From Octopus vulgaris (taxonomy: Eukaryota), in assembly GCA_951406725.2 (NCBI GenBank), contig OX597826.1:22258001-22322000 (forward strand): a DNA stretch of 64,000 bases, written 5' to 3'. Both the position numbers and the translations under genes were made by a program. Shown one piece after another: positions 1 through 64,000 of this stretch; the first letter of the stretch is position 1, and the number at the start of each line of letters is the position of its first letter. Under the pieces are notes generated by a model. The model had not been told where the DNA came from, made no database searches, and saw nothing but the letters and a program-made list of their open reading frames with translations.

Positions 1-892
1 GGTTATCTTGATATGCAGATTTCCATGCTTTTTCCTTGTGAAGCCATGAACTTTTGGAGAAAAATTTGACACACAAAATTTTTTTGCTTTTATTCATTAC
101 TTCTTTTCCTTTTAGTTGTCTGTCACTATTCATCTGTTTTTTGTTTTTTTGAAGGGGGCTTCACTTTAGTGACACCAGTTATACATGGTTCCAGAAATTT
201 GCTTGATGTCGCTAAAGTGGAAAAAGTGTTTTAAGTTTTTGAAAATTTGAAATGAAAAGACATGTTTTTTTTAAAACTGACTGTCACAGAGATAAGAAAA
301 TATAGCCGTTACTTGTTAATTTCAAATTAAACTTACCAAAGTTGAGGGTCTTCTAGTGCCCCTCTAGCACCTCCAAGTCTTTGCTCCAAAATGCCCCCAC
401 CAAGCTTCAAATGGTCCCTGTTGAGAACCTTTGCTCTAAAATATTCTAGGGTTTCAATTATGTTAAACAATCACTCAAATAATCTGCAAGTATCAAAAAC
501 TGAAAAACTTTCTAAAATTATTCCATTTCTATTACAATGGATGCAGATATTATCTGAAGTTTATGTTTCATCTATATGGTTATATATACAATCTCACTAC
601 AAGTCCTTTGGGCTAGAATCTTATATCATAACCAAGGTCAACCAATAGACTATATCAATAATTTGGTAAATAGAAGTTGTGTTGAAGCATGTTGCAAGAA
701 CTGTTCCTTTCATTGAGTGGCCACCATCTGGACTCCTGACTATCTTTGGTGGAGTCCACTTTGTTGTAACCATTTGGGCCCAGTCATTTGTTAGAGGATC
801 TGGGATAACTTCCTTCATCTAGGAAGACCTGTAAACATTATGGGCCTCTGACAAAAAAAAAGAAAAAAAGGGAGCAGTGAAATAACATTTAC

Positions 893-1044
893 CTGCAGTG
901 TACCACAAGTGGTCCAGTTTCTGCCTCAGAATCATTACGAATTTTCATCATGAAATTAACTAAACCTGTTGGAGTTGGAGGAACTCCATGATCTGACCAG
1001 GAGGTAAAGTGAAACTGATCCAGTTTTCTCACTGGTTCTTCACC
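893..1044 (-). CDS. RPTP exon, WPD-loop region and start of HCS signature (152 nt, phase 0-2)
   Basis: ttttag acceptor, gtaaat donor; GEEPVRKLDQFHFTSWSDHGVPPTPTGLVNFMMKIRNDSEAETGPLVVHCS. The next exon (AGVGR) is not in the window. Confidence 0.96.
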
Positions 1045-1116
1045 CTAAAATAGAAGATGAGAGAATATGAAACGACAGTGCTCAGGTGAAACAATGTTCT
1101 GTATATTGTTGTGGGA

Positions 1117-1434
1117 TTGCAATGTTATTATCAGTCCAAATATGCTTGATGCATGTTCAAATTGGGCAACAAGTGACTCACTGCATTTTGTCATGGAGAA
1201 TATATCTGGCTAGTTGACAAATGGTGTGTATATACTTAGACCAGCTTGCAGCACTATCCGTCTAGGCTGTGAGATGCTAGCATCTTTAGGTAGATGGCAC
1301 TGTGAGTTGATCTAGGTGTATACACACCATTTGTCAACAAGAGAGAGATATTCTCCGTGACAAAACGCAGTGAACAGCTTGTTCCCCAGTTTGAATGTGC
1401 ACCAAGCATACTCGGACTGATAATAACATTGCAA
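1117..1434. mobile_element. Foldback/MITE-like element, ~318-bp imperfect palindrome
   Basis: Left arm ttgcaatgttattatcagtcc...ttgacaaatggtgtgtata aligns over ~145 nt with the reverse complement of the right arm ending ...ggactgataataacattgcaa. Confidence 0.8.
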
Positions 1435-1499
1435 ATTCACTTATTACTGCTTAGTGCTTCCCCTCCGCTCCATAATTGTTGATCACATTATTTGTTAAT

Positions 1500-2878
1500 G
1501 CCTCGTTATCCCTCATCCCAGGGTCTCACAGGCCCACACCTCCCACACCCTCAGAGTTGGCACATTGAAAGGTAGGTCTGGTGAGATTGTTGAGCTGCTT
1601 GAACGGAGACGTGTAGATTTGTGCTGCATCCAAGAAGTAAGGTGGAGAGGAAGTTCCACTAGATTCCTCTATAAGATGCACCAAGTGTAAGCTATGGACA
1701 CATAAGAGGTGCAGCAATGTCAAAGGAAGGCTAACTAGGAAGATAGTTTTTGTATGTGGCAGATGCTCAGGAGCAATAAATACTGAAAATGCACAGAGAC
1801 CAACTTTCGCCACATTCCAGGGAGAAAAACTAGAAGTAGTTGATAGCTTCCATTACCTAGGTGACCAAGTCAGTAGCAGGGGCAGGTGGGCTGAAAGTGT
1901 AACGGCTAGAATGAGAATAGCCAGGGCAAAGTTCAGGGAGCTCTTACCTCTGCTGGTGACAAAAGGCCTCTCGCTCAGAGTAAAAGGCAGACTGTATGAC
2001 ATGTGTACGAACAGCCATGCTACATGGCAGTGAAACATGGGCCGTGACTGCTGAGGATATGCATAAGTTCGCAAGAAATGAAGCCAGTATGCTCTGATGG
2101 ATGTGTAATGTCAGTGTTCATATTCGACAGAGTGTAAGTACCTTGAGAGAAAAGTTGAACCTAAGAAGCATCAGCTGTGGTGTGCAAGAGAGACGTTTGC
2201 GCTGGTATGGTCATGTGGTGAGAATGGATGAAGATAGTTGTGTGAAAAAGTGCCACACCCTAGCGGTTGAGGGGAACCTGTGGAAGAGGTAGACCCAGGA
2301 AAACCTGGGACGAGGTGGTGAAGCACGACCTTCAAACATTAGGTCTCACCGAAGCAATGACTAGTGGCCGAGACCTTTGGAAGTATGCTGTGCGTGAGAA
2401 TACCCAGCAGGACAAGTGAGACCATAACCCATGGCCTCTACCTGGGATGTAGCCGGTCCACTTATGCATACCTTTGCTTCTTGGGACACAAAACTCTACT
2501 TGCGAAGACCTGTTGAGGCAAGTGAAATCGAAATCGAAATCGATCAAAATCAATGGAAATTGTAGCTGTGATACCAGTGCCGGTGGCACGTAAGAAAACC
2601 ACCAGAATGTGGCCGTTGCCAGCGCTGCCCCGACTGGCCTCCGTGCCGGTGGCATGTAAAAAGCACCATCCGATCGTGGCCGTTGCCAGCCTTGTCTGGC
2701 ACGTAAAAGCCACTCATTACACTCACGGAGTGGTTGGCGTTAGGAAGGACATCCTGCTGTAGAAACACTGCCAGATCAGACTGAGCCTGGTGCAGCCTTC
2801 TGGCTTCCCAGACCCCAGTTGAACCGTCCAACCCATGCTAGCATGGAAAGCAGACGTTAAACGATGATGATGATGATG
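1500..2878 (+). mobile_element. RTE-clade LINE, internally deleted and decayed, with PHD-type finger fragment and tandem-repeat 3' UTR
   Basis: Endonuclease N-terminus (VGTLKGRSGEIVELLERRRVDLCCIQEVRWRG) is fused at ~1669 to CTKC..H..C..CGRC, then LEVVDSFHYLG, KGRLYD, RLRWYGHVVRM and RGRPRKTW; ends in a (GAT)n tail. Confidence 0.9.
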
Positions 2879-3399
2879 TAAAGATGACAATTAAAAATAT
2901 ACATTATCATTATAAGTGATTTAAAAACTGTTTTACTCTTTAATCTTGCTGGGGGCAAGACAACCTGTTTAGTCTGTTACAATGATGAAATACATTCCTA
3001 AAGTTGTTGGCAAATGAACATGGAAGACTGCAGGATAGTGATGGTTTTAGTGTTGCTAATGGCAGAGTCTCCATAATAAAATATACCCAATGCACTCTGT
3101 AAAGTGGTTGGTGTTAGGAAGAGTATCCAGTCACATTATACTTTATTGACTACTACAAAGATGAATAGTGAAGTTGACCTTGGTGGTGCAGAAATTCAAA
3201 ATGTAAATGGCTATAACTAAATATCACACATTTTGTTGAATGCTCCACCACCTATCTGCCACTCCACACCCATTGTAAAATCCCATTGCTCTGACAGCCT
3301 TGTTCTAATATCTTCAGATTAGACATTGCAACTGCCGTAGAAGTGAATTCTAATCACATTTGTAATTCAAAAGATTACAGAAGAAAATATATTTGGTAC

Positions 3400-3519
3400 C
3401 TTTTGCAAAAAGAATGATCTGATGGTAAAATCACTGAAGTTTTGCTCTCGTATACATCGAATCTTTAAATCTCCAGAAATTTTGACTTCTTTATCTGGCC
3501 AATACTTTTCACATTTTGT
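3400..3519 (-). CDS. RPTP exon, PTP motif 7 (120 nt, phase 0-0)
   Basis: tttcag acceptor, gtacca donor; TKCEKYWPDKEVKISGDLKIRCIREQNFSDFTIRSFFLQK. Confidence 0.93.
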
Positions 3520-3665
3520 CTGAAAATTTAAAAGTAAGTATAATCAAAGATGATTTATTCACAATGAAGTTTGAATATGGAATGAAAAGCTTTGCATATA
3601 TGCTAGATGAATGATCAGCATATATGTTACATGTATATACACAGAATTTGGGATATATATATATA

Positions 3666-4066
3666 TATGTATTTTGATCTAGTTTGGATTCTTTGCCATC
3701 AAATTTGAATTCTTTGCAATCAAATTTGAATTTTTCAATTGGTGCCCAAGCCTTGAAGAAAAAAAAAGAGTTAAACTACATCAGCCGTAAGGGAATACAT
3801 GTCTATCTTATCTAACTCGTCCAGTAGAGCCCACCAATTGATATCTGGAAAGTTCGATGAAATAACTCATGAACACTGCCATAGCTTCTACCAAAAGATG
3901 CTTCAACATATTTACGTCGTCGACTGGTCTGAACAATAAACAAATGATTCTTTTTTCTATTATCTCCCCTTGTTCAGACTGGTCGTCGTAACAGAACGAA
4001 TTGAGCACCAACTGAAAAATTCAAATTTGAATGCAAAGAATTCAAATTAGATCGAAAACATCTATA
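3666..4066. mobile_element. MITE with long TIRs (same family as 21930-22244)
   Basis: Terminal inverted repeats (gatctagtttggattctttgc...aaatttgaatttttcaattggtgc / gcaccaactgaaaaattcaaatttgaatgcaaagaattcaaattagatc); the internal sequence matches the 21.9-kb copy in reverse orientation. Confidence 0.8.
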
Positions 4067-4169
4067 TTACATATAAATTTGAATCTAAATTGAATTGATT
4101 AAATGAAAGTTTAGTAAAATAATTGCTTCTGAAACTAGAAGTGTGCAAGACCTACATAAAAGTAATATC

Positions 4170-4984
4170 TACAAGGTCTGATTTAAAAGTATCAAGACTG
4201 TTGCTATGGTGACTATTGCTAAAGTATACAGAATGAAGCTGCTTCACACAGATTGACCTTGAGCTCTGCCATCCATGCACATTAAGTTATAACTCACTTC
4301 CGTTGTTTATAACAGTGCTTAGAAGTAAAATGTGTAGAGTGTGGTTATCTAATTGAGAAAATTGAGCAGAGAATTCGTATCAAATTTTGCCAAAAGCTTG
4401 GTGATGATTCCTGCACAGGGACCCATGTAAATTTGCAGAAAGTGTATGGAAAGGACTGTATGAACCGAGCACAAGTGTGCCAGTGGTTCAAATGTTTCCA
4501 AGATAGCTGACACATGTTCTGGAAAGACTGTTGAATCACCATGCATGAGTTGTTTGAGGCTGTGTACATTAGTTCAATCCTTTCCCATTGAAAATTTGGG
4601 TATGAGACATATGTCTGCCAAGTCAACTGCATTCAGTTGCAGTAGCTTTTGGTTAAACACAACATTCCCTAGATCTGACAATCACTATATTCCCCAGATC
4701 TTGCTCCCCTTTCCCTGTAACTTCATTCACTTTCCAAAAACAAAATCTCACTTGAAAGGAATAAAATTTCAGGACTTCAAGGAAACCAAGAGAACGCAAT
4801 GAAGCAGCTATTTGCTATCCCTCAAAAAGGAGTTCCGGGAATTCTTCTATCAATGGAAACCATGCTGGATAACATGTGTGGCTTCAGAAAAAGATCACTT
4901 AGATGGAGATTAAACACTGAATTGATCTGTATTGTAGTTTTCTTTTTATAGCACCAATTCTGATTCTTTTGATCAGACCTTGTA
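4170..4984 (+). mobile_element. Mariner (Tc1/mariner) relic with internally deleted transposase
   Basis: TA|caaggtctgat...aaaag TIR and ...cttttgatcagaccttg|TA; translated fragments EQRIRIKFCQKLG...QVCQWFKCF (HTH) and YSPDLAP. Confidence 0.88.
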
Positions 4985-5274
4985 CACCTAAGTGAGAATC
5001 CCATCCAGGAGAGAACTGATCCAATTGAGAATTACAGGTCCTTCTACATGATAGTTCAATTGATTTCTAAGACAGGTACAAGTTCTCAAGTTGGGGGAAG
5101 GACGTAGTCAATCCAATTGATATGGACCCCAGTACTTGATTGGTTATGTATTAACTCTGGTGGAATTTGAACACAGAACATACAGAAATGTTACTAAATA
5201 CCACAAAACATACATTTAACACTCAACCAAATCTGCCAATCTACCAAGTCTTGCCAATATTAATGAAGAGAAAA

Positions 5275-5462
5275 AGTGGTGAGCTGGCAGAATTGGTAGC
5301 ACGCTGGGCAAAATGCTTAGTGGCATTTCATCTGTCTTTACGTTCTGAGTTCAAATTCTACTGAGATTGGTTTTGTCTTTCATCCTTTAGGGGTTGAACA
5401 TTGGGGTCAATCTATTCAACTTACCCACCCCCACTGAAATTGGTGCCCAAATTTGAAATTAA
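5275..5462 (+). mobile_element. tRNA-derived SINE (family A)
   Basis: A-box-like tggcagaattgg and B-box-like gagttcaaattc; homologous to the minus-strand copies at 22255-23145 and 63850-64000. Confidence 0.75.
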
Positions 5463-5848
5463 TATAAGTGAAGAGAGAGAGAGAGAGAACAAGAAATAAA
5501 TGACAAAGAAAAAAACAAAGCTCACAAAGCATCATTGCATATCTTGTTGTATGGTAAATCTATTGACTTCCTCCGAACAGCTTTGCACAGAAATAGTTAC
5601 TGAAGAGTTTAAATAAACTGGAGAATTGATGTAAATAAAATAATTTCCTTCTGGTTCCTAATTTCAACTTTGCTTTTTGGTTAACCCTTTCATTACCAAC
5701 AAGCATCAGACAGTTTGATGCCATCTCCCAGTTTCAACAGTTAAACATTGTGAACATGATAAAACATGACAAACAAAGAATGATCAAAATGTAATTATTT
5801 TATGAAACTTTACGCAAAGATAAGATTCTGACTTTCTGGTCTATTAAA

Positions 5849-6250
5849 CACAGGCCAGTCGGGGCGGCGCTGACAATGGCCACGTTCGTAAGAGAACATC
5901 CGAACGTGGCCATTGTCAGCGCCGCCCCGACTGGCCTGTGCCGGTGGCATGTAAAAAGCACCATCCGATCGTGGCTGTTGCCAGCCTCGCCTGGCCCCCG
6001 TGCCGGTGGCACGTAAAAAGCACCATCCGATCGTGGCCATTTGCCAGCCTTGTCTAGCACCTGTGCCGGTGGCACGTAAAAACCACCCACTACACTCACA
6101 GAGTGGTTGGTGTTAGGAAGGGCATCCAGCCGTAGAAACATTGCCAGATCAGACTGGGCCTGGTGCAGCCTTCTGGCTTCCCAGACCCCAGTTGAACCGT
6201 CCAACCCATGCTAGCATGGAAAGCAGACGCTAAACGATGATGATGATGAT
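5849..6250 (+). mobile_element. 5'-truncated RTE 3' UTR insertion with 5' inversion
   Basis: Near-identical to the 3' UTR at ~2575-2878 (gtgccggtggcacgtaaaaagcacc units; ...ccatgctagcatggaaagcagacgctaaacgatgatg); begins with a perfect 40-bp inverted repeat. Confidence 0.88.
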
Positions 6251-6873
6251 AAAGTGAGTATTTATAACTTCTTGATGATCAGAGATCATGCCGACTCAAA
6301 GGCGTTAAATTGGCAGAATTGTCAGAGTGGTGGACAAAATGTCTTGCAGTATTTAACTGAGATTCTTTAAAGCTTGAATTCAAATTACATTCTGAGTGAA
6401 AAACTTTGCCTTTAATTCATTTGGTATTGACAGTTTATTGTATCTCAGTTAAATACTGAAGTTGATTTAATATTCCTATAAAACACACTAAATGTGAATT
6501 AAATTATAATACAAGAAAAAGACAAACAGTTTAGATATAAACATTGTCAATAAGCACTAATGAATTTGCATATTTAGTGAAGGCCTAAATAACTAATACA
6601 TAGAATTTCTGTGATGAGAGCAAGTCTTCAAATTAAATATCTTAGAAATCAGTACTCTACTAATGCTTCTTTTAGCAACCAAACTCAAAAGCAAAGCTAG
6701 TTGGGGTTCAAATTCAGAATGTAAATGGATGTAAATACTACAAGGTATTTTGTCCTCCATTTTGCAGATTCTAGCAATCCTGCAAAATCAAAACCTCAAT
6801 AACAAAAACCCATTTTCATCTAAATTCACCCCAAAACATTTCAGTGAATACAAAATTGCTATCATTTACTTAC

Positions 6874-7008
6874 TTTGCCTGTTTCAATCAAATTGGTTAA
6901 CATGACTAACTTGGTGCAATTTACTTGCCACAACATTTGCCAAAAGTCCGTAATGATCGCTGAAGTGGGTCCTTGAGAAGCAATATATTTCTTTGGTTTA
7001 TTAAAACC
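6874..7008 (-). CDS. RPTP exon, PTP motifs 4-6 (135 nt, phase 0-0)
   Basis: ttatag acceptor, gtaagt donor; GFNKPKKYIASQGPTSAIITDFWQMLWQVNCTKLVMLTNLIETGK. Confidence 0.96.
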
Positions 7009-7302
7009 CTATAAAGAATGAAAACATAACATTAAATACTGCAATTAACCTTTTGGCAAATATTGGCCATACTTATATAATTTCAATTAAACACAACTCT
7101 AACAGTATACAGGGAGAGGTACACATTGTAAAGAATAGTTAAGTAAATAAAAAATCTGGCAAGGGCATAACTCAAAAGTAAATAAATCATAAATATTGGG
7201 ATAATGGATCAAAGTTCTAATAAAAATTGGTAAAAAACAGGAGGGAGGTTATACAATTAAATATTCTATACAGTTATTATTACTTAACTGCTGCCATTAG
7301 GT

Positions 7303-9505
7303 AATAATAATAATAATAATAATTTATTCTTTTTATTGGCCACAAGGGCTGACACACATGATTAGAAAACATAAAGGGACAAAACAGGATGAAAGGTTAC
7401 AAAGGGTTTTGTCCGTTTATGAAAAAATTCGAGTAAAAACTGTTTAACAACGAAAGATTGTAACAATGAAAAAAACTCCCAATAGGGGGAGGCGCTTCGA
7501 AAGGTTCCTGGTGGAAAAAACACCATAAAAGCCAAAGGGAGCCTGGTCAAAAGGGGGGTAGAGAGCCCCTTTCTCCTTTTATAATACCCTTTTCAATCAC
7601 AGGCGAAACCTGAGAACTGGTCCATTTATACTGGCCATTCTCGCACAATTCACCCACCTTTCAGAAAACTTGCTATCGGACAGCACTCTCCTCTCTAACC
7701 TCATCTTCCTTTTCAAGTGAAACTTGAAAAAGTTGATGAGGCCTTGACCAAAGAGGAAAGTGTCTGACTTTAGCCCTTTCAAACGGGTCCACCATACAAC
7801 CTCTTTCGCCACAGCCACTAGGCACAAGAAAATGGCCTCGCCCTCCTCGTTAAAGGAGGTCGGAGGGGGCAATCTTCACTATGGATTCGGCTGATAGCCG
7901 GATCCGTCCTACACGTGACAGTAGCTGTTCAACATAAACCCATAGTTCAGCAATACTCGGGCACTGGACGAGTGCGTGCAGAACGGTTTCGTCGTCCTGG
8001 CAACACCTTGGGCAGGCCCGGCTGACGGCACTTCCGTGCCGGTAGAGTTTATCCCGAACAGGCAGAGCCCCTCGGTAGCACTGCCAGGCGAGCGACTTCT
8101 GGAAATTATCCATTGGCTCCGGCCCGAAAGTCCTTCCGAACAGACCGCTCAGTTCGTTATCGTCAACACCTAGAGTTTCCCCGAGAATGTCGTCGCATTT
8201 TTCCTCCACTAACCCTCTATAGAACGCTAGAGTGGAGCTGAAACCGATCGCATTGCCCGCCTGGCGGAGGGCGGAGAGAGCTTGACGGCACTCGAGGTGT
8301 CAAGCGCCCTTTCTCGGTCTACGTTTGATCCAGGTCTGCAGCTCTGTCAAAGAGATGAGCTGCGGAAAGTCGCGTCTGACAAAAGACGACCACACCTGTA
8401 CACCGTCTAGGAAACGCTTGAGATGTCGCAGCCTGAGCGCATGTCTGCGCATCAGTAACCACGGCATTCCAAGGCCTCCGTTCAGTGGTCGTTGACAGCA
8501 GATGGATCGCCTGACCAGTGGCACCTGACCCTTCCAAAAAAAGTCGAAGAGCAAGCGTACCAGCTTGGCCAACCAGCGGTTGAGACAAGGGACGACAGTC
8601 AAGCGGTAATAGATGACGGATGCGATGTACGCATTCGCCACCTCCGCTCGACCTTTCAGGGACAGCTTCCTCTCGGCCCATTTCTGGGTGAGACGTGCCA
8701 CCCTGCTTGTCACCTCTTCCCAGTTTTTATCCACCTGGAGGTCCGGACCGAACTAAACCCTGAGCAGTTTAACGGGTCCATCTGTCCAGCGCCCTACGAC
8801 GCTGTTGGACGGCATGGGCTTGCCTCTCCAGGTGCCCAGTTGCAAGCCCACAAACTTTTCTGCGTTAATCTTTGCCCCTGTCACCACTTCGTACTCGTTT
8901 AGTGTCTCACCAATCAGGCCAATGTGCCTGTTGCTCGACACCATCACGGTGATGTCGTCAGCATAGGCAGACACGCTGTTTCCGCTTCCTAGATCGCGCG
9001 GGATACCCCTCAAAGCCTCCAACTTGCGCAGCAATGGCTCGAGAGTCAATATGTACAAGAGGAATGAGAGAGGGCATCCTTGGCGGACCGAACGCGAGAT
9101 GTCGAACGGTTCCGAAAGGTGACCGTTCACCCGTATCACCGAGCAGATGTTGCTGTATAAAGCAGCGATCCACCCGCGGAAGACTGGACCGAAGCCAGCT
9201 GCCTTGAGAACACCTGTCAGGTACCGATGGTCGACCCTATCAAAGGCTTTACTCTGATCTAAGTTGATCAAAGCCCCACCCGCGCCAGCGTCGTTACCCA
9301 CCCTATCTATGATGTAGCGCATGAGATGGAGGTTGTCGTGTATCGACCTGGTCGGCACAGCGCGTGTCTGCGTCTTGCCGACCAGCTTGTCCATGACAAG
9401 CGCCAATCTCTTGGCTAGCATCTTGGCCAAAATTTTCAACTCTGCATTGAGCAGAGTGATGGGCCGAAAATTCCCTATAATGTCCCCCTTGTTTGGGTCC
9501 TTTTT
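7303..9505 (-). mobile_element. Tx1/L1-clade LINE, ORF2 3' part (RT plus CCHC zinc knuckle), frameshifted
   Basis: ORFs 8753..9439, 8300..8734, 7850..8209 and 7597..7872: FRPITLLN, LDQSKAFDRV, SVRQGCPLS, YADD, GGLG, CPRC..ETVLHALVQC; the 3' end abuts (TAA)n. Confidence 0.92.
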
Positions 9506-9746
9506 TAGCCATCCTCTTCATAGCCATTTTGAAAATTTGTGAGTGAAATGTATACAAAAGTCAAATATTAAACAGTGATTTTACCCCCAATGGGGTAAAA
9601 TTTTGCCTAGCCAACTAGCTCCGCAAGAAGTTAGTTGGCTTGGCCACACAAATATCGAAAAATATAAAAACTTTACACAGGATTTCTAACAAAATTTGCA
9701 GAAAACTTACGGAGCAGCTTCGCACATGTCCGTTGTCTCGGAAAGA

Positions 9747-9747
<1 letters not shown>

Positions 9748-9803
<56 letters not shown>
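9748..9803. repeat. (TAA)n microsatellite
   Basis: Read directly from the sequence. Confidence 0.95.
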
Positions 9804-9804
<1 letters not shown>

Positions 9805-10029
9805 TGAATTTTCTTTTCTTTTCTCCCATTTTTCTTTTTCCATTTTATATATTTTTCCTTTTCATCCTATCACATAATTTGACTGTATATGAACAAACTG
9901 GTGTATTTATTTTAATGGCCTGCCTATGTATACAGTGAGTTTCTTTGTCCTAGGTGTTGGGAAGACACTCAGAAAGAAATGGAAACAAAATAAAAATAAA
10001 AATAATAATGATGATGATGATGATGATAA

Positions 10030-10300
10030 TAATACCCAGTTTGAACAGCATGAGGGATGTGCAGCAACTGTAGTTGTAAAGAAGGTGAAATCAATAGCAA
10101 AACAAAATGTGTTTGAACAATTGGCTGATATGTAGGAACAAAAACCTCTACATGGCAAATATGTGGCCCGTAACATACAAGCTGATGTAGACCAGAAGCA
10201 CACCCATCAGTGGCTACAGAGCTCGGGACTAAAGATAGAGTGAAGGCTTTATCTTAGCTGCCCAAGATCGGAGCTTATTGACCCGGAGCTATCAGGCTAA
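10030..10300 (+). mobile_element. R4/Dong-like (RLE) non-LTR retrotransposon fragment
   Basis: KPLHGKY...VDQKHTHQWLQSSGLK..EGFILAAQDRSLLTRSY, the post-RT motif of R4/Dong elements; flanked by TAA/TGA repeats. Confidence 0.72.
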
Positions 10301-10309
10301 ATAATAATA

Positions 10310-10855
10310 TGCCCTGATGCAGTAGCAGGTACTGGTTTTCATGGCTTCTGATCTTAACTGATTGGAAGTGTTACCATGCGCATGGTTTGATATAAAAAAG
10401 ATGGGCTACAGTAAATATTCTGCTCAATACCACTTGTCAGTTGTTGGACCATAACCAACTGAGCATGTCCCTTGGTGGCTGATGATATGTGCAGCTCTGA
10501 TCATAAGCAGAAGTAGTGGGGGAGCATCATAGCCATGTGTTGAGAGGGATTCTTTGGGGCTTGAATAATTCACCTCTGGAAACACAGGTGTTTCATCCAA
10601 CATCCTTAAATAACCCTTATTCAGGGACCCTTTGAACAGGTTGGGTTACTTGATCTGAAGAAAATTCTAAATGGGCCCCCACCTGCAAGGTCATGCACTG
10701 TTTTATCTTGATATGAGATCACCATGTTGTGATGCATGTACCTGGTGTACCCTTATCAGACGGATGGTCATGATATACCAAACTTGGAATATCAAACTTT
10801 GTATATTTGTGCCCCAGTGTCACTTTGATGGTATGTGTTGCACTCTCACTCTAAA
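10310..10855. repeat. Unclassified ~545-bp interspersed repeat between TAA-rich tracts
   Basis: GC-richer block bounded by taataat tracts on both sides, with no coding similarity recognised. Repeat status is inferred from context and recalled similarity. Confidence 0.4.
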
Positions 10856-10937
10856 ATAATATAAAAAGAATAATAATAATAGTAATAATGATAATAATAA
10901 TAATAATAATAACAATAATAATAGTAGTACTAATAAT

Positions 10938-13476
10938 ATCCAGTTATAAATACTTGGGAATACTTCAGGCAGAAGGAATTAGACACAACAATATGAAAGA
11001 AAATACCAAGAAAGAGTCATTATCAGCATTGTTTGACCGTGGTCGAGACAATGGAATTTACTATGTTATGCCAGACTTCACGGTCCATCATAGCATTACG
11101 GAGATCCTGTTGCTGGATGCCTGTATCCCTGGAGATTACATCAGGGTAGGAGAGTGTACGCCCTCTGGTATCGCGAGCAGATGGCTTCCAGAGGAGAAGA
11201 GTAGAAATTACCTCGTTTTCAGCTCTACAACAATGTCCAGCAAACTGGACTCTTCTACCTTTCACAAGAGATGATATAGGTGGTAGTTTCCCATATATTT
11301 GTACTTTGGTTGGATGACGCTTCCACGAGAGATTTTGAGCTCTCATAAGGAGGCGAGTGTAAGTTCCATCCAACTGCCTCTCAAGCTTCTTTGATAATGT
11401 CCACGTTTCTGAGCCATATAGTAGAATTGGTTCGACTGTGGCTTTGAAGATTTTAAGTTTGAAATCTCTACTTAGATTTGATGACCAGATCTTATGCATA
11501 TCATTACAGGCTGACCAGGCCATACCCTTTCTAGTTAGAAAATCTTTTTCAGATGATGATATGTATAACCCAAGATATTTGTAATCAGAAACCATATTTA
11601 AGGGCGTATTTAAGAGAGTATGGATGATGAAATCACTGTTGGACAGGCACTTGTTTACATATTCAGTCTTGGACAATTTCAGATGATGATATGTATAACC
11701 CAAGATATTTGTAATCAGAAACCATATTTAAGGGCGTATTTAAGAGAGTATGGATGATGAAATCACTGTTGGACAGGCACTTGTTTACATATTCAGTCTT
11801 GGACAATTTGAGGCTTGTTCAAGAGATTGTAAAAGAGACTGGGCATTGGAGAGAGAATCACTGATAAGAAGAGTAGGGGCCAGAGCAAAGCTTCTAATTC
11901 TCCAAATGTCATCAAAGCCAGAAACCATCTAAAGTCTATATCACTAGCTTACCACCGTTCTCCATCCCAGTCACTAAAGACCTAGCTCATAACTGCCAAG
12001 AAGAATCTTGATGAGGCTTACTTGAACGCTGAGGTTGACTTTATCAACGGCAAAATTAGCAAACTATCCAAAGATCACATTAGTAAAAAACACCATCTTG
12101 CCTGGAAATCCATCAAAGACCTATTAGGTAAAAATTCTGGGTCATCAATTAGAATCAAAGGGGGATCAGCTAAGAAGCGTTTAGAAAATTGATCAATTCA
12201 TTTTAAAAACCTTCTTGGAAAAAGAAAGAGTAGCTGCAGTGAGTGAGAAAAATATTGGCTTCAGAATTGCATGTCAGAAATATAATTTCCTCAATAAACT
12301 CACAAGCAGTCACAGTAGTTTGGTACGGTGCTGGAATCCTGAAGTGGACATAAGAGGAGCTAAAGGAGTTGGATAGGAAGTCAAGAAAGCTCCTAATGAT
12401 ACATAGAGCCCATCATCCACATGCAGACACTGTTTGCCTATACAGGGAGAGAGCAAATGGAGGAAGAGGACTAATAAATGAGGAAGACTGCTTACATATT
12501 GTCCTCAGGAACTTAATGAGATACCGATCCCAAAGTAAGAAAACCTTGCTAGTGTCAGTTAGGAATGAGGGAGTTTTGAAAGCAGAGAAAAAAAGGAAAA
12601 ACAAAGAAGTACAGAAAGGACATGAAGAAGAATTACACAACAAGGGACAACACAATCAATTCCATGTGGCCACAACAGAAGTTTCTGGAAAACAGGTAGG
12701 ATTGGCTGAAGGAAGAACACTGAAAAAAGAGATTGAGAGCATTATACTGGCAGTGCAAGACCGAGCTTTGGCCATGAATTGAAGGGTCAACCTTAGGAAT
12801 GAGCAAGTGTCTCCACTGTGCTGCATCTGTAATAGAGTGGATGAAACCATTACCCATATTGCGAACAAATGCCTTAGGCTTGTCCAAAACGACTACAAGT
12901 TGTGGTGACACAATGAGATAGCGAAAGTGCTATATTGGAAACTGTGAAAAGTGGGGGCTAGAGAGAGGCAAGATGTGGTATGAGAACAATCCACAGAAAG
13001 TGAAAGAGTTGGAGACCTGCAAAATCCTCAGGGATTTCCTAATCCAAAAAGATCAGGTGCTAAAGCATAACAGACTGAACCTAGTGACGGTGGAGAAGAT
13101 GCACCACATGTCCTATTGAGTTGATGTTGCATGCCCCTTTGACCCATGGATAGTCAAGAAGCAAGGTGAAAAAATAGATGTATATACATCCCTCTTAAGT
13201 ACCAAATAGCCCGGCTATAGAAAATGAAGAAGGTGAAGATAGGGCCAATTATTGTTGGGTCCTTGGGAACAGTATCAGAAGACATCAAGAGAAATATAAA
13301 GGAAATTAGATAGAGAGCCCAGTAGAACTGTTACAAAAGTTTTGTCTCCTTGGCACAGTAAGAATAATCAGGAAAGTATTAGATAGCTGAAAAGAATGGC
13401 CAGCATAGCATCATAGGCTGCAGGCAGTAAGTCTACGATGTATGCATGACTCCAAGAGTTACAACAAAACCTGAGA
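10938..13476 (+). mobile_element. R4/Dong-like (RLE) non-LTR retrotransposon, 5'-truncated and decayed, split by a nested LINE
   Basis: SYKYLGILQ...KKE resumes after the insert as VRKILASEL..YGAGILKWT..LDRKSRKLL..GGRGL, AVQDRAL, CCIC..ETITHI..C and DFLIQKD..VDVACPFD; (TAA)n lies at both flanks. Confidence 0.85.
11018..12221 (-). mobile_element. RTE/RTEX-like LINE insertion with 5' inversion and 10-bp TSD
   Basis: TSD aagaaagagt at 11008-11017 and 12222-12231. The minus part 11018-~11868 encodes the RT C-terminus (YKYLG, LLYGSETWTL, FAGHCCR). The plus part ~11866-12221 encodes the EN-RT linker (AWKSIKDLLG..HFKNLLG). Confidence 0.88.
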
Positions 13477-13567
13477 TCATCATCATCATCATCGTTTAGC
13501 GTCCGCTTTCCATGCTAGCATGGGTTGGACGGTTCAACTGGGGTCTGGGAAGCCTTCTGGCTTCCCA
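13477..13567 (-). mobile_element. Very short RTE 3'-tail insertion
   Basis: catcatcatcgtttagcgtccgctttccatgctagcatgggttggacggttcaactggggtctggg is the reverse complement of the tail at ~6175-6250. Confidence 0.88.
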
Positions 13568-13599
<32 letters not shown>

Positions 13600-15036
13600 A
13601 CCTATTTTATACAGTGCTCAAGTTTGCTACACCTCATCAGGAAAGGTAGTCAAAAGTGAATGTACAGAACATTGAATAATACGCAGAGAATGAGTCATAA
13701 AAGAAGTAAAAAAATGAGACACCAGGTGTAGTGTTGGCAAATTTTGAGAAGCATGGAAGTTTTGAAGGATATAGTATTCCTGTGTTCATTTGATTTACCA
13801 GAAATCTCCCCCAGACATAGGGTCAATTCCAAAACATCTGATTCCACTTTTTTCTTATGGCAGACAAACCTTTCCAAACCCACAAACAATTAATGGATGT
13901 CCATGCTAGGTAACCATTTTGTATGTTTAAAGCATAGCTTTCCTACATGTTTTAATGTGGGACTGAAAGAATGTACTGACTGGAGGTTTGGGTAAGAGAA
14001 TTTTTTCCATGAAGCATCAATGTTGAACAATTTGAGGATAGTTTGTGATTCTTAAAATGTATTGCTATGTAGCAGAAGATCAAGATCAAACAATTCTATT
14101 ATATATTGTAGCATTTGATTACCAGAATAGCTGATTGGTTAAGTAGTTTGCTTTCAACTAAGGGGCTTTAAATTCAACTCCACAGCATGGTAGTTTGGGT
14201 AAGTATCTTCTACCGTAGTATTAGGTTGACTAAAATTATTTCAGTTGCTCATTGGGGGCAGAATTTCCAGTTTTGGTTATAAGTTTTCTGTCAGCTATTT
14301 TAGAAACACCATGAAGCTCTTGGATACCATTAGTAGAATGCCCTTTGTTGTAAGTATTGAGGTCAGGTCACCAGTTTGAAGATAACATCCTCAACTTCCT
14401 CCCATCCTCCACAGAAACCCTGAAAGCATTCCCAGCTGTTGCACTTTCTTGTCTAAGTCAGCAAACCCCACCCAGCAAAGGAATAAGAAATCTCCTAAGA
14501 ACCATCTCGGTAAACTTAGCCCCATAACTCACACTTCTGACCCACTCACACCCTTTCTTTCTCTGCTTTGTCCCTCACTCTCATGTCAACCACACACATC
14601 ACTCTTTCACTTTAAAACCTTCATTATTGTACTTACTGAAAACCCAATTTACACACACACACACACACACTATTTCTCACTCTCTCTCTCTTACTTTCTC
14701 TCTCATTCAGCAGGCAAAAAGCAATGGACAAAACTGATTTTTTTTAGTCTCCCTGTCACCAAACTTTTCAACAAATTTTCCAGCAGGTTAATTCTTGCTA
14801 CTGTTAACCCAGTTTCCTGGAATTTCAGAATTCATCATAACTTAGCTTTGATAAGCTTAATTCAAAATATTACTTTCAATTCACAGTTAATTGGTGTATG
14901 AAAGGGAGAATCCTGACTCTTAACAGATTTATTTTAACATTTCTTACATCTGTATGACCATCACTCCTAAATTAAAATGCTAATGCAAAACTAGAAGTAT
15001 CTATAAAAAATGAAAAAATTTTTTAAAACTACTTAC

Positions 15037-15110
15037 ATCGATGTAATTAGCATTGATATAGTCAGAATCACTATCTTTGCATTTCTCCAAAATCACTCGT
15101 GAATGATCAT
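15037..15110 (-). CDS. RPTP exon, PTP motifs 2-3 (74 nt, phase 1-0)
   Basis: ttgtag acceptor, gtaagt donor; YDHSRVILEKCKDSDSDYINANYID. Confidence 0.96.
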
Positions 15111-15210
15111 CTACAAAACAATATTTATGCAAGTTATACAAGTCAAAGCTTAAAAGTGACACAATAGAATCAAAATCAATGTTTTATAGTTTACATCTTA
15201 ATCTACTTAC

Positions 15211-15298
15211 ATGCAACAATATTTTTATATCTATTCTTTGCTTTATTTTCCTGCAGATTGGCAGCTTTGCATGTTGCTTCAGTATTCTGGGATAATCT
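15211..15298 (-). CDS. RPTP exon, PTP motif 1 (88 nt, phase 0-1)
   Basis: tttcag acceptor, gtaagt donor; RLSQNTEATCKAANLQENKAKNRYKNIVA (KNRY pTyr-recognition loop). Confidence 0.95.
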
Positions 15299-16251
15299 CT
15301 GAAAATAAATTTACAAACAAAAATAAAAAAAGAAATATTTATTTTTGATTTTAGAATTTTGAAATGTTTTAATCACAAATTCAGTCGTGTAATTTCAGAA
15401 TCTCTATTTACATACTAATCTTTAGCACCCTTTTACTTTTAAAAGATGGGGTTCTTTAAATTCTTGATTTTTTTTTCACTTCATACAAATAAATACGTTT
15501 CCTTGCTAACTTTTTAAAACCAACTGCCATTTACACAAAATATTTACAACTCACATTTATTGAAATTATATGACACAATTACTAAAAGCATATACTACAA
15601 TTACATTTGTGTTTAAATTATACTGCTTGAAGGCATGTTTGAAAAGCAGAAAACACATCTTTACAATATGCACACACTTTGTGTATGTGTGTGTGTGTGT
15701 GTGTGCATGTGTGTGAAGTAAAATGTTCCTGGTGAGAGAGAGAGTAGGCAGCATATAGTTATAAGCTTGCTATTGAAGCCATACTGTAAACAAAGAACCC
15801 TCACCAAAGTAATAAATTCTAAGAAAGGAATTCTATATTAAAAGCTTTGATTTCCGTACCATTAACATCAAGAACAGGCTCCTATTAACATGTGACTGGC
15901 AAAGAACAGATAGATATAGACATGTTTCAATAACACCATTCTTTACTTCACACAAACATAAGTAAACACTATTGTAAATGGTCAAATGATGTAGAGACTT
16001 TGGTGCTATGAAAGGTAAATGGTATGGGAGGCACAGTAGTGGATAAAATGGAAAATTTTTAATAGTTAAAGCAATAAAATATAATTAAAAGAAAAGAGTT
16101 ATAAGTAGGAAGTTAGATTGTGTCTGAAACTCTGGGCACATAGCCACCTGACAGGCAATTTCAAATATCTTCTACACAATTATTTCAATATATTTACCTC
16201 AACAGAAATTCCCAGACAAAACAAAAAAAGAATTTTGAAAATGATACTCAC

Positions 16252-16409
16252 CCTGTATTCAGCACCGAAACCCCCTTCAAAATTTCGTTTATTTTGAATG
16301 TATGACTGAAGTTCATCGACTGGGATGGAATCAGGAATAATGATATCATTTTCTCCAACATTCATATAAATAATTTCATCCTCACACTGGATATCAGCAT
16401 TGCTGCCAT
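16252..16409 (-). CDS. RPTP exon, juxtamembrane 2 / PTP wedge region (158 nt, phase 1-0)
   Basis: ccactag acceptor, gtgagt donor; DGSNADIQCEDEIIYMNVGENDIIIPDSIPVDELQSYIQNKRNFEGGFGAEYR, with the IPV-EL...F--EY pattern that precedes RPTP D1 domains. Confidence 0.87.
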
Positions 16410-17074
16410 CTAGTGGACAGGGGAGAATACAACTTTAAAAATTCACTAAAAATTTCTTATTTGTTTGTTTTCTTAATTACAAGACAGACATTTAATAAAT
16501 TATTTTAGTAAATTAAGACCAAAATAATATTTCAGATTAAAAATATGAATTGTGTTAAATTTTAAATTACATTCTAATAACAAACATTGAATTGTAAGTT
16601 AAAACTAGTTATTTGAAAGGACGTTTCACACACGCACACACACACAACATATTCAGTAGCAAAGAAAATAGGTAAAAGTCCCAACTGCTGTTATATAAGA
16701 TGGTATGATAACAGTAATATGTTGCAATTACTGGTTAAAGCATGAGTACCTGAGAGTTAGTGCAGAGACATTTACTGATAGTTATCAGTCACATGTAACA
16801 GAAAGCTGTAATGAAATGGAGATTAATAACTCAAGACTAACTTCATGGCCAAAGATGAGAGTGTCAGATACTTCTCAGCTCATCTGGTGTCTATGAGGTT
16901 TTCTTAACCTCATAGATAATCAATCTCCAGAGATTATCAGAGATAATCAATCTCCACACTGGCTGTCGTACCTGGTCATTCACCTGAGCTTTCCAGATGA
17001 AATTAGCTGCTCTCTGAATACTCTTACCCTCATCGCTCAGAATTACTGAAGCTTCACGGCTACACCACAGATAT

Positions 17075-17300
17075 ATAAGAGGAATCAGATGAAATGTGTA
17101 AAAGAGAAGGCTGTGCTGGTTTGGTCGTGTGGTGCTTATGGATGAGGGCAGATGCATAAAGAAATACTGATCACATCAAGTGGATGGAACTTATAGAAGA
17201 GGGAAACCCAGGAAGACATGCGATGAAATATTGAAGGCTGATCTCAAGATGTTGAGTCTTATGGACAAAGGACTAAAAAGATTGGAGTCTTGCAGTGCTC
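17075..17300 (+). mobile_element. Old RTE LINE 3' fragment
   Basis: RRLCWFGRVVLMDEGRCIKK...RRGKPRKT..EILKADL, homologous to the RTE C-terminus at 2190-2340. Confidence 0.65.
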
Positions 17301-18476
17301 AAAGAGCCCCACCAACCTAATACAGTGAAAATGACATCCTAAAGCCACTCAGATATGCTTATATGTGTGAAGTCCTGTCCTCCCTCCTCTTTCTAAGATG
17401 TCAAGCATTTCTCCCCATCAATGGTACTACTCAGCTGCTATACTCACTTTAGAGTAGCACATATTCCATTCCATCCCCTCTCTCATGGTCTCTCACCTCT
17501 ACCACCACAATTACTTCCATTCTTCATCCTTGCCCACACTATTTCTACATTAACTTCAGTCACTGCTCTCTCTCTCTCCCCTCCCCCCCTCACTATACAC
17601 CTTGCTCTTCTGATACCATTTTCAATGCCCTCCCATATCTATCATCATAATCCACATACTACAGCCCCTTCCATATCCCTATATCTCCCTTTCTATTTCT
17701 GCTACATTTTACACATCATCCCACTACATTATGTTCTATTCTCCTTCCTGAGCCACTCCTATATCTCCCACCTCACCCCTCTCAATACTGGTTATTTCCC
17801 ATCATCTGTACCTCCTCCCTCATCCACTATACACTATATTAACCTCTACCTCCACTTGCCTACCCCCCCTCACACTCTTATGAAAGTATCCACTCTCTCG
17901 TCCCCTCTCATGACTCACTGTTCATATCCTCTCTTATGATCATCTTGTTCCTTGGGAGTTTACTCAAACACCCCACCACTACCTTCTTAACTCCTTCAGT
18001 CATATATATCCTCTATAGCAAGACACCTGGGATCAGTCTTCTATCATACTTTAGCCTTTCAACACCTGGCATAAAGCCACCCACCTCCACCTTTTCCTCC
18101 CAAATACTTCATTTTTAGTGGTGGGAGCCTTTTCCCTTTCATTTTTCCACGTTCTTTTGTGTCTTGCAAGCCACATGGCAATCTCATGAGTGCTGATAGC
18201 ACACAAAAAGCACCTATTACACTCTGTAAAGTGGTTGGCATTAAGAAGGGCATCCAGCTGTAGAAACGAAGCCAAAGATGGCTTTCTGTGGCCTCGTCAA
18301 ACTGCTCAAGCCCTGCAAGCATGGCAAACAGATATCAAATGATGACAATCGATCATTCAGTTGCTCGTTCGTTCATTCATTCATTCATTCATAGTGAAAA
18401 TGTTCAAGAGAAAAATACCACATGGTGAATTGTAGTGAAAAATATAAAGAGGAAAATGTACAGAAATTTTATGTTG

Positions 18477-18519
<43 letters not shown>

Positions 18520-18528
<9 letters not shown>

Positions 18529-18687
18529 ATAAATGTGAAAACTAATTTCTGTGTGTCAGTGTGTCACACCTCGAGCCCCCCTTCACTATTCATTGACACT
18601 CCTACTATTGCTCATGTTGGGGTGAGACTAATAGTAGACATAGAGACGGTGAGGGCGGTGGCAGAGAGAGAGAGAGGGAGGGAGAGG

Positions 18688-18719
<32 letters not shown>

Positions 18720-19294
18720 CAAAGAAATTTAGGGAGAGTTGTTGATGTTTTTATTAAAAGCAGTAGTGTTGATGGTGGCGGTGGGAGTAATAATAAGAAA
18801 GAGAGAAAGAGGGACTGAACACTGAACTAACATACTAAAGAGAGACATTTAGTTTTTTTGTGATGGCAATGGGGTGATAGTAATAGTATGAGCTGTAGTT
18901 GTGAGAGGTGGAGGCAGTGGTGGTGGTGGTGGTGGTGGCTGAGAGGGATGAGAGTAAGCGATGTGAAAGACAGTGCTGATGGAGGAGAAGGTGGCAAAGT
19001 CAAAGGTATTGATGATGGTAGTGTCAGAAGTCTGAATGGTGTGTGTATAGCAGATGCGATGGAGATAGTGAGGGTACTGTTGTTTATCATGCAGCTTTGC
19101 AATAAGTTCCAAGTCGGCAAATTATATCATTGTTTTGACGAAAATTGTTCATTGCTTGAAAATTATTGATCAAGTTTAATAAAATTTAATATGTACTCAA
19201 TGCATGGAGTGTCACTGTTGGGTCCAAGGCCTAATGAAGAGCCCTCCACAGGAGCTAGCTTAAAAGCCACCTGATAGAGCAGCTTTTAAGCTAG
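18520..19294 (+). mobile_element. Non-autonomous Helitron-like element
   Basis: Starts in (TA)n and ends with a subterminal hairpin (agcttaaaagc...gcttttaagct) and CTAG|T at 19291-19295. Confidence 0.5.
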
Positions 19295-19299
<5 letters not shown>

Positions 19300-19331
<32 letters not shown>

Positions 19332-19787
19332 CTTCTCAGGCATCCTCCATCCGAATGCGCTCAAATTTGATATGTAGATACTGACGGTATCGGGGTGGGT
19401 ATAAGTCTTGAAAAAATTACAAAAATCGATTCCAGGTGAGAATGCATAACTGCACCTTCCATTTTTTGTTGTTTTTGTACAGCTTAAAGGCACATTTCTT
19501 CCCTGCCAAGCTTATTATTTAAACTATGTTTGTGTTCTCCCAGTCAACAGTACCATTACTGGTAATTTAAACTCTTCGGTTGCATATTTGTGTGAATAAA
19601 ATTGTTTTTCTTTGGAATAGAAAAAAAGTCTATCTTTATTTCTTCTTTTGCTGGTGTCTCAAATTTAGGTTAAATCAGTGTTTCTCAAAGGGGTGGCCTA
19701 TGGGACGGTCGGACAAGTTGTTTTGAGAAAATTTGGTTTAAATGTTTCACAACTCAGCACCGTCCTTTGGACGGGAGGCGTTTTGCT

Positions 19788-19789
<2 letters not shown>
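19300..19789 (+). mobile_element. Non-autonomous Helitron-like element
   Basis: (TG)n near the 5' end; 3' hairpin ccgtcc-ttt-ggacgg followed by CTTG|T (degenerate CTRR) in a (TA)n context. Confidence 0.45.
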
Positions 19790-19839
<50 letters not shown>

Positions 19840-20388
19840 TTTGAAAAGAGAAAAAAGAATGACTTCATGGGTAGTTCTAATCAGTTTAATTTATTATTTT
19901 TTTAATTTTTTAATAATATAAATTTTAGTTCATAGATCTAGTAAGTTCTTTGTTAACTTGGGTGAGGAGAATTAAAAAAAAAATTTCTGGTTAACTGCTT
20001 AGGAGAACTTTCTGACATTCATTGTCATCTGAGAATTTGGGGTTTTGTGATTCTACATATATGGGATTTGAGTATGTTTGGGGTGGGGTTGGAGTTTGTA
20101 AATCAGTGTGAGAGTAAAAGACTGTTAATAAATGATAGCTGAAAGAAAGTAATGAATGGCCAACACAAAATACTTGATTGAAGTTGCATTTGGGAGGTGG
20201 TGGGGTGTTAAAGGAGTGTTTTGTGAAGCTATTTGAATAGTTGACCTTTGATCAGAAAACTAATGACCAGATGTTTTCCCAGATACTTTCTTTTAGTAAT
20301 TTTCTAGGTTTTAAGAGTAAGATTCATGTCTTTTGATAAAAATGTTTGTTGATAGAAGTGGTTTATATATGTGTGTGTGTGTGTGTGT

Positions 20389-20655
20389 GGAGGCGCCAGT
20401 AGCCCAGTGGTTAGGGCAGCAGACTTGCAGTCGTGAGTGTTTATTGAGTGAAAACACCTAAAAGCTCCATGACGCTCCGGCAGGAGGTGGTGATCCCTGC
20501 TGTACTCTTTCAAAACTCTTTATCTCACTCTTTCTTCTGTTGGCCTGCTCGCTTAGCCGGAGGGGTGGCATCATTCGAAGGCTAAAAAACAATGTGAACG
20601 CATTGTGACCAGCGATGTGCAGCAACATCTGATGGTCTGGTTGGTCACGTGATCT
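20389..20655 (+). mobile_element. tRNA-derived SINE (family B), B-box deleted
   Basis: Aligns with 45111-45403 but lacks the ggattgtggttttgattcccagattgggcatt segment. Confidence 0.8.
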
Positions 20656-20829
20656 ATATATATATATATATTGGTTTGGGAGGTGAGGTGGGGAAGATCA
20701 TGCTAGCTCACATATTTACTTCCCTACATATAATAAAGAAGTATATGTGCATTTCTTTCTCTCTCTATATATACATATATATATATATATACACACACAC
20801 ATGCACACACACACACACACACATATATG

Positions 20830-20870
<41 letters not shown>

Positions 20871-21929
20871 ATACATATACATTTATAAGTTTACATATAT
20901 ATACAACTTGTCTCCACTTTAAGTGGTCAGCACTTCTTTATGTAACCGTCCTCAACTGTCCATATCACACATATGACCAAACCAGTGCAGTCTTCTCTCT
21001 TGCACACTGAATCTAATTTCTCTTACACTTTTCTCTCAATACACATGAATGGATATATGTGTGTATGTATAATTATATATATGTATATTATCATCATCAT
21101 CATCATCATTTTAACATCCACTTTTCTGTGCTCACATGGGTCAGATGGAATTTGTTCGTGTGGATTTCTTTGCAGCTGGATGCCCTTCCTGTCATCAAGT
21201 TCCAAGTAAGGAAATATTTTGCCATGACTGGACAAGTTCCCCAGAAAATTGAAAACAAAGGACACAGATTGCACAGCAATAGCATTTAATTACCACTCTG
21301 AAATGATATCACATGATGCCGAGACATGGAGATAGTAACGCTCACACCCTACACACACATATTCATATATATACATAAATATACATATATTCATATATAT
21401 GTATATATATAGATACATTTTCTGCATTTCTTATTAATATATGTACATCTGTCTGTCTGTCTTATCAATTTATACATACATACACATAAACATGTGCATA
21501 CACATACACGCACATACATACATGTACACATATATATTGAAAAACCATGCACAATGGGACATGAAAATTAACTAAGTACAAAATATCTTTGAATAACAAA
21601 AACAGAAAATAAACCAACACAAATTTGGAAATTCCTTTCATCAGCCATGGCCTAGAAATCAACATGATTTCAGCAGACCCCACTACCCACGTTCTACCAC
21701 ATATAGTGATCATGTGATGGTATATTCAAAATAAAGAGTGCCCCAATACCCTAAGATATAGAGACAAACTTATCAGTGCATCAGAGATATGCTAAAGTGC
21801 AAGTCATAAGAGTTGTTTTGAAAATTCTGCTTCTCCACAATCATGGACAGGTTTTGAAGATTGAGTGAAACGAAATATTTTGGGGTCCAAATCTAGTAAT
21901 TGTTTTATTTCTGTTCAAAGGCTTTCGTA

Positions 21930-22244
21930 TATAGATGTTTTCGATCTAGTTTGGATTTTTGCAATCAAATTTGATTTTTTTAATTGGTGCTCAAGCCTTG
22001 AAAAAAAAAAGTTAAACTACATCAGCTATCGCAGTGTTCATGAGTTATTTCATCGAACTTTCCAGATATCAATTGGTGGGCTCTACTGGACGAGTTAGAT
22101 AAGATAGACATGTATTCTCTTACAGCTGATGCAGTTTAATTCTTTTTTTTTCAAGGCTTGAGCACCAATTGAAAAATTCAAATTTGATTGCAAAGAATTC
22201 AAATTTGATGGCAAAGAATCCAAACTAGATCGAAAGCATCTATA
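21930..22244. mobile_element. MITE with ~100-bp TIRs, TA-flanked
   Basis: tatagatgttttcgatctagtttggat...ggtgctcaagccttgaaaaaaaa matches the reverse complement of tttttttcaaggcttgagcacc...atccaaactagatcgaaagcatctata. Confidence 0.85.
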
Positions 22245-22254
22245 ATTCTGAACC

Positions 22255-22923
22255 AATAATAATAATAATAATGATTTCAAATTTTGGCACAAAGCCAGCT
22301 GTTTTGGGGAAGGGCTAAGTCGATTAAATTGACCCCAGTGTTCAACTGGTACTTATCTTATTGACCCCGAAAGAATGAAAGGCAAAGTTGACCTTAGCAG
22401 AATGTGAACTCAGAATGTAAATACAGATGAAAGGCTGGTAAGCATTTTGCCTGGCATGCTAATGATTCTGCCAGCTCACTGCAGCAGCAGCAGCAGTAGT
22501 AGTAGTTATAATTATAATAATGATACTAATACTTCCAAATTTTGGCACAGGCCTGCAATTTTAAAGGGAGATTGTTAGTTAATATGACTGATACCATTAC
22601 TTGACTAGTGCTTCATTTTATTGACTATGGCGGGATGAAAGGCAAAGAATCATAACAACAACAACAACAGCGACACTACAACAGCAACAACCACAACAAC
22701 AACGATAAGAAGATCATCAACAAAAGTTATTTCTAATTTAGGGCCAAGATCAGCAATTTTGAGGGAGAAACTAGATAATTACATTGGTCCCAGTACTTGA
22801 ATGGTACTTTATTTATTGACCTTGACAAAGGTGAGATTTGAACTCAGAATGTATTGAGCCACAAGAAATATTGCTGAGCACTTTTTTCTCATATGGTAAT
22901 GATTCTTCCAGCTCAATACCTTC

Positions 22924-22965
<42 letters not shown>

Positions 22966-23145
22966 GCGATTTCAAATTTTGGCACAAGGCTAGAAAGTTC
23001 AGGGAAGTGGGCCAGTTGATTAAATGTACTCCACTGGTACTTTGTTTATCGACCCTGAAAGGATGAAAGGCAAAGCTGAGCTTGGTGGAATTTCAACAAA
23101 ATGCCACTAAGCATTTTGTCTAGCATCCTAAGGATTCTGCCAGTT
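22255..23145 (-). mobile_element. Cluster of four head-to-tail family A SINE copies
   Basis: Four recurrences of (aat)n-tttcaaattttggcac...ctggtactt..attgacc...gatgaaaggcaaag at ~22270, 22530, 22730 and 22968, separated by TAA/CAG/CAA microsatellites. Confidence 0.8.
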
Positions 23146-23253
23146 TATAGTAATTTATAATTATATAGTAGTTTATAGTAATTTATATTACTCTTTATAG
23201 TAATAATGATAGCACTTAAATATATACATGAGCATATGTATACATATACACAA

Positions 23254-23293
<40 letters not shown>

Positions 23294-24654
23294 CAAAGAC
23301 TTCCATACTCTTCCTAAACTCTTTAATATTCACATTCTGTTGACTGCAACACTCATTTATTCACAATGTTATGAATTCATTAATCATTACCTCATAGTTT
23401 CGAAAGTTTGATGATGTGATTGTTTCTTTTAAGAATAACAATGTAGGGTAAATGTGACAGGCTGGATCTGGTTAGTTTGAATATAAAATGGGTAGAATAT
23501 TTGGGCTGTTTAAATGCTAATGGCGTAATACATTCCCACATATTCAAATGTGAATATGCTCACCACAGGAGAACAATTTCTCTTTCCAGACTTGATTCAT
23601 TAGCATAAAGGGTCTCTGGAATACCTAGTGCTTTGATATCATTGAGTCTCATCAGCCACAGACACTCCAGACTGATGAATTTAACATGAGTTAATGGTTC
23701 TTATTTATAATTTCAACACAATTTGCTGATGTATGCTGATATCTGCCAATCAATAATAAGCCATCATATGCATGTATATATCTCAAAGTAACAGGTGAAC
23801 TAGTGCCCAGTACACCCTGTAAAGTGTTTGGCATTAGAAAGTGGGGTGTCCAGCCATAAAAATTAATCCAAAGTAGATCCATTTGGTTTCTGTTGAACCA
23901 TCAAATCCATACTAGCACAGAACATTACTGTTAAATTATTATGAAAATGATGAACATATCAATGTCCACATACATAAGTGCTTATATAACCAAAGACTAT
24001 ACTTTTGGTTCTCTTTATGCCCTATTTCTGCCAATAAGTCCCTCTCTATCAGTCTGTTTTGTTTTAGCTATTCCAGATTTTTATGTTTTTGTATGACATC
24101 CGATTGAGAGTAGTGACCTCTGACAGTGTTATTCTCTGAGAGTGGTGACCTCTGATAGCTATGAACCTTTGATACCTGATCATTAGCTAGGGTGATCTGT
24201 GATTGTTGTAACTTTTGAAAATGGTGAGGTCATTATGGAAAAATCCTTGCAACACATGTACATGACTGAATGAGGAATTGAACCAGGTTTGGTTTCATTA
24301 GATCAGTCCAGTGTAATGGAAGACCACATTCCATTGTGATGATGTGACCAAACAGAGGCCAACCTGACTTCACAGTGCTATGGCTGTGTTTTGGAGATTT
24401 TGTTTGGTCAATAAATCTTCATGAGGCAACAGTTTCTGTGAAAGAAATTCAAACTTTTCATTTCGTCCTTCATTCTTTTCTCCTTAAATATTTTGCACAG
24501 AGAGCCAAATCACAGGCCACAGAAATTTATTTCACAATAGAATGGAATCATGATGGATCTTTGGAAGTGGTGCTTCATGAACATCATGAAGAGAGTGGAT
24601 GATGTTGACATTGGTGATGAAAGCAATACTGATGAGGAAAGTGATAGTCAAATC

Positions 24655-24692
24655 AATGATGATGATGATGATGATGAAGACAGCAATAATGG

Positions 24693-24732
<40 letters not shown>

Positions 24733-24818
24733 GAGGATGATAATGATGATGACAGCAATACTAAGGAAAATGATGATAATGATGATGATGACGAAAAATA
24801 TTTAGGATGATGATGATG
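24655..24818. repeat. Imperfect (GAT)n microsatellite
   Basis: Read directly; it produces the spurious poly-Asp and poly-Met ORFs. Confidence 0.9.
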
Positions 24819-27800
24819 AGCTTGAACACTCCCAATCCCCAGATCCCAAATGAAGTCCCTTTTCTCTGGGAACTAAAATGTAACATAAAAAAAAAAGAAA
24901 AAAAAAAGGGAGAAATTAAGTAGAGAAACCTTACCAATTTCCAACGTGATGTTTAACTGCAGTTACCAATTTGGAAATTCCAGTGTCATCAAGAAAGAAA
25001 TTAGAAATAACCAAATGAAGAGCTTACTTTCAGAACCAGATCTATGCATCGGAATGACTTTTGAGTAATTGTTTAAAACAACAACTTGAATATATCTGAT
25101 TTTGATTGGAAGACTAAGATTCACCTACTGTCATATATATGGCATCTATTCCCAGCTTGACTGAAAAACATTTCACATGCATGGAACCAGCAGCAGATTG
25201 TGTTTTAAGGGTCATCATGAAATCGACCAAATATGCACTTACACTGGTTTCAAAAGTAAGCTCCTCAAATGTGCAGTATGGTAATTAATGTTTCATCCTA
25301 TAACAGTCATATTCTGATTACTTTAGACATAGCTTCAACATTTACTAAAAGACCTCCAATGGTTATACATAAGAATAGGAGAATAACAGACTCCATATTA
25401 CAGATCTAGCTAACTTCCAGTAAAATTACTAAATGTTATTTCAAACTTTTTTCTCACATCAACCAATATCGCATCAAACACTGTTCTTTGTCAAATTACT
25501 TCATAACAAATTTTTTTTTTTCAATCTCCTCATTTTATGTTGTTTTGCCCACTATGATGATTCGTTTTTGTCATCAGCATTTAAATGCTGAAGATCTGCA
25601 GTCTTTGTATTATTGCTGCTAATGTGCATGGAAAAGCATTTCCTATGATATCTCATTCCCTTTATTCTTTGACACATTAGAAATTGTTCAAAAGAATTCC
25701 AGTTGTGAACCCTTTAAATGGATGTTCTCTGATGATGAAAATAAAGAAATTAAGGAACATAAGAACTATATGTCCAAACTTCTCGTTTTGATACTCAATT
25801 ATGCACTTAAAATATCTGAAATTGGGAGTAATATTTTGTAAAAATATTAAAAGAGGTAGAATCTGAAGCACCTTTTAATGCAGACATCATGGACAGCCTG
25901 AAAAAAGTTACTCTACAATAAACTTTCAACTCTACTTAAGATGAGGGCAATCAAAATCTTTGATAAACTTTTATATTGGAAGAACTTGCTTGATCGGCGA
26001 TAATATTCATAGAAGAATGAGTTCTTATTTAAAATGGTAAAATTGGACTCCTGCTGGATTTATGATTACAAATATTTTATTCAAGATTTTGGACTATACT
26101 ATTTCCCAGAGATTAGCTCATAGTTGAATCACATCTAAGTTATTGAAACTATCATAAATTTAACCCTTTAACCAATTTGATACCAACATGCTTTCTATGA
26201 TGAAAGAATTATTCATTTGAGTGTGTTCCTATTTAAATGAAAATTTTCTGTGGTAATCTAAGGTAAGAACTCTTTCATAAATTATGATCTAAATACCAAT
26301 TTAATATAGAAATGAATGTCAAACGTTTATCATTTTTCTAAATCCCTGAAAATTTTTCTTGATTTTCAAGCAATGGAATTGCACAAACAGTGTATTTCAT
26401 TACAAATGCCATTGTGAAAGCTGCAGAGGGAAATTTGAATGTTGACAGAGCAGGGTGGAAAATCACAATGATAAAAGTGGTAAATACATCTGAAAGAATA
26501 TGTTATGCTAACTACAAAGAAAGCTAGTTTTCTTTTTTTAAATTATGTCCAATATAGACTAGGATGAAAGAAATTCAATGAAATCAGCTTAGTTTTATAT
26601 ATTAAAGCATAAGTAAGCTGGATCTGTGAAATAGTTTTGCAAGTCAATGTTACATGTTACAGAAACCCCAAACTTGAATGGTTGTTTTGAAACCCAAACA
26701 GACATTGTTTAGGTAAAGGAACAGAAAACCTCCAAGACAAAACATCATCATCGTCATCAACAGAATCTAAGTCAACATCAGCTGCAAAGAATTCCCAGTG
26801 TAAAGCCAAACTATCATCAATCGTCATCTCAAAACTATTATTGCAATCCATTGAAATCAATCATTAAAATCACCAAAAAAAAAAAAAAGGCAAAATGAAG
26901 CCAAAATATATTTGAAAGCTAAGAAGTTCCATACAAAATAACAAAGTTTTAGCACTGATTATATGATTTAAACAGATTGAATTCTTTTGGAGATATGGAA
27001 GGTAGTGGCACATTAACAATGGCACACCCTTTGTCTTGCAGAAGAAGAAATAAAGGGATTCTCCCCTCTCCTTTAATATCCTCCTTTTTCTAACATCAAG
27101 TCAAAAATGGTAACAATAAAAGAATTTAATAGAACTGTTAAGGTTTAAAAATTAATTTAGTAAAATTTAACCTTTTATTTCCACTTTTTTCTCCATAAAC
27201 CATGTGCCTCTATAAAGGTTTTATAAAGCTGTTGTTGTGTGTTTATGTTTTGTGTCCATTTTCCATGGTTCCATGGATTGGATGATTATTGTTTTGGGAG
27301 TAAATCCAAGAGGATTCCTCAATAAGTTCAATTGCCATAAGGAATGGTAAAAGTCAATACTTTGGATTATAACTTGAAATTCTGGCTATTTTTATTCATC
27401 ACAGCAGTTAAACTTATTGACATTAAACAAACTCTTCAGGATTTGCTATTTTCAATGTTGCCAATGAAATTTTCTCAGATTCTGACCGTTGGTCAATCGT
27501 TTTTGCTGCTGGACAACATAGAGTAAAGAGTGGAATCAGGAACAATGGAGCAAGCAGAACTTCCTCATAATATGGATTCACAGTTTTGATTATGGCATAT
27601 GGCTTTTTTGTGAGAGGAAGGGAATGTAGTCAATAATATAGACGCCTGTACTTGATTGGATCTTCATTTTGTCTACCCTGGAAAAATAAAAGGGAATATG
27701 GACCCTAGTATGATAAAGGGAGATACAAAATACCACATGGCATTTTATGTTCTCTCTTCTACTAATTCCTTCTGCTAACCTATCCCCCTCCCACTTCCCT

Positions 27801-28594
27801 CATAATCTTACTGTAGTAATGAAAGAGATGGAAAATTGGAACCTGCTTCAATTTTACTGAATTAATAAACTAAATAATAATGATTACAATAATAAAACTG
27901 ATCCAGTTATTAACATTTACAAACTGATCTCTTGTAAATATGTGAGAAAACCAAACCATACCTAGAACCTCCATAATTCCAAATTGTAAACGCAAACCAT
28001 GGTTTGATGAAGATTGCAGGGATGCTATAAAAGAGCGAAAAAAAAAAAGGCGGAAAGAAAAATTCAAAAAGGCATCCCAATGAATGTTAATCTGAAAAAA
28101 CGTAACAATGAGATGGAAATCGAGATGAGCTTATAAACAAGAAATCTATAAAGGAAATATGTTTCTAAAGTAAAAAACCAAAAGACAAAGTAAGACATTA
28201 TAGAACATGGCAGGTAGAAAACATTAATGAAATTTCTTTTCCACAGGTTTCAAAGGGAGAAATGATTTGCTGGTAGATTCTTCTAAAGTGAAGAGAAATT
28301 GACAAGTATTTGGTGGGTTTACAGTTCTGAGTTTGATTTCTACCAAAAAATATCTGAAATAGTAATCAACCAATAAAGAAATGAGTTATGTCTGGTTATG
28401 AATATCCTCATTAAAGGCAACACCAAAGTAAAAAAAAATAAACAAAGGTGAAGATAGGTGAGTAAAAAACCTGAATGAATTATTTCTTAAACTCTTTCTG
28501 ATTGAAATGTTTTTTCTGAATGAACAAATATTAAAGTAAAATCAAATTTGTAGAATAAGAAGGAAACGGTAGACATGAAGAAGGTTGAAATGAC

Positions 28595-28728
28595 CTGTTA
28601 ATCTCAGTCCTCCATTTGTTTGATCCGACATCAAATGATCTGATTCCTCAGCATGTTCAACTGTACCCATTGCAAATGCTTGTTCTGCAAGAAGTTTTGG
28701 AGGTTGTGTCTTTGGACTTCGAAAATAT
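28595..28728 (-). CDS. RPTP exon, juxtamembrane 1 (134 nt, phase 2-1)
   Basis: Long pyrimidine tract plus ccgccag acceptor; YFRSPKTQPPKLLAEQAFAMGTVEHAEESDHLMSDQTNGGLRLT. The donor CAG|gtcatt is weak but phase-compatible with both neighbours. Confidence 0.72.
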
Positions 28729-28800
28729 CTGGCGGAAAAAAAAAAGAAAACAATAAAAAGGTAAATATATCATTCCCTTGCATCATTCAAAAATTTAACT

Positions 28801-30890
28801 CACAAGGTGGTATCAAAAAGTTCCTGGACTAGTTATGTTTAATAAAAAATAACTCATTTGCCTAAGTTTTAACCTCATCTCCTTTGAAATTGTTGCAATA
28901 ACCATTTTAGCCATTTTGAAATGTGGCGCGAATTGGCAATATGACATAATGTCTTTGCCGAAGAATTATCATTTTCGTTTTTTTCCATTGGTTAATATAA
29001 CTGCTCATATAAAGATTCTAAAAGTTTCGTAAAGAATATTTGTCATGGATTTCGATTCTTTTTAGTCAAGTTGAGCAGTTATAAAAACCCTGGATTTTGG
29101 GAAAAATTTCAGTGTTTGTTGGATGTCACTGAACTCCACGACACTCACTCTTTTGAGACATCGGTAATTTTCATGCCATGTCTAAGTTAATCACAAGTCT
29201 ATTTTGATTTGTTGGTTAATGTATTAGCTAGAATTGAGAAATTAGTTAATGAAATTATAGTCGTTCTTCTTTTACAACAAAGTTATCTTTCTTACTGTAA
29301 ATAATATAAAATGTTATATTTATATAATAAAACTAATTAAAAGAAAATGTTTCTTTTCACATTTGTTTTTCAACTGAGCATAAATAAGTATGCATTTCTG
29401 TAATCCTTGATTATGTTTTCTTATAGCGGTTTAAAGGACACGAAGAAAATAATATACATACATGTCGTTAATATAGCGTTTCATGTGTATATGTCTCTAT
29501 GATGTTATAACTGTAGTTAGGGTTTTAGGTATAATGATAACACTTTAGTATAAGTGACGTTGAATCATTATATTCTCCCTTACTCAGAGAAAAGCCAAAT
29601 AAAATAATATAACCTAAGAGAAAGCTTAAGGTAGAATAATCGAAAACTGCCGTAAAATAAACATCTTACGCAGCAAAACGCCGGTCCTAGCATTCCTGCT
29701 ACTTTTGGAATCTGGCCTGGAAGCCATTTTCTGCAAGTGACCTTCTGCAATTCATTCTGGATCTCAACAATGGTGTTACAATGGCAACCTTTGAGCTGCC
29801 TTTTCACTTGGGGGAAGAGATGGACGTCCACAGGCACCAAATTTGGCGAATAATGTGGGTGTGGAAGTGATACCATGATGTTTTTGATGGGAAACTCATG
29901 AATGATGAGAGTTCAGTGACAAGGTGCTCTATCATCATGAAGAATTGGCTTGGCACTCCACAGATTTGGTCACTTTTGTTGAATGTCTTCTCTCAAATGC
30001 TTCAAAACGTTGAAGTAGAACTCTCGATTGATGGTCTGGCCCCGGATGGGGGGGGGGGAATGAATTCTCAATGCACAATACCGCAGATGATGAAAATAAA
30101 AAAAAATGATATGCATGCTCTTGATTGAGCTGCAGCTCTGTTGAGCCTTCTTCAGTTGTGGAGATGAAGGGGTCTTCCATTGTGACGACTGCTGCTAAAT
30201 GTTTCAAGGTCGTACCCATAGACCCAACTCTCAACATTGGTGATGATCCTCAACATGAAGAATGGGTTACCAGCAGCACGCTGACAGAGATCTTGACTGA
30301 CTTTTGACATGATGTTCTTTCTGCATGGTGGTCAGCAGGTGAGAGACAAACTTGGCAGAGATAGGCTGCATGTTCAGTTCGGATGTTAGGATTCCCTGAA
30401 TGGACCCATACAAGAGACCAACAACATCAGCAATGTTGTTGATTGGTCTCCAATAATCCTCATGCACAAGCTAATAATTTTTTTCCATATTTCCAGGGGT
30501 GACACTCGTGGCATATCTTCCAGATTGCTCATCGTCTTCCAGGGACATTCTGCTCTTGAAGTGCCTGTGCCACTCAAACCATTACATACGACCCATTGCC
30601 TCATCGCCATAAGCTTCCTGAAGCATGCTCAATGTCTTTGTAGCAGACTTCCCAAGTTTAACACAAAATTTCACATTGGCTTTTTTGTTCCAAATTCCTG
30701 TCCATGACAAAATTGCAGACTACAACGTACACATGATCACAAAAACACAATTTTCACAACTTGCGAAGTAAACACTTGGCACACTGCCTCACAAAGGTCA
30801 CTGCTAGCTCTCACTGTGCATGCAACTGTGTACTACCATCTGTTGGTGCACTACAGAACTAGTCTGGGAAATTTTTGATATGACCTTGTA
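28801..30890 (-). mobile_element. Mariner transposon relic (decayed transposase) with ~770-bp nested insertion
   Basis: TIRs caaggtggtatcaaaaagttcctggactagtt / aactagtctgggaaatttttgatatgaccttg|TA. Minus-strand fragments EQKANVKFCVKLGKSATKTL..AYG, ISAKFVSHLLT, WVYGYD and PHPHYSPNLVPVDVHLFPQVKRQLKG. Confidence 0.88.
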
Positions 30891-32399
30891 AAGTCCCTTC
30901 TGTGTGTGTGTGTGTGAGAGAGAAAGAAAGAGACAGAGTTTAACTTCTGGTTTTCACGCTTTTCCTTAAATGAACTGATTCAGAACAGGAATAAAGACGC
31001 CATGTGTTAAAAGTTGACTGTTGTGTTCTGTTTTTTCATTATAACGATGGCTTACTTATATCACCATCTTAAAACACACACCCACACAAACATAATGGAC
31101 ATTACCCCTGTTTTGAGATTTGTCAGGGTGCTCAATAACAAAAGTAACAGAAAATATGATTAAGCAACCACAAAGAATTGATGCAAAACAAATCAATATT
31201 CCTTACTGTTACAAATCATATCATCTGTGAATTTCTCCTTGCTGAAATTTGGTCAATAATACCAAACCTACCCTTAAATGGATCAAAGACACAAAAAGGA
31301 ATACACAACATATAAAATTACACTGTGACACATCAAAGCACTTGCTGCTGAGGTTAGGGGTCTATCATTTCTACTATGATGTCTTACAATAAGCTCATTC
31401 ACCATCTCAATATTTCTAAGTCCTTATGTGCTATTGTTAGACAGATGTAGCATTAAGCTGCCTCTGTGTACTATTATTGAACTGTTATGGACATTATGCA
31501 ACCCTCCTTTTGATAGGTCTTGTGTTTTGCATATGTTGTTCCATGTTTATTTCCACTGTATGGAACCTTTGGCAAGTATATTTTATCAAAGCCTTGTGAA
31601 TGAAATTTGGCAGATGGAATCTGTGTGGAAAATAGTTAATGGGGGAAGGAGAACCTTTCTTGTTCTGTGTGGTAAGCTTAAAAACGCCCCAGAAGATCAG
31701 AAAACAAACTTTAAGTGATGTTAACTGTTCATATAGCATAAATTTTGTAAGAAATAAATTGGTGTGTTTTATATCAATTTACACAGGATGAAATTTGAAA
31801 TGTTACTATTTAAAAGTGTCAATTGAAGAAAAAAAACCCCAGTAATCAGTACTAATACAGACCTGGGTGAGGCAATTCCCTTTACCATTTTGCTAATCTT
31901 CTTGAAAACGTCCCTTGTAAAGTATTTATGTTGAAATTAAAATCTTGACTCGTAACTTGTTATGATATAAGTATGTTGAAGTAAAAGTTCTGTTATAGAA
32001 ACTTTTATATGTAAGAAACTTTTGTTTGGTCATAATCTAAATACCAGTTTAATCTACTAAAATAAATTATAAAACTTATAGTTATTTTACTAAGCATTCA
32101 AATTCTAAATATGAAAATCAGTAAAAAAACTATCTTTGTTAGAAATCTGAGTAAAAATGAGTTAGGGAGAGAAACATTTTCAATTATTTCCAGTGAATTA
32201 ATTTTAGTCTAAATAGAATGGAAAATAATGAAGTGCTCATCTCTCTTTTGGAGGCAAAAGGATCTTTTTGAAATCAGAGAGCAACAAAGTAACATTATAA
32301 TAAAACCATACTCATAGCAACAATACAAGACTATAAGCAATAAAATGTAACTATGGCAATAAAATGTAAGTTTAACAACAAAACAAAGTTTTTCTTTAT

Positions 32400-33650
<1,251 letters not shown>

Positions 33651-33932
33651 TATAGCAAACAAAACAATTATAGCACCAAACTGTAACTATAAGAGTATAG
33701 CAACAAAACTGAGTAAAGCCACATGTGAATATAGCAACAACAGAAAACTATATTAGCAAATATAAATCCTGAATTTAAGGTTAAAACGGACAGCAAGTAG
33801 GTGCATCTATACTTCTATGATATACTGAGAACTGTTTACTTCGAGAGAAATAAATAACATTAAAATGTGTTAAGTAGATTTAAGCAGTCATTCGTTCAGC
33901 AATTATTGTTTCTAGATATTCCAAGATTTTAC

Positions 33933-34035
33933 CGGAAGCACAAAACACATAATATGAGGATGATGATATTTGCAACAAGGGCTGCTGTTAAGATGTGAAA
34001 CATGTCAAGCTGGGATTGTTCTCCACTCTGAATAA
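33933..34035 (-). CDS. RPTP exon, transmembrane helix (103 nt, phase 1-2)
   Basis: ttttcag acceptor, gtaaaa donor; VIQSGEQSQLDMFHILTAALVANIIILILCVLCF-R, a hydrophobic run of ~22 aa followed by Arg. Confidence 0.88.
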
Positions 34036-34379
34036 CTGAAAATAGAGAAAATTGAAAAAAATCTTAAGAAAGATGATAATAATGTACAACATGGAAAATT
34101 AAAACTTTTTTTTAACCAAATAAGTACACTAATTAACATTTAAGCATATCACTCTGGCCACAAAGAAATAAAAATCATGAAAATAAAGTAATATTTAAAA
34201 ACTAAATTTAGAAACAAAGTGAATTGTTATACTTTTATAAAAATGGCATGGCAATAAAAATCCCTTATTGATAATTTTTGTCAATAAGGGATTTCAGTAA
34301 TTCTCTAATTGAAAATCCTCAGATGGAAAAGATAAAAAACAAATGTAACCCTACAATACAACAAACAAAAAAACATGCC

Positions 34380-35820
34380 ATAGTTCTGGAGCTGTTTCCT
34401 CTTAAAATGGAGAAGTAGAGGCTTGACCTGGAGAGACTCCTTGATCTCCAAGCTATGCACTCTGTCTAGTAATGTTACTCCAGATGTTCTGTGGAAGAAT
34501 CCCATTTCAGTTGCTTGTGTTCATGATCAAATGACTCTTTTAGACATTACCCAATGTTCATAACTACAGATGAGGATAGACAAAGAAACCAGACTGAACA
34601 GAGTGAGTCTGGCTCTTTTACCTGTCTCTTTCCTTTTGAGGACCAAATTCTGGAGCTGGTGAATTACTGTTCCAGCCCCTGCAATTCCAGCATCCAATTC
34701 AGCCCCCTGCTTCCTATCAATCATGACTACAGCCAGAGATATATAACTTTTTCATTTGTTTCAGTGATGTTCCACTAACATGAAGAATGCACTGGGAAGA
34801 CTTGATTGGGAGGACCAATGTCTTTGCAACACTAATTCTCATCCCTGCCTTGCAGTACTTGGCTGCAAACCCATTCAATGCATGCTGGATGGAGATGATG
34901 TTTTGATGAGCCAAGCAGCACCATGTCATCTGCAAATATCAGTTGACCAATCTTACACCCACCAATTGTGATACCACTTCTTCAATGGCTACAATCCAGT
35001 TCATACAAATTATGAAAAGGAGAGATGACAGTACATACCCTTGTCAACGTCCAACACCCATGTTGAAAGGTTTTGTTTTAGTTCAATTAACCTGAGCATA
35101 GACATTTTAGCATTTGTATAGGGACTTTATAGCAACCAGGAATTGCTCATTAATTTCAAACACTAGAAAAACCTTCCACTGCATGACCCACAGTACACAA
35201 TCATATGCCTTTTTGAGGTCTACGAAGCAAGCATATATCTCTTGGCAATATTCCCATGATTTCCTGAAGACCTTGAGTGAATATCTGGTAGGCCCTGCTG
35301 TGTCCAGGATAGAAGCCACACTGTTTTTCAGCTAGCTTTGGCTTAACAATTTCTCTACATATCTTTTTCCAGATACTTGGCGTAGACTTCACCAGGGAGG
35401 GAGACTCAACCAGGGAATTAATCTATAATTAGACTAGTCTCTTGACTTTTTAAAAATTGGAATAATCACCTTGCTTTCTTGTGATTCAAACCACCTGGCA
35501 TACATGAACCAGCCAGAGAATACCTTCTCTATTTAAGGTTTTTGACAGCTGAGGCAGAAATTCATCCTTCCCAGTGGCCTTGCCACATTTGAAGTGCTTT
35601 AATCATCTCTTTGACTTCAGTGTCTGTGAGATTAGTTTTCGGCTCTCAATATATCTGATGTCCATCACAAGATTTTATCATAACTGGATTTAGATCAAGA
35701 AAGCAGCCTCTCCTCCTACCATGTATGCTCTTCTCTCTGCATCTCAATTCAGTTCATAAAATTATGAAAAGGAGAGGTGACAATATGCACTCCTGTTGAA
35801 GTCCAACACCTACAGGAAAG
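34380..35820 (-). mobile_element. Decayed RTE-clade LINE RT fragment
   Basis: EKQCGFYPG, KSWEY..IYACFVDLKKAYD, GVGR.QG.VLSSLLFI, FADDMVLL and GMRISVAKT, spread across frameshifts. Confidence 0.8.
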
Positions 35821-35929
35821 AATCATGATACAGGTTCTTCAAGGTAAGCCAACTGGTGGGAGACCACGTGTGAGATGGTTGGATAACAGCCTAAGTTGCT
35901 TACACTTGGGAATCTAGGTTTTACAGGAT

Positions 35930-37020
35930 GGCATCATGCATAATGGTTGACATAGCAGCATCTTAGTCAGTTGTTACAAAGGTAAAGGAAATGCCTTAGA
36001 CAGAAGTAACTACAGAAATATCAATTTACTGGACCTAGTTTTGAGGGTCACTGAAAGGGAGTCATAGCCCAATTAATTAGGAACATAGTTAATGTAGATG
36101 AGCTGCAGTTTGGTTTTGTATGGAGAAAAGAACTACTGACATTCTCTTTATAGTTCTACAGCTGCAGAAATATTTAGTAAAAAGTAAGCCATTGTATTTA
36201 GCATTCATCAACCTGGAGAAAGTCTTATGACAGGGTACCTTGCTCCCTCATCTGGTGGGCACTGCAGAAACTAATAGTAGATGATTGGCTTGTGAGAGCT
36301 GTTCAAGCCATGTCTAGAGATATTGTCAGTAAAGAGAGTTAATAATGAGTACACCAATGCATTTAGTGTGCAGGTAGGAATTTGTCAGGGTTCGGTTACC
36401 AATACCTTCCTATTTATCATACTCCTCCAAGCAATAATGGAAGAATTTAAGACTGGTTGCCTCTATGTTGATGACCTTATTCTTATAGCTGAAATGGTAG
36501 TAGACTTAGAAATGAAACTCCAGGTGTGGAAGCAAAACCTGGAATGAAGGGGTCTTAAAGTTTATCTAGGAGGCTTAATTAGCTGTGGAGAACAATTCTC
36601 TGAAAGTGTAGTTACTAGAATGAGTACCAGCTGGAGAAGGTTCAGAGAATTTTACTCTATTGGAATCTCTCTATCTATGAACATCAGTGCTGTGTGGTTG
36701 GGAAACTTGGGTTGCAAATACAGAGGACATGTGAAGACTAGAAAGAAATGAAACCAGTTGGCTCTGCTAGATGTTCAGTGTCAGTGTGCATATACAACTA
36801 AATACAAATGTGCTGAGAGAAAAATTGGGCATAAGAGGCATCAGATATGGTGTGAAGGAAAGAAGATTGCACTGGTGTTGTCAGGTGAGTATAAAGTTGT
36901 CTAAAGAAGTACCAATCACTAAACGTGGAACCTAGGAAGTGGTGAAAATTGAGTACAAAATGTCGAGAGTCTGAGGGGAAATGACAAGGAACTGAGATGA
37001 ATGGTGATATGCTGTGCTTC
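35930..37020 (+). mobile_element. Decayed RTE-clade LINE RT fragment
   Basis: YKGKGNALDRSNYRNINLL, DELQFGF, LYLAFINLEK, VQVGICQGSV, LYVDDLILIAE and RRLHW; appears related to 1500-2878. Confidence 0.8.
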
Positions 37021-37879
37021 TCCACAGAACCAAGGTTCTGTCAAGCCTCATCTTCTAACACCCATTCTTCCATCAATCTTGTGTTACCCTATTTCCTTTC
37101 TTCACTTCTCCTTCACTGAACTGATATTCTCCTCTTCATCCAACTTATTCCATATCTTTTACCATTTGCCACACCATTTTCACCCAGTGCACTTCTCTAC
37201 TCATTTACCTTTCCTACTCCTCTACCCTATTCTCTCTATCACATTCACTTTGAACCTTAATCTTTTCCTAAAATCTTTCCAAAACATCAATTTGCAACAA
37301 ATTTTAGCAGAATTCAAAAACATATTTCTTCACATTTGAAAAAAATGTTTTTTTCTCTTGTGCAAAAAAAAAAAAAAAAAAAAAAAAAAGACACCAAAAA
37401 CCTCCTCACAAATAAAGTGCTAATGAAAACAACCAACAAAGAACAGAAGAATACTTTTTGTTGGATTCCAAAGTAGATTTTTTAACAATAGTCCGAAAAA
37501 AACTATTTAAATAAACTGAGTGTTTTTATAGATTTAAAACCAAGTAAAATGTTCCCTTAAATAATGTATTGTTAGGGGTTTCTCCTTCACATCTGTAATC
37601 CACTCAGTAGGTAATTCCCTGTTTATAAGCTTGGTTTATATCTGAACTACCTAGATATTCATTAAAATTTTAGAATTCTTCATGCTAAACTTTCACTGGG
37701 TAAATTTAAAGGGGGAAAATCAGTTAATAGTAGCTTTGCCTTTAACCTACAGCATGTGTTACAGAACATGGAAAGACAGGCTCTCAATGTCCCTTCTCCA
37801 AAGATCTGGAAAAATATTGGCCAGCTGTTTGATTAACATCAAAAACTGCAGTTATGACAACATAAGTTATATATATATA

Positions 37880-38270
37880 CTAGCAGTATCATCTGGCATT
37901 GCTTGTGTTTGTTTCGACCCTTTAGAATTGGAATTTTTGAAAAGTAAAAATTTTGCATTATGTAGCTTGTTATTCTCTTTAAGTGAACATTTTTCTGGTT
38001 GAAATACACGGGAAAATGGCGACACAGCAGTAAAAAAAATCGTAAAAAATAGGGATTTTCATAGAAAAAAAGCACCTTTTTGATGTAAATAATTTTTGGT
38101 CTTAACATGGTCCGATTTGAATTTTTTCTTGTATGGAATGAAGAGCAAGCCTTCTTCTATCATACTCTCAATTTTGGTCAACTTGCACCGCAGGGTCTCG
38201 GAGGAGATAGGGTTAGTTGAAGGCTACCAAACCTGCCACACACAGACAACTTCAGCTTTATATATATAGA
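37880..38270 (-). mobile_element. Non-autonomous Helitron with intact termini
   Basis: Minus strand reads A|TCtatatatataaagctgaagttgtctgtgtgtg...gatactgCTAG|T: canonical 5'-TC, 3'-CTAG, AT insertion site, no TSD. Confidence 0.85.
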
Positions 38271-38559
38271 TTAAGAGCACTTTCCGTTCGATTTTGGAGG
38301 CGATTCGGTCTGCAAAATAATTCTCTCATTTTGAGCTATATTTTGACACTATTTTCAACTGAGAACTCCTTAAAAAGGCACACTCAAAACTGATAGAATT
38401 TGCATTTTTCAAGCTAGAGAATTCAAACTTGCTCCAATCGATTCAGGAAATTTTTCTACGTATATGCTCATATAAGAAAGCTTTTAGGACTGAAGAGAGA
38501 CAAGGAAAAATTGAATATGTAACAATCAAATTTCTTGTAAATTCTTAAAATTTTCTTAC

Positions 38560-38697
38560 CTTTCGAACAGTGTGTTCCTGTATAACCTAGGATACATCCT
38601 TCTAAACAAGATCCATTGAAATGTTGGCATGTTTGGTTATAACAGGTGTGGTTACATTTCTTGGAACAATCTTGCCCAAAGTAGGTACGAGGACATG
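38560..38697 (-). CDS. RPTP exon, EGF-laminin repeat 7 (138 nt, phase 1-1)
   Basis: ttacag acceptor, gtaaga donor; ACPRTYFGQDCSKKCNHTCYNQTCQHFNGSCLEGCILGYTGTHCSK (also in ORF 38468..38719). Confidence 0.94.
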
Positions 38698-40499
38698 CTG
38701 TAAGATGGATAAAATACATAAAAAGAAAAGTGGTTCTTTAAAATTAAGCAGAAAACAATATTTTGCTTGCAAGAATTTAAATTTCTGCTTAATTAAAAAG
38801 GAAGTCTATCATGTTAACAAATGCATTGGTAAGAACATAAGATAATTCTTTGATTAGGAGACACCATTACACATTTCTAGTTCCTAATGATTAAAATTCT
38901 GAATCCAAAGATATTAGTCCATAGGTGGAGTTTATAGAAATGTTCTGTAAATTTGGTCAATTTGAGAAGTGAAGAATGTTTTAGGTCTTTACATTTTCTT
39001 GCTTTTTTCTTTCCTTTTTCTTTTTGGCAAGTAAGGAAAATAGTAAATTTGATGTTATCCCATTCAGTACCCTCAAAATGATAAAACTAATTTCTCTCTT
39101 TTGATCTCAGACAAAGAGTAATGTCCTAAAACATTTCATTCTATTTTTCATACACCAACAGAAAATGATCAAATTAGATGTCAGATTCACAAAAGTAGTC
39201 TTCCAACTGTCACCCATACTCACAGGTCATTTTGAAGATTTTGAAAATGTCATTGGGTTATTGATGCATGTATTTTTACAAGTCTACCCATGACCTTGAA
39301 GATAGTTGGACTACTTCATAGAAGCAGCCCTACCACCTACAGCTAAGGTTATAGAAGTGCTGCGACATTTAGAGAAGAGACCAAGAAGTAGGATTTTAAC
39401 TTAAAACATAAATAATTGTGAACTGAAGAGAACTGAAGTAATTAACCTTTTTGATAGCAAACTGCCTTTGAGTAACTCTGATTCTATGATACCAACTTCC
39501 TGTGTTAGAGTCATTCAAATTTATACTCTTCATCAAAATTTCCTGTTAATTTATGTTTCAAACACTAGTGCAATAACAAATTTTCTATTACTAAATTCTT
39601 TGTTATTTTAAAAATCAACTGAAATAAAAGCAGGGCATTTGAGCAGAAATATGGTAACAAAACTCATCACTTGGATTACAAACTGACCGTTGGTCACATA
39701 CACTGTAAACGAAATAAGTGAAACATTTGAACAGGTAAGCTGAACACAAGTAAATTAAGCATGGTTCACCTCATCAATTTAATACCTAATCAGGAAGGAA
39801 TGTTATTAGTGTAAAATAATTAGAACTAGACGAAAGCGAAATTTCCCAAACATCTATTTATGTTAGCAATAAGAGATTTCTCTCAACACACAGAAGTAGG
39901 CTAAAGAAGAATGCTTAAGTTAGTTGTAATATATTTAAAGAATGAACTGTTAAATATGATAACTAGAAATAATCAGGTAGTAGAGAAATAAGCACAGAGA
40001 CTAATATTATTTATGGTCTTTGGCAAGAATGGAACTCCAGAGATGTTTTGGTCTTATTATGATCTCATCACACAAGTCAAAGATCAAAATGGTGCTGAAT
40101 AGATTACTTAGTAAATGTATAGTAGTTGGTGTATGAAAATAGAGCTGTTTAGAGAAATATGGATGGCATCTAAGAAATATTTTACAACCATTAAATAGAG
40201 TAAACACTAACTGTTGTTTTGTATACAAATGGTATCTCTGAGTTATTTATTCATTAAATAATTAGACTAGTTTTATACAAACTAATGCAAAATCTTGCAA
40301 ATTTATTTAATGATTCTTTCATTGCTACTTCAGTAAGTACAGCAAAGTCTATGCTTTACTGATGAGGTGATTATAAGAATGAAACACGTATGGTATTGTC
40401 TCCCAGTCATTGACAAATATTGTTTTCTCTTCTCCACTGTAAAAATATTTCTAGTTAACTTTTTAATGCCCTCTACATTAAATATACCACTGCTACTGC

Positions 40500-40985
40500 C
40501 GCCACCACCACCATTTAATTTCTGCTTTCCATGCTGGCATGGATCAGATGGCTTGACATGGAGCTGGCTAGCTGGGAACTGTCCAGACTCTAATTGTCTG
40601 TTGTGACACGGTTGCTATGGCTGGATGCTCTTCCTGATGCCAACCACTTAACAGAGTGTGCCGGGTGCTTTTTATGTGCCATTGGCACGGGTGAGTTTTT
40701 GCAGCACTAACATGGATGCTTATTATGTGGCACCAGCACCTGACAGCACAGGCCTGTATGTGGGAAAGACAGTGATTTAACTATCATATTTAATATTTCC
40801 TCCATTAAACATATTAACACAAAAAAGGCACCCAGTTCCTTCTGTAAATTGGTTGGCATTAGGAAGGGCATCCAGCTGTAGAAACTCTGCAAAAGCAGAC
40901 ACTGGAGCATGATGCAGTCTTTGGACCTATCGGCTCCTGTCAAAGCATCCAATCTATGCCAGTATGGACAATGATGATGATGATG
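40500..40985. mobile_element. Inverted pair of diverged RTE-tail/SINE-like repeats
   Basis: Minus copy ~40500-40690 (ggctggatgctcttcctgatgccaaccac) and plus copy ~40820-40985 (ggttggcattaggaagggcatccagctgtagaaac...gatgatgatg). Confidence 0.75.
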
Positions 40986-41555
40986 ACTAATTATTATATT
41001 TAACATTCCCTACATTAAATATATTGGCACTAACTTATCTATTGATTTCCACACGGATGAGTATTCCTGAATTATTAAGTAGAGAAGATTGTGTCAGAAG
41101 TGAGGAGATGAATGTAAAAAGTCAGAAATGAATTGACTGTGATCTAGCAGAAATATTGAGTGGCCAATAAAGTGAACAGACATAAATGGTCGTGTGTTAT
41201 GCATGAAATGTCCTGCAGGGACATGAAATATAGTTTGAATAATAGATGAAGGGTGAAAAGTAGTCAGTGTGTAATGGATATGTATGAGACAAGGTAAAGA
41301 AGGTTGAGAGAGAGAGAGATATTAAAAGAGGGGAGGGAGTGAGAAAGAGGGAGAAAAGAGTAAGAGAGAGAGAGAGAGAGAGAAAGTATCAAGGTAGACA
41401 GATGACGTGTTTTGTACTCTATTGAACCCTTGGTAGTAAAACAAATAACAGAAAGCTTCAAAGAGCCAAAAAGGGTTGGATCAGGTCTGGTATGGAGCTA
41501 AAAAAACAACAATGTGAAGCATAAAAAGAAATAAGAAAAAAAAGAATTGACAAAC

Positions 41556-41693
41556 CTGTGATGCAAAGTGGATTTAGATAGCCAGGTTCACAACCTTTAT
41601 TACAAAACCCAGTGACATGGTGACATTTTCCATCTACGCAGTGTTCACTGCAAACTGTCATGCATCCACTTCCATAAAATGGATGTTCACAAG
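41556..41693 (-). CDS. RPTP exon, EGF-laminin repeat 6 (138 nt, phase 1-1)
   Basis: tttcag acceptor, gtttgt donor; SCEHPFYGSGCMTVCSEHCVDGKCHHVTGFCNKGCEPGYLNPLCIT. Confidence 0.92.
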
Positions 41694-43412
41694 CTGAAAT
41701 TATAAAAAATATTTCATCTTTTATTATTCCCTTAGGTGGAGAGAGTAAAAATATTTTCGAAATATTTTGAGGTTTAACTCTGATATCTCCCTTTTGCAGC
41801 CAGTTTCTTTAATTATGAGCAAAACACTTCATTTCACATTGCTCCAGTCCCCTCAGCTGTAAATGGGACACCCTACGACAGAGCAGCTAAAATGATGTGA
41901 AGCATATTGTAACCAGCAATATTGTAACATTGTAATCAGTAGATATGGATACCACAATTTATTCATGTATTTGAAACTGTGTGTAAGAATTAAATAATTA
42001 GCTAAATCATAATAAAACAAAAATGAGCGACAATCAGTATGCTTTTTTTGTTTTATTCAATGGAAAGATTTTTATGTTAACAAAAACAAACAAGGGTTTA
42101 TGTCTTCTTTTGTTTGATCAACTAATAACAGTAAAGAAATAAAAGATAATTTATTTTACATTTTAATTGGATTGATTAGTAATTAATCATCTGATGTTTT
42201 ATATTCCTGGACATATCCATGAAACCAATCTGAAGACCACACATTGCACACTATCTAATAATCTGATAATGGAATGCTAGTTCAAATCTAATCTGAGATC
42301 ATGTACATCTCCAAGGATAAGACACATGATGATGAGTGCAATTTAAACTGATCCAAAAAATAGCATATTTTCAAAAGATATCGATTATAATCTGGAAAAT
42401 TGTGTTAATAATCAATAGCATTCAGACTTTAGAAATATTCTATCTTTGTGCTGCCATAAATTCAGGTTTTTTTTCTTTTTAAATAAATAAAAAAGCTTTT
42501 TCTCTTTACTTCAAATTCAGTTCCTGTGACTACTTTTTATATTTTTGTATCAAATGTCAGTATTACAGTTTTGACAGTAATTCTTGCTGTTTGGTTGAGT
42601 TAATGAGGTCAAAAAACAAATTTCATAAAACTAAAAATTCTAAATTTTTTTCATTTTATTTGTAAATAGACTAACTTTTTTAAACAGTCATACATTCTAA
42701 AAACATTATACATAGATAAATAATTTCATATAGAGTATTTTAACAATTGAAAATGTTCTTACAATTGAAAGTAAAGGGTTTATCTCTAAGATCATGAGTC
42801 AGTATTAATCTTTTATAAAACCAATCCACCTCAGACCTCTAAACCTTCATTATTTACTTTAATATCTTAGAATCTTATTAGAATATGAATAATATACATT
42901 TTATTTAGTCAACACCAGTATAAATCAATATTTACAGTTGCAAAGTATTTTGTAAAAATCCTCCCTAAATCTTGAATATACTGAAAATTAATTAATACAC
43001 AAGTGTAATAAATTCATTAAAAGTACCACCTCAGCATCAATGTTCTTGAACAATGCACTGAGCTTTTTACTGTGTAGCTTGACAGATTAATATCCTTTTC
43101 AGGTGACTGGGGCCACATTAGAGAAAGAGGTAGCTTTATGCTTGGTTGTGAAAAGTTGAAGCATGAAGGAAAAACACCAGAACAAGTTTCTTCCTGCAGA
43201 AGAGAAACAAGGCTTCTTGCATTGTACAAAAATGGATGGGAAAAATGAGTGGAGGGCTGGGAAGTGAGATGAAGATGTCAGAGTTGGCCCTGGGGAGAGG
43301 AGAAGAGAAAGTGAGGTTGGGTAGAAGCAGCAAAAGTGTATAGAGAGTGAGGGGTGGTAAGAAATGGAATAGAAGTATTGAATATACTGAAGGATGAACA
43401 CGGGTGGGATGG

Positions 43413-43444
<32 letters not shown>

Positions 43445-43543
43445 GGATTCTTCCCTGTTAGGCAATTTTGATTTTGATTTTAAATATTTAAGATTTATAA
43501 AGTAGTCTTGGATCATTAATGAAAATATTCTTAGAGAACTTAC

Positions 43544-43681
43544 AGGTATCACATCGTTGACCTTGGTACCCAGGATTACAATATTTCGTGCAATGTCCAT
43601 TGACATGATTACATTCCTGATCAACACAAAATTTACTGCAGTTGTTTAAACATCGGAAGCCATATTTGTTATTACTGCAGG
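43544..43681 (-). CDS. RPTP exon, EGF-laminin repeat 5 (138 nt, phase 1-1)
   Basis: ttgcag acceptor, gtaagt donor; TCSNNKYGFRCLNNCSKFCVDQECNHVNGHCTKYCNPGYQGQRCDT. Confidence 0.93.
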
Positions 43682-43976
43682 CTGCAAGAGAGAAAATACA
43701 AAAATAAGAAGAAAAATTGTTTTGTTAGAGAATAGTTATTTTATCTGACAATAATCATAACCTCTTTTATATACAAATTCCCTTTAGGAAACAATGATAG
43801 GAAACAATGTTATTATTTCTATTGTTGATCTCAAGAGGTGAAGTTTGTTTTCGCAGTTTTAGCGTGAAGAATAGAGAAATGCGGCTGCGGCCTTTACCTG
43901 CTTTCCTTTACTGATCCTTTACTGAATTGCACATTAAAACAATGTGAGAACCATTTAGGTTTCTCTAAGAACTTAC

Positions 43977-44114
43977 TTGAATTACAATAGTGTCCTTGAT
44001 AACCTGGCACACATCCATTAATACAACGTCCATTTATGTGGTTACAGGTTTGACGAAGACAATTTGCACTGCATTTCCTAGTACACTGGTAACCATAAGT
44101 ATGTCGGTTACATT
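43977..44114 (-). CDS. RPTP exon, EGF-laminin repeat 4 (138 nt, phase 1-1)
   Basis: ttacag acceptor, gtaagt donor; KCNRHTYGYQCTRKCSANCLRQTCNHINGRCINGCVPGYQGHYCNS. Confidence 0.93.
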
Positions 44115-44904
44115 CTGTAAAATGAAGAAATTTTTTTTAAATTGTGAAGAATTTGAATATTGATTTCTTACAAAAGTTAATAAATTTGTATCATCCTGTA
44201 GTTGGATGTGGGGAGACTGAACCAAAGTTATAAAACTCCGACAAATAATTTTTGCTGATTCAGAGCATCATTGATGGATTATCTAACATTGTCATACCTT
44301 TACAGTTCAGGAAAGTGGTTCCTACAACTGATATTATTTTTGTTGGTTCTAGTAGGATTTGAACTCAGAATATAAATGTACATTACCACATGCTATGCCA
44401 ATTGCCTAATACCCTACTAATTTGTCCTAATGCTAATGTCAATATCAATAATCTAAGAGAAGAGGATGTCAGTGAGGAAAAGAAATGAAATGCCAACAGA
44501 ATCTCTATGTGGTCATTATACCAGCTAGAAATAGCAGCCAAATTTCCTTCAGATCTAAATCTTTTAAACAAGGACAGAATAGAATAATCAGGACTAGAAT
44601 GCTCTCTTGGTTATAGTTCTACATGTTCAAGGCTTATTTTGAGCAAAACAACAACAGCAACAAAAAGGCAACCATTTGGTGAGCTGAGTTCAAGAGTTGG
44701 TCTCAAGTCCCAGACAAGGATCAAAGTGGCTATATAGGACTAACATGGTCATGTAAGAACAGTATGGCCATGTAGGAACAATACTACCACATAGGATCAA
44801 TTTCGCCATATGGTACCAAGCTATCAACCTGTTCTTAATGTCATGAAGAGTGAAACTAAAGTACAACTGTTGAAATCAAAATTATATCTACTAACTGTTT
44901 TCTG

Positions 44905-45077
44905 CATAGCTGTGTGTTTAAAAGTTTGCTTCCCAACACATAGTTCTGGGTTCAGCCCCACTGCATAACACCTTGCACAAGTGTCTTTGGGCCAACCAAA
45001 GCCTTGTGAGTGGATTTAGTTCATGGATTTAGTTCATGGAAACCGAAAGAACCTTGTTGTATGTATATATATGTTAG

Positions 45078-45109
<32 letters not shown>

Positions 45110-45632
45110 AGAGGCGCAATGGCCCAGTGGTTAGGGCAGTGGACTTGCAGTCGTAGGATTGTGGTTTTGATTCCCAGATTGGGCATTGTGAGTGTTTATT
45201 GAGCGAAAACACCTAAAGCTCCACGAGGCTCTGGCAGAGGGTGGTGGCAATCCCTGCTGTACTCTTTCGCCACAACTTTCTCTCACTCCTTCTTCTGTTG
45301 GCCTGCTCGCTTAGCCAGTGGGGTGGCGTCATTTGAAGGCTAAAACATTGTGACCAGCGATGTGTAGCAACATCTGATAGCCTGGTCGGTCACAGTGACG
45401 GTGATATATATATATATTCATGTATCTGTCTATGTGTCTGTGACTTTGTGTTTGCCCCCCCCCTCCCCATAGCTTGACAACTTGTGTTAGTTTATTTATG
45501 TTCTTGTAACTCAGCAGTTCAGCAATAGAAACTGGTTGAATAAATATCAAGCTTGAAAAAAATAGGTACAGGGATTGATTTGTTCAACTAAACCCTCAAG
45601 CTTCAGTCCAATGATTGAAACAAGTAAAAAGC
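44905..45632 (+). mobile_element. SINE (family C) interrupted by a family B SINE
   Basis: Head gctgtgtgtttaaaagtttgcttcccaac..gggttcagcccc..gccttgtgagtggattt; the tail resumes at ~45420 and runs to ..gattgaaacaagtaaaaag. Confidence 0.65.
45111..45403 (+). mobile_element. tRNA-derived SINE (family B), full length
   Basis: A-box tggcccagtgg and B-box-like ggttttgattccc; second copy at 20389-20655; inserted in a (TA)n/(TG)n tract. Confidence 0.85.
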
Positions 45633-46733
45633 TATATATATATAAAACATTGATTAGAGAACAAACATGAAATTCGAGTCAATGACTTTATATAACACCA
45701 TGCTTCCATATATTTGATCATATATAAATATTACTGTGGCCTTTAACATATAAAAAGAATACATATATAAAAAACATAGAAGGTAAAAAAATATATATGC
45801 AAATAAAAATACAAATATACAGAATGGCCTATCAAGAAGGTATGTACAATCAACTAAAAATTCTAAAGCATGTCGAGCAACTAAAAACCTAAATAAAATA
45901 TCAATCGACTAAAAAATTGTTTTTACTCCCCTCAATTAAAAATATGTAAAAAAACTTCATTTCATAGAAACCATGGTGGGTGAAAGTCTAGGAGCATAAC
46001 AGAGTTCAACAAAATCAAACCAAACACATCTATGGCCATTTTGGGAATTCACTGCTGCGGTTCAATGAGTTAAGGTGCATCTCAGCAATGACCCCCTCAT
46101 CAGGAGGATCAGGAATCTCAAAAATTAGTCGTTCATGGGGAATAACATTATATATGTGTGTGTGTGTGTGAATGTGTGTGTATATATTTACATATGTATC
46201 AAGGGTTGAATAGAAAGAATACAACAAGGAGAAAAGTTAGATCAAAGCAGAGTAAATGGGAAAGTAGATGAAAACTAAATGGACAGGAAATTAGATGACA
46301 TGATACATGGAATATTTACAGCTGAGTTTTCCTCTTCGGTCAAAGACAAAATATCATAGCAGTTTTATGCTAATGCATGTATGTACATATATATATATAT
46401 ATATATGTAAAATAAAATGGATAGATAGATAGTTAGATAGATAGATAGATAGGTATACATGTGTGGGTGTGTGAGCATGTGTATAGTGTTTTTTATTCTC
46501 AATTATTTTTCAATCAATGGACTGCCTTCAGTGCTTTTAGCAAAGGTAACTCAAACAGAGAGAGACATAACTGGCACAGAACCAAATACCAAATGGTATT
46601 TTTGTTTATTGCACTGATCTTGCCAGCTCTATCTGATATGCTCACACACACACACACACACTCGATGAGTTATACATGGTTTCCATCTACCAATTTCCCA
46701 GTCAAGGCTTTAGATAATGTAGACATAAATACA

Positions 46734-49084
46734 TCTCTTATGATAAAAGGCAGATTTTCTCTGCCTCCCAAACCGTTCGTTTTTTATACAACTCTACAAT
46801 ATAGAATTTCTTCAATTGGAATTTACCTATCATTTTTCCAAGTAGATTCCATTGGGTCATGGCATGTAAAGTTTTTTCAGTTTCACCCCCAATTAAGCAA
46901 AAATTCGAGAAAACTCAATATTTTACGATTTCCCTCTTTCATTTCAAGTGCTTCACTCCTACCATTACCACTACACTTTCTCCTCCTTTCTCTTTGCAAT
47001 TGTGCAACAATTAAAGTGAAAGTATTTATATAAAAGGGATGAGCAATTAATACTAGTCATCCTTTTTGCTAGAAGAAGATCCACTATGGTCTTATATGCT
47101 ACACCACTCGTTTTCAATTCATATTAATCAAATTAATATTAAATTTTTCACCCTTATTATGTGTGTGTGTATTAGCAATTCGTATAAAATTGCATCAATG
47201 ACTTGAACTTGAATAAGTGGTTTCACATAAATGGGGATACATTAAAAAGGTTTGTTGTTATTATTATTACTGTTTGACTATTGTAATCACGTTTGTTGGT
47301 TCCTCGTCAGGGAAACGTTGTTGTGTTGCATTTGTTAAATAATTGTAAACCGTAACCCTCCCCCTTTCGGAGAAGGGTCTTTGGTTATTGTTTTAAAATT
47401 GAATTGTGTCCCTGTTTGGGGAAATTGACAATATTTTCACCGTCTTTACGGAAGCATTTTTGTTAAAATGCCTTCCATAGAAGAAAGTCCAAAAATGAAT
47501 TTCGCTGCAGCCGTACAAGAGGGAGGACAAGATCCAATTGATCGAAATTGCAAGAGACAGGCCTACAATTCCAGTCTATTATATATTTTGAGTATTGTTA
47601 TCACTAGCGATATCAAGATATAACTTTCTGTTTTGTATTTTATGTGTAGATGTATATATATATATAGATGTACATGTAATATGTACACATATATATACAC
47701 ATATATACATGCATAATATATCTACCCATACACACACACGTACACATATACATAGGAGCAGGTGTGGCTGTGTGGTAACAAACTACGTTCGAAGATACTG
47801 TACTTGATATGGGCGGTAGTGCCTTGCCGGTCTATGACCTACCTTCAACAAACCGGGAAGGCACAAACACTCTGTCTTCACATTTGCTGCGTGAGACATG
47901 TTTTAATGTTGACGAGCTTGCCGAGTACATAGCCGACAATGAGCCAAAGCTCCTTCCAGAACAGAAGTTCGCTTACAACTCTGTTGTTAATTTAGTCCGA
48001 GCCAAAGCTGTGGGGATATTTTTCCTGGACGCTCCTGGGGGCACTGGGAAAACTTTTGTCAACAAATTAATATTGGCTGACATTAGGCGAACACAAGGCA
48101 TTGCCCTAGCTATGGCATCATCTGGAATTGTGGCTACTTTGTTGCCAGGCGGCAGGACAGCTCACTCCACTTTCAAGCTTCCGCTTGACTTAGCGAAGAC
48201 TGAGACACCAACTTGCAACATCAGTAACAGCTCCGATCAGGCAGAAGTCTTCAGATGATGCAAGCTTATCGTTTGGGATGAATGCACGATGGCCCACAGA
48301 GGTGATCTTGAGGCACTAGATAGATCTCTCAGAGACATCAAACACTCTTCAGCTCCCATGGGAAGCATAACACTTCTTCTTTCAGGGGACTTCCGACAAA
48401 CACTTCCCATTATTCTCAAAGGGACTAGAACTGATGCAGTAAGTGCTTGTCTTAAGTCATCCACATTGTGGCCACTGGTGAAGACTCTCAAACTTCACAC
48501 CAATATGCGTGCTCATATCAGCAGCATTTTCTCACACCCTCCTTGCACTTGGCGAAGGCAAAATACCAGGGGATGAAAATGGTAATATTGCCATCGATTC
48601 CATTTGTACCATTGTTAAAACGCCTTCTGATCTCAGAGATGCAGTGTTCCCAGATCTACAAGCTAATTATCAGAATATGGATTGGATTGGCCAAAGGGCT
48701 ATTCTGGCCCCAAGGAATAAAACTGTTCACCATATTAATGATGAAATGCTAAACTCATTCCTGGGGATGTCTATGTATATAAGTCTATCGATACAACTCC
48801 TGACCCAGAGGACGTCATCAACTATCCAATAGAGGTACTCAATTCCTTTGAGCCCCCCGGACTACCACCACACATTCTCAAACTTAAAGTTGGTGCCCCT
48901 ATAATGCTCATTAGAAATTTGGTTCCCCCAAAACAATGCAATGGCACACGTTTGATCGTTAAGTCCTTATCTCCCACCGTAAACTTATATCAATATTTGC
49001 CTGAATAATCATCATAATTCAGTGCAATCATTAATAGTACTTTCAAGCAATTCAGCCCCGAGCATCGCCAGGCAATTCTGCTAG
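46734..49084 (+). mobile_element. Helitron (deletion derivative) carrying a RepHel PIF1 helicase fragment
   Basis: Candidate 5' A|TC at 46734; 3' imperfect hairpin cccgagcatcgccagg then CTAG|T at 49081-49085; helicase inside. The 5' boundary is less certain. Confidence 0.72.
47779..48980 (+). pseudogene. Helitron RepHel PIF1-family helicase fragment (stop and frameshifts)
   Basis: FFLDAPGGTGKTF (Walker A), ASSGIVATLLPGGRTAHSTFKLPL, LIVWDECTM (Walker B), GDFRQTLP, RAILAPRN, GLPPHILKLKVGAPIMLIRNL..CNGTRL. Confidence 0.93.
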
Positions 49085-49210
49085 TTATAGCTAAAACAAT
49101 GATTGGATGGTCAAAGATGGAATGTCTTTGATCATATGTCTACCCAATCTTGGCAGACAAAGGTTAAACAACAATGATTAAAATATAGGAGGTTTAAATT
49201 GAATACTTAC

Positions 49211-49348
49211 TGGCTAGGCAGTGGCCACCTTTGAAACCAGGCAAACAGCCTTTTGTACAATTTCCAGTCTCATGATGACAAAGTTGGTCAATGCATGTCT
49301 CACTGCAATTCTTATTACATCCAATGCCATACGTATGGCGGTAGCAGA
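49211..49348 (-). CDS. RPTP exon, EGF-laminin repeat 3 (138 nt, phase 1-1)
   Basis: ttctag acceptor, gtaagt donor; VCYRHTYGIGCNKNCSETCIDQLCHHETGNCTKGCLPGFKGGHCLA (also in ORF 49194..49397). Confidence 0.94.
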
Positions 49349-49845
49349 CTAGAAATGAATGGAAAATATAATTGCACACAAATCTATACAATATCATCGC
49401 TTTAAGAGAAAAAAAAGGGGAAATCCTTTCTACAATTAATTAGTCTAAAACCAGTTTTTGATGAATTACAGTTTTACACTAATGTATTGCATCTATGGGG
49501 TTGTTTGACTAGCTAGAAATAGAAGTAAAAAAAATCTCTCAAATAACTCCTGCATCTTAAAAAAGAAAGATATTTGAGATATTGTAGTTATGTATCTATA
49601 TAAAAAGATTGGTTGGTCATATCACTGGGATACCTTTGATCAGTTTTACAGTTTTAAATGAGTTCCTGGCTGACAAAATTCATTTGGGTTTCTAAACAAC
49701 ATTTTTTGAAAATACTTCAAGATTAGACATTTTCTACATAATTTACCAATAATGAGGAACAGGGTCACATGACTTACTGTTGTGATGTTTGCTGCTTAAG
49801 ATGACTGTAGTATTGAGGCCTGTTTGTGGTGACATCTGTCATGAT

Positions 49846-50274
49846 CAGCACTGGATTAACCATTAAGCAAAATAAGGAAGTGCTTAGGGCATCAAGGAAA
49901 GGTGGGGGTGGGGGGCACCACAAAAGTGATAGTTGGGTCACAGCACAGTGAAATCACTTTAAATTTGCTAAAATAATATTCAAAGTCGCTTTATATAATT
50001 GGAAATATAATTATCAGATGTGTTATGTAAGATGAATTTTGAGGATCTAATCAAAGACTTTGCAATTAAAAAAAGTAGGAAAACTTTTTCAAATATAAAG
50101 TGGAAGTGTCCAAAAATAATCATTATTTTCCATCTTATTATTAGTTTTGTTGCATTTTGAAAAATAGAAATTTATTTTGTGGTTGATTATTGTTTATATT
50201 TTGAATTGCATACACACGGGGGCACCAAAATCATATAAGTGCATAGTATGCCTAGGGGTGTTAATCCACCCCTA
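49846..50274 (+). mobile_element. Non-autonomous hAT element
   Basis: TIRs cagcactggattaac / gttaatccaccccta; 8-bp TSD gtcatgat (49838-45) vs gttatgat (50275-82); internal FEDLIKDFAIKKSRK resembles a hAT C-terminus. Confidence 0.8.
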
Positions 50275-50839
50275 GTTATGATTATTCATTAAGATGTGTT
50301 TGTTACACTACTTATTGCTTATCATGTCCATTTATATGGTCCTTATTGCTTACAATATCTCTTTGTTATGATGCCAATGATTATGCTTTCACTCATTTAG
50401 AGATTTTATACTCTATCGGTTTGCCACTCTTATAAGCACCAATGTCTTTGATGTCAACTAACATTAACACTTTTCATGACATGTTTGAAACTTCTCACAC
50501 AAAATATTTCATGAAAATCTCATTATTCCAGGTATGATGGCGAATGATTTCAGTGAATAAAACTTCCATTAGAGTTTCAAAAAGCCATTTACCAAGTTAT
50601 ATTTAAAACTTCTTGATTTGTCAAGAAATGAATAAGTTATTTTTTAGTGAAATAATTAAGGACCTTTAATTAATACCATAAAAAACAACAAAAAAAAGCA
50701 GTACTTAATTTACTCCCTCGTTTTGAAATATTTAAGTAAATAGAAACTTGATTTAATTATTTATATGCAGAACTGTACAGAAATGTAAACTTACAAGAAT
50801 TAATTACTAAGATTTTAGAGCTTATAATCAACAAGTTAA

Positions 50840-51024
50840 GGCGATCTTACGGTACAAGCACCATAACTGCCAATTATAAACCCACGTGGGTTTGTTTACA
50901 TTTCTGAAGAAAAAAGACCTCTCCCCCATATATAAAAAAAAAACTTTATGGAAAGTGACAATCTTCTTCTTCAAATGTAAACAAACACACGTGGAAGTTA
51001 TGGCACTTGTACCGAAAGATCGCC
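50840..51024. mobile_element. Palindromic MITE (PIF/Harbinger-like GGC ends)
   Basis: ggcgatcttacggtacaagcaccataact...ccacgtgggtttgtttacattt matches the reverse complement of aaatgtaaacaaacacacgtggaagttatggcacttgtaccgaaagatcgcc. Confidence 0.75.
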
Positions 51025-51096
51025 CTTTTGAGAAACAACTGTAACTAAAAATATGGTCAGGAGAGAATTAATGAAAGAATTAAAAATCTACTTTAC

Positions 51097-51234
51097 CTCT
51101 ATCACATTGATTTCCGATGTAACCTGGTTGGCAGCCATTTGTGCAATAACCAGTTATATGATGACAAACACCATCAAGGCAGCCAGAAGGACAGGATTGC
51201 TGACAATCTTCTCCATATTTGTCTTCTGAACATT
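51097..51234 (-). CDS. RPTP exon, EGF-laminin repeat 2 (138 nt, phase 1-1)
   Basis: ttatag acceptor, gtaaag donor; KCSEDKYGEDCQQSCPSGCLDGVCHHITGYCTNGCQPGYIGNQCDR. Confidence 0.93.
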
Positions 51235-52346
51235 CTATAATTTTAAAACAAATTCAAAAATTTTTTATTGAATGTCAATTATTTCAAAAGTTATTTGTTA
51301 TTCTTTTTTTGGAAGTTGCTAATATGAGATTTTTCAGAACTATGCTGAGAGCAGGAAGTTTGTATCCAGCAAATATTGTCGCAGCATTTTAAAAAAAGTA
51401 TAAAAATTCAATAAAGAAAGATGATTTTCACAATTTTTGCGTGACCAGAGAGACATACTGAGGCAGTTATTAACCCTAAGAATTAATAATAAATTTTAAA
51501 TATTTTCAATTGCTTGAAGTTACATTTCTTTGAAACTTTCAACAATTTAAAAATAATAAAAAAATTTTTTTTTACTTTATATGAAATATTTAAAGAAATT
51601 TGTTTCTAACGGTTTTTAAGCATCAAATCTTTTTCACCTTCACCACCACCACCATCATCAATTTTATATCCACTTTTCCATATTTGCATGGGTCAGATGG
51701 GATTTAGTGAGGCAGATTTTCTACAGACATCAGCCATCTTCTGTTTCCAAACAAAATGTGTGTGTGTGTGTGAATGTAATACACACACATACAGATGGGT
51801 TTCTTTCAGTTGCATCTTTGCTTTGGTCAGCCTGGAGCTATCGTAGAAGACATGGGCCCAAAGTGCAGCATAGAGTCACTGAACCCGAAAGCAAGCACCT
51901 TAAACCACCACCCATATCAGAACCTTCTATAGTATACTAGACTATTCATTACCCGTTGGGTCACTAGAAAAGTCTGAGTTTCCCAGCAACAGAGTTTTGT
52001 TTCGTGGGTTTTTTTTCTTCCTTTTCCAGATTATTTTGCATGCTTTCAATGAATGTGACTTCGAAACCACGCGTAAGGAGCTCCTTTCCCCAGAAAAGGA
52101 AAGATTTAGCTGCTATTTCTTGCACGCCCTGCTACCACATAACAGGTATTTCGGGTCCTTTATCGCAAATAGCAGTTACGTGGTAGCGAGGCGTGCTAGA
52201 AATAGCAGCCAAATATTTGGAAGTGAAATACGTTGAATGCACTCGGAAAAAAACCTATGGAAAAAAATTATTTCCCACTGAGATTACAAACAGATCTTTT
52301 AGGAAATATTTACGCCAACAAGAATTTTTGTAATGGTATTCACTTG

Positions 52347-54963
52347 GAACATGGAACGTAAGGGGGATGAACATTGGGAAGTTGGACACCATCAAGAAGG
52401 AAATGAATCGGTTAAACATCGATATCCTGGGAGTCAGCGAAGTTCATTGGACTGGCGATGGTTTCTTCAACTCTGGTGATCATACAATGTACTTTTCGGG
52501 CAATAGCAAGACCAGACAACATGGAGTGGGATTTGTTCTATACAAGAAAATATCCAAGTGTGTTGAAAGTTACTAGACCATGAGTGATCGAGTGATTACC
52601 ATTCGCATCAAAGCCAAACCCAACAACATCACATTGCTACAAATCTACACAGCAACTGCCGACGCCGAAGAAGATGAAATTGAACAATTCTATGCAGAAA
52701 TTCAGGGCGCAATCGAGGAAACATCACGAGCAGATGTTGTGTATATTCTGGGAGATTTCAATGCCAAAATTGGAGAAAGGGCAGAAGCAGACATCGTTGG
52801 CAAATTTGGATTAGGAGAACAGAATGAAGCAGGAGATCGACTGGTCCAATTTTGTCAAGAACAACACATGTGTTTAACCAATACTTGGTTTCAGCAACCA
52901 AGAAGAAGGTTATACACTTGGATATTGCCAAGTGGACAGTACCGCAATCAAATCGACTACATCCTATGTCAGCAACGGTGGAAGAGTTCAGTCCAAGCTG
53001 TGAAGATGTTCCCTGGGGCAGACTGTGGATCTGACCATGAACTTCTGGTTGCTAAGATCAAGATGCGACTCTGCAGCATCAAGCGACCACTCGCTTACCA
53101 GAAATTTGATACCAGCAAGATCGGTCCATCATATGCCGCTGAGATCAGAAACCGCTTCGAACTGCTCGCCATCGAAGAGAATCAAGAAGCAGAAGAAATA
53201 TGGGAGAAGGTGAAGGAAATTGTTGCTGAAACAGCAGAGAAACATGTACTGTACAAGAAACCCATACGATCAGCAAAGTGGATTTCGGAGGAGGCTATTA
53301 CAATAGCAGAAGAAAGAAGGAGAGCAAGGATGACCAGAAGCAGGGATGAAGTGCGGTGCCTGAATGCAATGTTCCAACAGGCCGCCAGGAAGGACAAAGA
53401 GAAATACTGGAATGAGGAATGTGCAAGGGCAGAGGAGGCATACAGGAAAGGGAACATGAGAGAACTTTACCAACATGTAAAGAAGACCCGTACAGCATTC
53501 ATGGCCAGATAAGCAACCATCCGAGAGAAAAAAGCCCCAGGTACTGATGGTATTCCACTAGAATTACTCAAGTCAATACCAACACAAACACTAACATTGC
53601 TTTGCCAACGAATATGGAGAACCTGTAAGTGGCCAAGGGAATGGAAGAGGTCAGTTTTCATCCCAATACCAAAGAAAAGAGATACCAAGGACTGCGCAAA
53701 CTACCGTACCATCATCCTGATCCCCCATGTAAGCAAAATTCTCCTTAAAATCATCCAGAAGCGCCTGAACACAACTATTGAGAGAGAATTGCCAGAGGTG
53801 CAAGCTGGTTTCAGAAAGGGAAGAGGCACCCGCGATCACATCACCAACCTACGGTGGATTATGGAAAAGGCAAGAGAATACCAAAAGCAGTACATGTGTT
53901 TCATCGATTACTCCAAAGCCTTTGACAGCATTGATCATTACAAGTTATGGAAATATCTGGAGGAAATGGGAACACCTTTACACCTTGTCCAGCTTATTAG
54001 ATCACTCAATCAAAACCAAGAGGCTACAGTACGGACACCATATGGCGACACTGATTGGTTTGAGATTGGAAAAGGCACTTGGCAGGGTTGCATCCTGTCA
54101 CCAGCAGCCTTCAACATGTACGCTGAAAAGGTCATGAGGAATGCAGGCCTGGAGGATAGATGCATTGGAGTGAGGATTGGAAGAAGAAATATTAATAACC
54201 TTCGCTATGCAAATGATACAATCCTGCTGGGGGAAAAGTGGTAAGGATCTGGAGGATCTTGTCCTGCTGGTCAAGAAAGAGAGTGAGAAATTTGGGCTGT
54301 ACCTCAATGTTAAGAAAACGAAGATCATGTCAACAGCAGCCACAACAAACATCAGCATCAAGATCGATAATGAAGAGATCGAAGTGGTTGATGATTTTAT
54401 CTTCCTTGGCTCCAAAATAAATCGAGATGATGACTGCACTCCAGAAATAAGACGGCGGATAGTACTAAGCAGAGAGGCAATGGTCAGCATGAGCAGGTAC
54501 TGGAAGAGTAGAAACATCAGACTCGCTACCAAATGCAGATTGGTGAATGCAATTGTCTTCCCAATAGCAACATATGGATGCGAGACCTGGACACTAAAGA
54601 AAGCTGACCAGAAGAGAATTAATGCATTCGAGCTTTGGTGTTGGAGAAGACATTTACGGATTCCATGGACAGCGAGGCTCACCAATGGAGAAGTTCTTAA
54701 GCAGATCAGGCCGAAAATGTTGCTAGAAGCTAGGATCACCAAGCATAGATTGGCATATTTCGGTCATGTTATGCGGAGAAAATCCCTGGAGAAGGACATC
54801 ATGCTCGGAATGGTCAGTGGCAAGAGAGGAAGAGGCCAACCAAGAACCCGCTGGCTTGACACCATCAAGAGGGATACCGGAATGGACATAGCCAATAGAA
54901 CTGACTGGAGGACACTGATCCAACGAGTAACCGAGAGTCGACTTCGACTGAACGGATAGATAG
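52347..54963 (+). mobile_element. RTE (BovB-like) LINE, near-complete ORF2 (APE plus RT), inactivated
   Basis: GTWNVR, LGVSEVHW, GDFNAK, NQIDYIL, SDHELL, KAPGTDGI, NYRTI, QAGFRKGRGTRDHI, DYSKAFD, QGCILSP and YAND (mutated YADD). Stops at 52576 and 53512, linker deletion ~53520, frameshift ~54240. (GATA)n tail; TSD attcacttg at 52338-46 and 54964-72. Confidence 0.95.
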
Positions 54964-55599
54964 ATTCACTTGAAAATAATTTTAAAAAAACACTGAAATA
55001 TTGTCTGTTTTATAGAAAAGGTAAAATTTTACCAAAGAGAACTAAAATATAAATACTTATTGTACAAACAACTTACATTTTTGAAATCACATTCACTTAA
55101 AAATATTACTAAATGATTAGAAGATTGTGTTTTACAAAAGCGAAAATAGAAACATTTTTCGTTGTCCAGTCACTGTCGAAAGGTAAGAGTTACTTCCCTT
55201 GCATGATCAGTTAATTTCGGAAACTTTTCCTATTAAGCACCATTTGAGGTATTTATACCCCGCAAACCCTTAATATCTTCCCAACTACTAATCCAATTTA
55301 CGCGAAATTTATTTCATTTCGCTTGTATTTACATTTCAGAGGAAAATTAATTCATAGTATTTTCCCATTATGCACCAGTTTGCCTGAGTAACATTACAAG
55401 CACGCACACACAACCCATTAGCTTTCCCCTCCTCCTCCCATTTTAGTAGCAGTCATCAGCTGTCACGGAGGTCACGAAGATATCCAAAGTGAATTGTCGA
55501 GTTGTCATGGAAACAACTGATTCCTTGTCATTGAATCGTCGAGTTAATCCGAAAGAATGACCAATCTTTTAATGTACTATAGATTACAATATAATACAA

Positions 55600-55858
55600 T
55601 ATATTACGGAGATGTACATGCATAGCAAGTAACCTGATCTGAGATCGTGTGCTGGAACGAAAATAATTGCAGCGTGAAAGGTGTTTATAAGCCATTTAAG
55701 AAACACACAAAAACCTCTAGATTCATTTTGACATTTAAATTTAATTTGCCAAAATATTTTCGTCGCTTTGAGACTACGACGTGTTCACTGACGAAATTCC
55801 GTGCCGCATCTCCGAGATGCAGGCTTATAAACACCTTCCACGCTGCAATTGTTTGCTA
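55600..55858 (-). mobile_element. Penelope-like non-autonomous relic with 29-bp inverted repeat and candidate minimal hammerhead
   Basis: IR arms 55665-55693 and 55822-55850 (1 mismatch) enclose a hammerhead-like fold at 55745-55796. The Penelope assignment is inferred from this layout. Confidence 0.5.
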
Positions 55859-55873
55859 ATATAATATAATATA

Positions 55874-55912
<39 letters not shown>

Positions 55913-56353
55913 ATGAAGGGTATTAGAAATAGCACCAACATGTTAAAATGGCAGTCAAAAACAACTTGAGGCCATAAGTTTTCCCTTATACACGAAAAGT
56001 GAATTCAGGGGAATGGGCAAAAATAACTATAAGACCCTATACAAATGAGCAAAAAAAATCGTAACTTGAATAACCAGACATACCCACATAGCAGTGATTT
56101 CAAACTTTGTGAAAAGATCACTTAGTCATCCTCAGCAAGATAAGTCATAGAACTTGCGTAGCACGTCCTGTAACTGTTTTTTTCGTTTTCTTGTTTTTTG
56201 TTTTTTCGTTTTCGTGTTTTTTGTTTTTCCCGTTTCTACGTATTATTGTGGTGTCCTGTACTCACGTATAATTATTTATATATGCATGTATATATACATG
56301 TAGATGTAGGTACGTACATATATGTTTGTATGTATGCATATATTTTTATTTAT

Positions 56354-56403
<50 letters not shown>

Positions 56404-57199
56404 GCTTCTTTCAGTTTCTGCCTACCAAATCTCCTCACAAGGCTGCCACACAGCTGGACTGAACCTGGAACCATGTGGTTGAGAAGCAAACTTCTTACAA
56501 TACAGCTATGCCTGCTTCTTAAAGACATTTACCCCATGAAGAGTATTCTTGATTCCTTCTTAAGACCTGACCACTGCCCAGAATTTTCTCCTTGACTAGT
56601 TCACACTTTGAGCAAAAACTGGCGAAGTTTATTTTTTGTGATTCAAAAGTAAAGGCTTCATCCATTTATCCCTACCAATGCTTTTGAAATTTAATTTTCA
56701 ATATCGAAAATTATTTCAAAAAGTTATGTAAAAAAGTAAACTAGCACCTAAATTTTTTGTAAAACATTTTCCATGCTTTCATTCAATCCCAGGATGGCAA
56801 AAGAATCAATAAGCTCAGTTCCCTCTCTACTTTTCCAACCTTTTGCAACAAGAAGCTTCAAAGAGAAAAATAATATTATCATTCTTGGAAAAGAGAAGCC
56901 AAAGTGAGCAGCAAGGAATGTCATTGCTATTTTAATTCCAAGTATTATAAACAGTATGATTGGATGATGGGATGTCCCTTTCTGAACAAGTTGTTCTGTT
57001 TCTTGTCATTTTGTCAACATTAAAACACAATATGGACAACGACTGGCTACTGCAATTTGCCAAAACTCTAAAATCTCAGAACCATCTGAATTCCGTAATT
57101 GTTCTGAAAACTTTTGGCTGACAATGAACTGATACAGCGATCGATCACTGAAAAGCAACGTTGATTCAGTTTCATAATAGATCAGTAGAGAAAAACTAT

Positions 57200-57620
57200 G
57201 ATGTATTAAAAAGTTTAATTCATTGTATTGAAATTTTGGCTTGTCAAAAATTACCATAGGACATGATGAAACAGAAGGATCAAACAATAAGGGTAATTTT
57301 CTGACTCTATGGGGAGCAGTAGCAGAATACTGTTTAAGATCACATTTAGATTTTGTGAAGGAAAATGCAAACTGCACATTTCCTGAACTTTCAAGTGATA
57401 TTCATATTCAAAACAAGATCATTAAATGTATAGCTGCTACAATTAAAGGCAATGATTGAAAAACAAAACAACATTATTTGTTGCTTTATGTTTTATAAAA
57501 CTATGGATCTTCAAATGAAATCTCACTCGTTCTGTGTTTTGTAATTTGTTGATGAGATGGAAAAACCTCGAGAAAGGTTTTTGAGGTATGCCAATGTCAG
57601 TAAAGATAGAAAAGCTGAAT
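57200..57620 (+). mobile_element. hAT (ZMYM1/DUF4371-type) transposase remnant
   Basis: IGHDETEGSNNKGNFLTL...LRSHL...SDIHIQNKIIKCIA matches the RGHDE..S.N.GNF..L / S..IQNELI hAT motif. Confidence 0.7.
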
Positions 57621-59567
57621 CACAGACAGAAGGTCAAAAATTTGTTAATGAATTCATCATTCACAGTATCTAAGTGTAATGATAACAAATATTTCGGTGT
57701 GAATGCAAATAGCTATTACTTGGTAGCAGGGCATGCTAGAAATAGCAAAAGGAGCCATTTATGTGTGATTTCAATGTCACATTTGTTGAAAGCATGCAAA
57801 ATAACCTGGAAAAGAAAAAAACAGACCCACGAAATAAAATTCCCTTGGTGGGAAACTTCGAGGTCCTACCACTCCTCCCACCTTTCTTTGCCAGAAGAAA
57901 GTGGATTGTGGCAGGTTTGGAGGTCAGATATGTTGAATGCCCAAAACTATGAAAAAAATTATTTCACACCGAGATATGAAATATTTATTGAAAGAATAAA
58001 ATGTTGTACTCATTATACCTGTATTTTAATTAATTCAAATTGATGTACCTCATCTTGAAAAGTGGCAAAATTTTTGTCAATTGTAACCTGGGATAATTTT
58101 AGTAACAAATCAAACAGGTAAGATGCATTAAGAATTTCAATTTTAGTATTTATCCATAATGTTATTGCTTTTACACCTGCTAATCAAATTTACTCAGCAA
58201 GATCAGCTAAAATTACATAATCAGTGGTATATAAAGCACCCACTAACAAAATTTAAAATCTGTATGTAAAAAATTTACAAAGTTACAAGCAAATATTGAA
58301 CCTGAATAATTCAAAATAATGTGAACAAAATAAGCATTATATTTGACAGATTCATATGAACACTAAAGATGTTTTTAGGTGTTTTTTCTTACACACACAC
58401 ACATAACACAGCCTCACTCAGTTGGGACTACATGTGTATTACTTTGACCTCATCATCCCATAAAATTTGTTTATGGGAAGAAAAATATTGAAAACTATTA
58501 ATAGATGTATGAGTAAGAAAGGTACAAGGAGGGAGGTTTCGGGATGTGCTAGAAACGACAGCCATATCGCCCTTAAATCACACATTTTCCTCTGAAATTA
58601 TTAACAATTTTCTTTAAAACCAAAAATGTTTCTCTCACAGGTTTTAAGTGCATAGTGGAAAAAAAAGGCCAAAATTGGACTGGAGTGGTAGAGGGTAACA
58701 GAAATAAAAAAAAAAATTCAAAATTTTTTCTTTTTTTTTCCAAGAAAAGATGCCTCCCGTCATTCTGAAGACTCTAGTGAAAAACATTGGAAAATGGAGA
58801 AATTCCAACTTATGTGGGCTGTCTGATTCGAAACTCTGTTTTTCAGAAATTCCTCCCTCCTGTGAACTTCCAAAAATTTTGCCAAAAATTTCTTTGTAAT
58901 TGTAATCTACACTCTTTGAAAAGTATTTATATAAAATGTCATTAAAAAATACCTATTTTCCAGAAAGTTATGAGGGGCGAAATGTAGGGCCCTGTGACAC
59001 ACACACACACACTTACATGTGTACATACATACGTCATGTTCATCCATCAGAATGACCGGGACCATTTAGCCATCCTTCATTCTTAAGGGTCACCGATAAC
59101 CTCTCTGATGACTGTTTAAAGTGAAGAAAAATTGTGCATGGTCAACTTTATTCTCTCACCTGTGACCCTCTTCAATCCAATCATAAGACCAGGTGAAGAT
59201 GACTGGAGATGGAGATAGATGCAGTAGATGACCAAGATGCCTTACTTGCCTTATCTTGCCCTCTGTACTTTACAAGACATTGCTTCAGCCACCTTCTGTT
59301 GACCCATGAAAGTTTCTTCATGAAAAGAGTCTGCCAGAACTAGTCATCATCACATGCATAGGTAGGCAAGCCCTAGTATGCTAATTAATCCATAACTGGG
59401 GCCTTGACAGGTGCTACTACTCCTGGTCAAAGTAGATCTGGGATTAAGAAGTGGGTCCACACACTGCAAAACCTTGGAACTCCCAAATCAGGGCCTCTCT
59501 ACAGGATACAGTTTAAAGTCACACTCTGGACAAGTATGTGGGGGGAAAATTGATTAAAGCTTTTAAC

Positions 59568-60754
59568 TCTGTGCCACACAAAAGACTTATGGTGAAGCTT
59601 TCTGTGTTGGGTGTAAGAGACGAACTCTATAACTGGTTAAAGTCCTTTATTTTCGGCCGAAAAGAGGTTGTCACAGTTCTAGGACAGCACTCTTCGCCCT
59701 ATGAGATGACATCTGGTGTGCCGCAGGGATCTGTTCTTGGCCCCCTTTTATTTGTTGCATATGTTAATGACATAGATGCCAACTTAAAGAATGCCACAGT
59801 GCTGAAATATGCAGATGACATCAAGCTGTACCTCGAAATAAAGAGGTCAAATCCTGTACACTATGGATCTCTATTGCAAGCAGACCTGGACACAGTGCAG
59901 CAGTGGATCATGGACTGGCAACTCAAGCTGGCTGTGGACAAATGTACCACCATGCATTTTGGGAGGAGAAACCCAGTGTCCACCTACTCCCTCCACAACA
60001 CTAGTCTCAAAAAGTCTTCAAGTGAACGCGACCTGGGTGTTATTGTCGACAGTGATTTGCGTTGGACAAAACACATCACTAAAATTGTCAAGAAGGCTGA
60101 GGGTGTCTTGGCATCACTCACCAAATCCTTTGTGAGCCGCTCTCCAGCTATCTATCTGCGGCTTTATATAGCTATGGTAAGACCTCACCTGGAATTTGCA
60201 TCACCGGTCTGGAACCCCTATCTTGCCAGGACATCAATCGTCTGGAAGCTGTTCAGCGACGTGCAACCAAAAGAATACCCTCCATCAGGCATTTGCCATA
60301 TCCTGAACGCCTTACTTCCCTGGGCATGGACACATTGAAACTCTGACGTCTGGCAGCTGACTTGGCAGACACCCATAAAATTATCAACCATCGCACAAAC
60401 AATAACTCTGAGCACCTCTTCAAACTCCACCCATCTAACACCCGTGAACATATTTACAAAGTAAGAAAACAGCACAGCTCCCATGACTTCAGGAAACATT
60501 TTTTCACGCTGAGAGTTGCTGAAGCGTGGAACAAACTGCCGGCATCGGTTGTTAGTTGTCGGAGCACTGCATCCTTCAAAACTTCCATGCTTCCTGAGAT
60601 TCGCCAACACTACACTTGATTTTCTCCCCTCCATACACACACAAGCATGTTCACTTTCCAGACATTTCTACATTACTGCATGTACTTTATATGCACTTTC
60701 TGACAAGTTGTGGGGCACCTGAGCACTGTATACAATAATTTCATTATTATTATT
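59568..60754 (+). mobile_element. CR1-clade LINE, 5'-truncated
   Basis: KAFNSVPH, SGVPQGSVLGPLLF, YADDIKL, ERDLGVIVD, VRPHLEFASPVWNP and FFTLRVAEAWNKLP; (ATT)n tail; frameshift ~60235. Confidence 0.93.
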
Positions 60755-61073
60755 CATATAGAAATACTCGGCAGTATTAACGTCCAGGAGAGTTATCTTT
60801 CCTTACATTGGTGTCTCTTTTGCACTTTGTATCTTAGAACAAGGATGAAATAAATATCAAAGTATTTCAATTGATATAATTGACAAAAATCTTTGAAAGT
60901 GATGCTCCAGTATGGCCATAGGCTAATGAGTAAAACCAATAAAAGAATTACAAGTAGACTTAGCATCAAAATAAAAGACTGTGAATGTTTTAAGAGATTG
61001 GGGAAATAAGAAACAACAAAAACAAAGACTTTGTTTTTATCTAAAACTAAAATTTATCAGAAAGACGACTTAC

Positions 61074-61208
61074 TTGTGTAACAGTTGCTGCCTTTCCAGC
61101 CAGGAATACAACCATCAAGACAATCACCATTAGTGGAATTACATTTTGTCGGTTTCTTGCAGTGACATTCTCTGCTGCAGTTTTCAGAAAACCACCCACT
61201 GTTGCAAT
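61074..61208 (-). CDS. RPTP exon, EGF-laminin repeat 1 (135 nt, phase 1-1)
   Basis: attcag acceptor, gtaagt donor; CNSGWFSENCSRECHCKKPTKCNSTNGDCLDGCIPGWKGSNCYT (8 Cys). Confidence 0.92.
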
Positions 61209-61347
61209 CTGAATGGTCAACAACAAATTGGAAGTGTAAGATGAAACAAGTTTACAACTAGGAGAGGTTAGGGTTAGGGTTCATTTATAACTGCAACACT
61301 AAAAACTTAATTATGTGCCTTAAAATATAGAAGTATGGAAATAAATC

Positions 61348-62495
61348 ATAGGAAGGCTAACTGGGAAGGTAGTCTTTGTATGTGGCAGATGCTCAGGAGC
61401 AATAAACACTGAAAATGTGCAGAGAACAACTTCCGCCACATTCCAGGGAGAAAAACCAAATTTAGTTGATAGCTTCCGTTACCTAGGTAACCAACTCAGT
61501 AGTGGGGGAGGGTGCGCTGAAAGTGTAGCTGCTAGAATAAGAATAGCCTGGGTAAAGTTCAGAGAGCTCTTACCTCTGCTGATCACAAAGGGCCTCTCGC
61601 TCAGAGTAAAAGGTAGACTGTATGACGCATGTATACGAACATGGGCTGTGACTGCTGAGGACATGCATAAGCTTGCAAGGAATGAAGCCAGTATGCTCTG
61701 CTGGATGTGTAATGTCAGTGTGCATACTTGACAGAGTGTAAGTGCCTTGAGAGAAAAGTTGGACCTAAGGAAGCATCAGATGTAGTGTGCAAGAGAGACG
61801 ACTGCGCTGGTATGGTCATGTGGCGAGAATGGAAGAGGATAGCTGTGTGAAAAAGTGCCACACCCTAGCAGTTGAGGGAACTTGTGGAAGAGGTAGACCT
61901 AGGAAGATCTGAGATGAGGTGGTGAAGCACAACCTTCGAACATTAGGCCTCACCAAGACAATGACTAGTGACCAAGACTTATGGAAATATGCTGTGCTTG
62001 AGAAGACTCAGCAAGCCAAGTGAGACCATAACCCGTGGCCTATGCCAGGGGTGTAACCAGCCCACTTATGCATACCTTTCCTACATTGGACACTAAACTC
62101 TGCTTGCGAAGACCTGTTGAGGCAACTGAAATCGAAATCAAATTCAATGACAACACCTCATGACTGGCATCCGTGCTAGTGGAGCGCTAAGAGCAGCATC
62201 TGAGCGTGATCACTGCCAGAGCAGCTGACTGGCTTCCATGACAGTGGCACGTAAAAAGCACCATTCAAACGTGATCGTTATCTGCGTTGCATTGCTGGCT
62301 CGTGAAAAACATTTAAGCAAAGTCATTGCCAGTGCCGCTGGACTGGCTCCTGTGCAGGTGGCACATAAAAAAACACCACTTGAGTATGGCCGTTGCCAGT
62401 ACCACCTGACTGGCCCTCGTGCTGGTGGCATGTAAAAGCACCCACTACACTCTCGGAGTGGTTGGCATTAGGAAGGGCATCCAGTTGTAGAAACT
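61348..62495 (+). mobile_element. RTE-clade LINE 3' fragment (second copy of the 1500-2878 family)
   Basis: GRLTGKVVFVCGRC..VDSFRYLG..KGRLYDAC..RLRWYGHV, followed by a variant tandem-unit 3' UTR. Confidence 0.9.
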
Positions 62496-63849
62496 TTGAC
62501 AGAGAGTGCTAGTTTGATACAATTTAGGGGTTTGTTTGCATAGCAGCACCAATCATTCCAGATGTAGCAGAACTGTCTCAGGTGTGGACAGTTTAGTTAA
62601 TTACTTTTAACAGTGTCAAAAAGATCAGAATTCTTCATCATGATGGCATAAACTTCTGAAAGAGTCTAAAAGTCTTCTTTCATTGCTCTAGGGATTAACT
62701 GAGTTACTTATGTAGATCAATATTTTTAGAAAATTCATAGATCAATTCCATGGATTCTTTATTTTTGTTCTATGCTTCCTCTTTGTAATAGTGGTTCTAC
62801 CCATTGGTGAATTGCATTGATTAAAGAAGGTTTAGTAAAGCAGATTTGCTGTGGAAGATCTTTTCACATCAAGACTGCTTTTTGTTCAGCTGGGATTTAT
62901 CATGTTGAAGCATAAATATTCATAGACAAACAATGGTGTTTATTAAAACAATCTTCTATACTTTCTCTGTTCAGGAATTTAAAGATATTCTCTGTATCTA
63001 AAATTTTCTTTGTTTTATAAACACAAATCTATTCCAAATATTTTCTTTAGTAAAACAAGCCAATGTTGACATAACAATGTACAATTGCCATCTCAAGGTT
63101 GGTTCCTAGAGTATTTTTGTGGAAATAATTTAGAAATCTCACATTTACCATCTTGATTTATTCTACAACTTCATTGCAACAAATTAATGCACTTCGTTGT
63201 AATCTCTATTTTCTCTTCAATTTCTATTTCACTATTTGGAGGATTAATTTTAGGATAATTCTTGAGAAATTTGTAGCTTCCAACATCTATTCTATTGAAA
63301 TTATAACATCACAGTCTTTTGGTAAAGTGTTATTCTCATAAACATTCTCCCTTCAGTAGTAGTCGTTATTTTTAAAAAGAAACACTTATTTTCCCAGGAA
63401 GAGAATAAGGTTAGAGTTAAGGTGGTAACTAAACTGTTTCTACAAATACCATTACAGTTTGTCTCTATTTTTAACAAAAATTGCCAAGTAATGGGCTTAA
63501 TTAGATTATTAAGTATTAGTAATTTAATAAAGTAGAGTGAAAGAGTAGAATTTGTGGGAAATGGTAGTATGATAGTGTGTAAGCAAAATGCTAAAAGTTT
63601 GCCAAGTGGAATTAATTATTTTACTGTGGGAAAAGAATTTGTTCCATTTAAAATAAAACTCACTTATAAGTATAGGCTTGTTCTAAATGATTTCTAACAT
63701 AAAATTCTTTTTTGTCTTTAAAATGAATCTTAAATATGAGTTTATAAACAATTATAATTAAACAAAATCAGAAGGACTAAATAATAAAAATGCAAATACA
63801 GTATTAACAAGTTAATTATGTAAAGATAGTTTTAATCAGTTATTTAAAT

Positions 63850-64000
63850 AAATATTTCTTTCTTTATTGCCCACAAAGGGGCTAAACATAGAGGGGACAA
63901 ACAAAGACAGACAAGGGGTTTAAGTCGATTACATTGACCCCAGTGTATAACTGGTACTTATTTAATCAACCCCAAAAGGATGAAAGGCAAAGTCGACCTT
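63850..64000 (-). mobile_element. Family A SINE 3' part with Tx1-like tail (cut by window edge)
   Basis: Core aagtcgattacattgaccccagt..ctggtactta..gatgaaaggcaaagtcgacc as at ~22317-22395, but with a tail similar to 7324-7388. Confidence 0.75.

Follow-up and report, generated by a model that had tools for sequence, protein, structure and literature searches.

Receptors of the CED-1/Draper/MEGF10 family carry an N-terminal EMI domain and a non-enzymatic tail with an NPxY motif. PTPRLec is a sea-urchin class. A layout of lectin domain, MEGF repeats and receptor-type tyrosine phosphatase (RPTP) has been published from snails of the genus Biomphalaria, where it occurs at two loci for schistosome resistance, and the accessible text of the two reports presents, besides this matching layout, a dimer/occlusion model and a discussion of the products as immune receptors (PMC12297450; PMC13712769). 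In the available part of the latter report the receptors are termed 'scavenger class F-like subgroup 1C' and the forms without a phosphatase (PTP) domain subgroup 1B (PMC13712769). In the snails, as far as these texts extend, the genes lie in clusters of paralogues (3 plus a further 14 in B. sudanica), have gained and lost EGF domains and have antistasin genes next to them. Searches of the literature for PTPRLec, for an octopus or cephalopod RPTP, for R2B exon structure and for an oyster MEGF10-PTP expansion returned no match, nor did the literature searched yield a biochemical study of any member of the lectin-MEGF RPTP family; PMC13619432 lists MEGF and RPTP transcripts and, in its available part, nothing regarding a lectin-MEGF-PTP architecture.

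The window, the whole stretch of 64,000 nucleotides of Octopus vulgaris DNA that was analysed, is read here, with a probability of roughly 0.75, as the middle of a type-I receptor gene of this molluscan lectin-MEGF RPTP family, likely encoding a ligand-regulated phosphatase. With the SudRes1-type snail RPTPs the octopus receptor shares a galactose-binding/fucolectin-like domain, MEGF10/SREC-type repeats, one transmembrane (TM) helix and two PTP domains; unlike the snail proteins, those of cephalopods fall into a single conserved clade and have a WSD acid loop, the comparison being at the level of proteins.

Gene structure

The gene occupies the whole window, which holds only its middle and stops at the split HC|S of the active site of the first phosphatase domain, D1. 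On the minus strand 15 exons run from 61208 to 893, all in phase and 15/15 with AG acceptor and GT donor, the seven phase-1 EGF exons being 135-138 nt in size. When joined, they give 1,927 nt and 641 codons without a stop (642 counting the split first codon), which reproduces the 642-aa product of the initial annotation and its junctions 38560>34035, 28728 and 16409; this exon chain stands, although an in-frame cassette exon of 63 nt at 28024-27962 had been missed. The features, with the basis of each, are:

61074..61208, minus strand, EGF unit 1 exon, 135 nt, phase 1/1 (exon join, Cys count)
51097..51234, minus strand, EGF unit 2 exon, 138 nt (exon join, Pfam scan)
49211..49348, minus strand, EGF unit 3 exon, 138 nt (exon join)
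43977..44114, minus strand, EGF unit 4 exon, 138 nt (exon join)
43544..43681, minus strand, EGF unit 5 exon, 138 nt (exon join, Pfam scan)
41556..41693, minus strand, EGF unit 6 exon, 138 nt (exon join)
38560..38697, minus strand, EGF unit 7 exon, 138 nt, membrane-proximal (exon join; end joined to TM and PTP in P0002)
33933..34035, minus strand, exon for a short stalk and the transmembrane helix, 103 nt (hydrophobicity; helix in model)
28595..28728, minus strand, juxtamembrane exon, 134 nt, non-consensus donor GTCATT (unspliced frame runs to stop)
27962..28024, minus strand, cassette exon, 63 nt / 21 aa, phase 1/1 (included in RefSeq isoform X1, skipped in X2)
16252..16409, minus strand, exon with YxN motif and wedge region preceding D1, 158 nt (exon join)
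15211..15298, minus strand, PTP D1 exon, KNRY loop, 88 nt (exon join)
15037..15110, minus strand, PTP D1 exon DHSRV-YINAN, 74 nt (PF00102 E 8.6e-06)
6874..7008, minus strand, PTP D1 exon YIASQGP-DFW, 135 nt (PF00102 E 4e-13)
3400..3519, minus strand, PTP D1 exon KCEKYWP, 120 nt (PF00102 E 1.7e-4)
893..1044, minus strand, PTP D1 exon, WSD acid loop and catalytic HC, 152 nt (PF00102 E 1.5e-11; gene runs on below the window)

The 641-aa product consists, in this order, of seven 8-Cys EGF units, a TM helix, a juxtamembrane region and most of D1. It is identical at 641/641 positions to residues 193-833 of the public Octopus vulgaris model CAI9731681.1 and matches the models of O. sinensis at 638/641, of O. 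bimaculoides at 624/641 and of Argonauta at 571 positions, so that the exon chain is not a product of chance. The octopod relatives comprise eight named models in a single cluster, the RefSeq ones being automated predictions. Upstream of the window product, octopod models add a signal-peptide-like N-terminus, one extra EGF unit and a 130-aa domain, downstream the remainder of D1 followed by a second phosphatase domain, D2; none of the exons that encode the N-terminal 214 aa was found between 61.3 and 64 kb of the window. As the lectin-fold domain at the N-terminus and D2 lie outside the window, both were invisible to the initial annotation.

A short-contig relative, P0002, with 715 aa and a longest contig of 3,259 nt, leads from the end of EGF unit 7 through the TM helix into D1 and D2, and covering thereby a genomic span of more than 37 kb of the window, it would most simply represent a spliced transcript; its cluster has 42 members, with 15/15 of those listed originating from Logan. 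Such proteins support one gene, as does the identity to the octopod models, and the assignment of EGF and PTP exons to the same locus is borne out. The window exons are confirmed as one real octopus membrane-receptor gene, with EGF repeats, TM helix and tyrosine phosphatase in one frame.

Ectodomain

All 7/7 EGF units of the window contain 8 Cys in 42-43 aa; full-length orthologues have eight units. The term 'EGF-laminin' previously given to the repeats is loose, with PF00053 recognized in 2/7 exon frames, any EGF family in 4/7 and the curated cut-off passed by 0/7. Their assignment to the Draper/SCARF type is substantiated by a profile of the seven octopus units, which at a threshold of at least 15 bits finds seven units in a Draper and four in a SCARF1, but none in PTPRF, PTPRK and PTPRE; the octopus ectodomain itself matches Draper/CED-1/MEGF10 and SCARF1 (SREC) receptors with E 1.9e-40 and 3.6e-14. 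Beyond this shared 8-Cys unit type, the octopus receptor differs from Draper and SCARF1 in its enzyme domains, its lectin-fold tip and the lack of a juxtamembrane NPxY: no such motif occurs between TM helix and D1, whereas the Draper control P0044 has NPVY. A scan for the EMI domain gave no match in P0003, nor in the Draper control P0044, and the lectin-fold domain sits in that position.

The 130-aa N-terminal domain of the octopod orthologues is predicted to adopt an F-type lectin fold, a beta-barrel. Its model (pLDDT 70.5), built on an alignment of hand-chosen lectin-bearing relatives and possibly biased by that choice, has the fucolectin 3cqo as best Foldseek match (E 5e-5), and the best VIA rows are 3cqo (Z 13.3, rmsd 3.2, 127 aligned) and 1k12 (Z 11.9, rmsd 2.3, 119 aligned); Atlas feature matches of the domain in P0003 reach 0.93/0.92 with F5/8 and fucolectin clusters. 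A Pfam scan of the octopod proteins left the lectin domain undetected, and on a profile of 14 relatives it scores a weak 8-10 bits, still above all 200 shuffles (best 6.1). As in F-type lectins, the domain also retains the His and an hhDG motif for the cation site (VVFDG, VVIDGN). Missing in 3/3 octopod sequences tested is the fucose motif H-X24-R-X-D-X4-R/K (PMC5712786; from the available part of PMC8226959 only the motif was of use). As its R-x-D-x4-R/K part is absent, fucose binding is unlikely, and lacking the fucose-binding arginines the domain likely has another glycan or a protein as ligand. The tip module differs within the family, being a lectin fold in octopus and, on reading of the alignment, a kringle-like segment in Littorina and unionid proteins. 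A search with the N-terminus for shorter relatives gave 3 matches among 128 candidates, none of which represents the full ectodomain of the P0002-type relative.

Cephalopod identity climbs from the distal EGF repeats towards the membrane. Compared with Argonauta, EGF1-4 are identical at 132/183 positions versus 129/137 for EGF5-7 (Fisher p 1.8e-7), while D1 is identical at 244/250 positions (207/250 with P0002).

Relatives and phylogeny

Proteins with PF22633, EGF units and PTP occur in Crassostrea, Ostrea, Argopecten, Haliotis, Mercenaria, Bulinus, Sinanodonta, Potamilus and Liolophura, and the complete lectin-MEGF-TM-PTP-PTP layout is present in bivalves, gastropods and one chiton. Similar fusions had indeed been anticipated for other molluscs, but the implied novelty finds no support, since the layout is widespread and already described, in the accessible text, for Biomphalaria (PMC12297450; PMC13712769); the design being common in molluscs and known from snails, the octopus gene adds to a known family. 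By pattern count, 48/153 non-cephalopod tandem-PTP relatives, a sample biased by the queries, contain EGF repeats, and relatives without PTP exist as well (P0025, P0026, P0031, P0032). The comparison shows that database names such as PTPRK/T/U-like and MEGF10-like conceal one molluscan family; whatever its database names, the octopus gene does not belong to Draper/MEGF10 and is not clearly orthologous to PTPRK/T.

Trees were calculated with FastTree on 153 rows, after removal by name of 23/176 as redundant or multi-domain, and with IQ-TREE on 50 hand-picked rows, among them no Biomphalaria row. Neither resolves the backbone or the sister group of the cephalopod clade. In the IQ-TREE analysis the cephalopod rows come together in a single starred clade (100) with a long stem (0.75) and short tips. 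A clade with the Bulinus P0037 group is absent from this tree lacking Biomphalaria, although the AU test does not reject it (p-AU 0.178). The top phmmer matches with WSD, P0053 from Littorina and P0054 from Potamilus, were rejected as orthologues, as neither groups with the cephalopods.

The R2B RPTPs (PTPRK/M/T/U), from which the database names originate, share the tandem PTP domains and, in a search of PDB chains with D1 only, rank on top (PTPRK 304, PTPRT 303, PTPRM 290 bits); a full-length fold search gave, among the matches listed, PTP structures only. The D2 motif is similar, HCLNGAERSG in octopus and HCLNGGGRSG in P0065 and P0079. A MAM/Ig/FN3 ectodomain is found in none of P0001, P0003 and P0005, whereas the control P0079 shows MAM and FN3. 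The tree sets the cephalopod protein outside R2B, a joint clade being weakly rejected (p-AU 0.024, in a quick tree and with the group named post hoc).

It is possible, if doubtful, that a gene of the very same architecture serves as a conserved cell-adhesion or neural-wiring receptor in the manner of R2B or LAR, with a protein ligand on neighbouring cells. Consistent with this are the single long-stemmed cephalopod clade with its short tips, the WSD acid loop in 23/23 cephalopod sequences, many of them near-identical, versus 3/153 others, the missing fucose motif, the lead of PTPRK, PTPRT and PTPRM in the D1 ranking, and the recovery of one octopod cluster only among 26 ectodomain matches. On the other hand, most mollusc relatives likewise lack the strict fucose motif, and faster divergence of the distal repeats is what would be expected of a variable recognition tip, although relaxed constraint would give the identical picture. 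For the ligand-regulated receptor of the lectin-MEGF family, an immune or surface-recognition role is, by analogy with the snails and at odds slightly better than even, the most likely setting; the analogy may not carry over, as the intracellular part is strongly conserved in cephalopods, unlike the duplicated and variable snail loci.

Phosphatase domains

In four of the five PTP exon frames PF00102 is recognized at its cut-off, and P0001 contains two PF00102 stretches (E 1.4e-141), D2 lying beyond the window. The octopus motifs are KNRYK, WSD, HCSAGIGRSG and VQIEDQY in D1 and HCLNGAERSG in D2. Judged by these residues D1 is probably catalytically active, whereas D2, in which the acid-loop Asp is absent, is probably a regulatory pseudophosphatase. 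That WSD disables D1 as well, leaving a scaffold which signals through binding of phosphoproteins, is improbable: WPD, present in 140/153 non-cephalopod relatives, is substituted in all cephalopod copies, but KNRY, the acid-loop Asp, the catalytic Cys and Arg and the Q-loop Gln are retained, a unionid pair consists of one WSD protein and a close WPD relative (P0054, P0205), and loss of the WPD proline is, in the available text of PMC13714419, reported to be activating in PTP1B and SHP2.

Juxtamembrane region and splicing

The best hydrophobic window (residues 335-353, KD 2.95) indicates a single TM helix, and the P0006 model has a helix at 503-527. The repeats had been described as running straight into TM helix and PTP domain; all three elements are there, with about 115 juxtamembrane residues between TM helix and D1. 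YxN is a Grb2-type site; at the C-terminus it is equally common in relatives without EGF repeats (71/105) and with them (32/48). That the EGF-TM and PTP parts are separate genes, or that the main product lacks PTP through read-through of exon 28728, is highly improbable: the donor at 28595 is the non-consensus GTCATT and lies 12 kb from the next constitutive exon, the unspliced frame meets a stop after 17 more codons and PTP-less relatives exist (subgroup 1B in the available part of PMC13712769), but in P0002 and aligned cluster members contigs of 2.6-4.2 kb unite the juxtamembrane region with the wedge and the two PTP domains, 8/8 octopod models join both parts, and the juxtamembrane segment is kept on either side of the junction (84/96 versus P0002).

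Proposed mechanism and significance

In the proposed mechanism of this lectin-MEGF RPTP, the EGF rod would keep the lectin-fold tip distant from the membrane, and binding or clustering of a ligand at the tip and the distal repeats would alter receptor dimerization; this may change how readily D1 reaches its phosphotyrosine substrates and so damp kinase signalling, with the YxN motifs ahead of D1 and at the C-terminus as putative SH2 docking sites. More speculatively, and rather unlikely, a member of a shuffling molluscan immune family might have become, in coleoids, a single conserved receptor for self- or species-recognition or neural wiring with no vertebrate counterpart. Traits that belong to such a reading are the fixed WSD, possibly more active than WPD, the lost fucose site, the spliced juxtamembrane switch and the fast-diverging tip.

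The octopus gene extends a receptor class linked to schistosome resistance in snails to the cephalopods, while the architecture itself is not new. Its value is modest. As a well-conserved cephalopod member with a natural WSD, the receptor would offer a convenient model for the ligand and the substrates of the family.

Gene structure and identity

In the six-frame scan of the window, seven cysteine-rich and several PTP-motif frames all lie on the minus strand, and 15 of 15 exons possess AG/GT ends and matching phases, and their join of 1,927 nt reads through 641 codons without a stop. The gene is real and correctly assembled, with EGF repeats, transmembrane helix and phosphatase connected as the initial annotation had proposed. 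The product runs through seven EGF units, a short stalk, a transmembrane helix (KD 2.95), ~115 juxtamembrane residues and the first PTP domain (D1) up to the active-site HC. Each EGF unit has 8 Cys and a single phase-1 exon; the six 138-nt EGF exons share 49-59% DNA identity, which argues that the repeats are old. The Pfam cut-off was passed by four of the five PTP exon frames, while EGF matches arose in 4/7 EGF exon frames, all sub-threshold.

With the wedge exon as query, an Octopus bimaculoides RefSeq protein was retrieved whose cluster holds 8 named octopod models (PTP kappa, T or U-like in the databases). The window product is identical to residues 193-833 of O. vulgaris CAI9731681.1 (641/641), with 638 identities in O. 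sinensis, 624 in O. bimaculoides and 571 in Argonauta; the gene is already annotated as a gene model. No exon coding the N-terminal 214 aa of the orthologues is located in the window. A cassette exon, present in X1 and missing from X2 isoforms of the octopod models, had been overlooked in the first assembly.

Features of the gene and its introns
28024-27962, minus strand: cassette exon, 63 nt, in frame, phase 1/1; the 21 extra residues of X1 isoforms map at 100%
7850-9517, minus strand: intronic LINE-type retrotransposon remnant
11026-11727, minus strand: intronic LINE-type remnant, weak DUF6451 match alone
52577-54956, plus strand: intronic LINE-type remnant, endonuclease at 52577-53509
59517-60335, plus strand: intronic LINE-type remnant
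47779-49005, plus strand: broken PIF1-like helicase in three frames, just inside the intron following EGF exon 3, likely a Helitron fragment
4313-4507, plus strand, and 29973-30719, minus strand: Mariner/Mos1 transposase fragments (HTH_48, Transposase_1)
1641-2290 and 61345-61850, plus strand: two copies of one repeat, one with a weak PHD-finger match, probably LINE 3' remnants

RVT_1 matches occur in three frames of the intronic LINE-type remnants, and a separate repeat recurs around 2550-2890, 5800-6280 and 13500.

The weak point of the one-gene case is the non-consensus donor at 28595 (GTCATT). Read-through past it (28595-28545, minus strand) would end the protein 17 codons on as a phosphatase-less receptor, an isoform of whose production no sign was found. 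The retrieved relative P0002 (715 aa, contigs <=3,259 nt) spans the last 20 residues of EGF7, the transmembrane and juxtamembrane regions, D1 and the second PTP domain (D2); its cluster has 42 members, and the 15 listed are all Logan sequences on contigs of 2.6-4.2 kb. As the matching region occupies >37 kb in the window, P0002-type sequences would most simply be spliced transcripts of a related animal. They carry ~4 extra residues at the cassette-exon junction in place of 21.

Phosphatase domains

D2 reads HCLNGAERSG and lacks the acid Asp, features usual for a regulatory D2. D1 retains KNRY, HCSAGIGRSG, the acid-loop Asp and the Q-loop Gln, with WSD as the acid loop; WSD is found in 23/23 cephalopod sequences, many of them near-identical, versus 3/153 others, and WPD in 140 of the 153 non-cephalopod relatives. 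Since loss of the WPD-loop proline is activating in PTP1B and SHP2, according to a review (PMC13714419), D1, judged by its sequence, is probably active. Against D1-only PDB chains PTPRK, PTPRT and PTPRM rank top, against tandem chains PTPRS, LAR and PTPRA.

Relatives of the receptor

In a 50-row tree, the four cephalopod sequences come together in a starred clade that sits on a long stem amid molluscan proteins; a starred 20-row group that includes vertebrate R2B (PTPRK/M/T/U), LAR and PTPRE excludes them. The AU test weakly rejects a joint clade of cephalopod proteins and R2B (p-AU 0.024). A clade of the cephalopod proteins with the Bulinus set is not recovered in the tree, and the test does not reject it (p-AU 0.178).

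The ectodomain search yielded 26 matches among 1,314 candidates, from oysters, scallop, clam, abalone, Bulinus and the annelid Dimorphilus. Many of these combine EGF repeats with PTP, and in many Pfam finds PF22633 together with PTP; one chiton and unionid mussels also bear EGF repeats with PTP. By pattern count, in a sample biased by our queries, 48/153 non-cephalopod tandem-PTP relatives carry 8-Cys EGF repeats. In other relatives the domains outside the cell are FN3, Sushi, kringle or TSP1, and ectodomain shuffling on the PTP module is therefore common in invertebrates. The pairing extends beyond molluscs, as Dimorphilus P0041 combines 8 of the 8-Cys EGF units with PTP and the starfish Asterias P0108 2 such units and FN3 with PTP.

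Littorina P0201 and the unionid proteins P0054 and P0205 share the EGF-X-MEGF-TM-PTP-PTP plan of the octopus, with a kringle-like segment (our reading; no Pfam match at 1e-5) replacing the lectin fold; two of their acid loops are WSD, the third WPD. Other unusual ectodomains are fibrinogen-C plus Ig/FN3 (amphioxus PTPRA-like P0067), Sushi plus ricin-B (P0089), TSP1 (P0088), WSC (P0087) and kringle plus Sushi (P0096).

The layout has been described before. PMC12297450 places RPTPs of Biomphalaria sudanica at a schistosome-resistance locus (3 genes and 14 more); these have MEGF and galactose-binding domains outside the cell, a single TM and tandem PTPs. For this layout PMC13712769 uses the name 'scavenger class F-like, subgroup 1C', and it records MEGF10/SREC signatures. 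The octopus gene shares the layout and counts, at the level of architecture, as a new member of this molluscan family. The initial annotation had named orthology to an already characterised receptor of such architecture as what would speak against its reading; for the architecture alone this is largely the case (PMC12297450, PMC13712769), though the literature covered shows no function for any member. A literature search of the main text of largely open-access papers returned no paper on the cephalopod gene.

N-terminal domain

Ahead of the seven repeats, the orthologues possess one more EGF unit and a 130-aa domain without a Pfam match in the octopod proteins. It scores 8-10 bits against a profile of galactose-binding domains from 14 relatives, above 200/200 shuffles, and falls in Atlas with the F5/8 (0.93) and fucolectin (0.92) clusters. 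Its model (pLDDT 70.5, from an alignment of lectin-bearing relatives that we selected) matches a fucolectin best in both Foldseek (E 5e-5) and VIA (3cqo, Z 13.3; 1k12, Z 11.9), and a lectin fold is predicted. The cation-site motif and His are kept; the arginines of the F-type lectin fucose motif, as given in PMC5712786, are missing in 3/3 octopod sequences, and the strict motif is also missing in most mollusc relatives.

Divergence and possible role

Identity to Argonauta rises from tip to membrane over the EGF repeats (33/45, 29/46, 32/46, 38/46, 41/46, 43/46, 46/46), with 98/132 in the lectin domain and 244/250 in D1; EGF1-4 and EGF5-7 differ by Fisher test (p 1.8e-7 for Argonauta, 0.017 for O. 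bimaculoides). At the sequence level, the pattern fits a variable recognition tip over a conserved base; relaxed constraint on the distal repeats could also be the source of the gradient.

A ligand bound at the tip would alter dimerisation and access to D1 and so lower tyrosine phosphorylation. The YxN motifs, which at the C-terminus are not confined to EGF-bearing relatives, would presumably be docking sites for SH2 adaptors. The octopus receptor has no NPxY in its juxtamembrane region, so the Draper-like engulfment signal is not indicated. Conserved repurposing in cephalopods for self-recognition or neural wiring seems rather improbable, and an adhesion or neural role is a possible if less favoured alternative. 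By analogy with the snail receptors, the octopus member of the family may serve in immune or surface recognition, to which we assign a probability of about 0.55.
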